Below, one piece after another: positions 1-64,000 of a stretch of DNA of 64,000 nucleotides (its first letter is position 1; every line of letters starts with the position of its first letter). The DNA is from Okamejei kenojei (Eukaryota). The position numbers and the translations under genes are program-made. The notes under the pieces are model-generated. The model did not search any database, was not told where the DNA came from, and saw only the letters and a list, made by a program, of their open reading frames with translations. Location of the stretch: assembly GCA_035221665.1 (NCBI GenBank), contig CM069160.1:3472001-3536000 (forward strand). The letters are read 5' to 3'.

Positions 1-680
1 GCCCTTCAGCCCAACTTACCCATATAGGCCAACATGTCCCAACTACAGAAGTCCCACCTGCCCGCGTTTGCACGCTATCCCTCCTATTCATGTGTCCTAT
101 CCATGTACCTGTCTCACAGTTTCCTAAACGTTGAGATAGTCACTGCCTGACCTTCCTCCACTGTCAGCTTGTTTCATACTCCCACCACATTTTGTCTGAA
201 AACGTTACCCCTCCGATTCCTATTAAACCGTTTCCCCTTTTACTTTAAACCGATGTCTTCTGGTCCTTGATTCGTCTAGTCTGGGCAAGAAACTGGGTGC
301 ATCTACCCGATCTGTTCCTCTAATTATTTTATACACGTCTATAAGATCACCCCTCGCCCAGCTGCGCTCCAAGGAATAGATTATCAACCTACTCAACCTT
401 TCCCTATAGCTTTGACCCTTAAGTCCAGGCAATATATTCGTAAATCTTCTCTGTACCCATTGCAGCTTGACACATCTTTCCTATAACATGGTGTCCAGAA
501 CTGAACACAATACTCTAAATGCAGCCTCATCAAGATCTTATACAACTGCAGCATGTCCTCCCAACGTCTATACTCAATACTCTGATTGATAAAGGCCAAT
601 GTGCCAAAAGCCCTTTTGACCACCTTATCTACTCGCGAGTCCAACCGCAATGAACCATGCACCCTCGCTCCTAGATCCCT
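1..680 (-). mobile_element. CR1 LINE 3' fragment (RT C-terminal region and 3' UTR), degraded
   Basis: ORFs 393..662 and 223..432 contain CR1 ORF2 C-terminal motifs (LRLHLEYCVQFWTP, YSLER..RGDLIDVYKI, RTRRHRFKV). Confidence 0.85.
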
Positions 681-689
681 CTGCTCTAC

Positions 690-1120
690 AACAACGCCCC
701 ATCATTCCTTATCTTCTTATGGTCACACATTTTTGATCATTTTCATCTCTGGCCTTCGTCCAACCATTTCCAATCAACCCCTCTTTCACCTACCTCCGTC
801 TATAATTTACCAGACTTTGGCCCGATCATCTGTCGTCCTGTCTTCTCGTAATAACCCTTTCCCTCCAGTACGATTATGCCTGGCGACTTCCAACCATTTG
901 CCTAACAACACCCATCCCCTCGCCTATATCGATCTATTACCTGCGATGCTTTGCTGTGCCTCTCGCTTTTCCAAGTCCCCCCCCCCCTCACAGCACAGTA
1001 CAATCAGTCTGAGGAAGGGTCCCGACCTGAATCGCTGCCTACCTCTGTTCTCTAGAGATCCTGCCTCATTCCTACACAGTTATAGTTTGCATTCAGCATC
1101 CGTAGTTACTTGTCTGCACC
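690..1120 (+). mobile_element. Penelope-like element 3' end (pLTR) remnant
   Basis: Pyrimidine-rich tract ending in GTCTGAGGAAGGGTCCCGACCTGAATCG..CTCTAGAGATCCTGCCT, the same terminus seen next to GIY-YIG fragments elsewhere in the window. Confidence 0.55.
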
Positions 1121-1899
1121 ATTTGCTTGCTATTTTTGCGTCATTTTCTCGGTTCAATTTGCACGCTGCCGTGAAATAATGCTGTAGACACCGTGTAATC
1201 TTCATATTTGCATCTTATTGCAAGAAATGAAGATGTTGCATTAAAAACACTGAACCTGAAAACCTGCCCCAGCTTTTTTTTTTAATTACATCAGATTTCA
1301 TCCATTCTCGGTTTATGATGACTGAATATCTTTTTTTGTGTTCTGGGCAAAGTCTCAGCGAAATTTGCTGGACACGATTTCCACGCAGAGAGTGGTGGGC
1401 GTCTGAAACGCTCTGCCGATGATGGTCGTGTTAACAGACATGATGGGGCGTTTAAACTATTTTCAGATAAGCAGGTGGATGTGCAGGAAATAAAGGCATA
1501 TGGAACACGTGCTGGCAGAGGAGATTAGTTTAGCTGGGCATCATGTTCAGCAGGGATCATTTTCGCAAAGTGGCTTGACGTCGAGGCATCCAATGTGTAG
1601 TAAGAAACGTACCGGTCAGGTAGTATTTCTGGAAAAAAGGCATAGTTTACATTTCGGGCCGGGAATCTTTTTCAGACTCTTATCTTTGGCAGGGTCTCCA
1701 ACCGAAACGCCACCTACTACTTTTATCCAGAGGCATCTTGTGCACTAATTCTGTTTTGTTTCTCATTTGCGATAGTCAGTAATATTTCCTTCATGAATGC
1801 TTTTATGTAACATAATTTCTTACCATTGCGCTACGTCTCCCCACTCACCTGTGCACGAGGAACACACACACATGTACACACCGGTAAACATACACACGA

Positions 1900-2200
1900 C
1901 TACGTCGATCACCCCGACGGGGGCTTCGATCGTCGGCTGCGGGGGCTTTGATCGCCCCGACTGCGGATGGTTTGACTGCTCCGACCGCGGGAGAACAGGA
2001 GGAAGCAGATTTAACGTTATTGCCTTCCATCACAGTGAGGAATGTGGAATCCACTGTGATGGATGTTTATGTTCACTTTTATGTGGTTGTGTGTCTTGTT
2101 GCTTTTCACTCAGTGTGACAGTACGTTAACTAAAATTTCACTGTACCTTAATTGGTACATGTGAGAATAAACTGACCTTGAAACCTTGAACGTTGAAACA
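1900..2200 (+). mobile_element. Non-autonomous SINE-like repeat with Rex1/Babar-type 3' end
   Basis: Ends in AATAAA plus (CCTTGAAA)-like tandem tail; homologous to the inverted copy at ~2720-3400. Confidence 0.5.
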
Positions 2201-2348
2201 TAGATACACACTNNNNNNNNNNNNNNNNNNNNNNNNNNNNNNNNNNNNNNNNNNNNNNNNNNNNNNNNNNNNNNNNNNNNNNNNNNNNNNNNNNNNNNNN
2301 NNNNNNNNNNNNNNNNNNNNNNNNNNNNNNNNNNNNNNNNNNNNNNNA

Positions 2349-2448
2349 CACGCACCCACACGCACACACACCCACACGCACACACGCACACACACACACA
2401 CACACGCACACACGCACACACGCACACACGCACACACACGCGCGCGCT
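2349..2448. repeat. (CA)n/(CGCA)n microsatellite next to N gap 2213-2347
   Basis: Direct reading. Confidence 0.95.
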
Positions 2449-2517
2449 TGCGCCAGCAAACGAGCAATGGACGCTGGACATGTCGCTATAGTGTTTGAAT
2501 TCTGTAGCGTATTGATT

Positions 2518-2608
2518 CTGAGGAAGGGTCTCGACCCGAAATGTTATCCATTCCTTCTCTCCAGAGATGTTGCCTGTCCCGCTGAATTATTCCAGCATTT
2601 TGTGTCTC
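2518..2608 (+). ncRNA. Minimal hammerhead-ribozyme-like motif in Penelope-type terminal repeat
   Basis: CTGAGGA-A-GGGTC/TC/GACCC-GAAA-TGTT: CUGANGA core, perfect stem II, GAAA, NUH. Confidence 0.55.
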
Positions 2609-2719
2609 TTTGGCGATAGTGTCTGGTGGGGAGGGCGATGGGACCAGTGACCATATTGCTATTAATTTATTGTACTTACGGGAAAGATGAATTCATCCAC
2701 GTCGTAAATTGGGGGAAAG

Positions 2720-3400
2720 TTAAGGTACAGTGATGTGCGAATTACCATAGAGTCACACGAAAAAAAAGCAACAAGACACACAATTAAATAAAAGTCACAT
2801 AAACTTCCACCATATCGGATTCCCCACATTCCTCACTGTGATGGAAGGAAAACAGTCCAAACTTCTTCCTCTTTATTCTCCCCGCGGTAGGGGCAGTCGA
2901 ACCATCCGTCGGGCGATCGAAGCTCCCATAGCCGGCGGTCGAAGCCCCTGCATCGGGGCGAACGAAACTGCCGCGTCGGGGCGGTCAAAACTTCCGCGTC
3001 GGGGAGTTTCTACACATTCCCGCGGCTGGGTGTCCTCGAAATCGGTCTCTGACCAAAGACCGCCGCCTCCGTGATGTTAAAGTCCACAAGCATCCATGGA
3101 TGGAGCTCCGAGGTCGATACCTGGCAAAGGGATCGCGGGCTCACGCGATGGTAAGTCCGCAGTGGAGCTTCTCGAAGACGGTCTTCCCAATCTCCTCGAT
3201 GTTAGGCCGCAGATGTTAGACGGAGATACGATACGGAAATAAATAGCAGCTCCGTCGAGGAAAGAGATTAGAAAAAGTCTCCTCCAACCCCCCACCCCCT
3301 CCACCCCCCACATAAAACAATCTAAAGATCACTAAAATCATACATTTAATACATACTATTAAACACAAAGGAAATAAAGGACAGGCAGCTGTTGCTGGTG
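2720..3400 (-). mobile_element. Longer copy of the same SINE-like repeat family as 1900-2200
   Basis: Reverse-complement match to CCTTCCATCACAGTGAGGAATGTGG, GTGTGTCTTGTTGCTTTT and CACTGTACCTTAA. Confidence 0.55.
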
Positions 3401-3419
3401 GAATTACACATGAAACATG

Positions 3420-3945
3420 GAAATGCTGATAGGGGAGGCTTTTAGAACTGTGATAGGGAGAGTTCAGGGTCGGCAAGTTTCCATTAGACTGTTACAGTGT
3501 AGCCCAGCATTGGCAAGTCTAACGAACTCAGACTGACGAGGGATATTGAAAGACTGGCCTGGAAAATGGACGTCATACATGTCATGAGCGGGTAGCTGGA
3601 ACCAAACTGATCCCTCGTGGATTTCCGGGTTATGGAATGCACTCAAGATGGAAATCAGGAGGGCAAAACAGGTACATGAGATATTCTTGACAAATGTTAA
3701 AGACGACCCCCCAAACGATTCTGTAAATAAATGACGGGGAAAGGATTGCAATGGCGCAAAATGATTCCCTTAAACACCAGTGGGGTCATCTGTGTATTGA
3801 GCTGCAGGAGTTGAGCGTGGTCCCAAAGACATTCTTTTTGTTCCTGTTTAGTGTGGAGGTCATGGAAGCTTGGTATTATGGAAGAGAGCGTTGAAGTCCT
3901 GAATTGGTATAATGGAAGGGGAGCCGTTTATGGTCGTGAGATAAG

Positions 3946-3977
<32 letters not shown>

Positions 3978-4720
3978 AGGCCTGACCTATGACGTTGTGG
4001 GGAAACAAGGAACAAATGTCGGTGCTCTGGCTGAGATGTCTCCGGTGTAGTAGTGAAGGTCGTGACCCCAGTCTGACGAAGAGTCTAGACCTGAAACGTC
4101 ACACATTCCTTCTCTCCAGAGATGCTGCTTGTCCCGCGGAGTTTCTCAAGGATTTTGTGTGTATCTTCGGTTTAAACCAGCATCCACTGTTCTTCCCTGC
4201 ACGTTACATCGGTTCGTAGGCCAGCCGTAGAATATGAATGGAAGTGGGATATGGAGCAAAAATATAGCACGTGGGGTAGGCCGCAGTGGAATTCCGTTCG
4301 CATTCTGGTCGCCACGCTTTAATGAATATGCAGTTTTGGTGATTTACCAAGATGTTTGCCTCGAGTGAATTATCTCGTCTACGAGGGAAGTTGGATAAGC
4401 AGCGGCGTTTCCTTTGGAGCGGATTTTGGTAGTGGAGGCTGTTAGACCTATGTAAAATTGGAGCGGAGCGGGGGGGGGGGGGGGGGGTTTATGAACAGAA
4501 GTGGCAGAGGACAGGGATGTCTATTACTAGGGAGTAAAGGTTATCGTGAGGTGTAGGACATTTAAATTGGATTTCAGGCTAATATTTTCAGGCATGCAAT
4601 GCGCAAAATCTGGATGCGGATTAATAAACTAACAGGAAAGATGTCCTTAGTGCGTGGTTGAATCTTGAGAGCGAATTGATTGTATTGAGGCAAGAATAAA
4701 GTGCGATTAGTTTCTAATAA
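3420..4720 (+). mobile_element. Highly degraded CR1 fragments with an inserted Penelope-type terminus (~4070-4200)
   Basis: Remnants of APE-region and CR1 3' sequence (CATTCTGGTCGCCA, CCTTTGGAGCGGA). Confidence 0.4.
4070..4102 (+). ncRNA. Minimal hammerhead-ribozyme-like motif
   Basis: GT-CTGACGA-A-GAGTC/TA/GACCT-GAAAC-GTC-AC; GUC cleavage triplet, ACGT palindrome, stem II partly mismatched. Confidence 0.55.
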
Positions 4721-5148
4721 CACAGATAGGTGCTTAGCGCCGGGAGGATGTTGGGTGAAAATAAAAGAACAAGTTGGAGATGCGGTAAATATGAAATCTG
4801 AAATATAAAATCTGATATAAAGGTGCCGACCAGGCAACACCCGTGGGAAAGGAGACAGAGCCACTATTTCCCGGCCTCCTTGCAACTTAACCAGATTCGG
4901 TTGTCTTTTCCAAATTCTGGTGAACTGGTCCGTTGGAGCGTCCATCACTTTCTCGATGACACTAGGTTGCGCGAATTAATTTAACTCTTCAATTACCGCG
5001 ATTAATGTGTCAAGAGATCTGAAACGTCAGCCGGCTAAGATGTGTAACATTGTACTCAACCCGATAACTAATGGTCACTTCATCTGTTTGTCACAATACT
5101 CCTCCGATGCACAGAAGTAATATCAAGCTTTAACTTCCCTCTACTGAC

Positions 5149-5184
5149 AGTCTGAAGAAGGGTTTTCGGCCCGAAACGTTGACT
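5149..5184 (+). ncRNA. Minimal hammerhead-ribozyme-like motif
   Basis: CTGAAGA-A-GGGTT/TTC/GGCCC-GAAAC-GTT; stem II kept by G-U pairs. Confidence 0.6.
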
Positions 5185-5399
5185 ATTTCCTTTCGCTTCA
5201 TAGATGCTGCCGCACCCGTTCGAGTTTCTGCAGCATTTTTGTGTACCTACTGATTATAGATGATCAGCCATGATCATATTGAATGGCGGTGCTAGCTCGA
5301 AGGGCCGAATGGCCTACCTCTGTCACATACTTTCTATGTGTTTCTACTTTCTATGTTTCCAAAGGGACCATTGAATTACGCTGTCTCGCCCTCAGCATC

Positions 5400-7260
5400 A
5401 TGTTTTGACCACGATGTGCTGAGGACGTGTCAGGCGGCATATGTGGGATGGGACGGGTCTGAGGGTGGTCCGTTCAGGTCGAACCTTTCTTCATGTTATA
5501 GTGGGAATGGGGAAGGGCAGAAATGCTGAGTGTAGCCGCTAAACTGGTCACGTCCGGGGTGCGAGCGGAGGGACAACTCTATGACAAGGGATAGGTGGAT
5601 AAAGGTGAGGGGAGGAATTGAGTGCCATATGTTGCACACAACGTCTACGGTTGAAAGGAGGTAAAGGTAGTGGGAACAAACGACGAGCTCAAAATGAGAC
5701 AAAAGGAGTGAAACAAGGATAACAAAAGTTGTCCAATAAGAGGGATCGGAGTGATGAGGATAAGCCAGAGGGAGAATATATGTGCAGGGGTGGGGAAGGA
5801 GGAAAGGGAGGAGGGGGGGGGGAATGGGTGCGCACCAGGTTAAGGGGGTACAGGCAAGCGAGGGGAAAGGTGGAGTGAGGGGATGGGGGTGGGGGGGGGG
5901 GTGAGGGGAGGTGGGGGGGGAATGTCACTAAAATTGAACCTAAATCAATGTTCAACCCCTTGGGTTGCTAGCTACCCACGATCATATCTCAGATTCCGAG
6001 ACTTGAAACTGTCATCAGGAAAAGCCCAGCATATTGATCCTTGGTTCAAGGGACGGTCGAGAAAGAGCCCCCGTCTAATACTACTCTCTAGNNNNNNNNN
6101 NNNNNNNNNNNNNNNNNNNNNNNNNNNNNNNNNNNNNNNNNNNNNNNNNNNNNNNNNNNNNNNNNNNNNNNNNNNNNNNNNNNNNNNNNNNNNNNNNNNN
6201 NNNNNNNNNNNNNNNNNNNNNNNNNNNNNNNNNNNNNNNNNNNNNNNNNNNNNNNNNNNNNNNNNNNNNNNNNNNNNNNNNNNNNNNNNNNNNNNNNNNN
6301 NNNNNNNNNNNNNNNNNNNNNNNNNNNNNNNNNNNNNNNNNNNNNNNNNNNNNNNNNNNNNNNNNNNNNNNNNNNNNNNNNNNNNNNNNNNNNNNNNNNN
6401 NNNNNNNNNNNNNNNNNNNNNNNNNNNNNNNNNNNNNNNNNNNNNNNNNNNNNNNNNNNNNNNNNNNNNNNNNNNNNNNNNNNNNNNNNNNNNNNNNNNN
6501 NNNNNNNNNNNNNNNNNNNNNNNNNNNNNNNNNNNNNNNNNNNNNNNNNNNNNNNNNNNNNNNNNNNNNNNNNNNNNNNNNNNNNNNNNNNCAAACCTTT
6601 TCCCGCTCAAACCATCCCCTCCCAGTATATCCCGAAAAATCGCCGGAGATGTCACACACTCGCTATACTCTTCTATCATATCATATTTTAGAACCAAAGT
6701 GTCCTTCCAGGTGACGCAACGGTCAGGAGATCGCCTCTAATCGTATCTACTGCATCCTCCGGTTATCCTAAATCCTAGTCCTACTTGTTCCAACCATCTG
6801 CCTGGCCAATCTTTCCGTCACCGGTAAAGGTATGGAATCCGAGAGACACTTTTCTTACAAAAAAAGGTTTTTCTGGAACGACTTTGCCAAAGAATTGGTG
6901 TTTCATGTACTATCACAAGGACTAAACATTAAAACAAGTTGGCAGGTACATTGATAGGGTAGGTTTAGAAAGGATATGCGGCATAAACACGCAGATGGGA
7001 CTCGTGAAGATGAATTATATTGGTTTGAAGTTGGCTATAAGACTTGTTTTCCGTGCAATATGCATCTATGAGCACCATAGCCCGTATCAACCCTGTTCTA
7101 CCTATAACCTATATGTTTTGTCCTGCCCCCTTCCCACACTTCAAACCTATAATCCCCCATACACATGTCTGATGAAGCGTCCATAGCCGTAACGCGCACC
7201 CTATGTAAACGCGTCTTCTGAGATGTTGCCTTGACTCCGCTAAGTTACTCTCTTGTCACT
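5400..7260. mobile_element. Penelope-like element fragments on both strands around N gap 6092-6591
   Basis: Minus strand ~5930-5975 reads ..QPKGLNID (PLE C-terminus). Plus strand ~6690-6760 reads ..KVSFQVTQR..IYCI (start of GIY-YIG). Degenerate hammerhead terminus at ~7168. Confidence 0.55.
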
Positions 7261-7728
7261 CCTCCAATAAATCCAATCGTTTTTACACAGATCCAAGTAA
7301 ACCCAACCACAGAAATCTCTCTAATAAAAGTCCCTCTAGCTGGAGTAGACTGCCGTCGCATATATATTTCAAGTCTTGTGTCGCCCTTTTGGCCCTCCAA
7401 CAAATCGAGAGGTAGCGAACATTAATGACCCTTGCCACAACTCTGACAGCCCAGGCCAATTATTACCATCTAAACATAGAAGTAATTCTGGAAAATGTAG
7501 TACATGCAAATTTAATCCGGTAAATAACACGATATCTCACCATTGAGAAAATATTTGCGACGAAACGTTCACTGCAACGCTTTTGCCTGGCCCGGTTGAT
7601 TTCCCTCCAGCAATTTATCCTTTAGCTCAAGGTACCACAATCAACACTTCCTGGTGTCCTCTCCACCAAAGCGTTCGCAGTTTGAACAATACAGTGCTCT
7701 AACTCTCACTCGAATTTTCTCGCTCTGA

Positions 7729-7734
7729 TATAAA
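7729..7734 (+). promoter_or_regulatory. Putative TATA box of GPCR locus A1
   Basis: TATAAA ~70 bp upstream of ATG 7802; same spacing at the paralogous loci. Confidence 0.4.
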
Positions 7735-7801
7735 TAAGATACACGTTGCAAGCAACACATGACGATATCATATTCAACCGAGACATTAATTTCTCCTGAA
7801 T

Positions 7802-7881
7802 ATGAAGTCTAGTCTCAGTAAATCGATGCAAATAGAAAGTGTTTATTATCCCTATTCATGCAAACATATTGACGTTTCCTG
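7802..7881 (+). pseudogene. GPR139-like: GPR139-like GPCR locus A1, exon 1 (frameshifted)
   Basis: M..MQIESVYYP/IHANILTFP followed by G|GTAAT donor, matching the YP..P-G|gt pattern of the other exon 1 copies. Confidence 0.55.
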
Positions 7882-10369
7882 GTAATATTCATTCTGGAGA
7901 AGTTCCTAACAGTAGTTCGTTTGCAGGCGTTTGTTTCATGGACGTTAATGACTATGAAACAAAATGGGAAAGTTTGGTTTGTATCAATGTCATAAACACT
8001 TTCTGTTATGTCACTAGCCTACTTGAGAAGTTGCCATTTGAATCATAGCGCAAGGACGGAGAATGAGAAAAAGCGGGGCAAATCTGGGGGAGCACTCGGC
8101 GACGGCACGCGTTGACCATAATGGGGAACGGTTTCTAAGTGGACAAGGTAAAGAGTTATACGGAAACGAGAGAACATTTAATTTGGGAAGACAGGGTTTA
8201 TGTTTGCATGGCTTTCGGTTTGAACAGGTCCCGGAGTGTAGAGACTAAGCACGCGACCTTTCAATAGGATCAGATTGATTCTGAACCTAGAGGCCTAGAA
8301 ACAGTGCACGCTCTGATCCAAAGGAGTGTCTGTGGCAAGGAAAGCGATGAGAGATGTGGGTCGTACGGGATCATTCGCCGACTTCAGAGAGGCATGATCG
8401 TGTTGAATATTTAACCAAGGCTGAATAGTATGTTACCTGCTGTTTCTCAGATTCCACAGTTCTTCTAGTAGAGAGAAATATGCCGAGATAAAATCGATTC
8501 TTCACGAGAAACTATAAAGCATTGGAGTTGAGCGATGGGAATTCTGCGGTATTATCGTCATATTCCGCATAACATCCCCCTGACAGTTCATAAAAAATTT
8601 ACATACAATAGGAAACTCGATGTGGGCTGAATCATTTGCATCCGACCATCGGTTTATATTCGATCCTATTAAGCCCGAATCGCGCTGCGTGTGCTTGTTG
8701 GTTCTCCGACGGAACGTGCGCAGGAATCCAAGCGTACTATGCTGATTTCCGCACATCTGTGGCGACGGATAGGACGTCGAGCTCCAATGTCACTTTCAAA
8801 GTTGTTAGCGCCAGTTAGGAAATTAAAAAACAAATACTACATAGGACTCGAGTAGCTTTGAGTTGATGGTAAATAGAAGTCTGAGAGCGTTCAGTTGATA
8901 CGCACCTGATGGTGTTCTCCTACGTAAGATGGAAGAGGGAGTGATGTGCGATGAGATCCACACAGTCCTTGAATGCTCGTTAAATCCTCAGTTCACTACA
9001 GGAAAAGAATATTATAAATGTAAGCGACAGCATAGTATAGAGAACGGATATGTGGCAGTTAATGATGTGAATTTAATGCGTATCCTTAATCATAATAATT
9101 ATTTTTAAATTAAATTGTTTGATTATTTTGTGAGTGTTGTGTTCCTTAAGCCTTGCACTTTTAAAATGGCTGTTGTTTTGTTCTACCTGTGCGTTAGAAC
9201 GAAAACTAATTGTCAAGTTGTCAAAAATGATGTCTAGGCCCTTTAAGCCGTCTAACCTGAAGCCTAAACGAGTCCGTAGATCTGTACACAGCAGTACATA
9301 TCTTTTCTAGCTTTGGAGAATCTCTGACCTGGCCCCCAATGTACCAAGCACCAATATTGCCACAGAAGCGGGTAAATCCGCGGATTACATTCAGGGCACA
9401 AGTTCAGTTCCGAACGACTCAACCATTGCACACAGTTATTGTGAGAGAAATAAGGTCACAGCCCTTAAGAGTTACCTCTTTATACCGAATAATACATCTG
9501 TTACCCTATGGAATATTCATGGCTGATATTATGAAGATATAACTATGGCGTGATATAAGCGCATTTAACAGAGCTCTTATGTGGAGTTGCGTCCTGTTAT
9601 ATTCATTAATATACACAATCAGAGCACAACCGCGGGTGCAACATGAAATGCCACCTGGAACATATTAACGCGGCACAGTATTTGGGAGATAAGTAAATAC
9701 CCAGCACTTTTTGTATATTCCCAATAAGTTCCGTTCTGACAGACTGGACGCAAATTAAAACGACAGTGTCCAAATTATGTATTAATTAATCGCAAATGGA
9801 TAGTAAAACATAATAGAAAGGGCGTCACTCAGTGCACACGTCCTCCATAACAAACTACACTAACATTCCGATGTTTTGACGTGCAATCAAATCGACAGAC
9901 AAGTGAGTGCAGTGCTGGGTCTCGTGGAAAAAAGAATAAAACGCAGTCCAAAAGTCAAGACTCGGAGTAATTTATTGTCATAAGTCTCACATAGAATAAT
10001 GGTAATTCTTACTTGTACAGCAAAACAAATATGTAAACACAGTACTCTGATCCTGGGCAATTTCAGCTTTGTTCTGCAACATTGGTGGAAAAACTGTGTA
10101 GGCACCGTTTCGAATCGGATATTTCGATTTTGAAGAGAAACTGGTCCGTCGTACCTAGGGTTGGTCTATTTCTCTCCTCGGATGCTGCCAGAATGACTGG
10201 CTCTTCTGCACTTTGTATTTTTTTCTCGTCTTGAATCTCCAATAGTTTTGCAACAAAGCGAAAGATAACTTAATGCGACGTCAACATGTCAAATCTCCCT
10301 CAAAACGTAGTCCATAAAATTTGTACCAGAGAATAGAGAGTATCTATATATGTTTCTTCTATGTTACAG

Positions 10370-11290
10370 CGGATTGTGGCAATCATCATTTAACTGTCGG
10401 GAAATTGGTGGCCTCTCATATGATCACCCGTTTCCTGGTGGCTATGGCAGCAGCTGATCTCATGGTCCTGATAGTTAAAGTGTTCTGTATGAAATATAGA
10501 ATGCTTAGTTTCTCAAAATTAATTCCTCAATTACAACCACCCATTTGCAGTCTGAACCTGCCCTTCTTTTTGTTTTCCCGGATTGCTCCGCTGGTTTGGG
10601 GGAGTGGTTTAGGGGGGTGGGAAAAATAACCGTGCCCATTCAAACCGTTGATCGTATTATTTATATTGCCATCTGCCGTTTGCGAAAACGATATTGCAAC
10701 TGAAAGAACTGTATCTATTTGATGCTGTGATATGTTCGCTTAGCAATTAGACAATTGAGTGCTTATTTAATATATAAACCACGAGCAATAATCGACAATG
10801 TGCCATGGTTTTTGTTCGTAAGGACCAATCTGTTTACATCTCCTGTATGGCAGCTTTTCTTTGGTTTGATACTATCCTAAACCAAATTGTGCCATTGTTG
10901 ATGATACTTCTTAACTCCTGTTACCATAAGGACAATTTAAATGTCCAACAGGAGGCAAGACTTCACAGCCAGAATACACAAAGGGAAACGATCCGAGATT
11001 GAAATCCGAAGGAAATCTATAATTTTATTGCTTGCAATAAACAGGAGCTTCATACTCTTGTGGATGGTAATATTCGTGACCTTTCATTCTGTGACATTCA
11101 CAAATAAATCAAACATTATCAACCAATTATAATGACCCCTTCACTGTTGCTGAAAAATCTGGTTATATGCTAAAGGAGTTTAAGTGCTTGCACGAATACA
11201 TTTATTTATGCTGCATCCCAGGCTCAATTTAGAGATGAATTGAAGAGTATGTTTAGGTACCCTCTAACGTGCGTCAGAGGGTTACTGTGA
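10370..11290 (+). pseudogene. GPR139-like: GPR139-like GPCR locus A1, exon 2 (many frameshifts)
   Basis: Acceptor TTACAG 10364-10369. Fragments ITRFLVAMAAADLMV (TM2), IIDNVPWF, FLWFDTILNQIVPLL (TM5), RRKSIILLLAI..FILLWM (TM6), TNTFIYAASQAQFRDELK (TM7/H8); TGA ends at 11290. Confidence 0.85.
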
Positions 11291-12374
11291 TACATTCAGT
11301 CAGTTCAAAAACCGAAAGGGAAACTCATTGCAGAACTCTATTTTTTGCTTCATTTTGGCTGACAATTGTTCAGAGAGATATCTCAAGGACCTGTGTGATT
11401 TAAAAACTATGCGTGATACTCATTCAGATCAAAGCGTTTATTGTCAATTGCAACAAAGTGCAATTTATTACCTCTTTAGCAAGAACGGCGTATTGCGATG
11501 GTGGACACAACAATAAATATAGCAAAGAAGGTAGAGATTAATGCAAAGATTACCGTGCAATCTAAAGACGTGCAGAAGTACTAAAGTGTAAATACGGATT
11601 AAAACGTGCGAACTAGAGTTAACACTAACAGTATTACGCAACACCTCCTTGAAAGGTACGTGAAAGAGATGATTGGTTCGGGATCTAATTACTGCGAGGT
11701 ACAAGTCAGCCAGTAACAGCCAATGATAGCTCTTTTGAGAATCATGTTATCACATGCTGAAGTATGTAACTTCTTCCAATCCTGCATTTGTATCAATCCT
11801 TTGTATAAAGGAACGATCTAATTCCATGCACTCATTCAATTTATGACTTTGAATGTGAGGGCAGACAATACAGTTACGGGCCAGGGTCAATTACGTGCAG
11901 AGGGATGTTCTTCGTCTCAAGATGGGTACCGACCCGAAACTCGCCTATCCATGTTTTCCAGAGAAGCTATCGGGCCCGCTGAGTTAATCCAGCACGTCGT
12001 TGAGACTTCCGTGCAGTCAGCATCTTTATTTCCTTGTGTCCACATGACCAGAATAAATATGGAAATGAGAAAAATGACTGTATTAGACACAATTATTATT
12101 ATTATGTAGTAAATCGCTCTCTGTGTCTCTGTCGCCACTTGGGCGTGATCGTGTGCGTGTGTGTTTCTGTGTGGGAGATGTATGGTAATGCTGAGACTTT
12201 AGTTGTGTTTGCATTGGTAATCCCCTAGACTTTGTCGTACTGAAGGAAATAGAAAGTGTGTCCACCAGTTACGATGTGTCATAGTGTATGATAGTGGTGA
12301 ATGGTTTCTTGCACCGCGACTTTCACCCGATACTAACTGAGAATTCCGCAATGGAATCTATCAGCGGAGAAGAG

Positions 12375-12570
12375 TTCACGCACTAATCAGTATCAATGGT
12401 GCTGACGTGAAAACGGTTGAGAGGTTCAGCTATTAGCCGTAAGTATTACCATGAATCTGTCAGTTAGTGATCAGCCAAGAGGCCTATACTTACTAAATAG
12501 ACCGAGGAAATTCTGCACGTCACCAAAGACATTTAAAAACCTTTACAGATGTGCCGTATAAATCATACTA
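12375..12570 (+). mobile_element. Rex1/Babar LINE RT C-terminal fragment
   Basis: Degenerate ISINGADV..VERF, RLY.L.R.RKF..SPKT..NLYRCAV..IL motifs. Confidence 0.6.
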
Positions 12571-12572
12571 CG

Positions 12573-14520
12573 CAATAGACAATAGACAATGGACGCAGAA
12601 TTAGGCCATTCGACCCTTCGAGCCAGCACCGCCATTCAATGTGATCATGGCTGATCACCCCAATCAGTACCGCCTTCCTGCCTTCTCACCATATCCGCTA
12701 TCTTTAAGAGCCCGATCTCAAAGTCAAACTCAAAGCCAATTTTCTTTGTCACATGCACCCGAAGGTGCAGAGAAATTAATTTGCCAGCAGCGATAAACTT
12801 AAATATAACATACAATACACAATACGATTTAACACAAACATCTAGCTCTCTCTTGAAAGTATGCAAAACACCGGCCTCCACCGCCCACTCAGGCAAATAA
12901 TTTCACAGACTCACAAATGTGTATTAAAAGCGTTTCCTCATCTTCGTTATAAATGGCTGTCCCCTTATTTTTAAACAGTGCTCTGTTTCTCGACTCCCCC
13001 AATATAGGGAACATGTTTCCTGCCTCTACCGTGTCCAAACCTTTAATAATCTTATAGTTTCAATAAGATCTCCTCTCATCCTTCTAATTTCCAGAGTATA
13101 CAAGCCCAGCCGCTCTATTCTCTCAGCATATGAGTGTCCCCCCATGCCGGGATTTAACCTTGTAAACCTACGCTGCAAGCTCAATACCAAGACTGTCCTT
13201 CATCAAATTAGGGGACCAAAACTGCACACAATACTCCAGGTGTGGTCTCACTAGGGCCATGTAGAACTGCAGAAGGACCTCTTTGGTCCTGCACTCAACT
13301 ACCAAATATCACCAATGCGTCCACCTTTTCTAGAGCAACTTCCTTTTGAACCCTGCGATGCAGACCATCGGGCCTTGGGGATTTATCAGCCCTCAGTCCC
13401 ATCCGTCTACCGAACAGAATTTCCTGCCTAAAGTGGATTTCCTTCGGTTTTTCCGTCACCGCAGATCCCCTGGTCACTAGTACACAGTCGCCCCTTACGG
13501 CCTTGAAATCATTCTTCCTCTGATCGTTCACCGTCTGCATTATTTCCAGAAATACTTTTCATTGTTGTTCCACTGTCATCCCTACTAGGGCATATTTCCA
13601 GTCAACTTTGGCGAGCTCCTCCCTCATGGCTCCATCTTCCCCTTTATTCAACTGAAACACTGACACCTCCAATCTACCCTTCTCCCTCTCCAATTGTAGA
13701 TTATACCTGACCATGTTATGGGCACCGCCTCCTAATGGCTCCTTAACTCAAGTTCCTTTGTCCAATCCGGATTATTACATAACACTAAATCCAGAATTGC
13801 CTTCTCCCCGGTAGGCTCCAATACCAGGTGCTCTAAGAATCCATCACGGAGGCACTTTCTTGGGGTAAGGTACCAACCTGGATTTCCCCGTCGTCCTGCA
13901 TGTTCAAATCTCCCATAACAACCGTAGATTTACCTTTATTACTTGCCAATTGTAACTCCTTTTTCAACATGCACCCTATGTCCAGGCTGCTGTTTGGGGG
14001 CCTGTAGTTAAGTCCCATTAGGGTATTTTTACCCTTACAATTCCTTAGTTCTATCCACACTGACTCCACATCTCCTGTTTCAATGTCACCCCTTGCAAGG
14101 GATTGAATTTCATTCCTCACCAACAGAGCTACCCCACCCCCTCTGCGCACCTGCCTATCTTTTCGATAGAAGGTATACCCTTGAATATTCAGTTCCCAAC
14201 CCTGGCCCTCTTGCAGCCATGTCTCAGGAATACCCACGACATCATACTTGCCAATTTCTTACTGCGTCTCAAGCTCGTCCACATTAATTCTTATAATTCG
14301 CGCATTCATATACAGCACTGTGACTTGGTATTAACCTTCCCTCTCGCACCGCTCGCAATTGACACTGACCTTACTCTCTTCTCCCTTCTCGAATTTTACT
14401 TCCCATTAATTCTGGAGTCTTTTGCAACTTTTCCTGTACTCACTTTCCGTTCACCTCCATATTTATACTCCCAATCTGTCAATCCCTCCCCCACACTATT
14501 TAGTTTAAACCCACACGTGT
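12573..14520 (-). mobile_element. CR1 LINE, internally deleted (APE endonuclease plus RT pieces); small Rex-type 3' end inserted at ~12720-12840
   Basis: ORF 13833..14237 APE motifs (ETWL, DR..GGGVALLV, YRPP, MGDLN); KSPRPDGLH; (CAATAGA)n tail at 12573-12590. Confidence 0.9.
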
Positions 14521-15108
14521 AGCCCCAGCAAATCTGCATGCCAGGACGCCGGTCCCCCTCCAGGTATTTGGGTTAGGTACGATAAGACCATTTATGGAAA
14601 ACATTTGGAAAACATAGGTCCTTCAGCCCAACTCATCCATAATATCCCAAATCGATCCTGATCTCGGTTGCTGTCCATGTCGGTCCCTCGTTCTCCCAGT
14701 GGTCCCGTCTGATTGTGTCCACATTCTACAGTACGCTTGTTGGATGGTGAATCGGCGGCTGAATGTAGGTGGTGGGCCAAAGGGTGGGATTTTTATAGGT
14801 AGGTGAAATCGAATAGGCTGCAGGAAATTGGACTTGGGAGAATGGGAATGATAAGTTGTAGATTATTTTCAGATTTCAAAAGCATGTATACAAGTGCTTG
14901 AATTGCCAAGGCAATGAAAAATACGGACTCAATTCGGGGAAATTGGATTGGTGTAGATAAGTACAGTGGCCAGCATGGGCATGGTCCGCCAAATGGCTTA
15001 TTTCTGTGTTCCGTGACGCACGGTTGATTGGCTAACCATCACCTCCCATGCCGTGAGGAAATTACTATACAATGACATTAAATAACGATCGTCACCTTCA
15101 TTTCACAG

Positions 15109-15342
15109 GAACAGTCGCACAATATTCAGTCCAAGACCACATCCCAGTTTGCTGAACTTCACCAGATGCTCAGTGAGAAAGACGTGCGAGTACTGGCAGA
15201 TATCGGGGAAGAAGAGCAGTTAATTCTGAATACAATGCACAAAAATCTTCAAGAGATTCAAGGGAATATCAATTCCATTCAGGAGGAACTATTAAAGCTA
15301 CAGGAACAGATGGATCATAAAGACAGTGTGATATTTCTTAAT
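15109..15342 (+). pseudogene. Isolated TRIM-family (nuclear factor 7/A33-like) coiled-coil exon
   Basis: 234-nt open phase 0-0 exon between TTTCACAG acceptor and GTGAGC donor: EQSHNIQSKTTSQFAELHQMLSEKD..EEEQLILNTMHKNLQEIQGNINSIQEELLKLQEQMDHKDSVIFLN. No other TRIM exon recognised. Confidence 0.7.
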
Positions 15343-15864
15343 GTGAGCGGTTACACTCTATTTTGGCGAAGTCAATATGCGGACACGAAATGGTGGGTGA
15401 CATTTCTGAAATAAAAGTCGCATTTACCAGTTATTCACAACTGGGAAAATGTTCCTCCTGCCCAGCTCGGTGTTGCCGTTGCTCCCAAACTACCCGACCT
15501 CCCGCACAATTTCACGATCTCAGCACTGCCTGCCAACTCCTTGGGAAACCGTCTCTGTGAACTTGTCGACCAGGTTTGTTTTATCTTTCCAGCCTTTTCC
15601 TTCTCTCTGACAGGTACATTCTAGTATTGGGACTGAATGATTTACTCTTGATGTTAACGACCAGAAGGAAGGGACAGAGTCTGGGGCAAGTTTGCTTGGG
15701 ATCACCGTGGTTCTGCAATAAACGGAATGAGTATTCAAATATCTGTCAATGTGGTAAAGTGGGGAATTGTGCACTTCAGTGAAATGGAAACAGACAGCAA
15801 AATGAGTGAAATGCAGATGGGTCCAGGTGTTTATGTGCATTAGCCAAAAGGGGTAGGCAGGCGG

Positions 15865-16165
15865 GGAGTCACGGTGACGCAGCGGTAGAGTTGCTGCACT
15901 TACAGTGCATACAGCGCCAGAGACTCGGGTTCGATCCTGACTACGGGTGCTGCCTGTACAGAGTTTGATGTTCTCCCCGTGCGTTTCTCCGAGATCTTCG
16001 GTTATCCAGATGTTGACTTGGTGTAAATGTACAATTGTCCTTCGTGTGTTTAGGATTGTGTTTCATCTGCGGAGATTTCTAGTCGGTGCGAACTCGGTGG
16101 GCCGGAGGGCCAGTTCTAAAATTAAAAATCACTTTTCAGTCTATCTCTAAATTCTATCTCTAAAA
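15865..16165 (+). mobile_element. tRNA-derived SINE (HE1/V-SINE-like)
   Basis: A box TGACGCAGCGG, B box GGTTCGATCC, V-like central domain, CTCTAAA tail. Confidence 0.8.
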
Positions 16166-16979
16166 CCAAAAACAAATTAAAAGGTGCAGTGAGCAGTTTA
16201 GAGAAGAAATGGCACGTGTAGTTTTATTGTAAAGTGGTTGAAGTTTAGAAACAAGGAAGCTTGGTCACAATTGTACAGTTGATGAGGCCACAACCAGAGC
16301 ATAGATTTGATATAATAGCAATGGAGGCACCACACAAGTGAATCGCCAATTTTGGGATTGGGATGAAAGCGTTCTTGAATCAGGAGAGGATAAACATGTT
16401 ATGTTTAGAAGAGTGAGGTGTGATCCTCTATCTGATCCCATGGTCCACGACTGGACAGAGGGCAGTGAATCTCTGGGAATGTCTAACCAAGAGAAATTGA
16501 GAGGTTTAACCCGTTAGAAGAATTTAAATATAAAGGGAGATACGTGTTTGAAAGTTGAAGGAGTTGAAATCAAAGGGAATGTGGCCAAATGAAGGAGTTC
16601 AGTCCAGGACTAGATCAGCCATAACCACATTGTAGGAATTAACATTGAAATGTAGAACGTGACAAACATATCAGATTTAACATCTATATCCGGTTCCCAT
16701 CAGGAGTGAGTGGTCACCTTGGGAGGGGGGGGGGGGGGGGGGATTTGCTCTGTTTGTTTTCTCCATCTGTGTTCACCATAGAATTGCATCCGTTTCTATA
16801 TCATGGACAAGCCATTCCGTCCATCGTCTCCGGTCAATGGTTCTATTCCACTCAGCATCCCTCTTATCTACTCACTACACCCGCCAACAATGCCCCGAAT
16901 TCGAGGAAGCCTCATGTGCTTATCCTGCTTCCCCTTAAATGTATCTGCAACATTGGCTTCAGCTGCCCCCTGAGATATA

Positions 16980-17572
16980 CAGATGGATAAATAGATAGAT
17001 GGATGGTTGAATGGATGGATGGATGGATGGACGGACGGACAGACGGACAGACAGACAGACAGATAGATACAGAGAGATAGTTAGACAGACATAACAGGTC
17101 AGATAGATAGATAGATAGTTAGACAGACAAAAACAGTCAGATAAGANNNNNNNNNNNNNNNNNNNNNNNNNNNNNNNNNNNNNNNNNNNNNNNNNNNNNN
17201 NNNNNNNNNNNNNNNNNNNNNNNNNNNNNNNNNNNNNNNNNNNNNNNNNNNNNNNNNNNNNNNNNNNNNNNNNNNNNNNNNNNNNNNNNNNNNNNNNNNN
17301 NNNNNNNNNNNNNNNNNNNNNNNNNNNNNNNNNNNNNNNNNNNNNNNNNNNNNNNNNNNNNNNNNNNNNNNNNNNNNNNNNNNNNNNNNNNNNNNNNNNN
17401 NNNNNNNNNNNNNNNNNNNNNNNNNNNNNNNNNNNNNNNNNNNNNNNNNNNNNNNAGATAGAGAAGGACAGACAGACAGACAGACAACAGACAGACAGAC
17501 AGACAACAGACAGACAGACAGACAGACAGACAGATAGACAGATAGACAGACAGAAAGACAGACAGACAGACT
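16980..17572. repeat. (GATA/GGAT/GACA)n tetranucleotide repeat spanning N gap 17147-17455
   Basis: Direct reading. Confidence 0.95.
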
Positions 17573-18849
17573 AGAAGAATAGCTTTTTGATAATGTCATC
17601 ACTGTACGTTACTCAATCTAAACGCTGCATGACGCAAAAATATAAAGTAGATATTGTGAAGTCTTTAGAAATAAATTGTTCTATAATTAGGCGGAAGAAG
17701 TGCCCCGGCCTTAACACCTCGTCTGTCCCTGTCCCATCCGTGGATGCTGACTGACTCGTAATTTACGCGCACTTTGATTTTACTCATGTTTCTATAAATG
17801 TTCACTTCCGTGGGTTTCGCCGCGTCTTGTTGGATAAAGCCTACAGTGGACGGAGAACGATTGACAAGAAATGACAGTTCGGAGCGGATTTACTGCATTT
17901 TCGAACAAAGGAGACTGATGCGGAGATATAACTGAAGTCATTAAAATTCAGGAACTGGTTCGAAAATGGTAAAGTGGAATTAATTATTTCCTCTCACAAA
18001 CAAAACAATGGTCGGCTTAGCCCTATAAACTTTAGAAGAAACTTCAAACGTTTTGCTTTTTCAAATCGACCATTAAATGGATGTGCGTCCGCAGACGGCA
18101 GACTGACGTAGATGGAAAATCACGGCTATAATGTGGTCATCATCTTCGTATCGGGAAGGAATATTAAAGTCAATGAAGCAGAAGATTCCTCCATCGTGAC
18201 AATAATACGAATCGATCATACCTCATTTGCTGATGTATTTATTTGAGAAGGGCAGCCCTTTCAATTCAAATTAACTAACACCATATGTTAAACCTGCGGT
18301 CTACCGAGGTGGTCCATCATTTAGATAACCTTCATAAAAAGGCTCATCTCCTGGTGAAACTCATAGCTGTGTATATCCGAAATCTAAATTAAACTAATTC
18401 AAACCATAGGGTCATACAGCGTGAAAACAGGCCCATCGCCCAACTTGTCGCTCCAAATAACATGCCCCATCTACGCGCGTCCATATACCACAAACCCTAT
18501 CCTTTCAATTACCTTCTTTCATTATTTCTAAAGAGTGAACCAGAAGCATATATTTGTCGATTTGTGACAGTTATTACGACGGGGCGAACATAAATACAAG
18601 GTTCGATTTGTATCTTTTGCTCGACTCATAATTTCACATTATGGAGAAAGAAAATGTAAGATTAAAGACTTACTATACTACATGAGAATCGTGCGAAACG
18701 TGCGAAGGTATTTTTCCCTCTGAGGAATAGAATAAAAATAGCTGTTTTTCGGCAACGTTTTCAAGCAGGCGCTGCTGAAGGTATCATTCTGAACACCTGC
18801 ATCAGCAAAATAATGAAACGGCTCTGACCTCATTTACAAGGGCTCAAAT

Positions 18850-18857
18850 TATATAAA
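18850..18857 (+). promoter_or_regulatory. Putative TATA box of GPCR locus A2
   Basis: TATATAAA ~70 bp upstream of ATG 18923. Confidence 0.45.
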
Positions 18858-18922
18858 TTGTGTTCATTGCCAAGATCTCATCATATGTCATCAATATAGT
18901 AAAGTTTTCAACAGTAAACGAA

Positions 18923-18993
18923 ATGGACAACCTATAATCGCAACAGATTGAGAACAGTTTACTACCCATTCTCGCACTGATTGGCATTTCCAG
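18923..18993 (+). CDS. GPR139-like: GPR139-like GPCR locus A2, exon 1 (indel-damaged)
   Basis: M..QPII..QIEN.YYPILALIGI-P then G|GATAAGT (apparent GTAAGT donor with a 1-nt insertion). Confidence 0.65.
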
Positions 18994-19569
18994 GATAAGT
19001 TATATCTGATGTTCGTATGACTCGTGTTTGTTTTACCAAAGAAAATCAAAGGCAAACATAGTACTTACCGTCTAGGACAAAAAAACCTCGCGGAGGTTTG
19101 CAATGCAAGTGAAACGATCAGAAGATTGAAACACTAGAATATAGATTTGAAGTGCAGAAGAACTTGCAGTTGTTGAAACCGAAGATACACACAAAAAGCT
19201 GGTGTTATTCCGCGGGTTATGATGTTGCCTGACTCGCTGATTATCCAGCGTGTGTCTATGACAGCGTGAAGTTCCATTGTAATATAACGTTTCAAGAATG
19301 CACGAAGAAGAAAATGTGATCACTTCATGAGCATGTTTTACAAGAGTTGCGATGCTTTTCTTCATCATATCATCTCCAGCACGGTCCAATGTAGGCAAAA
19401 CGGATATACACATATTGGAGATCGGTGTTTTATTAAGGAAAATAAGTTAATGCAGAAACTAGAATACAATTCAGACATGATGATTGAAAACGTGTCAGCT
19501 ACAAATGACCAACATGGTGAAACTCTGTTCTTATCATGAAAGTCATAAGTTTATGGATATTGAAGTAGA

Positions 19570-20600
19570 AGTAGTCCAACGCCCATCATCTCCTTCTAAA
19601 CTCCACCGAGTACAGAGGCCCAGTGCCGACAAATGCTCCTCGTTCTTAACCTCTCATTCATGGATCATTCTTATAAACCTCCTCTGGACCCACTCCTGAG
19701 CCAGACAACAATCCTTCCCCAATATAGTGCCCAAAACTTCTCACAATATTCCAAATGTGACCTCATCGCGCCTTACTTTATTTACTACCGATTCCAGACT
19801 TGCAGATTGAATCTTTGATAGCCTGCACCAGCACTCCCCGTGTCCCCTTTGCACCTCCGATTTTTGATCACCCCCATTCAGACAATAGTCCTATGTCTTT
19901 AATCCTACTACCAAAAAGCACGAAGCGACAGATTTGGCTAACACTTTTTACGCATCTGCTACTTCTCTGCCCATTCTCTTGCTCGCAACTGTCCAAGTCT
20001 TTTCTGTAGCGTCCATGCTTTACCAACACGACCGGCCCTTCCACCCATCTTTCATATCATCCCCAAATGTGGCCACAAAGCCTTCAATCTCCTCGTCTAA
20101 TCATTAATATACAACATAAGAGCAAGTGGGTCCTAAACAGACACGCTGCTGAAACTCCCGCTGGGCACTGGTAGCCAACGTGAAAAAGCCGTCCTTTATT
20201 GCCAACTTTGTCTTCTGTCATCCAGCCATCCATGCTAGTAATTGTCCGTTGAGACCGTGGAGCTCTCATCTTCTTATAGCCTCCACGAGTGCACCATATC
20301 AAAGGCTTCTAAAATCTATGTTAACACCATCTACTGACTCTCCTTTGCAGTCCCTACTTTCTACATCTTCAAATAATTACCAGCAAATTGTGAAGCAAGA
20401 CTCTCCTCTTTCACAAAGCCATACTGACATCGGCCTATTTTATCGTGACTTGGCCACAAAGGACTCGCCAACTCATCATTTAATTAAATGGATTCAAATC
20501 TAACCAAGCACCACGAAGGGTTAGTCTAAACCAGCCTTTTGTTCCCACTATTTTGCTCCATCGCGCTCTTCACGTGCAGCGGGGTATATAGGACATTTTC
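19570..20600 (-). mobile_element. Degraded CR1 RT fragment within the A2 intron
   Basis: Reverse-strand remnants of RT region (GAAGGCTTTGTGGCC..GATGAT, TTTAGAAGCCTTTGAT). Confidence 0.65.
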
Positions 20601-21439
20601 CAATCATTGAGAAATTTCGAATTAATTGAAATCTCCCATGAACACCATAGCATTGCTTTTTTTTTTTTATTTCTATATTCATCCATGCAAGAACACGAAA
20701 TATCTTTCGACAAAATGGTTAATTCCTCGGTTTATTACGTTTGTAAATAGACCATTGCGCGATCTCCAATGTCTTGCTGATTCTTCTGGCATTTTTCATT
20801 CGGAGAATAATTTTTGAAGCACAGAACACTGGAACAGTCCAGCACATGAACTGACAATGTCGGTGCAGAACATGAGAAGATAAATTAACCTAATTTGCCT
20901 GCAAATGATCCATTCCCTGCATTAAAACACGTGCCTATCTAAAACCCTCTTCAACGTCAATTATTGCATCCGCCCACCGCCACATGACAATGGCAGCGCA
21001 TTCCAGGCACCAACCACCCTCACTCTCAAACGTTTCCCCTTTCATTTTAAAGTCATTATCTTTCGCCTTTCCTGCAACGGGGGAGAAAAAAAGTTTTCGA
21101 CCTGCCTACCATATCTATAAATCTCAAAATGTTATATACTTCTATCAGAACCAAGCTCTACCTATGTCCTTCCAGACAAAACAATCCAAGTTCTGTGCAA
21201 ACAATACTTACAGCGAATACCCACTAATCCAGTCATAATGCTGGCAGATGATGTTCCATTGACACAAACAACGCCCTCAAATTAACGTTAATGGAAATGC
21301 AAAGCATGATTTTCACATCCCGTCCAAGATCATAAACCCAATGTAATATCTATCCATGTTTTTTTTATTATTGCATTGAAATCAAGAGGGGAAAAATATG
21401 CCACATGTCTAAATTCCACTAATGGCATTCCACATGTCC

Positions 21440-21472
<33 letters not shown>

Positions 21473-21618
21473 TCCATTCCTTCCACAGATGACGCCTGAT
21501 CCGCCGAGTTACTCCAACGCGTTGTGTTCTATTTATGAAATATTTTGAGTCAAGCGCCAAGTAACATTTTGTCCAAAGCGGTTAATCTCTGTGACAGCAC
21601 ATCTTTCTATTCATGCAG

Positions 21619-22560
21619 GTAATCTTATGGCGATTGTGATTCTACTATCACGGTGGGAAACTGTGGTCTTTCCAAATGCATCACACGTTACATGGTTGGC
21701 CATGGCTGTTGCAAGACCTATGGTGATAATATTTGATGTAGTATTATATGAGATTAATGATATGAATTTTCCGCTTTCCTTCTTGCATTATACTCCCGTT
21801 TGCAGCCTCAGAATTGCCCTGGTGTTCGTAGCACATTGATTGTTTCGGTCTGGCTAACCGTTGCCTTTCACATTTGATCGATACATCGCCATTTGTTGTC
21901 AGAAGCTGAGAGCAAAATACTGCACCGAAAGAACTGCGCTATTGTAATAGTGATTGTGTTTGGATTAAGCTTTGTGCAGAATATCCCTATTTTCTTTGAA
22001 AACGAGCATCTGCTGATTATTGACAATGTGCCATGGTTCTGCAAAGTGAAGGCAAGCCTCTCCAATTTACCCCCCCCCCAATATGGGTTGCATATTTCTT
22101 CTTCGACATTACATTAACACCGTTTGTACCTTTCCTTTTGATTGTGCTGCTTAATGCCCTGACCACGAGACATATTTTACAGGCTAGTCGGATAAGGAAG
22201 GGACTCCGGGGGGCCGGGAAAAGCGAGGATTGCACTGATCCGGAGATTGTAAACCGCAGAAAATCGATCATTTTACTGCTCTCCATCTCAAGCTGTTTCA
22301 TACTGCTATGGATGGTAAATTTGTACATTACATATGCACACAATTTGCAGGCGTTGAGTTCTGCTCACCAGATTACAACGATCCTTTTCGCCATTATGGA
22401 GCACACTGGGATATATGCTGCAGTGGCTGAGTTCGTGCACAAAACATTTATTTATTGCAGTGGCTCAGGCAAAGTTCAGAGAATCATTGACGAATCGCTG
22501 GAATATCCTTTTACTTTACTGAATAAGATTAGTTCTAACCTCGGACCAAAGATCACGTAG
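21619..22560 (+). CDS. GPR139-like: GPR139-like GPCR locus A2, exon 2 (frameshifted as assembled; pseudogene or assembly errors)
   Basis: Acceptor ATGCAG. Fragments NLMAIVIL, CGLSKCITRY, VIIFDVVLYEINDMNFPLSFLHYTPVCSL, VWLTVAF-TFDRYIAICCQKLRAKYCTERT, IIDNVPWFC, LTPFVPFLLIVLLNALT, RRKSIILLLSISSCFILLW, TFIY. Confidence 0.9.
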
Positions 22561-24337
22561 CGTTTTTTCAATAATCCATTATCTAAATCCATTTACCTGT
22601 TGTCGCCCAATAAAAAAATGTTTGAACAGAGCATAGATGGCATGCCCACGAAAACATCTCTGAAATGTTTATCAACTAACCTAAAAGAAGCCAAGTCTTC
22701 ATATCTTCCTAAAATGGACCGCATTGCAAAAACACAATTAGTCCATTTCTGTCCATCATGACTACTCTTCCGTTCAATTATGGCAGATCTATCTACCATT
22801 CTTTACACATTCTCCTGCCTCCCCCCCTTAACTACTGACACCCGTACTAATCAAGAATCTATCTACCTCCACCTGAAAAAATATCCATCGAATTGGCCTC
22901 CACAGCCTTCTGTGGCACCCAATTCCACATAATCACCACCCTCCAACTGTTCTTAGGTTGTGGCCTCTTGTCATAGACTTTCCTAGTAGTGGAAACATTC
23001 CCCCGACATACATTATATCCAGGCCTTTCTTTACTCAATATGTCTTCCAAATGGAGGCACCAGGTTGCAGAAGCTTGAATCTTGAGCAACAAAAACACAT
23101 TTCTGAAGGAAGCCAAGGGTCTCTACGCGAAACGTCATCTGTCCCACCCACCACAGATGCTGCCTGATCCACAGAGTTCCTCCGATAGATTGTTATTTGT
23201 TCATATCTTGTAAATGCCATTCGTCATGCTCAATGCGACGTCTCAATGAAACAGTTTTTAATATTGTCAATTACTATCGTATTTCTTTGTGATATCACCA
23301 AATGGAAATATTATCATCCTGAGGTAGCACATAAACTCCCTAAAATGCACGAAACTTCTCACCACACAGCTCCCTCTCTCAGTCCCATTATGAATTCATG
23401 CATCGCATTCCTATATCAGCTTCATGCAACCGCGGGGAAAATCTTCTTTGATAAAAGCCTTTTATTCACCGTTGCAAATCGCCGTGCCCGTCTACTTTAG
23501 GCAATGTACACTTGCACATTTATCAAAAAGCTGTAACACTATAGTCTGCACGCTGGTATATGTGTTATCTTTACACTACTTATGTATGGCTTAATTGTAT
23601 TCACCCATTGTATGATGTGGCTGAATACCACGCAAAGGGTTTTTCACTGAATCTGGTTACCCGTGTCAATAATAAACCATAGGTTGTATCAATCGATTGC
23701 AGCACCTAGTGTTTAGTTTAAGCAGATAGCAAGGTTTTATTAAATGTTCCTTTTTGCCTTTGACTACGTGGTGAAGAGTTATCCTTTTATACACCGCTAA
23801 AGACCTCCATGCGCTAGTACAATATTCTGTCGGCGTGGGAAGTTTCGGCATTTGCAATACTGAGGATCAGCAACATATTTCCAAATCAGAATGGCTGTCA
23901 TTTTGGATCTTGATCTGCAGGTGCTATTTTTACACTGTAGATTCCTAAGGGAGAATAGCACTCATTGCCCGCTTGTAAAGCGAAAGGGTGTTGATTCCAC
24001 CGTCCAGAGGAAAATTATTATAATCTTCCATTCAGTGGCCAAAAGTAATACTTGTCCAAATGAGTCTTTTCTTCCCAGGACATCAACACTTGCAAGCACT
24101 TGCAGTTTCCAAGTTCGGACGAGTCCCACTGTCTGGTCAAAATTATGGTGATTCAATTATTATTTGAACAGAGACTGATGGCGGGGGAGTTAGCTTGGCA
24201 ATGTTATTGAATGTTACATCTTGCCTAATACTACACCTACAAATAACATTGCTGTCATTCACAGATTTCTTAAACATGGAAGTCATATCTATACTAAAAA
24301 CATTGATTTAAATCAGAAAATACAAACAAAAATTAAG

Positions 24338-24550
24338 GGCCGTTTCGCAGCAGTCGAAGGGATGCCTCGCAGCGTCAGAGACCCGGGTTTGATCCGGACT
24401 ACGGGTGCTGCCTGTGTGAAGGTCGTACGTTCACACTGACCGCGTGGCTTTTCTCCGGGCGCTGGTCTCCGCCCACATTCCAAACTCGTGCAGGTTTATT
24501 GGTTAATTGTCCCCTGTAAAATGGCCATAGTAAGATGTGTAAGGTGCCAA
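24338..24550 (+). mobile_element. HE1/V-SINE-like SINE, degraded
   Basis: AGAGACCCGGGTTTGATCCGGACTACGGGTGCTG matches the copy at 15865. Confidence 0.7.
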
Positions 24551-24559
24551 AGTAGGATT

Positions 24560-24985
24560 GAGTCATCGAATCACACTGCGTTGAAACAGGCTTTTCGACA
24601 CAGCATGCCCCATCTACATTAGTCCCAACTCCCCACGCTTGGCTCATAACCCTCTAAACCTACCCTATGTATGTGCCTGTCCAATTGTCTGTTAATTGTT
24701 ATGATAGTACCCGTCTCAACCTCCTCCTCAGGCTGCTCGTTCCATATACCCACCACTCTTTGTGTAAATTTGTTATCTCCCAGGTTCCTATTTAATCTCC
24801 ACACTCACCCCCTCTCACCGTAAACCAATATACTCTGGTTCTCTAGTCGCCTATGGTGGGCAAAAACCTATGCGCATTTACCCGATTGATTGCTCTCATA
24901 ATTTTGTAAACCTCTTCTAGATCATCCAAACCTCCTGCACTCTAAGGAATGAAATCAGAGCCCTCTCAACCTCACCCTCCCTGAA
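24560..24985 (-). mobile_element. CR1 3' fragment
   Basis: ORF 24619..24804 FTQRVVGIWNEQPEEEVE. Confidence 0.75.
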
Positions 24986-27900
24986 CATAAACTCGCTGAC
25001 TTGCAGAACAGTTCAGCATAGGAACAGGCCCTTGGCCCATACCTTCTGTTCCCAACGTGATGCCAAGTTAAACTAATCTCCTCTACCAACATATGTTCCA
25101 TATCCCTCCTTTCCCTGCATATCTTTGACTTTCTAGAGACGGGAAATGCGACTATCAAGTCTCCTTCTAAATGTTCTCTGGACTCTTTCCAGCTGGTGTA
25201 TTTAAAAAAAAGTGCATGAAGAATTCAGTGACATCGGATTGAAGTCAACAGTCTGAACTGGCTAATTGTTATGTTCCAGCCTGAAAAGTCGTTGGTTCAT
25301 TCCATCCGACAGATGTTGCCTGACCCACTGTGTTCCTCCAACAGTTTTGCTCAACGTTCCAATATCTACAGTTTCTAGTATCCACAGAGATCTGTCAACT
25401 GTTACCATTAATTTGCCCTATTTTTTTACATGTTGTATTACATTTCTGTTAAATTGTGTTGCAGTCTTGGAGATGTTTTCACTCAGCTGTGAACCTGCGT
25501 TCCTAGTGTACATTTCTACTTTAATCATGCCAAATTATGATAATTGCCACCAAAACACCTCATCACTACCACTAACACCTCATTACTCCCATCTTGCTGC
25601 CAAGCAATTCCGACCATTTTCTATACAGTCGCCTTAATACCATTTCTTCAATTATTTTGAGAACCACTGCACTCTGCTTCAGTGACAGATAATATGAAGT
25701 GCAAATTCACAACTATTTATTGTTCTGGGGTGGGTTATTTTGCACCATATAAACAGGCCAAAATATTTGATATGCAATGATAAATACAAAACAATGGACC
25801 ATTTAAATGTTTACTGTGCTGATGGAGACCATTCATCCTATCAGGCCAATGCCACCCCTCTACTGGAGAAAATCACTTGTTCAATCCCAGCCCTTCGACT
25901 GTACTTTTGCATTTTTCTGCTCACAATACGTTTATCCAATTCTCTCTTGGTAATGACACATAAATAGCATTCGGATCAATGAACGGAGAAAGAAAGTTTC
26001 AGGGGTACAAATGATTATCTTTATTACATCAAATTACACGACAAAGCATTAAAAAAGCAACGAATCTCATAGTGTTGGGCTCAATGTGTTAAATGATAGA
26101 AGCAGTGGCAAATACCATCAAGTCTCATACTTCTGCCCATTGGAGACTCCATTGGAGACTTATTTATGATGGCTGGTATGGAGATCTTGCGGGCCAGCCA
26201 CTGTCTTTCAAAGGTTCTGCATTAAATCAAGCACCGATCTATTCTTGCATGTCTATGAGAAAGAAAGATTTATCTTATCCTTTCGCTACACTGAAAATAT
26301 CCTAGTAGGCTGCTCCATAATTTCCCAGTTATTCTAAACGAGCGCAGGCATTTTCTCAAGCATCTAATTGTTTCCCAAAGCCAGCCTACTTGTTTACCAC
26401 TCGGTGCTGTTAGCAGAACATTTCATCTTAGGTGACAGCCCTGTTTACCTTTTCCAATGCTTTAAAGGCATAATGGACACAACTTCACAACATCTACGTG
26501 CCATACATTTGAAATTCCAAACGCACGTTGCATATAATTCCTTGTCCTCTCTCCCTGTGATATCCAGCCCTCAAACTCTCCCGCAATGTGAACAGCCTCC
26601 CCATCCATTCTTCCCATCAAAGATTGATCTTTTTCCAGTGCTCCCAGAACTTAATTTGTGATTCACCACCCTCTGACTGAAGAGATTACTCCTGATCCCT
26701 TTCTAAAGATACATCATGTTATTCTGAGAAATATACTTGCCAAGACCACAGCATCTGCAATTCTAGTCTCCTGATCTTAGGAGGAATGTTCTTTTTATGG
26801 AGGGAGTGTTGTGAACCTTTATCAGGTTTCCGGGATGGGAGGGCTAATGTATGAAGGGCAATTTGGGCGTTTAGTTTTACATCTATGATTAGGACCATTC
26901 TAAAACTACTACAACATTCTTATGCGTCTGTACAGATTCAAGAGAGTCAAGAGTGTTTTATTGTCATATGTCCCAGATAGTACAGTGAAAATCTTACTCG
27001 CTGCAGCACACGGAATATGTAAGCATAGTACAGAGTAAACAATATGAAAAACGAGAGAAAAAAAAATCAGTGTGCATATATATACACGCATACTCACGGG
27101 TACACACACACACACATATATGTGTATATATGTACGTATACATATATTCAAGAGCGAAATCAGGTCAGTTCAGGACCCAGTAGTCAAAATCTGAAGCTCA
27201 GGCATAAAGTTGAGATGAAGGCGATTCCTTTTCCCACAGAATGATCAACGTGTGGAATGTTATACCACTGGAAGCAGTTGAACACAGATCATTACATTTA
27301 TTCAAGCAGTTATATGTTATTCGTATGGTCAAAGGATCACAGATGATGAGGAGAAATAAAAGGATCAAGGTATAAAATTTGGGTCACAATTTATCACATG
27401 GAATAATAGTTGAGGCTCAAATGCCTGAATTCCTATTAATTTTATATTCTGCATTTCAACAATTTTAGTATTTATCCTGGCCACATTTTCTCTGCATCGA
27501 AGAGCATGATAACTTAAAAGGAAAAGATACCCTGGTGCCTATGCAGTTTTTGCAAATAAGACAAATGTATACATTGGTTTGGTGTTCACAAAGCGAGGAC
27601 AAATCAGAAATAATTGTCTGAACACGCCATCCATTGCTGTTTCAATGTGTTTACTCAAGATGCAAAAAAATAAAATAATACTACTGTGTTCATAAACACT
27701 GCACTGAAAATGTACCAACCTATATTTTTGGATAAAATAAACAAAACATGGTCATCGAATCTCCCTGGGTAAGTCTTCCACCCCCTGCCCTCCACCCCTT
27801 TGATAAGTGGCTGAAGGGTGATATTAAAATACATAAAGGTTTTAAATGAATCACATTGGTGAAAACATTTCCACCATAAAATCCAGCAGGGAATTCTACA

Positions 27901-28667
27901 GATAATTCTCCCTCTTCTCCCCGCCCACCCAATACTGATGAGAATGAGGATCCAGATCAATGAATTGCATTTAGGGGAAGGCTGGGCAAACACAAAAGAG
28001 AAAGGAACAGTCGGTTCTACATTGGAGAATCCAGCATAGACTAGCCAACTATTTTGCAGATTGCATAAAGTGGGAAGAGGCTCATGTGAACTGTATGCAG
28101 CAGTATTGACGGCATAGGCAGAGTGGCCTGTTTCTACACACTTGTTTCCACTACAACCTTGTATTACTTTGACTGCCAATTCATTTTTGATCATTTTGTT
28201 CCCATTCTTTAAAAAATACAAAATCAACTTTGACGTAAGATAACTGTGATTGATGCTTTTGCAAATAAATGGAGGCATTACAGTTTGCTTAACAACAATT
28301 TAATTTTTTGCCTTGCATATTATATCTTTCATATTATATCTTGCATATTCCAGATATCTTGCCTTTACTTTGCAACATGAAGCCACTATAAGACAAGGTG
28401 CAATCCAATGTGTTTACTTCGATTTCATGCCCATCCATTTCCAAAAATCTTCTACTCAATGGTCTATTCATCAAGCACATTGTACAGGCAAATATTATTA
28501 GGTTAAATCTCAAGAGCAGCACTTGTGCCAAATCAGCCACATAAAATGAACTTGATCACTGTGCCACCAATCACTGTGGACAATATTATATTCATAGGGA
28601 TGACACATTATTTGCATTAGATTAGAAATGTACAACGTACAAACAATCAAGACATTTTGACATCATC

Positions 28668-29485
28668 ATAGAAACATAGGAAAATAGGTGCAGGAGGAGG
28701 CCATTCGGCCCTTCGAGCCAGCACCGCCATTCAATGTGATCATGGCTGATCGTCCCCTATCAATAACCCGTGCCTGCCTTCCCCCCATATCCCTTGACTC
28801 CACTAGCCCCTTGAGCTCTGTCTAACTCTCTATTAAATCCATCCAGTAGCTTGGCTTCCACTGCCGTCTGCGGCAGGGAATTCCATAAATTCACAACTCT
28901 CTGGGTGAAAACGTTTTTTCTCACCTCAGTCTTAAATGACCTCCCCTTTATTCTAAGACTGTGGACCCTGGTTCTGGACTCGCCCCACATTGGGAACATT
29001 TTTCCTGCATCTAGCTTGTCCAGTCCTTTTATAATTTTATATGTTTCTGTAAGATCCCCCCACATCCTTCTAAACTCTAGTGAATACAAGCCTAGTCTTT
29101 TCAATCTTTCCTCATACAACAGTCCTGCCAATCCAGGGATCAATCTCGTGAACCTATGCTGCACTGCCTCAATCACAAGGATGTCCTTCCTCAAATTATG
29201 AGACCAAAACTGTTCAATACTCCAGATGTGGTCTCACTAGAGCCCTATACACTGCAGAAGAACCTTTTTACTCCTATACTGAAATCCTCTTGTTATAAAG
29301 GCCAACATTCCATTAGCATTCTTCACTGCCTGCTGTACCTGTAAGCCAACTTTCAATGACCGATGTACAAGGACACCCAGGTCTCGCTGCACCTCCCCCT
29401 TACCTAACCTAATCCCATTGAGATAATAATCTGCCCCCTTGTTTTTGCCGCCAAAGTGGATAAACTCACATTTATCTATATTATA
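28668..29485 (-). mobile_element. 5'-truncated CR1 LINE (young)
   Basis: ORF 28760..29194 (YEERLKRLGLYSLEFRR..FTQRVVNLWNSLP); CATAGAAACATAG tail. Confidence 0.92.
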
Positions 29486-29829
29486 AGCTCACATTTATCT
29501 ATATATAACCAAGCATAATGTAACAACATTTATTGGTGCTGAGTCTCAGACTAAATGCAATGTTAATACAAAATATAGTTTATCTAATAATGACTGTAGC
29601 TAATGGAATCTACAATGAAAAACAGAAGACTGAAAGCATTCAATGGCTCAAGCAAAATTATTGGGACAAATGGTTGATATCACAAATAGGTTAAAGAACC
29701 TGCACCAGGCATGTGAGGGAAGAGGGTGGACAGAGGCTGGTAGATCAAACGTAGAACCAGGTGGGGAGAGGATAATGGGTAAATGGAAACAGGTAGGAGA
29801 GGAGGTAGAAGAGGTGAACAACAGGATAA

Positions 29830-30400
29830 TACATTTTTCAAGTGAGACAGAGGTTCACTTGCACCTCTTTAAAATGTATCTACTGCATTCACTGTTCACA
29901 CTGTGGTCTTCTCTACTTTGGAGAAACAAGCTTAGACGTGAACCATTTTGTAGAGCACGTACCCTTTGAAGTAAAGAGAATCCTGAGATGTTGTATGGTA
30001 TTTTAACACCTCTTCCCACTCTCACACTGACCCATCTGTCATTATCCTTGGGCACTGAAAGTTTTAAGTAAAATACCTGATAATCCACCTGGGTACCTTA
30101 CAAGCCGATGGTATGAATATAAAGTTTTCACATTTCAGCTTATCCATACCACTGGTGTTCATTTGTTCTCCCACAACCACCCCTACACCAAATTTGCTCC
30201 ATCTGCCCATCATCACCTTCCCAGCTGATTCCACCTGCCACTTACCAGCCTCTGCCCCAATCCCCCTCCAAACTGTTAGAATCTGGCCATCCTCTCCTTC
30301 AATTCTAATGCAGTGCCTTGACTTCAAATGTTGGTATATGTCACTTGCCTCCACAGATGCTGTTTGACCAAGTACTTCCACTGGCCTTTCTTTAGTCTAA
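29830..30400 (+). mobile_element. Penelope-like element 3' part (GIY-YIG endonuclease remnant plus terminus)
   Basis: QVRQRFTCTS..IYCIHCSHCGLLYFGET..HFVEH, then LGTLQADGMNIKF. Confidence 0.75.
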
Positions 30401-30541
30401 AATTCTTGTTGGAAATAACCTCAAAGTCTTACTCTATCTATAATTGAAACCCTTTAATTGGTGATCTTAGAGAGCTTTCTAAAATCATGAGGGCGATTAA
30501 TCATGGTCGGGTAATCAAGAACCAGCAAAAACAAGTTTAAG

Positions 30542-31219
30542 CAGTGTTCAATACTAATTATTTAGGTGTCGAAGCTATCAAACTGCGGCTTCATTTCAAA
30601 TTTTGCTGGGTGGGGGTGGTGGGGGGGGGGGGGGGGGGGGTGGGCAAGATAGTCTCCCTAGAGGGTCAAACAAGATTATAGCCTATCACTACATCCCAGT
30701 GTATATCTAGTACATTAAAACATATAATACTTAATTGAATAATGACAAATATTGCACAGTTGCACACACTGATTATCATGAAATATAATTATGAACCAAG
30801 TAACGAAAAAGATGGTTATCAGTTATTTTTACAGAGGTGCCGGCAAGACGCCGACTCGCCCTGACTATCCCGCAGCTCTGGCCCTTCACACACACTCACA
30901 CACACGCACACTCACCCTCACACCCACTCACCCACACACCCACCCACCCACACACCCACCCACCCACCAGAGTTCCAGGCTCAGCACCAGGCCCACAACC
31001 ACAAACGATGCACACATCACATGTTCTGACTCTGCTGCGTCCTAGTGCCCCCCCCTCCTACAGGGAACCTCAGTAGTAATGCGTCTTCCCCTTACCCCTC
31101 TTTTAATCAGGTTACCCCGACCACACATCCGCTAGTTATAATTCGACGCTGTTTATTACTTTCTTTAACAGAGGTGCCAGATCGGTGCCCCGGTGAGCTC
31201 CGGCAGCACTGCACCCCTG
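30542..31219. mobile_element. Non-autonomous hAT-like DNA transposon inserted in an old CR1 3' end
   Basis: CAG...CTG termini, 8-bp TSD AGTTTAAG/GGTTTAAG, repeated ACAGAGGTGCC motif; CR1 sequence resumes at 31220. Confidence 0.55.
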
Positions 31220-32349
31220 GGTTTAAGGTGAGGAGGAAGATTTAGTAGGAACCCGAGAGGCAACCTTTTCTCGTAAGAGGTTACTGGGTGTTTGGAATGA
31301 GCTGCCGGCGAAGGTAGAATAGCAACATTGAACAGACACTTGGACAGGTACATGGATAGAACATGTTGAGAGGAAAGTGGGCCAAACGCTGGCAAATACG
31401 ACTAACCTAATTTTAGCATCTTTTTCAGCTTGGAACATTAGGCTGAAGTACCTGCTTCCATGCTATATGGCTCTATGTCTATTTGAATCATGGCAAATGG
31501 AGTTTAATAATGGAAAATATGTGCTCACACATACTGGTAAGAGCAATTCAAAGGAAGCTATTATCTAAATGGAGCGAGATTGCAAATTAGTGTAGTACAA
31601 GAGATTCAAGTGCTTAAAGTGCAAAAAAAAAGCCAGCAGGTAGATGCAGCACACAACTCACGTGGCATATTGGCATTCAAAGGTAGGTTACTATTGTAAT
31701 TATGGTACATGATATTGGTAAGGACATATCAGGAGCACTGTGCACAGCTTGGTCCTCAGATTTAAGAAAGGATATATTAATATTGGATATCACCCAGAAG
31801 AGATTTCTGGAATAAGCAAGTGTTCCCTAAGCGTGAAAGGCTGAAATCAGTGGTTCTGTGTCCCTCGGAGATGACAAGAAACAGAGTTAACCTTATGAAT
31901 GTACTAAAGAGGCATTATAGGGTGGTGAATTGATGGATAATGCCTGGATATATTATAAACGAACAGGGAATTGTGTCTTATGTGGAATAAGCACAGTAAA
32001 GGGGTTGATGCCTCAGTCATATCAGCTGTTATCAACATTAATTGCTAGATAGCTCTAATGTGTACAAATCCAGGGCAGCCGATTGAGAATTTCTGTCTTA
32101 TTTGATGAACTTAATTTAATTCTTTCCACTTATTTCAGTTCCTGCATTTTAATCACATCCATGAAATCTCCTACTCAGCGATTGGTTAGCAGTGCACGTT
32201 CTGGTTTGATTGAATATTTTGATAATCTGAGGAGGGAAATTAAATATTAGACAACTAAGAAATGGCAGAGAACAGAACTCAGAAAACGCAACTTGTTTAT
32301 TCGCTTTAACTGTTGATCCATCCCACATAACATCTACCTTCCAGATATA

Positions 32350-32850
32350 ATGGTACAGCGCCAGACACCCGGGTTTGATCCTGACTACGGGTGATGTCTG
32401 TACGGAATTTGTACCTTCGCCCTGTGACTGCATAGGTTTTCTCCAGGTGCTCCAGTTTCCTCCCACATTCCAAAGACAGACGTGCAGGTTTGTAGGTTAA
32501 TTGACTTTTGTCCCTAGCTAATGTGGGTGATCGTTGGTTGGTGCGGACTCAGTGGGCCGAAGTGTCTGTTTCAATGCTCTCTCTCTAAACTAATTAAAAA
32601 AAAATAATACTCCTTCAATTAGCTTCGTTCACACAAGTTCTATGTTATCCAACTTTCGCTTCCACACTAGGGTCAAATTACAGAGACCAATTAACCCTGG
32701 CATCATTAGTATGTATGTGGAAACTGGAGTACAGTGGAAACCCATGCGGTCATAGGTAAAACATGCAAACTTCACACAGCCTACAACCGAGGTTAGGATT
32801 GAACTGATCTCTTTGACGCTCTGAGGCAGCAGCTCTATCAGCTGCGCCAC
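32350..32850. mobile_element. Two HE1/V-SINE-like copies tail-to-tail (+ 32350-32595; - 32630-32850)
   Basis: B box GGTTTGATCC in the plus copy; GTGGCGCAGCTGATAGAG A box on the minus strand. Confidence 0.7.
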
Positions 32851-33020
32851 TCTGCCTCAGGTTGCGTCATGTTCAGCACAAACGTTGATGGACGAAGGAC
32901 CTGTTCCTCTATTACAGGGGTATTCCCATGCACCGTAGAATTCAGCGAACTGAGCACCATTGAGTCACTGGAAGTATTCCCTGCCTGACCATCAGATCCC
33001 ACTGAAATGCCTCCAGATCA

Positions 33021-35593
33021 TCTCCACGCTTACAAACACTGTATAAACATGTTTATAATCAACAGCAACTCCCGGAAACTTTAAATGAATCTACAATAAT
33101 AGTTATACCTAAAATTGATAAGGATCTAGAAGACCCGGCCTCATATAGAGCAATAGCTCCATTAAATACTGATCAGAAAATATTAACTAAAATCCTTTCG
33201 AATAGATTGAGCTTAGTAATTAACAAATTAATACACCCTGATCAAACAGGCTTTATTCCAAAACGTCATTCATTTTATAATCTTAGATGATTGTTTAATA
33301 TTATATATTCAAACAGAATTGCTAATGCAGATCTAGCAATTATATCGCTAGATGCTGAAAAAGCCTTTGATCAAGTAGCATGGCCTTATTTATTTTCAGT
33401 CATGGAACATTTTCAATTGGGAGAGAAGTACTGCGCATGGGTTAAATTGTTTTATTCTAACCCAACAGCTAGAATACTAACAAATCAAATCTTATCAACT
33501 AAATTTAATCTTTCCAGTGGTTGTAGACAAGGATGTTCGTTATCTCCATTATTATTCGCTTTAGCAATTGAACCACTTGCAGAAAATGTCAGATCTAATC
33601 CAGAAATACATGGGTACAATACTAAAGATACAATGAATAAAATTTCTCTATATGCAGATGATGTACTAATATATATTACAAAGCCGGAGATTAGTATTCC
33701 AAATTTATTAAATCTAATAACTCAATTCGGCACTTCTCAGGATATAGAATCAATTGGAATAAAAGCGAAATCATGTCAATAACGGATCATAATATACATA
33801 TACTACAACAAACACCTTTTTAAATAGTTGATGACAAATTTAAATATCTAGGTATTTATGTAACTAAGGGGTATAGTTCTTTATTTAAATCAAATTTTCC
33901 ACCTTTAATAAATAAACTGAATAAAAATATTCAATACTGGAAAACACTTCCTATTTCAATGTTCGGTAGAATTAATGCTATAAAAAAGATTTTTCTACCG
34001 CAATTATTGTACCTATTTCAATCAATCCCGATATATATTCCAAAATCTTTTTTTTTAAGTAGACTCTACTGTTACAAGTTTCATCTGGGACTACAAGAAT
34101 CATAGAATAAATAAAAAACATTTATGTAATTCAAAGATTAATGGAGGTTTAGCTCTACCAAACTTTTTGTTTTATTTCTGGGCCGTTTATATTAAAAACA
34201 TGAATTTTTGGCTGGAAGAAATGGATCAACAACCAGAATGGTTAAGGATGGAAAAGGAGGATTGTCTACCTTTTGAAATCTATTCGATTATAGTTGCACC
34301 GACAAAATTGCACAAAAACACTTATGGGAAAACCCTATAATATATAGTGGTATACGAATCTGGAAACACATTAAAAAGGCTCTAAAACTGTAAACAATCC
34401 CTTATTCAAACCTTCCATGCTAGATAAAGGCTTTATACAATGGAAAAACTATGGAATCAAAAGGGTGGAACACCTTTACAAAAAAGGCACTTATCTCTCG
34501 TTTCGGGAACTGCAACAGATTTATGGGTTACACTCAAGTAATTGTTTTCGATACCTACAACTCAGAGATTATGTTAGGTCAAATACACAAGATTATAGGA
34601 ATAGGGAACCAGAAATCTTAGATTAATGTCTGAATTAGCATCCTAACACAGAAAAATTAATAACTTATATTTACAACACCCTTTTAGATAGTGAGGTACC
34701 ATCAACGGAATCATATAGAAATGGGAAAATGAAATAAATCAATCCATAACGAAAGATATATGGGATAAAAGTTCACAATACATACATCTCAATGCTCGCT
34801 AAATTCCAGACATGCTCTAATACAATTTAAAGTTTTACATAGATTACATTATTCCAAAGTTAAATTAAATAGAATCTTCCCACAAATATCGTCTTCCTGC
34901 GATACATGTCAACATCCAGAGGCTAATTTAACACATACTTTTGCAAATTGTATAAAAATTAAGAATTTCTGGACTGAGATTTTTAGAATAACTTCTGAAG
35001 TTATTAATACTAAACTGGATCCGGACCAAAATTTATAATACTTGCAACATCAGAACAAAGTTTAACTCTTACAACAAGTCATAGAAATTTCCTAGATTAC
35101 AGTATAATAATTGGGAAGAAATTAATATAAAAAAATTTGGAAAGGCCCTATACCCCCACAATTAAAATGTGGATTATGGAAATGTCGGAGACCCTACACC
35201 TGGAAAGAATCAGATTTGCCTTAATGGACAAACAAGAAGTTTTTGTTAGAACATGGTCTTCTTTCATTGATTACTTAAAAGGGTAGAATGGTTCTGCAGG
35301 GAACCCTAACTGAAACTTGGATTTAGGAATAGATGAAAAGTTATATCTTGTATTCCTTGATCTTATCTCCTATGATGTATTAATAGTAAATTATTCCTTT
35401 CTTTATGATTTTCTTTTTCGATGTAGATTTTTATTTTATTTTTCTTATTGTTCTGCCTCTATAAAAAAAACTATTAGAGTCAAAATGATACACTTGATAA
35501 TATTAATAATGTATGCTTGTTGAACATGAAATATTGCTATCATAACATATGTTTGATAAATCACTGTCTAAATACTCTAATAAAAATATATAT
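33021..35593 (+). mobile_element. 5'-truncated L1 (LINE-1) retrotransposon, ORF2 RT and C-terminal region, with 20-bp TSD
   Basis: ORF 33291..33782 SLDAEKAFD, GCRQGCSLSPLLFALAIEPL, LYADD; upstream IHPDQTGF; AATAAA/A-rich tail; TSD ACTGAAATGCCTCCAGATCA at 33001-33020 and 35594-35613. Confidence 0.95.
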
Positions 35594-35969
35594 ACTGAAA
35601 TGCCTCCAGATCAGTCGGACAGATACCAGTTAGGCAGCATCTGCCTGCAAATGATTCATGTCCCTCCAACCCCTGCATCTTCGTGCACCCAGGAAGGTGC
35701 ACCCCAGACGCCACCACCCCTGGCAGTGCTTACCAGGCACACACCACATAGTGTGTAAAAAAACTTGCCCTTCTTTAAAAAACTGCAGCTTCTACCCTGT
35801 ACTGAATATAATGCAAGAAGTTAAATGCCATAGTAGGCATTTAGTTAATTGGGATAATTTTAGTCAATTGGGAGGTGCGATTGCAAATCTTCTACAATAT
35901 CATAAACCAAGTTAAAATGTGACAAATTCAAAAAGGCCCAGGCACAAAGAACAGAATAATCATGAACAT

Positions 35970-36172
35970 CAATAACATGTCTGGATAGAGAACTGGCTAG
36001 CAGACAGCAAGCAAAGAGTAGGAGTGAACGGGTCCTTTTCAGGATTGCAGACAGTGACTAGTGTGGTGCCGCAAGTCTCAGTGCTGGGACACCAGCTATT
36101 TACAATATACATTAATGATTTGGACGAGGGAATTAAATGCAACGTCTCGAAGTTTGCGGATGACAGGAAGCT

Positions 36173-36208
<36 letters not shown>

Positions 36209-37121
36209 CGGTGTTTGCTGTGAGGAAGATGCTAGGAGGATGCAGGATGACTTGAATAGACTGGGTGAGTGGGCAAATGCATGGCAGATGCAGTATAATG
36301 TGGATAAATGTGAGGTTATCCACTTTGGTGGCAAAAACAGGAAGGTAGACTATTATATGAATGGTGACCCATTTGGAAAAGGGGAGATGCAGCGAGACCT
36401 GGGTGTCATGGTACACCAGTCATTGAAAGTAGGCATGCAGGTGCAGCAGGCTGTGAAGAAAGCGAATGGTATGTTGGCATTCATAGCAAAAGGATTTGAG
36501 TACAAGTGCAGGGAGGTTCTACTGCAGTTGTACAGGGTCTTGGTGAGGCCACATCTGGAGTATTGCGTACAGTTTTGGTCTCCTAATCTGAGGAAAGACA
36601 TTCTTGCCATAGTGGGAGTACAGAAAAAGTTCACCAGACTGATTCCTGGGATGGCACGACTTCCATATGAAGAAAGACTGGATAGACTTGGCTTGTACTC
36701 CCTGGAATTTAGAAGATTGATGGGTGATCTCATAGAGACTTACAAAATTCTCAAGGGGTTGGACAGGCTAGATGCAGGAAGATTGTTCCCGATGTTGGGG
36801 AAGTCCAGGACAAGGGGTCACAGTTTAAGGATAAGGGGCAAGTCTTTTAGGACCGAGATGAGAAAATCGTTTTTCACACAGAGAGTGGTGAATCTGTGGA
36901 ATTCGCTGCCACAGAAGGTAGTTGAGGCCAGTTCGTTGGCCATATTTAAGAGGGAGTTGTATGTGGCCCTTGTTGCTGAAGGGATCAGGGGGTATGGAGA
37001 GAAGGCAGGTACAGGATACTGAGTTGGATGATCAGCCATGATCATATTGAATGACGGTGCAGGCTCGAAGGGCCGAATGGCCTGCTCCTGCACCTAATTT
37101 CTATGTTTCTATGTTTCTATG
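35970..37121 (+). mobile_element. 5'-truncated young CR1 LINE, open RT C-terminal ORF (332 aa)
   Basis: ORF 36024..37022 VPQ.SVLG, KFADD, RPHLEYCVQFWSP; (TTTCTATG)3 tail. Confidence 0.95.
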
Positions 37122-37320
37122 TCAAGGTACTGAATAAAACAGTTGGGATGTGCTGCTACAGCTGTACAAGATGTTGGTGCGGCCGCATATGGAGTATTGT
37201 GTTACGTTTTGGTCACTCCACTATCGGAAGGATTTCATTAACAGGGCCTGAGTTTCAGGGAGAGGATGGGCACACTTGGACTTTATTCTTTGCAACGCAA
37301 GAGGCTGAGGGGTGATCTTA

Positions 37321-40300
37321 ACCATATAACCATATAACCATATAACAATTACAGCACGGAGACTGGCCCTCTCGGCCCTTCCGGTCCGTGCCGACCATTT
37401 GTTTTCCCCTAGTCCCATCTACCTGCACTCAGACCATACCCCTCCATTCCCTTCACGTCCATATACCTATCCACTTTACTTTTAAATGTTAAAATCGATC
37501 CTGCCTCCACCACCTCTGCCGGAAGCTCATTCCACCACAGCCACCCACCCTCTGAGTAAAAGAAGTTCCCCCTCACGTTACCCCTAAACTACTGTCCCTT
37601 AATTCTCATGTCATGCCCTCTTGTTTGAATCTTCCCTACCCTCAATGGGAAAAAGCTTATCCACGTCAACTCTGTCTATCCCTTTCATCATTTTAAAGAC
37701 CTCAATCAAGTCCCCCCTTAACCTTCTGCGCTCCAAAGAATAAAGACCTAACTTGTTCAACCTTTCTCTGTAACATAGTTGCTGGAACCCTGGCAAACAT
37801 TCTAGTAAATCTCCTCTGTACTCTCTCTATTTTGTTGACATCGTTCCTATAACTAGGCGACCAAAATTGTACACCATACTCCAGAATTGGTCTTACCAAT
37901 GCCTTGTACAATTTGAACATTACTTCCCTACTCCTATATTCAATGCTCTGATTTATAAAGGCCAGCACACCAAAGGCTTTCTTTACCACCCTATCTGCAT
38001 GCGATTCCACCTTCAGGGAACTATGCACAGTTATTCCTAGATCACTCTGTTCCACAGCATTCCTCAATTCCCTACCATTTACCATGTACGTCCTATTTTG
38101 ATTTGTCCTGCCAAGATGTAGCACTTCACACTTATCAGCATTAAACTCCATCTGCCATCTTTCAGCCCACTTTTCCAAGTGGCCCAAATCTCTCTGTAGA
38201 CTTTGAGAATCTACTTCATTATCCACAATACCACCTATCTTAGTATCATCTGCATACTTACTTATCCAATTTTCCACCCCATCATCCAGATCATTGATGT
38301 ACATGACAAACAACAGTGGACCCAACACAGATCCCTGAGGCACCCCACTGGTCACCGGCTTCCAACCTGACAAACAGCCATCCACCATTACTCTCTGACA
38401 TCTCCCATTCAGCCACTGTTGAATCCATCTTGCTACTCCGCCATTAACACCCAAAGATTGACCTTCTGAACCAACCTTCCATGGGGAACCCTTGTCAAAG
38501 GCCTTACTGAAATCCATATAGACAACATCCACTGCTTTACCTCATCAATTTCACTAGTTACCGCTTCAAAAAATTCAAGAAGGTTTGTCAAACATGACCT
38601 TCCAGGCACAAATCCATGTTGACTGTTCCTGATCAGACCCTGTTTATCCAGATGCTTATATATATTATCTCTAAGTATCCTTTCCATTAATTTGCCCACC
38701 ACTGACGTCAAACTAATAGGTCTATAACTGCTAGGTTTATTCTTTGAACCCTTTTTAAACAATGGAACAATATGCGCAGTACGACAATCCTCCGGCACTA
38801 TTCCCGTTTCTAATGACATTTGAAATATTTCTGTCATAGCTCCTGCTATTTCTACACTAACTTCCCTCAATGTCCTAAGGAATATCCTGTCAGGACCTGG
38901 AGACTTATCCACCTTTATATTTTTCAAAAGTGTCAGTTCTTCCTCCTCTTTGAATCTCATAGTTTCCATAGCTACTCTACTTTTGCCCTTACCTCACAGA
39001 GTTCAATATCCTTCTCCTTGGTGAATACCGAAGAAAAGAAATTGTTCAATATCTCCCCCATCTCTTTTGGCTCTGCAGATAGCTGTCCATTCTGGTTCTC
39101 TAATGGTCCAATTTTATCCCTCGTTATCCTTTTGCTATTAATATAGCCGTAGAAACCCTTTGGATTTACTTTCACCTTTCTTGCCAAAGCAACCTCATAT
39201 CTTCTTTTAGCCTTCCTAATTTCTTTCTTAAGATTCTTTTTTACATTCTTTATACTCCTCTAGCACCTCATTTACTCCATGCCTCCTATAATTCTTGTAG
39301 ATATCTCTCTTTTTTCGAAACAAGTGTCTAATTTTCCCTTGATAACCATGGCTCTTTCCAATTTTTACTATTTCCTTTCAACCTAACAGGGGACATAAAG
39401 ATTCTGTACTCTTACAATTTCCCCTTTAAATGTCCTCCATTTCTCTTCTACATCCTTTCCATGAAACAAAGTGTCCCAATTCACTCCTTTAAAATCCCCA
39501 CGCATTCCCTCAAAGTTAGCCTTTCTCCAATCAAAAATCTACACTCTAGGTCCTGTTTCTGACTCGCTCCATAATTATATTGAAAACTAATGGTATTGTG
39601 ATCACTGGTCCCGAAGTGCTCACCAACGCATACCTCCGTCACCTGTCCTGCCTCATTTCCTAACAGGAGGTCCAGCACTGCCCCTTCTCTGGTCGGTACT
39701 TCTATGTACTGCTGCAAAAAACTATCCTGCACACATTTTACAAACTCCAAACCATCCAGCCCATTTACAGAATGTGTTTCCCAGTCTATTTTTGGGAAAT
39801 TGAAATCTCCCACAATCACTACCATCTGCTTACTACTAATATCTGCTATCTCCTTACATATTTGCTCTTCCAATTCTCGCTCCCCATTTGGCGGTCTATA
39901 GTACACCCCTAAAAGTGTTGCTACACCGTTCCCACTTCTCAGTTCCACCCAAATAGCCTCCTAGACGAACCCTCTAATCTATCCTGCCAAAGCACTGCTG
40001 TAATATCCTCTCTGACAAGCAATGCAACACCTCCACCTCTGGTCCCTCCAATTCTATCACCCCGGAAGCAACGAAATCCTGGAATATTTAGTTTCCAATC
40101 ACAGCCCTCCTGCAACCATGTTTCACTGATTGCCACAACATCATATTTCCAGGTGTCAATCCAGGCTCTAAGTTCATCCACCTTACTTACAATGCTCCTA
40201 GCATTAAAATATGCACATTTTATAAACCCACCATCCTTTATTCTCTGTCTATTATCTTTTTCATCTTTCTCGTCTACATTTTGGGTCCGAGTGCTTCCCT

Positions 40301-40350
40301 TCTCTGTCTCTTGCCCCACACCCTGTCCCCTAGCCTCCTCTACCCGAGTC
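37321..40350 (-). mobile_element. Near full-length CR1 ORF2 (APE plus RT), frameshifted, nested in an older + strand CR1
   Basis: ORFs 39939..40319 and 39481..39948 (APE); 38433..38969 and 37702..38532 (DFSKAFD, GVPQGSVLGP, YADD); (CCATATAA)n tail. Host CR1 reads GGGGTGATCTTA | CTTATAGAGG across the insertion. Confidence 0.95.
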
Positions 40351-41469
40351 CCTTATAGAGGCTTATAAAATCAAGGAGCATAGATAGATTGAATGCACAG
40401 AATTTTTTATCCAGCCTTGTGTAATCAAGAACCAGAGGACTTAGGTTTAAGGTGAGAAGGAAAGGAATTATTCGGAACCAGAGGAATTAGAAATATGGAA
40501 CAACATTCCAGGGGAAGGAGTTGAGGCAGGTATTAAAAACGCATTTAGAACACACGTGGAAAGTTACTGTAGATAGGAAAAGTTCAGTGAGATATGGGTC
40601 AATTGCAGGAAAAGCGGTCTAGTTTAAACATGGCATCTTGGTTGGCATGGCCAAGTTGAGGCAAAGGACCTATTTCCATGCCGTATGACTCTATGGCTCA
40701 GTGGGTTTGAAAAGCCAATCCCTTTCCGTTTCACGGCTAAATGATAGTTAATCACCCTCATTAATAGTGACCACAATGGGAAAGCCATGACCTCGACTGG
40801 TTTACAGTGATAATAATCTAACCATTGCCTCAATGCAAATGTGCATGTCGTTGATGTTCAATTACTAAATTGTTGCTGCATTCTTACTTTTGGCGAGAGG
40901 TTAAGGTGAGAAATGGCTTGGTTCTGATCTGGGTCCTGGAACTGCTAGACATCTTGATACCATGACAACAGAACCTCCGTTTCAGGAAATATACTTGTTG
41001 ATAGTTGTCTCAGACCAGCAATGCCAGGGAACATTGTATTTTGAAGACGAAATATGAAACAACCAAGGCCAAGTGCTCGAGAAAGCAGCACGTCTGTTAT
41101 TTCAATGAAAACTCTGATCTTCATCCATCTTGTCATTTTGGTCACCCAGTTTTGTTTATAATATTGTATAACATTTGCAATGAATTCTCACTATTTATGA
41201 CATTTACAGCTAGCGTGAAGATGCATCAGTCAATACCTTCTGTCTTCCAAGTTAGTTTATTTAATAGAAAGATAGAAACATAAAAAAATAGGTGCAGGAA
41301 TAGACTATTCGGCCCTTCGATCCAGCACCGCCATTCAATAAAATCATGGCTAATTATCCAAAATCAGTACTCCGTTCCGGCTTTCCCCCCCATATCCCTT
41401 GATTCCCTTAGCCCTAAGAGCTAAATCTAATTCTCTCTTGAACACAGTGATGCAGTGTGTAAACAGGCC

Positions 41470-41740
41470 CTTTGTGCCACCAAATCCATACTCACCAGCA
41501 ATCACCTATTCATAATAGATTTCCCATCCACTCCCTACACAATCAGGGTGATTTACAGAGGATGATTACATGCAAACCCGCTCATCTTTGGGATATGGTG
41601 GGAAACTGGAGCTCCCTGAGGAAGCCCACATCGTCACAAGGAGAACGTGCAAACTCCACATAGACAGTACCCGAGGTCCAGATTGAACCTGGGTCTCTGT
41701 CGTTGTGAGGCAGCATTTCCACCACCGGCACTACTATGCT
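41470..41740 (-). mobile_element. HE1/V-SINE-like SINE
   Basis: Minus-strand AGAGACCCAGGTTCAATC B-box region and V-like domain. Confidence 0.65.
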
Positions 41741-41769
41741 GCCTTACGTACAAACTCTAAATCCTACAT

Positions 41770-43720
41770 TGTTATATGATTAGTATACACAAGCAGGCTA
41801 CATACATATATACAAATAACCCTTGCTCAGAGGACGTCAGGAAAGGTTTGGGAGAACAGATACGTTTGTAGACTAGACTTAAAGAAGTCGATGGAGAGGG
41901 CAGTTCTAATGGGGAGGGGGATGCTGTTCCACAGTCTAGATGCTGCGACCGCAAAGGCGTGGTCGCCCCTGAGCTTATGCCTAGACTGCGGGACATTCAG
42001 CAACACCAAGTCGGCTGATCTGAGTGACCTGGAGGTGGTGTAGTGGGTTAGAAGACTTTTAATGTATGTGGGTGCAAGCCCATTGATGGCTTTGTAGACA
42101 AAGAGGAGGGTCTTAAAATTTATTCGGAACCGCACAGGGATTCAGTGGAGTGAGGCCAGGATCGGGGTGATGTGGTCCCTTTTTCGGGTTCCCGTCAGGA
42201 GTCCCGCTGCGGCGTTTTGGACCAGTTTGCAGGCGGACAGGGAAGATTGGCTGATGCCAGTGTAAAGGGAGTTGCAGTAATCTAGGCTGGAGGAGATGAA
42301 TGTATGGATGATCTTTTCGAGGTCATCAAACTGGAGGAATTGTTTTATTTTAGCTATCATCCGAAGCTGTAAGGAGCTAGCTTTTACCACGGCATTGACT
42401 TGTTTGTCAAACTTCAGTGCTGAGTCAAATATCACGCCAAGGTTTTTGACGTGAGGTTTGAGTAGTGGGGTAAGGCTTCCAACGCTGCCTACTATCATTT
42501 TGATTGAGTCCGAGGGGCCGAGAGGGTGACCTCAGACTTACTCTCGTTTAGCTGGAGGAAGTTCTGGGCCACCCATCACTTTATATCCTCGAGGCAGCGA
42601 GTATGGTTAAGCAGATTTCAATGTTTTTTGGGCTTCAGGGGGAGATACAGTTGTGTATCGTCTGCGTAGCAGTGCAAGGAAATGCCGTGCCTTTCAATGA
42701 CTTGGCCAAAGGGGGGCATATACAGGGAGAAGAGAATGGGGCCAAGGACTAGCTGGGGAGGAGAAACAATTTCCTATATTGGTAGGGAAGCTACTACCTT
42801 TGAGGTAGGAGATGAACCAGCTCAGGGCAGTGCCATCAATACCAACCCCGTACCGGAGACGGTCAATTAGGATGGTGTGGTCGACAGTATCAAATGCTGC
42901 GCTGAAGTCAAGTAGGAGCATGATTGCACAGTCGCCGGAATCAAGGGTGAGCAGTAAGTCATTATGTACATTCAACAAGGCAGACTCTGTGCTGTGGTGA
43001 GCCCTGAAACCTGATTGGAAAGTTTCCAAGATAGTATTTTGGTGAACGTAAGGCATAAGTTGACAAGATTATCTTTTCAAGGGCTTTTTAGAGGAGAGGC
43101 AGTTTAGAAATGGGTCTGTAGTTGCTTGGCAAGGTGAGGTCGAGGTTAGGGTTTTTTCAGGAGTGGCTGGACCACAGCATGCTTGCAGCAGGTAGGTACA
43201 GTGCCCTTGGCCAGAGAACTGTTGAAGATGGCGAGGATACTGGGACCGGCTATTATGGTGACGTCCACCAGAGGGGACAATGTCGAGGGGGCAGGTCGTG
43301 GTGATCATGGTGCTGATCATTTTTACAAGGGATGGTAGAGTAACAGGTTGGAAACAATCTAATTTTGAAGAACAGACCAATGAGACAGCCAGGTCACTGG
43401 TGGGAGGGGAAATATTCGTTCTTATGTTCGTTACCTTGGTGGTGAAAAATGTAGTAAATTACTCGCACTTAGTCGAGAGTGCAGATGTCGGGGGCAGCTA
43501 CGAGAGCCTCAGAGAACTTACTGACCGTCGTGGAGTTAACGTAGCGTCAGTAGCGAGCAGGGGGATGTGACTTTGAGGGAGAGAATGGCAGGTTTATATC
43601 GAATATAATAGCACTGTGATCAGACAGACAGGCATCAATAGAAAATGTGTTATAAGTAGGGAGACCAGACGAAAGCCCTAGGTCTAGTGTATGGCCAAGC
43701 TTGTGAGTGCGTCCAGTGGT
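41770..43720 (-). mobile_element. L2 LINE ORF2 fragment
   Basis: [38 protein letters not shown] (~42645-42670), SSLDYCNSL, HITPILASLH. Confidence 0.92.
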
Positions 43721-43791
43721 GAGCAGATAGTGCGTATTAATGAGGAGAATATACAGAATAGCTGCGTTATATTCGAACACCAATATTCGGC

Positions 43792-44110
43792 TCACTGCCG
43801 CGCTCGTTTAGTGGGTTTCGTAAAGCAATGAAAAATAATTTTCGTCCCGTTCTTCAGCTCCTGTCTGTATGTGCTTTGGGTCTTTGCATAGATACAAGTA
43901 TTGGCGTAGGAGCTGATGCGAATGAGCAAGACCCACACCTCATTGATGATGTTAGAGGGCCTTGTGAGATCCAAGCCCACAAAATTAATAGTAATTCGGG
44001 CACAGGAGCAAATCATCGCTCCCGTCGTCCACTGTAACATGGAGGTTGCCGACACCGTGAAGAGTAAGGCAATAGACTTACGCCGATTCTCCTCAGTGTC
44101 CTTGCCATCG
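43792..44110 (-). pseudogene. GPR139-like: GPR139-like GPCR locus B0, 3' fragment only (ICL3-TM6-TM7-H8)
   Basis: GKDTEENRRKSIALLFTVSATSMLQWTT..NEVWVLLIRISSYANTCIYAKTQSTYRQELKNG..Q*. Similarity stops at ~44110. Confidence 0.85.
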
Positions 44111-45544
44111 CGAATTAGCTAATCATGCTTCCTACATTCGTATTTAGTTTGTGAATGGAAATCGCAAACAACAGTCTCAACGCCGATCCCTGCCGTAACC
44201 CGCACGTCACAGACTTCCAGTCGCAAAACACAATCATCATATCCCCATCTCTCCCCCACCCCCCAACCTTTCACCCAACTAACTAACAAGCCAATTTTCC
44301 TTGTGGCGATGTATCCGCTGGGTCTCATCCTTTGAAACATTCTCCCATGTGGGACGTGTCAAATCCGAACAGACGCCTCCAATGAAGACATCCGAGGTGA
44401 GGTGGCAGTGGGGTAGAATTGGTAGGTTTGTTTAGCGCTGTCACTTCCAAAGCAGTGATCACCGTCCCAGGCATGCACATCCAACATTACCATCGGAAGG
44501 AAGTCCCAATCAGTATCTCTAATCATGTGCTTTAAGCTACAAGAACACAATAAAGCTTTTCAGGATAAATACAATTTCATTCAATTGAAATGTAAATTCG
44601 TTTTATTATATTCTTCCTTTGGACGAGCTGGCCGAATAAAGAGACTGAAGGCAGATCTCAAACAGAAATGTCGCCTATTCATTGCCCCCGCAGATACACA
44701 GTGATCCACCAGTTCGTACATCTCCTTGCGTTTGACGAAATCATGAGGGTGATATCATCCCGCCGGCGCACGTAATCCGCCAGCTGTTCCACCCTTGAAC
44801 CAGTGGGTCCCGCCTCCCCCGTTCTGATCAGCTGTCGGAAGTCTCTTCAACAGCAGGAAATCGTGTATCTTTTAAGCTTGAGCGTTCCTGTCATTGTGTT
44901 CTTTACCAGCAAGCAGTGACAATCGAATACGGGATTCAATTCTAAAATGGGTAGTGGGGGTTTCGATTCAGTATTTTTAAGTTTGTTTTCAGCTACAACT
45001 TTTATTCACCCGATCATTTCGCTCCAGGGACTCTTCTTGGCCCGCTGAATTACTCCGGTACGTTGTGATTTGCTCAATCAGTATGGTAAACTACATTTAA
45101 TTAATTCGAAAGACTGCTTGTGTCTATTTGGATGCGAACGTAGTCAGAACAGAGAAACAAACGAGGCAAGGTGCGGCGGGTAAACGGTCAGGTATCGAGA
45201 GGAGCCGAGGGATTCATATTGATGACCGCCAATGTGGGTCGGGCTGAAAAACGAAAACCGCACGGATTGTTTGCATTTATGACCGAGGGATAAAACATAG
45301 AACGGCAACAGTGCAGGAATTGGGCGTTCGGTCCACAATATCCGCGCCGAGCATGATGCCAAGTTTGCACCATTCTTTTCTATTTGCACATGATCCGTAT
45401 CCTTTCGTTCCCTGCAAATCCATGTGCCACCATTTATGCCTCCATCACTCCCCCTGTCACCGACCACCATTTGTGTAAAAAGCCTGCTCCGCGGATCTGC
45501 TTTGAAATTTCCCTATCTCACTTTAAAGCTATATCATCTACTCC

Positions 45545-45800
45545 CTGTGTAGGAAAGAACTACAGACGCTGGTTTAAACCGATGATAGACACACAAATCT
45601 GTAGTAACTCTGGAAAGAAGGAATGGGTTGCCAAAATGTGCCGGAAAGAACTGCCGATGCTGGTTTAAATTGAAGATAGACACAAAATACTGGAGTACTT
45701 AATATGAAGAAGGTTCTCGACCGGATATATTACTCATTCCTTCTTTCCAGGGATGCTGCCTGTCCCACTGAGTTACTCAAGCATTTTGTGTCTATCCTCT
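45545..45800. mobile_element. Tandem and inverted Penelope-type terminal repeat fragments
   Basis: Two minus-strand GGAAAGAACT..GCTGGTTTAAA..GATAGACACA units followed by a plus copy with a degenerate hammerhead at ~45705. Confidence 0.55.
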
Positions 45801-46097
45801 ATCTAGATGACCAAGTTGTTATCCGCGATGCGGTGGCACACGCTTTATGCATATTCCCAGGTCAATGTTATTCAGTCCCTTGTTCAGCGAAACAGCTCTA
45901 GTCGGAAATGGGGCACTGAATAGAAACACAAGGATCTTGAACAAAATATAACGTGCTGGACGAACTGAACGTGATAGGCAACATCTGTAGAGGAACTGAC
46001 ATGTATTGTGTCGGATTGGGGGCTTCCACTGAATGGTGAACTTCGGTGAGTGGAATAGAGAAAATATAGACGCAAAAATCAAATTCCAACTCACGGC

Positions 46098-47001
46098 TCA
46101 CTGCATCGCCTGTTTCATGGGGTTAATAATGACACGAGTTAGAATCTTAATTCCGTTCTTCAGCTGCTCTCTAAACTTGCTTTGTGTCATTGCATAGATA
46201 CAGGTGTTCGCGCAACAGCTGACCCGAATAAGCAAGATTCCTACTTCGTTGGCGATGGTCGAGGGTCTCGTGAGATCCGCGCCAACGAAATTGACGGTGA
46301 CCCGAGTGCAGATCATAGTTACCGTAGCCGTTGTCCAAAGTAATATGGAGGTGCCGGACACTGTGAAGAGTAAAACGATGGCATTGCGCCGATTCTCCGC
46401 CTCGCTGTCCTTGCCTTCCAGTGACTTCAAGCGCCGGCGGACTCTGTTTGGCTGCTACGATGTTCCTGACCGTCAGCCCGTTCAGAAGTATGATAAGACC
46501 AAAGGGGAGTAAAGAGAGAGAGACGCTACATAGCCAGGTGAAAGCCACCCAGCCGATGGAAGTGAAGTACTCGGCTTTGGGCCGGCATCCCCAGTTCACA
46601 TTGTCGATGGTGAAAACGTGGCTCATACATGAAGTGAAAGGGGATGTACTTTAAACAGCTCAATGCGCACAAGGACACAATGATCACTCCGGCCGTCTTA
46701 TCCGTGCAATACGTGACTCTCAGCTTCGGGCAGCAAATGCTGACAAAACGATCAAAGGTGAAGGACACGGTTAACCAGACGGAATAGTCCAGGGTGGCGG
46801 CCCGCAAGTGTATGTATGAAGAGCAGAATGTGCTGAGGGAGAGGAAGGAATGAGGGTTGTGATAAATGTAGATTTCCCTGAGCAACACGTGGAAGATGAC
46901 CACCAGCAGATCGGACATTGCCATCGCCACCATGTAGCGGGTGATTCCTTTGGTGAGACCGCACTTTCCCCGGCACAGGATCGCAGCCGTCAGCACGTTC
47001 G
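46098..47001 (-). CDS. GPR139-like: GPR139-like GPCR locus B1, exon 2 (two +1 homopolymer frameshifts; otherwise intact)
   Basis: ORFs 46526..47032, 46171..46626 and 46098..46430 join into a 7TM protein: MAMSDLLVV, SVWLTVSFTFDRFVSICCP, NWGC, LLPFGLIILLNGLT, ILLW, ANTCIY, SKFRE. Acceptor TTTTTCACCCAG. Confidence 0.92.
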
Positions 47002-48624
47002 CTGGGTGAAAAACAAAGTTGGGGGAATTCACTAATTAATGTTCCGTCATGAGTAACTGTGAGGAAAGGATTTGTTGGAGAGTAAACAATGCAGACAGCC
47101 ACATAAAACGTAGAACATTACAGCATAGGTACACGCCTTTCACAGCACACTGTATCCGCGGCGAATTTGATGCCAGGTTAAGCTAACGTCTGTTGCCTGC
47201 ACACTAGACACGCCTCTCAATTCTCTTCACACATATACATATATATGCAGAAGCCTTCTGAAGCCCGCTATGGTATCTGCCTCCACCAACTGACCTGGCA
47301 GCGTGTTCCAGGCACCCAGCACTCTCCGTGTAAACGAAAGCTTCCCATGAAAATGTGCTTTAAACTTTGCCACTCTCTAAAACGTTATGAACATTGAGGG
47401 TGGCGGATGCCTAGAATGCGCTTCCAGGATTGGCGGTAGAAACAGATTAGAAAGTGAATTTGGAGAAGTTTTTAGTTTGACACATGGGTAAGCAGGGAGT
47501 ATGGGAATATGGATCAGGTGTATGAGATTAGTTTAACTTGCCATCACGTCAGCATGGACATTGTAAGCCGAAGGTCCTGTTCCCATGCTGAACTGTTTGT
47601 TGTATGTTCTTTGATGTATGTTCTGTGTTCTATTACATTGGCCATTTAGACTTTTGCCCTTCTGTTCCTGGGAGTCTGTGGTTCTTAAAGAGTCATGACA
47701 TTGGGAGCTCTGAAGCTAAACATAGAATAGATCTTCCTGCTCTAGCAGCGCGGATGCTGCCATTAACACCACTTGTGTGGCTATTGGAAAGGCTGTCTGC
47801 GCTTATTGCCAAATATCTCTCGGCATCAAGTGTAAGAGTCTTTACATTGCCAGGACGGAGTTGTATTAGGCACAGGGATCAATCGGGTCAAAGTCCCGCA
47901 CCAGGAGTCTGTCCGTTTTCCCAGCGCCGCGGAACTCGACGGTCAGGAGCTTAAATCAAAGTTTTCTTTGCCGAAGCAGGAGAAATTCGCGAGACGCGGG
48001 CGAGGACATTTTGCACAAAAATGAATGAGACTAAACGATATAATACAATGTCCCCCCTCAAGCGGAGTTGAGAACGATGAGGTTCCTGTAAGGAAAGCGA
48101 AGCGAAGGCGAAAAGACACAGAGCTAAGGAGGCACCGAGACTGCGAATGCAAGCGGCAACAGAGAGCGGAAGGAGCTGACAAAACCGATATCTCAAAGTC
48201 ACAGCTGGAATAACACGGCGGGTCAGGCAGCACCTCCGGAGAACATGGGAAGGTGACGATTCGAGTTGAGGCACTTCCTATACATGGACGGGAGAGCAGC
48301 AGCAATCCCATACGGGGAGCAGTGAGAGAATCTCGCAGAACTGCCGTCAGGGATGTTGTTTGAATGTTGCATAGCTTGAAGAAACTTCGTAGTGGAGTAG
48401 TGAAATGTGGAAACAAGATACTGGAGATGCCGGATTACAAAATAAGGTTCTGGAGATCCATGTGTTCCAGAGCTTCTCCTGACCGGCTGCGTTAGTCCCG
48501 CACAGCTGGAATGTTTTTTCTTGTAAATCAGCATCAGCAGTTCTCTGTTCCTGCAGCGCAGCACAGAACGTAGGGTAACATTGAGACACCGCAGACACAT
48601 GTTGAACGATGTGCCCGGACTTAC

Positions 48625-48694
48625 CAGGGATTCCAAACGCCGCCAGAATTGGATAGGAGATCTCCTTCACGTATAGAATCGGAGCCCGCCCCAT
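48625..48694 (-). CDS. GPR139-like: GPR139-like GPCR locus B1, exon 1
   Basis: 70 nt, MGRAPILYVKEISYPILAAFGIP+G|GTAAGT; splices in frame to exon 2 (PANVLT). Confidence 0.9.
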
Positions 48695-48753
48695 TCTGTA
48701 TGATCTCGGCAGCTCACTGTTCTAACACGATGGAGCAAGGAGCGCGACTCCGT

Positions 48754-48785
48754 TGCTCATTAATACTCGCGCCAACCCTCCAGAG
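48754..48785 (-). promoter_or_regulatory. Conserved core-promoter motif of subfamily B (locus B1)
   Basis: CTGGAGGGTTGGCGCGAGTATTAATGAGCA, shared with B2 and B3. Confidence 0.6.
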
Positions 48786-49544
48786 CATTCACGGAGTGAT
48801 GAAACAATGACGTTAGGCATGGACATTTGAACAAACATTTCCACGCAATTCCACACAGAGGGCTGTGGCGGCCATGTCAGTGGAGATTTTAAGGCAGAGA
48901 TAGACAAATTCTTGATTAGAACGGGTGTCAGATGTTATGGGGAGAAGACAGGAAAATGGTATTAGGAGGCAAGATCAGCCATGATTCAATGGCTGAGTAG
49001 ACTCGATGGGTCCAATGGCGCAATTCTATTCCAATAACGTGAACTTATGAATGTTAACTCCTAATTGGAGGAGCAATACACATTGCAAATATTGTAGGAT
49101 GACACGGGCTCAATACGAACCTGAATCGCAATAAACGACGTGAGATGACGTGCATTTCACGTGGCGGGATTCGCTTCGTTCACTGGGCGGCCGATGTGTT
49201 GGATGTCGGAGGATTTCTAACGCGGGTAAAATCCGAAATACAATCTGTGCTTTATCACATTATTCCCAAGTAAGAGAGAATAGGGTATTTCACAATGTTT
49301 TGCTCAGGTTGTTTCATTTGCTGCCCAATATGAATGCTTGATGTTGAACTCAGAGAAAATTTGCACGATGTCCTTGCAATAGGTGTGCGGTTATAAATTC
49401 CACATCTCATATTGATATCACCTCAAAGTCCAAATTAGAATTTATCCTCCCGTCAGCAATTTCATGAGATAATTATCCTCATATCTCTTATTTTGGGACC
49501 GATGGACTGCTTCAATTGAACGATAACATTGAGCTGAAAGCCAC

Positions 49545-49800
49545 AAGCCTGTTCTCCAAATCATCTCCTGCATCCCGAGTTCCGGATATGGCCGCCTGTA
49601 TATCGGCGAGACCAAACATCGGCGACTGCTTTGCTGAACACCTGCGCTCGGTCCGCCAACGTCCAAAGGACATTCCGTTTGCTTCCCAAGCGGATATTTT
49701 TTGTCCCGGACCTCCTCCATCGCTAGACAGAGGCCACACGGAAACTGGTCATAGAGTCCCATTGCAAGGAAATTGACACTTTGGCCTAAACTGCTCATGC
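49545..49800 (+). mobile_element. Penelope GIY-YIG fragment
   Basis: ..ISCIPSSGYGRLYIGETKH../GDCFAEHLRSVR. Confidence 0.75.
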
Positions 49801-49809
49801 TGACGGCAG

Positions 49810-51075
49810 TGTCCCACCCACACTAGTCGCCCCTGTCCGCGTTTCGCCCATATCCATCTGAATCGCTCCTTTCCATGCACCTGTCGAAATGTCTTTGAAA
49901 TGATGTCATAATATCTGCCTCAACTACCTCCTCTGGCAACTCATTCAATATACCCACCACCCTCTGTGTGAAAAGTGTGTCCCTGAGATTCATATTAAAT
50001 AGTCCCCCTCTCACTTAACGGCAAAGTCGTCTGGTTCTTGATTGCCCTTGTCTGGGTTAAAGATTCCGTGCATCGACCCTATTAATTCCCATCCCGATCT
50101 AATACACCGCTGTAAGATTACACTTCATCCTCTTGTGCTCCGAGGAATACAGCCCTGACCTGCCCAATCTCTCCCTATAGCTGGCGCTTTAAGTTCTGCT
50201 GACATCCCCGTAAATCTTCACTGAACTATTTCATTCTTAACGCCATCTTTCCTATAGCAGGGAGACCAAAACTGAGCTCGATACTCCAAAAGTGATGTAA
50301 TCAACCTTATAGAACATGCAACACCTCACTCATATCTGCATTAAACACCGCTATCTGTTCCTCAGCTCACTTGCCCAACTGCGCAAGATCCTGCTGTTAC
50401 CTTTCATAACCATCTTCGCTATCTACAATACAACCCACTTGTATGGATTCACACATTTACTAATCCTATCTTGTACATTTTCATCCAAATCTTTAATACA
50501 AACAACAAAGAGCTTTGGGCCCAGCACCGATACTAGAGGGACACCACGGTCACGGGTCTCTAGTCCGCGAAGCAACTTTCCAGCAACACCCTCTGTTTCC
50601 TTTTCCATGATACCAATATTCCATCCAGTCGGCTAGATTTCCCTGGAGTCTATGCGATCTAACGTCTCAAAGTAGATCACGACACTTAACCTCATCAAAA
50701 GCCTCGCTGAAATCCAGAAAAATAATGTCTGCAGCTCGTTCCTCATTCCGTTTTATTGTTATATCTTCACAAAAGTCGACAGGACTCGTGAAACTCGGTG
50801 TCCCACGTACAGCACCATGGCAACTATCCCTAATCACCCTTGTCTATCTGAATGCATACAGACCTTATCCATTTACCACAGATGTTACGCGAACTGGACG
50901 ATAGTTCCCAGGGTTTTCCTTTTAGCCCATCATAAATTGCAATACAAACATTAACCACCAGTTTTCCGGCATCTCATCCCTCTTTAATTATGATGTATGT
51001 AACTAAGGCAGGGCGCGTGTATTTTTTTCTCTGGTTTCCGACAGCGTCCCCAGATATATCTGACCAAACCCAGGA
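49810..51075 (-). mobile_element. Degraded CR1 LINE
   Basis: FTQRVVGILNELPEEVVEA, GVPLVSVLGP.LF. Confidence 0.75.
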
Positions 51076-51078
51076 GAT

Positions 51079-52036
51079 ATGTCTGCCTTAGTTAGAGCGC
51101 GCCGTGCAAACTCAGACGTGTATCTTGATCTTTTGAATCTCAGAAACATTGCCAGAGACGGAACCCTGGGATCCCCAGCCCAGCAACTGATGTCCAGTAC
51201 GACAAGACCTCAGGTTCAGATTGCTCAGCAACAGCTGGTGCCACGGGTACTGAAGCCTGCTACTATCCAGAAACGTGTTCAGGAGGAGCACGACATTCAG
51301 AAACGATCATATGGCAAATTCTGCAAACCGCTAAAGCCTCTACTGCCGGGCCAGGTCGTTTCGTTTACACGGGTCATTCCCAGCTGGGTACTGTTGTCGG
51401 CCCGGCTGACGAACCACGATCTTACCTGGTGGACTATGAGGGAGCAGTTTACCGCAGAAGTCGCCAACAACCTGCTGGTTGTTCGGGAACCACGCCCCGC
51501 CACCAGCCGGACCCGATGCTTCACCGCTTCAATTACAGCCGCCTGTTCCCGAGCTTTTCTACCGATCCCCGCATGCCTTACTCCCCTCCACGTCCCGCGG
51601 TTGTGACTAACCACGGTGTTTCCACCCCTGCATGTTTCCGCTTTCGGCCACCACAAGTCTCTCCCGCGCCTTTCTCGCTTCCGGATTCTCCCAATCCGCC
51701 TAATCTTTCAGAGGAGGGAGGAGAGGGCTTGGTCCGTGCGCGTTCGGGCCGTGTTAGTAGACCGACTGATAGATATAGCGAATATGTTTAACTCTAATGA
51801 CATGGGTGTCCTTTACACTTAGTCTTTAGGGGGAAGGATATAGATTGGCTTATGCATGTCAATCAATCGTATATGTTAGCATCACTAACCCCACCCTACT
51901 GTAACATTTATAACATATATAACACCTACTTCCTGCACTGCCCAGTTCGTGCATCAGTCAGGCTGCTCTGACAATAATCATCCTCTCTGCTGCTAGGGTC
52001 TATATACTGATTAAAGATGATTTTGGATCACATAAC
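51079..52036 (+). mobile_element. Gypsy/Ty3 LTR retrotransposon 3' remnant (integrase C-terminus, PPT, 3' LTR)
   Basis: LLNLRN..LGSPAQQLMS..RP, PRSYLVDYEGAVYRRSR, RSGRVSRP..Y; PPT AGGGGGAAGGA 51828-51838; ~200-bp LTR with ATTAAA. Confidence 0.8.
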
Positions 52037-52559
52037 GTGTATGACTCCTGTTCACAGTGAAGATGTAAGAAAGCGTAAACACCGCAACAGGTAGGTTGGG
52101 AGATCAACACTACGTCAACAGCGATGCAAGATGTAGTGGACAAAACTGTGGACACTGAGAGGGGCTTTGGTCTTCCTGTCCACGGATGCTTGAAATTCAG
52201 TACAAGTAGGTCAGGGAGAAGGACCACTAAATATTTATCTGTACCGACCCGCGTGGTTACTCTTTAATTTGCGCTGGGTGGATCCCAGAGAATATGCCGA
52301 ATTTGATTGAAATAAGGTAGCAAACGATAGAGGGGATTGAAGAGTGTATATGTTGAAATCCTGAGCAAAATACAAAGTGGTGGGTAGACTCAGCGGGCCA
52401 GGCAGCATCTCTGGAGGGAAATAGACAGACGACCTTTCGAGTCCGGTGGTCTCCCGTTCAACGAGTCCGCTCTAACCGCAAGTGGGGGCGTGGGACGATG
52501 CGTTTTCCTGATGGGAATAGAGAGAACAGCCGCGTCGTATTCCAACTTCAGCACTCGGC

Positions 52560-53468
52560 TCAATGCTGCGACCGTTTCGTGGGTTTAATAATAAAACGAA
52601 TTAGACTTTTAATCCCCTTCTTTCGACTCCTGCATGAACCTGCTTTGCGTCATTGCGTAGATCCAGGTGTTGGCGCAGGAGCTGAGCCGAATGAGCAAGA
52701 CCCCCACCTCATTTGCGATGTTCGAGGGACTTGTGAGATCAGAAGCCGACAAAATTAATGGTAATTCGGGTACAGATGAAAGTCACCCCTCCCGTCGTCC
52801 ACAGTAATATGGTGGTGCCAGACACGGTGAACAGTAAGACGATGGATTTGCGCCGATTCTCCGCCTCGGCGTCTTTGCCTTCCGGTCCTTTCAAGCGCCG
52901 GCGGGCCCTGCTGGCCGCTATAATGTTTCCTGACCGTCAGCCAGTTCAGAAGCAGCGTTAAGACGAAAGGGAGTAAGTAGAGAGAGAGAGGTTACACATC
53001 CAAGAAAAAGCCACCCACCAGATGGAAGTGAAGTAGGCGGGTTTGGGACGGCACCCCCAGTTCACACTGTCCACGTTGAATCGTGGCTCGTACATGAAGT
53101 AAAATGGGATGTACTTTAAACAACTCAGCGGCAACAAGAACACAATGACAAAGGCGGGCGGTCTTATCCGTGCAATACGTGAGTCCTCAGCCTCGGGCAG
53201 CAAATGCTGACGAAACGGTCAAAGGTGAAGGACAAGGTTAACCAGACGGAATAATCCAGCGTGAGGATGCGTAGGTATACGTACGAAGGGCACACCGTGG
53301 TGTGGCTCAGGTAGGACTCAGGGGTGTAGTAAACGTAGATTCCTTGGATCAATACTTGAAAGAAGATGACGAGCAGGTCGGACATTGCCATCGCCACCAT
53401 GTAACGTGTGATTCCTCTGGAGAGTCCGCACTGTCCCCGGTACAAGATCGAAGCCGTCAGCATGTTGG
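52560..53468 (-). CDS. GPR139-like: GPR139-like GPCR locus B2, exon 2 (several 1-nt frameshifts as assembled)
   Basis: ANMLTASILYRGQCGLSRGITRYMVAMAMSDLLV..SVWLTLSFTFDRFVSICCP, KYIPFYFMYEPRF..NWGC, RRKSIVLLFTVSGTTILLW, ends KPTKRSQH*. Acceptor TCTTCTGCAG. Confidence 0.9.
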
Positions 53469-53574
53469 CTGCAGAAGACAGAATTAAGAGCACAATGACC
53501 AGACAGTTAACCGACTCTATTGTCGTCTCTGTTACACTAAATAGAGATGACAACGGCTGCGATTGGACCTCATT

Positions 53575-53880
53575 GGGGAGAACAGCTTAGTGGTGCAGCT
53601 GGTGAACCCGCTGCCTCACAACACCAGCGACAGGATTTATCCTGGTTTCGGGGGCTCGCTAAGTGGAGTTTGCACATACTCCCTGTGACACATGGGTTTC
53701 CTACTTATGCCCAGATATCCTCTCACTCCTCAAAAACGTGAACGTGTGTTGGTTAATTGGTCTGCATGAAATTGTCTCCAACGCGTAGAGAGGGGATGTC
53801 AAAGTAGGATTATATTAAAGTAGCGCGAACGGGTTAGCTGAACAGGGCCAGTTTCAGTGCTGTGAGGCCAGGTTGAACTA
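53575..53880 (+). mobile_element. HE1/V-SINE-like SINE in the B2 intron
   Basis: TGGTGCAGCTGG A box and GTGGAGTTTGCACAT..CCCTGTGAC V-like domain. Confidence 0.6.
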
Positions 53881-54499
53881 AATCACTACGTGAATCGAAG
53901 TTGCCACAGATACGGTAGTGGTACTTAAAAGGATAAGCATATGATTATGCTGGGTGTGGCAGCATATTGGTTAAGTCCAGGTAGGTAATAGATGGTCTTT
54001 GCATTATGTTTTGGCGCACATTCTGGCTGAAGGGCATAGCTAGTGCTGTACTATACTATGTTTTGGCTCTCGAAACAGAGGACATCTTTGTGAATTATAC
54101 CAAAATATTCGCGGGATGCTCGAAATATTCGCAATAACACCGTCACCGATCCATGAAGGAAATAATATAGCGAATGGGCTGCACAGTGAGAAATTCATTA
54201 TTAAAACAGAGACATCTTGCACGTTACAGGCCTTCCTACTCGTACCTCAAACTCCCAGTCATACAGATACAACACCAATCCCTGCACATGATCCCTTCAC
54301 CTTGTATCCAACCTCTTTTTCTACCTTCCCAGACGATGCCACTAGCCAATGTACTAATCACAATTTACAACGACCTGTAACCTACCGATAACGAGAGTAT
54401 TTTCCTGTATTAGCATGGCCTCTGAACTGAAACAACGGTGTTGTTCCATTGCACACTGATGGTGCGTGACCAGTTAAGTTTTTTTTTCCAGCATTACAG

Positions 54500-54502
<3 letters not shown>

Positions 54503-54552
<50 letters not shown>
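54503..54552. repeat. (AT)n microsatellite
   Basis: Direct reading. Confidence 0.95.
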
Positions 54553-54555
<3 letters not shown>

Positions 54556-54789
54556 CGCTATATATTTTCGCTATCTTCAGTCGTCTGCTTCTCGCCGATT
54601 AAATTATCATTTCGTTGTGTTATTAACACCCGCGCTAATGACAGCTCCAAATGGAAATCAGGGCTTGAATTAACTTTTCTTTCTTCAGTTTATTTCTTCA
54701 TACTCTGCGTGGCCTGTCTGCCAACTTGTGAACGAAATAGCTCTTAAGCCTAAGGAGACTTAAATCTCATCTCACTCACCTGTACGCAC

Positions 54790-55020
54790 TGAAGATAGAC
54801 TCAAAATGCTGTAGTAACTGAGCGGGACAGGTAGCATCTCTGGAGAGAAGGAATGGGCAACGAATCGAGTCGAGACCCTTCTTCAGAAGATGCTTCAGAA
54901 TCTGGTCTCGACCTGTAACGCCACCCATTCCTTCTCTCCAGAGATGTTGCCTGTCCCGCTGCGTTACTCCTGCATTTTGTGATTATATTCGGTCGGAAGT
55001 AGCATCTGCCGTTCCTTCCA
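54790..55020. mobile_element. Inverted pair of Penelope-type terminal repeats in the B2 intron
   Basis: 54790-54886 is the reverse complement of ~54900-54990 (GCGGGACAGG..CATCTCTGGAGAGAAGGAATGGG / CCCATTCCTTCTCTCCAGAGATG..CCTGTCCCGC). Confidence 0.75.
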
Positions 55021-55264
55021 ACACTTCGAACGACATGGGACATGGCGACCGATTGTGCAGTTCCCTGAGAAGGTTCTACAATTGTCAGATAAAATCGCCT
55101 TACTTCCTCAAATCTAATTTCGCTACCGAATGTACGCGTTTGATTTGATTGTATTTATGTAAATGTTTCTGTGATCAGCTTGTATAGCATGCAAAATATA
55201 GCCCTTCTGTATACCTCGGTACACATGAGGATAATAAACCTAAACCTAAAATGATTGATCTTAC

Positions 55265-55334
55265 CAGGGATCCCAAACGCCGCCATAATCGGATAAGCGA
55301 TCTCCTTCACGTACAGAATCGGAGCCCGTCGCAT
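55265..55334 (-). CDS. GPR139-like: GPR139-like GPCR locus B2, exon 1
   Basis: 70 nt, MRRAPILYVKEIAYPIMAAFGIP+G|GTAAGA. Confidence 0.9.
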
Positions 55335-55400
55335 TCTGGACGAGTCGCAGTGTCGGCAGCAAACTCGGAGAAACAGTGGATCAAAGAGCGCGGCTCCTCT

Positions 55401-55430
55401 CCTCATTCATACCCGCGTCAATCCTCCAGT
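55401..55430 (-). promoter_or_regulatory. Conserved core-promoter motif (locus B2)
   Basis: CTGGAGGATTGACGCGGGTATGAATGAGG. Confidence 0.55.
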
Positions 55431-56111
55431 GGCTACTGGGAGTTACGGGGCAATTACATTAGTCACGGACACTTTAACAAACATCTCCAGACAAACGAAG
55501 CCATTTCCCACTTCTTGGTGCAGGAACACTCAATGCAAAATCATACAGAAGGCCGGCCAATGGTATTACCACAAGTATTACCGACCAGTCACTTGATCCA
55601 AGATGCAATTTCATAGTATTTTCCTGAGCCGGGAGTCGCTTCATTCACAGGGCAGCAGACGCGTTTAATGTTACGAATTTTAACACTGGTGAATCCTAAG
55701 TATAATCCATGATAGACTATTGGATAATTTGTTTTACTCTGCGGAAGTGGAATTGACGCGCATCACAGTTATTTGGTCACGTCAATAGATGTGCAACATT
55801 GAACATGGCGCTGCGGATCATGAGGGCCTGTCGTTGGCGTTAGTGAATATTTCCATGTCGCACTTTAATCTCACCGCACAGTTCAAACTGTAACCTCGTT
55901 GCAAATAACGTAGTTAGATTTTTTCCTTAGTTTTTTTTAATTTTGTGACAGATGCCTATTTCATACAAACAGCAATACATTGATCTGGTGGAAATCGGAA
56001 AGGATATAAAACACGAAAAATATCGGTTAATATTCAGCAGGTGATCGCATTTACGGATCAGAATGAATAACTAGGTATTAGACAGCCCGACCGGAAGGTA
56101 ACCATGGGATC

Positions 56112-56539
56112 TACAATTTAGAAGATTGAGGCGGGATCTTATAGAAACTTACAATATACTTCAGGCGTTGGATAGGCTAGATGCAGATGCAGGAAGATTG
56201 TACCCGATGTTGGGGAGGTCCGGAACAAGGCGTCACAGTCTAAGGATAAGTGGGAATTCCTTTCGGACCAAGATGAGGAAAACATTTTTCACACAGAGAG
56301 CGGTGAGTCGCTGGAATTCTCTGCCACAGAAGGTAGTTGAGGCCAGGTAATTGGCTATATTTAAGAGGGAGTTAGATGTGGCCCCTGTGGCTAAAGGGAT
56401 CTGGGATATGGAGAGAAGGCAGGTACAGGATACTGAGTTGGATGATCAGCCATGATCATTTTGAATGGCGGTGCAGACTCGAAGGGCCGAATGGCCTACT
56501 CCTGCACCTATTTTCTATATTTTTATGTTTCTATGTTTC
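56112..56539 (+). mobile_element. CR1 3' end
   Basis: ORF 56126..56350; TTTCTATG tail. Confidence 0.9.
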
Positions 56540-58215
56540 AAATCCTCTCGAAATAAATGCTCTCGTTGTGTTTGCCTTCCTTACTATCGATTTGACATGC
56601 AAATTAACTTTTTGGGAATCCAGCACGCGCATTTTCAAGTCCCATTACACCTCTTTTTGAATTATCTTCCCATTTAGAAAATAGTCTATGTCTTTATTTC
56701 TACTTCCAAAGTGCATGCCTCCACACTTGCTACGTTGTATTCCATCTTGCACGGCTCTGTCCATTCTCCCAACCTGTCCACGTGCTTCAATAAAGTACCT
56801 GCTTTCTCTCCGCGACACGCCCCTCCACCTATCTTTGTATCATGTGCAAACCTGGCCACAAAGCCTTCAATTCCCTCATCTAAGTCATTGATATACAACG
56901 TGGAGTAACGGCCCCAGCACCGACCCCTGCAGATCTCCGCGAGTCACTGGCAGCCAACCAGAAAATGCCCCCTTTATTGCAACTATACCTTCTGCCATCG
57001 AGGAAACCTGTTCTCCATGCTAGTATCTTTCCTTTGATACATTAAGATTTCATCTTCATTAGCAGCCTCACGTGTGACATCTTTTCGAAGGCTTTATGAA
57101 AATATAGGTAAACAACATCCGCGCAAACTCCTTTGTCTGTTCTGGAATTTACATCCTCAGAGAATTCCAACAGATTCGTCAGACCTTGCTGCCTTTGGCC
57201 TATCTTATCGTGCTTCGTTGTACTCAGACACATCATCCTTTAGGTTGATCTAACATCGTGTCAACCATTGAAGTCAGGCTGTGTTTTCCACTCTTGCTCT
57301 TTGCTCCCTTCTGGAGCAGCAGGGTAATATGTGCAAATGTACAATCTTCTGCAACCAGTCTAACTCCAGCGATTCTTGAAAGATCACTGCGCATTACATC
57401 GCAATCCATGCAGCCACCTCTTCCAGAACCATAGAGTGCAGTCCATCAGGTACAGATGACTTATCCACTTTCAGACCTTTCAGTTCCCCAAGCACCATCT
57501 CCTTACTATAAGCCATTCTACTAACTTCCATCCCCTGACTCCCTTGAATTTCAGACACGTTGCTAGTGTTTTCCACTGTGAAGACTGATGCAAAAAAGCT
57601 ATTCAATTCCTCTGCCATTGCTGCGTTCACCAATATCACTTCCCTAGTATCATTTTCCAGCGGGCCGATGTCCACTCTGGCCTCTTTCATATTATTTATA
57701 TATTTGAAAAACTCTTGCTATCCTCTTTTATATAATTGGCGCCTTATCTTCGTATTTAATATTTTCTCTCCATATTACCTTTTTTAGTTACTTTGTTGTT
57801 TATTTTTAAAACAATCCAATCTCCTACTTTCCCGCTCATCTTTGCAATGTTTTTGCCTTCTCTTTTAGTTTAGTGCTATATTTGACTTATCTTGTCAGCC
57901 ACGATCGCCTCATTCTGCCTCTAGAATCTTTCTTCCTCTTTGGACTGTGAAGATTCTTCCGTTATATTCCCAGAAATCACTACATTTCTTTTGCACATCG
58001 GTTCCTGCTCGGTTAAAATTCGTTCAAATTTGGTAAGCTCCTACTTCATGTCCAGCTGTAATACCGATCCCTTTCAAATTGCAGGTTGAATATTATCATA
58101 TGGTGGTCGCAACCTCCTAGTGGCTCCCTTATCAAATCCAGTTCATTACACAGATCCAGAATTGCCTATTCTCTGTCTGCTCCACTACAAATTCATCCTC
58201 GAAAAAAACATCTCG
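56540..58215 (-). mobile_element. Degraded CR1 ORF2 fragment
   Basis: YINDLDEGIEGFVARFAHDTKIGG, LTNLLEF, KVDKSSVPDGLH. Confidence 0.85.
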
Positions 58216-58925
58216 GGTCCCTCACAAAATGTGTAGGGAATAGGCAGATGGCGTTTAAGGTCGGAAACCTTCCACGGACACCTACTACAGGGTGATGTAT
58301 TTCAAGTTGTAATCTTATTACTCTCTATACGTGTCGCACCATCTGATTAAATATTCTGGACATTCTGTGATGTTTATATCAAACATACTCAAACTTTCAA
58401 CATATGCCGGGTGTTTTTATTTTTGCTTTTGAACAATAATGAATCATCTGGACGTAAAGCAGATGTAAACTACGTTTAACGAGAAGATTACATTGGCGAT
58501 ATTGCCCAGAGGAATATACTGCCGTGTCCGAAGAGGGCTGTGGATTTGATAGGCTTCAACTCCACCACACGATTTTTAAACGTTGTTTCCCTGAATGATT
58601 CACTTTTGAATTCAACCTACAACTTAAGCAAATCGTTGTGTCATGATCCTTCCATTTCCTGTGCCTATAATTGTGATCAATACCGGTAAATATTTCAGAG
58701 GTAGTTCTGCTAATACTCTCCAACAACAAACCAACCGGTGCCTTGCCCGGTTGTACAATAGATTCAGCGAAAGGGTCAGCAATATGTCCGCGGACTCATA
58801 CATATGTTTTTGCATAAAGCATTCCTCCGCCAAGGGATAGTTGAAATTACTTCACTGTACGGAAATAAATGTGTTTGTTCAAGAGACTGTGAATAATACC
58901 TGGGATCCGTCACTCCCCTATCTCA

Positions 58926-58955
58926 CTGGAGAGATGGCGCGAGTATTAATGAGCA
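58926..58955 (+). promoter_or_regulatory. Conserved core-promoter motif (locus B3)
   Basis: CTGGAGAGATGGCGCGAGTATTAATGAGCA; 21-nt identity to the B1 motif. Confidence 0.6.
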
Positions 58956-59020
58956 TCTGAACCGCGCTACTTGCTACATTGTGCGCCTGGAATTAACGCC
59001 GTCACAGGGACTCTTCCAGA

Positions 59021-59090
59021 ATGGGACGTGCTCCAATTCAGTACGTCACTGAAATCATCTATCCGATCCTGGCGGCGTTTGGTATCCCTG
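59021..59090 (+). CDS. GPR139-like: GPR139-like GPCR locus B3, exon 1 (exon 2 not seen in the window)
   Basis: 70 nt, MGRAPIQYVTEIIYPILAAFGIP+G|GTAAGC; not in the ORF track. Confidence 0.88.
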
Positions 59091-60379
59091 GTAAGCTGTG
59101 ATTTCAGTCGCTTAATGTGTTGTTGGTCTGATTCATCGTGAGTGCTCTCGCAGCCCTTTTGCGTGATCTCCAGCACTACCAGTAAGCCGCATTGCTATGA
59201 CGAAAGATAAATCATCTTCATACGCATGGCCGCAGCATCACCAAACATAAATGGATAGATAGGGAACAGTTTACAAGATACATCGGGCAGACCTCCATAG
59301 CGTAGACAAGACGTGAACTTAAAGCATCGTTGTAAAGGGGGGAATGGGTGCTGGTAAACTAGAACTTGACTTTCCAGATCATCGGTTTAATCATTGAAAT
59401 AACCAGTTTTCATCAAATCAACTGTTTAATTATTTCAATGATTAAACCGATTATCATAGAGTCCAGAATTGAAAGTGAACGGTGAGCTAGGGACAGCGAC
59501 GCTGGAGGAGGAAATAGCAATTTCCTATTCCTATTAGGAGGAAATTAGAAATAGGATATAAGCTTAAAGAGGGGTTTATTATGAAAGGAAGAACATTATG
59601 TTGGAAGGCAGTGTTGGAATAACTCAGAGGATCACGCAGCATCTCTGGAGGACATGGATAGACGCCGTTTTGGGTCAGAACATTTCATCTGACCTTTTGG
59701 ACGCAGGGTTACTCCACTACAGTGTTCGACGAACTTTAAAGATCTCATACCGATAACTCCAAGGGATGCTGCCTGACTCGTTGTATTAAAGGAGCACTTT
59801 GCGTTCCATGGAGGCACCCAAGATCTCCCGTTCTTTTCGTCTACGGTATTATATTAGGATCTGGTTTAACGTGTGGACGGGGGATGGGGCGAGGGGTGGA
59901 TGGGAGGCCGCAGGACGCTAGTTGATATTGATACCGAGGGATTAGGAATTAAACGATCATAAGCGGCGTAATAGAGGGAGATGAATGATAATATTAATTC
60001 CCCTGCAACTGAGTACTTTCCTCCCAGACTGCTAACCCGCCAACAATACATCTTCATCCTTTTGCTCACCATCACATCCACCCTCGTCTTTTCGACCTCC
60101 CTTGCCGCTTGACCCAGCAGTTGTTCTCTCTGATATCGTCCCCGACCCTACATGATTAAACGAGTTATGTTGAAGCGTTGAATCTCGTCTCCCCCCCGTA
60201 GATGAATCCCGAATAGCTATGTATCCGCAGCACTAGTTATGCAAAATCAAATACATAGATCCCGTAGTTTTCACTTTACTTTACATATGATCAGAAGTCA
60301 AATCAGAATATATTGGTGTACAGAAGCAGCGTCTTTGCTTAGACTAACGAAGTCAACGTTTCACGTCAGACATCACCAA

Positions 60380-61910
60380 ATATATGTAGGAAAGTTACCA
60401 TTTTTTTAGATTATTTAAATCAAGCCTGTACTTCATCCCATCAGATAAAGCTAAAAATAACTTTAATTTGATACCTAATTCGCTTTCATAGCTTCAGTAT
60501 TTTAAAAATGATGGTCATTTTCATACTCGGCAATTAGCATCTTGTTCCTTGTTGCTTTTCCATTGACTTAACACAAAATATGTGATCGAGGACAGTAAAA
60601 AGCCCATAACTATCTTAAAAATTAAGAGAACTGAATGACATTTCAGTTATTATAGATTGAAGCATTCTGAAGCAAATATGAAACATTTTACTTAGATGAC
60701 CTGAATTTAAAGCATGTAATTAGTTAGTTACCAAATTGTGTCTAATTACAAAATTGTCCATTGTGACGGAAATAGTAATAAACACCCAGGCTGCCTTGAA
60801 AATTCAAAAATGTGATATTCTCAAGATCAGAGCTTTCAAATTATTGTATTATATGATGTAAGTCCATTACATCAGATGGGTAAAGAAATTACAATTTCTA
60901 GCAAAAGACCAAGTCTTCATGGAGAAGATCAGTTGCTAGCAGGTATATTGGCACATCATAATCAGTAGCATCATCACACTCCTGAGATTGTAACCAATAA
61001 GCAAATCTGTATACCTTTTTTTTCCTGAACTTATCAATTTTGGCGATGTAGACTGCAAGTTTTTGGTCTTCAAACCACGCATGACATGCCTTTATGCCCA
61101 ATACGTTTCCATTAAGAATGTCCTGTAGATCATCACATTTAGAGTAGTCCAAATTCGGATAATCACTACGAATGTTGTCTAAATCAGTCTCTTTTGCTGG
61201 GCATTTGGATTGGCAATTTTGCATTTCTTCTTCGCCGACATCTGTTTAAAATGTAAACCAAAATAATACTGAACAGCTTTAACAGAAACAAGTTATTATT
61301 TGCAGTTTTAGAAAAAAAGTGGAAATGATAAAGTTAAACGCTAAAACAAATAATAAATGCCCAACAAAAAATCATATTCATCAGTTTCATCAAATCAATT
61401 ACTATATCCAAACATTTATCCATTTCTTAAACTTCTCAAGCTATTTTTAAATAGCTTAAGTATCCAAATAACAAATACGAAAATGATTACATTCATACAA
61501 GAATTCACGATTAACATGATTTTTAAATCTCACTTTGTCATGTATTTATTTGCGAAATGGAAGGGATTTAATGTTTAATTCCCATCAATTAATCCAGAAA
61601 CATCCATTCTCAAAATAATTAAAATAATTATTTTTTGCACAACACATCTAAATAAAACGGTACTCTGGATATTAAGATTCAAAATATTGAGCATGGATAG
61701 ACAATAACACAAAATATAGATGATTTAGATATTCTTATGATTGTGCAAAAAAATGAATTTGAATATCTTGGGAGTGGATGTTTCTGGAATGTGATAGATT
61801 GGAATGTTGCCGCGGCCGTAAATTTAAGCCCATATTGGCAGGCAAGACACGGCCGATTCGTATGTGGGCCTAAATAACATTTTTCGCATCATGAGATTAA
61901 AATGAAATTG
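60380..61910 (-). mobile_element. AT-rich probable DNA-transposon remnant containing a coding exon of unknown family
   Basis: Abrupt AT-rich block. ORF 60898..61224 has protein-like composition and is preceded by acceptor TTTTAAACAG at ~61242-61251. No TIRs found. Confidence 0.35.
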
Positions 61911-62199
61911 ATATAGTATATCTGCCTAGACAAGCCTAATATTTTCCAAATGTAGTGTCTCGGACATGTTTGTAATCCACTACTTTACAGTAGGGACTGT
62001 ATAGGGGCTCATACCAATGTCCAATGTATTGTAAGTTTCTATATATTTCCTATGTCGCGCGCTCGACATTGAACACTAATTCGTAGGTGACCTCTTCGTT
62101 CTTCAATCATTAATATCCGGCACATATTTTATGCTTCAAATCGATATAATCTACAAATCCATACAATCTACCCCCCCCCCCCCCCCCCCCCTCCCCTTT

Positions 62200-62580
62200 G
62201 TTGTGTGCAACGTGAACGCGCATTAATTTTCTCCCACCTCCTTGAAACCTGTATCCTCTCCATCCCCTCGCATTCCCGGTTCGGCGACCAGTCTGGCTGT
62301 CCCCGATTACATCATCTATCTTTGTTTTGTTGTCACCTTCTCCTAACTAACAATGATCTATTCTACATGTCCCTTGAACTTCATCCCCTCTGATGTCTCG
62401 TTCTCACACCTTACACGTCTTTATCTCTGTGTCTCCCTCTCCCCTGACTTTTAGTCTGAAGAATGGTCTCGACCCGAAACGTCACCTATCCCTTCTATCT
62501 AGAGATGTGGCCTTTCCCGCTGAGTCTATAGCATTTTGCGTCTAACTGCTGTGTAAACCAGCATCTGTAGTTGCTTCCTT
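62200..62580 (+). mobile_element. Penelope-like 3' end with hammerhead-like motif at 62453-62487
   Basis: AGT-CTGAAGA-A-TGGTC/TC/GACCC-GAAAC-GTC-ACCT. Confidence 0.7.
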
Positions 62581-63194
62581 CACCTTTCCACCTATATTCC
62601 TTCCACTAACTTCATATTTTACGCGTCCTGTATTCTTAGCCCCTTCTCTCACATTTGTTTTCTCTTTTCATCGCTGGTATTTGTACCTATCCGAAATTCC
62701 TTGTTTCTTCATTTACTCTGGCTGAACAGAAAATACGGCCGTCGCGTCACAGTGACTAACAGTTCTCTACAACCGGTGTCTGTATTATTTACCCTCGTTC
62801 CCTTGTGTTATATTTCTCGGTTTAAATGTACGCTCTCGTGAATTAGAACGATTAACTTTGATTAGTCTTTGCATTGACATCGGGAGAAATTCTGCATTGT
62901 ATTAAAATCACTGCATCTGTAAACCTGCCAGAGTTCTTTCGAATCACATTACAGGTAATCCGTTCTTAGGTGAGGAATGGCTAAATTTCACGTTTAAATC
63001 AGATGTGCGGAAGTGTGTTTTGAACAGGAATAGGTCTGGATGTTGGGGGGAAAGTACTTTCTTGGGGAATAGGTCCATAGATGACCTGTCCGAATTAAAA
63101 AGCCTTCTGATCGAAGTGCACCATCAGTATCTTCCAGTGAAGAGGAGAGATAAGGAGTGCATCTACAGGGTCAATGATTGACGAATTGAGTGGA

Positions 63195-64000
63195 CAATAG
63201 ACAATATACAATAGTCAATATGTGCAAGAGTAGGACATTCTGCCCTTCAAGAGAGCACCTCCATTCAATGTGATCATGGCTGATCATCCACAATCAGTAC
63301 CCCGTTCCTGCCTTCTCCCCATATCCCCTGACTCCGCAATCTTCAAGAGCCCTATCTAGCGCTCTGTAGAAAGTATCCAGGGAGCCGGCCTCCACCGCTC
63401 TCAGAGGCAGAGCATTCCACAGACTCAAAACTCTCCCTGTGAAAACGTGTTTCCTCATCTCCGTTCTAAATGGCTCACTCCTTATTCTTAAACTGAGGCC
63501 TCTGGTTCGTGACTCCCCCAACACCGGGAACACGTTTTATGCCTCTAGCGTGTCCAAACACTTAATAATCTTATATGTTTCAAGAAGTTTCCCTCATCCT
63601 TCTAAATACCAAGGTATTAGCCTAGCCACTACATTCTCTCAGCATATGACAGTCCCGCCACCCCGGGAATGAACGCTGCACTCCCTCAATAGCAAGAATG
63701 TCCCTCCTCAATATTGGAGACCAAATCTACACACAATACTCCAGGTGTCGTCTCACTAGGGCCCTGTACAACTGCAGAAGTACTTCTTTGCTCCTATACT
63801 CAATTCCTCTTGTTATGAAGGCCGACATGCCTTTCGCGTTCTTCACTGCCTGCTGTAGTACCTTCATGCTTAATTAGACTGATGAACAAGGGCCCCCGAG
63901 ATCCCGTTGTTCTTCCCCTTTTCCCAACTTGACACCATTTGGACAATAATCTGCCTTCCTGTTTTGCTACCAAAGTGAATAACCTCACATTTATCCACAT
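63195..64000 (-). mobile_element. CR1 LINE 3' part (continues beyond window)
   Basis: ORF 63294..63533 ending GYGEKAGTGY; (CAATAGA)-like tail. Confidence 0.92.

Follow-up and report, generated by a model that had tools for sequence, protein, structure and literature searches.

A tandem array of receptor genes in a skate: a likely MHC-linked, candidate chemosensory family of cartilaginous fishes

A 64,000-nucleotide stretch of the Okamejei kenojei genome (contig CM069160.1, positions 3,472,001 to 3,536,000; hereafter the window) carries an array of receptor genes that are modelled with seven helices and that combine a conserved cytoplasmic face with a variable pocket. Two of the genes, B1 and B2, are under purifying selection relative to each other, and the frameshifts that seem to break the copies are mostly artefactual. 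We hold with moderate confidence that the array lies in the skate MHC and that its receptors are sensors for different water-soluble chemicals in sensory cells.

Sharks and rays are credited with a good sense of smell although they have no more than about 20-62 canonical olfactory receptor genes (mean 43.8 per cartilaginous fish in an olfactory survey, PMC10869828), and the receptor families covered by that survey leave out the one described here. This family, whose size is at least comparable, is hidden under one automatic label, 'probable GPR139'. If it is sensory, the count and history of vertebrate chemoreception change; an immune role would instead make it a set of innate receptors so far overlooked in the most ancient surviving lineage that has an MHC.

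Six loci and their apparent damage

An earlier sequence-only reading had proposed a tandem cluster here, and tblastn together with sequence inspection recovers six loci of one GPCR family at 7802-59090. E-values for these loci go down to 1e-127, which rules out a chance match. Four are two-exon genes (A1, A2, B2 and B1), B3 is a 3' remnant of exon 2, and B0 is a lone exon 1. The cluster ends are exact, with the ATG of A1 exon 1 at 7802 and the final base of B0 exon 1 at 59090. LINE pieces are abundant in the window.

7802..7881, plus strand: A1 exon 1, from ATG to a phase-1 GT donor; indels garble it in the assembly; its MQIESVYYP agrees with the N-terminus of the family
10370..11290, plus strand: A1 exon 2, running from TM1 to the C-terminus; 52-55% identical to A-type proteins of sharks
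15109..15342, plus strand: a lone, open exon of 78 codons between AG and GT, encoding a TRIM coiled coil; its match to Pfam TRIM_CC (E 2.7e-5) falls short of the curated threshold
18923..18993, plus strand: A2 exon 1, with an assembled length of 71 nt; agrees with Leucoraja P0137 at 12 of 15 residues
21619..22560, plus strand: A2 exon 2; 87% identity (248/285 codons) to Leucoraja P0137
43792..44109, minus strand: B3 exon-2 remnant, ICL3 to stop, the last 105 codons; 77% to Amblyraja P0042
46098..47001, minus strand: B2 exon 2; 91% (272/299) to Amblyraja P0001; two single-base insertions as assembled
48625..48694, minus strand: B2 exon 1, 70 nt, clean, phase-1 GT donor
52560..53468, minus strand: B1 exon 2; 92% (270/294) to Leucoraja P0025; six frameshifts and no stops as assembled
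55265..55334, minus strand: B1 exon 1, 70 nt, clean, phase-1 GT donor
59021..59090, plus strand: B0 exon 1, 70 nt, clean, head-to-head with B1
58937..58953 (B0, plus strand), 48756-48772 (B2, minus strand) and 55402-55418 (B1, minus strand): a shared motif of 17 nt that precedes the ATG by about 60-85 nt

Orientation is mixed (A1 and A2 plus; B3, B2 and B1 minus; B0 plus), and the loci fall into two divergent subfamilies, with 30-44% amino-acid identity between A and B and 61-73% within B, both as had been described. The reported motifs are also present (DRF in B1 and B2, DRY in A2, NTxIY in A1, B1, B2 and B3), as is a very short N-terminus: of 101 clean models, 59 have the GKCGL-type loop beginning at residue 35. 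The claim of one shared architecture holds for the four loci of six that have both exons, B3 comprising part of exon 2 only and B0 exon 1 only. The exon 1 of about 70 nt is a clean 70 nt ending in G-I-P-G followed by GT in B2, B1 and B0, but not in A1 and A2, which are garbled as assembled; the A2 donor reads GA, likely through an insertion error. We pair the two B1 exons because the N-terminus of Leucoraja P0025 matches at the B1 exon 1 position. For B0, tblastn with 238 proteins found no exon 2 in 59091-64000. The 17-nt motif (three matches against 0.07 expected) sits, by alignment, inside about 150 nt of 5' sequence common to B0, B2 and B1, and it may be a promoter element or may reflect plain paralogy.

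As assembled, all four full exon 2s are frameshifted, the count depending on the guide protein (A1 8-11, A2 10-12, B2 2, B1 6). Against its closest guide proteins A1 also has one stop, and against its closest relative, Leucoraja P0137, A2 has 11 frameshifts and no stops. Short-read contigs were compared with the window over B1, B2 and A1. Those over B1 are without the extra bases at 52743, 52926, 52979, 53156 and 53184, and those over B2 are without the extra base at 46448, with two gaps across 46431-46738. Over A1 the contigs differ from the window, and one runs 891 nt in frame from GTG at 10376 to TGA at 11288; A1 exon 2 is probably intact in the genome. Because the contigs of B1, B2 and A1 do not carry the breaks, these are mostly assembly errors and not decay, and a reading of the damaged copies as birth-and-death decay finds no support at these three loci. 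We also rejected pseudogene status for the four full genes: they carry 29-30 frameshifts but only one stop against the closest guides, and the breaks of B1, B2 and A1 are absent from the contigs. B3 is truncated. It has no frameshift or stop, lacks its 5' part and sits behind a LINE-like piece, and tblastn within the window found no upstream exon-2 or exon-1 match; B3 is likely a true pseudogene fragment. Pseudogene counts from this skate assembly are unreliable. In one organism, short-read contig depth over B1 was about twice that over B2, although depth is not copy number.

A receptor family shared by sharks and rays

The proteins are class A GPCRs: Pfam 7tm_1 matches both the window fragments and full relatives, and the structure model has seven helices plus helix 8 and an ECL2 hairpin (pLDDT 87). 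Across 85 family proteins the signature residues are largely kept (N1.50 in 77, D2.50 in 79, C3.25 in 83, R3.50 in 84, P5.50 in 84, W6.48 in 85, N7.49 in 85 and Y7.53 in 83), with the deviations that P6.50 is present in 2 and that T replaces P at 7.50. Mean entropy in these proteins is 2.28 bits over 29 pocket positions, versus 0.35-0.97 in the cytoplasmic halves of TM2, 3, 5, 6 and 7. Pairwise identity for the pocket and the cytoplasmic half, respectively, is 0.51 and 0.82 in 11 sawfish proteins and 0.41 and 0.78 in 31 Heterodontus paralogues. This pattern is not specific to sensory families, since any set of GPCR paralogues shows it. Between B1 and B2, dN/dS is 0.31 over 260 codons (0.24-0.38 among the B copies), which is purifying selection. 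For the pocket residues, where the sequence-only reading had suggested the same estimate, it is 0.34, over 22 codons of this one pair.

Two protein searches listed 232 matches, of which 228 come from 21 named cartilaginous-fish species; among the matches listed are at least 54 family proteins in Heptranchias and at least 46 in Heterodontus, 31 of the latter on a single contig. A total of 2701 proteins passed E 0.001, a set that may include other GPCRs and is hence no measure of family size. The expectation that such genes are auto-annotated as 'probable GPR139' proved right, as a large, tandemly arrayed family carries that database label; some members are instead auto-named sex-peptide or FMRFamide receptor-like. 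A tree of family members only, in which subfamilies A and B both have shark and ray members, indicates that the two are old and not skate-specific. A skate-specific expansion was rejected because both subfamilies contain shark members, and the cluster genes have near one-to-one relatives in other skates. No functional characterisation had been known to the earlier reader, and our literature search likewise gave no paper on the family. It is not mentioned in the main text of a catshark sensory-organ paper, in a zebra-shark genome paper, or in those supplements that we searched for a study of nurse-shark spleen and one of catshark cartilage.

The description of these genes as GPR139-like agrees with a profile search of solved structures, in which GPR139 is the closest human receptor (76.8 bits, E 1.4e-20, versus 55.6 bits, E 4e-14, for the next of 90 matches); a 128-residue piece matches GPR139 by sequence with E 3e-7. 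In fold the proteins are like peptide and chemokine receptors. A fold search singled out no particular receptor, with GPR139 at rank 29 and 20% identity by structure alignment. The intron of the window's genes, at G-I-P/A-N, aligns with G-L-P-A-N of GPR139, where the sequence-only reading places a phase-1 intron of GPR139. The family resembles GPR139 and GPR142 in its short N-terminus, PAN at TM1, SxW in TM3 and W6.48. Unlike them, it has dozens of copies per genome rather than one, its ECL2 is about 12 residues longer, and P6.50 is lost.

The GPR139 site for Trp and Phe is formed by F3.33, H5.43, W6.48, R6.51 and N7.38 (PMC5430874, PMC8807744). Mapped by hand from the profile alignment onto the 85 family proteins, F3.33 occurs in 9, H5.43 (the H187 equivalent) in 19, W6.48 in all 85, R6.51 in 2 and N7.38/39 in 7, while E3.32 occurs in none. 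GPR139 is without cysteines at 3.25 and in ECL2, and so without this disulfide (PMC5430874), whereas the family keeps both (C3.25 in 83 of 85, the ECL2 cysteine in 82 of 85). GPR139 orthology was rejected, as only W6.48 of the five pocket residues is kept, the disulfide cysteines are present and identity is low. Because four of the five site residues are not conserved, the proposal of GPR139-type amino-acid receptors is unsupported.

With OR, TAAR, V1R/ORA and T2R arrays the family shares tandem, compact genes, a short N-terminus, a variable pocket and many copies. Unlike these, it has a conserved coding intron in TM1 and belongs to Pfam 7tm_1; for six family proteins Pfam gave that family and one weak Srx match, and no canonical chemosensory family. 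MRGPR and formyl-peptide receptors, which serve sensory neurons and immune cells, likewise form lineage-specific clusters of class A receptors with varied pockets, but neither they nor GPR142 are among the best 60 of the 90 profile matches to solved structures. One study reports the invertebrate receptors for MIP, FMRFamide and sex peptide as the nearest kin of GPR139 and GPR142, in one group with them (PMC8514136); look-alikes of the family in the atlas include such invertebrate receptor clusters, with feature look-alikes at 0.97.

Likely linkage to the MHC

Sawfish chr34 carries 13 such genes, and 10 of these form a tandem run with B2M/BRD2/MHC-Ib on one side and TRIM/MHC-Ib on the other (PMC10751288, supplement). 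Eleven of our sawfish matches lie on a 19.91-Mb contig, which fits chr34 (last gene at 19.83 Mb); the placement of sawfish relatives of the cluster on a contig matching the sawfish MHC chromosome is new here. That array stands among MHC-Ib, B2M, C4, TRIM and butyrophilin genes, with U1 and tRNA neighbours too. A little-skate gene model fuses an MHC class I domain with an A-type receptor, and among the eight merged gene models whose partner is recognisable and not a repeat, seven have an immune-type one (1 MHC-I, 3 Ig/CD22-like, 2 NLR, 1 TRIM), the eighth partner being named sodium channel. Because merged models are annotation artefacts, they show adjacency only. No MHC gene and no tRNA or Rfam family was found within the window; judged by the position of its relatives, the skate cluster is likely in the MHC region. 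The TRIM exon of the window is a neighbour typical of an MHC cluster. The accession of white-shark P0040 is near that of its b2m and that of catshark P0182 is not, neither being firmly placed on an MHC chromosome.

What the receptors may sense

In the mechanism that we propose, a tandem array of two-exon rhodopsin-class genes, from a cartilaginous-fish family distantly related to GPR139, would encode sensors for peptides or amino-acid-like molecules. Each paralogue would bind its own ligand in the extracellular pocket beneath the disulfide-tied ECL2 hairpin, and all would signal via one shared G protein, which on the example of GPR139 would be Gq/11 or Gi; the range of ligands would broaden by tandem duplication, as in OR, TAAR or MRGPR arrays. 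Family size and clustering suggest such a sensory role, with at least 54 members in Heptranchias and at least 46 in Heterodontus against the survey mean of 43.8 canonical olfactory receptor genes (PMC10869828). Large tandem arrays with a variable pocket and a conserved G-protein face are a chemosensory-type feature, and pocket variability, the short N-terminus and retained function (dN/dS, near one-to-one skate relatives, frameshifts missing from the contigs) may point the same way. One expression entry also speaks for it: a little-skate 'probable GPR139', LOC129716095, assigned to the family by its name, is listed for one DRG neuron cluster in 1.5% versus 0.1% of nuclei (PMC13694853, Table S1). 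That entry has an adjusted p of 1, however, and the same authors scored the gene 'little or no expression' in embryo sections (PMC13694853). Against a sensory role we count the immune genes seen as neighbours, an O/E (EBF) promoter motif with 0 matches versus 2.8 expected in the window, and the pocket dN/dS of B1 and B2, which gives no sign of positive selection.

Tentatively, these genes could be a further large chemosensory family of cartilaginous fishes, unrelated to OR, TAAR, V1R and V2R and at least as large as the whole known olfactory repertoire, and one old MHC-embedded array could tie peptide sensing to MHC type. Such a tie has been proposed for mammalian MHC-linked odorant receptors, and an array linked to the MHC is reminiscent of the OR cluster in the extended MHC of mammals.

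The same neighbourhood could point to immune or barrier sensing, in which leukocytes or epithelia would use the repertoire for microbial or damage-derived peptides or metabolites, like formyl-peptide receptors or mast-cell MRGPRs. The sawfish array inside the MHC, the immune-type partners of the merged models, the TRIM exon and the peptide- and chemokine-receptor fold all favour this account, which we consider possible but less probable than sensory cells. The immune neighbourhood does not decide, however, because mammalian OR, vomeronasal and FPR clusters adjoin the same kinds of gene (TRIM, NLR, butyrophilin and Siglec/CEACAM genes, including in the extended MHC), and the merged models attest to adjacency alone. 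If the family were instead an expansion of the GPR139/GPR142 type, responding in brain, gut or pancreas to aromatic amino acids or to endogenous peptides, this would explain the best profile match and the invertebrate peptide-receptor look-alikes, as well as the grouping in PMC8514136. Such an expansion is improbable given the mostly lost Trp/Phe-site residues, the retained disulfide cysteines and the low rank of GPR139 by fold. Moreover, little skate appears to own a separate gpr139, LOC129709592, its orthology taken from the authors' naming, which is apparently expressed in spinal cord (PMC13694853). Finally, the copies could be passengers of unstable, repeat-rich regions, duplicated there while doing little and in many cases decaying. 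One true remnant (B3), one lone exon 1 (B0) and the wealth of LINE pieces would fit, but we regard this as very improbable: the B copies show constrained dN/dS, the frameshifts of B1, B2 and A1 are assembly errors, and both subfamilies are common to sharks and rays.

Receptor loci and the origin of their frameshifts

Six-frame translation of the window gave several broken GPCR frames and no intact one. Loci were mapped by tblastn, first with 120 and then with 238 proteins of the family (cartilaginous-fish rhodopsin-class, or class A, GPCRs named 'probable GPR139' in databases), yielding five loci for exon 2 and three for a clean exon 1; another two copies of exon 1, both garbled, were recognised by reading the sequence directly.

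Features of the window (A and B denote two receptor subfamilies)
7802-11290, +: A1, from tblastn and sequence reading
18923-22560, +: A2, from tblastn and sequence reading
33040-34900, +: LINE-type reverse-transcriptase/endonuclease remnants, lying between group A and group B
35976-37019, +: the same type, between the groups
37705-40352, -: the same type, between the groups
42145-43458, -: the same type, between the groups
43792-44109, -: B3, last third of exon 2 only
46098-48694, -: B2, from tblastn
51129-51788, +: open frame of 220 codons in multi-copy sequence, without a Pfam match; likely a retroelement piece
52560-55334, -: B1, from tblastn
59021-59090, +: B0, exon 1 only
60900-61240, -: AT-rich, with a short frame that a stop interrupts; Pfam gave no match for the part scanned, and a transposon remnant is probable

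The sequence-only reading had described a cluster of at least six genes. Six loci were indeed placed, two of them (B3 and B0) as fragments only; tblastn with the 238 proteins found no B0 exon 2 downstream to 64000. Its phase-1 intron (1.6-2.6 kb here), mixed orientation and two divergent subfamilies all held, with 30-44% identity between A and B copies and 61-73% among B copies. The closest proteins are from skates (87-92%; Amblyraja P0001, Leucoraja P0025 and P0137). B0, B1 and B2 have some 150 nt of common sequence upstream of the start codon. B1 and B0 are arranged head-to-head with 3.7 kb between them (55334-59021), and both carry the motif contained in that upstream sequence. The O/E promoter motif had no match in the window. 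Pfam RVT_1 was found in both LINE-type pieces scanned (two of the four stretches).

The damaged copies had been read as birth-and-death decay. Frameshift-aware alignment to the closest guides counted six breaks in B1, two in B2, 10-12 in A2 and 8-11 in A1 as assembled, and a single stop, in A1 (four stops against one more distant guide). We aligned short-read contigs from four public runs (two samples from organism A, one from organism C) over 45900-53600, with base differences drawn from 12 of 47 table rows. Bases that the window has at 52743, 52926, 52979 (2 nt), 53156, 53184 and 46448 are missing from the contigs, and these positions are sites of B1 and B2 breaks; the missing base was recorded in two of four runs at 53184, and likewise at 46448. 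From gap counts in spanning records, we infer that the other two breaks are also absent. Over mid-B2, the records differ from the window at 8/306 and 11/348 letters and thus may represent an allele or close paralogue. Across A1 exon 2, contigs differ all along, with two stretches replaced (101 letters in place of 133, and 109 in place of 98), one of which contains the A1 stop at 10938. In an organism-C contig, the codon at 10376 to the stop at 11288 spans 891 nt, a whole number of codons, which establishes frame length and says nothing on the presence of stops. Thus, in the contigs compared for B1, B2 and A1, the damage is mostly artefact rather than decay. dN/dS was 0.31 for B1 versus B2 and 0.24-0.38 with B3. 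Single-base insertions are numerous throughout the window, and there are long runs of C or G (3946-3977, 36173-36208); neither genes nor pseudogenes can be called reliably from this assembly.

An expanded family of cartilaginous fishes

The search with a 128-residue B2 piece matched 337 proteins, that with an A-type profile 2701. Together, the top 120 from either search comprise 232 distinct proteins: 228 belong to sharks, rays and a chimaera (21 named species), and the other four carry no species name. None is listed as coming from a bony vertebrate; all 19 long forms are likewise from cartilaginous fishes. Heptranchias has at least 54 family proteins on 22 contigs, and Heterodontus at least 46 on 10 contigs, 31 of them on one, in keeping with the expansion first proposed. 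In a quick tree with 117 rows, made up of five window copies and 112 sequences of 270-410 residues from among the first 120 matches, B1, B2 and B3 each pair with a skate protein inside a well-supported clade that includes shark genes, and A1 and A2 group with Heterodontus genes. Because both subfamilies occur on a single 74.5-Mb Heterodontus contig, the mixed array is likely older than the shark-ray split.

The family is real, large and uncharacterised, akin to expanded GPCR arrays; the window contributes a test for artefact, a pocket test against GPR139 and a probable MHC placement. The 2019 white-shark genome paper reportedly may mention additional copies of an orphan GPCR. Just as the sequence-only reading knew of no functional characterisation, we found no paper on the family in the literature searched, which took in PMC12294341 and PMC8514136 and few subscription papers; the receptor surveys found deal with the canonical families (PMC10869828). 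The sole expression datum found, a weak one, is a 'probable GPR139' gene listed for an embryonic skate DRG cluster in 1.5% of nuclei (adjusted p = 1) and scored as 'little or no expression' in sections (PMC13694853).

Relation to GPR139 and the predicted pocket

Searched against solved structures, a profile of 85 members matches human GPR139 best (E 1.4e-20), with 4e-14 for the runner-up. The predicted fold fits opioid, somatostatin, ghrelin and orexin receptors equally, with GPR139 only 29th at 20% identity. Mutagenesis and structures define the GPR139 Trp/Phe site as F3.33, H5.43, W6.48, R6.51 and N7.38 (PMC5430874, PMC8807744). W6.48 is kept in 85/85 members, and the other four in only 9/85, 19/85, 2/85 and 7/85, respectively, which speaks against the GPR139-type amino-acid receptors initially envisaged. 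Unlike GPR139, the family has the TM3 and ECL2 cysteines and has lost P6.50. Pocket, cysteines and proline together show that the family is not a set of GPR139 copies; judged from sequence, it is a distant relative. A separate gpr139 is reported in a little-skate spinal-cord cluster (PMC13694853).

The TM6 proline (P6.50) is kept in 2/85 members, the NPxxY proline is also lost, and an RGKCGL first loop is near-invariant; together, these predict an activation geometry unusual for class A receptors. Mean entropy is 2.28 bits at pocket positions versus 0.35-0.97 bits in cytoplasmic helix halves, a contrast that also holds among paralogues of one species. Charged pocket residues differ by subfamily: B has, for example, R3.32 and D3.37, and A has D or E at 2.57. 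This would point to polar ligands. The simplest mechanism would be many ligands and a single signalling face. Positive selection was not demonstrated in the one pair compared.

Probable MHC placement

Gene models fuse an MHC class I domain with an A-type receptor in little skate, and TRIM with a B-type receptor in bamboo shark. PMC10751288 reports no elasmobranch MHC-Ib gene lying outside the MHC, and its main text had no match for GPCR, GPR or G-protein. Its supplement tabulates 13 'probable GPR139' genes on sawfish chr34, ten in tandem at 13.38-13.68 Mb adjoining B2M, BRD2, MHC-Ib and TRIM genes; these are all 13 occurrences of 'receptor 139', with none in the named reedfish gene tables. The last gene in the chr34 table ends at 19.83 Mb. 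Eleven of our 12 sawfish matches lie on one 19,913,265-bp contig, ten of these in the B clade, and the six checked have consecutive accessions. Our inference is that this contig corresponds to chr34 and that the window represents the matching skate array.

The window holds no MHC genes in its 64 kb. It has one TRIM coiled-coil exon (15109-15342, +), which is open and flanked by splice sites, and tblastn with one TRIM query found no RING, B-box or further TRIM exons; gaps at 6092-6591 and 17147-17455 could conceal TRIM parts. Other family arrays lie on different contigs, some adjoining NLR and Ig-superfamily genes. Merged models from chimaera, catshark, sevengill, basking shark and little skate (P0250, P0254, P0070, P0253, P0255), in which NLR genes or CD22/CEACAM-like Ig genes are joined to family members, show adjacency at these other arrays.
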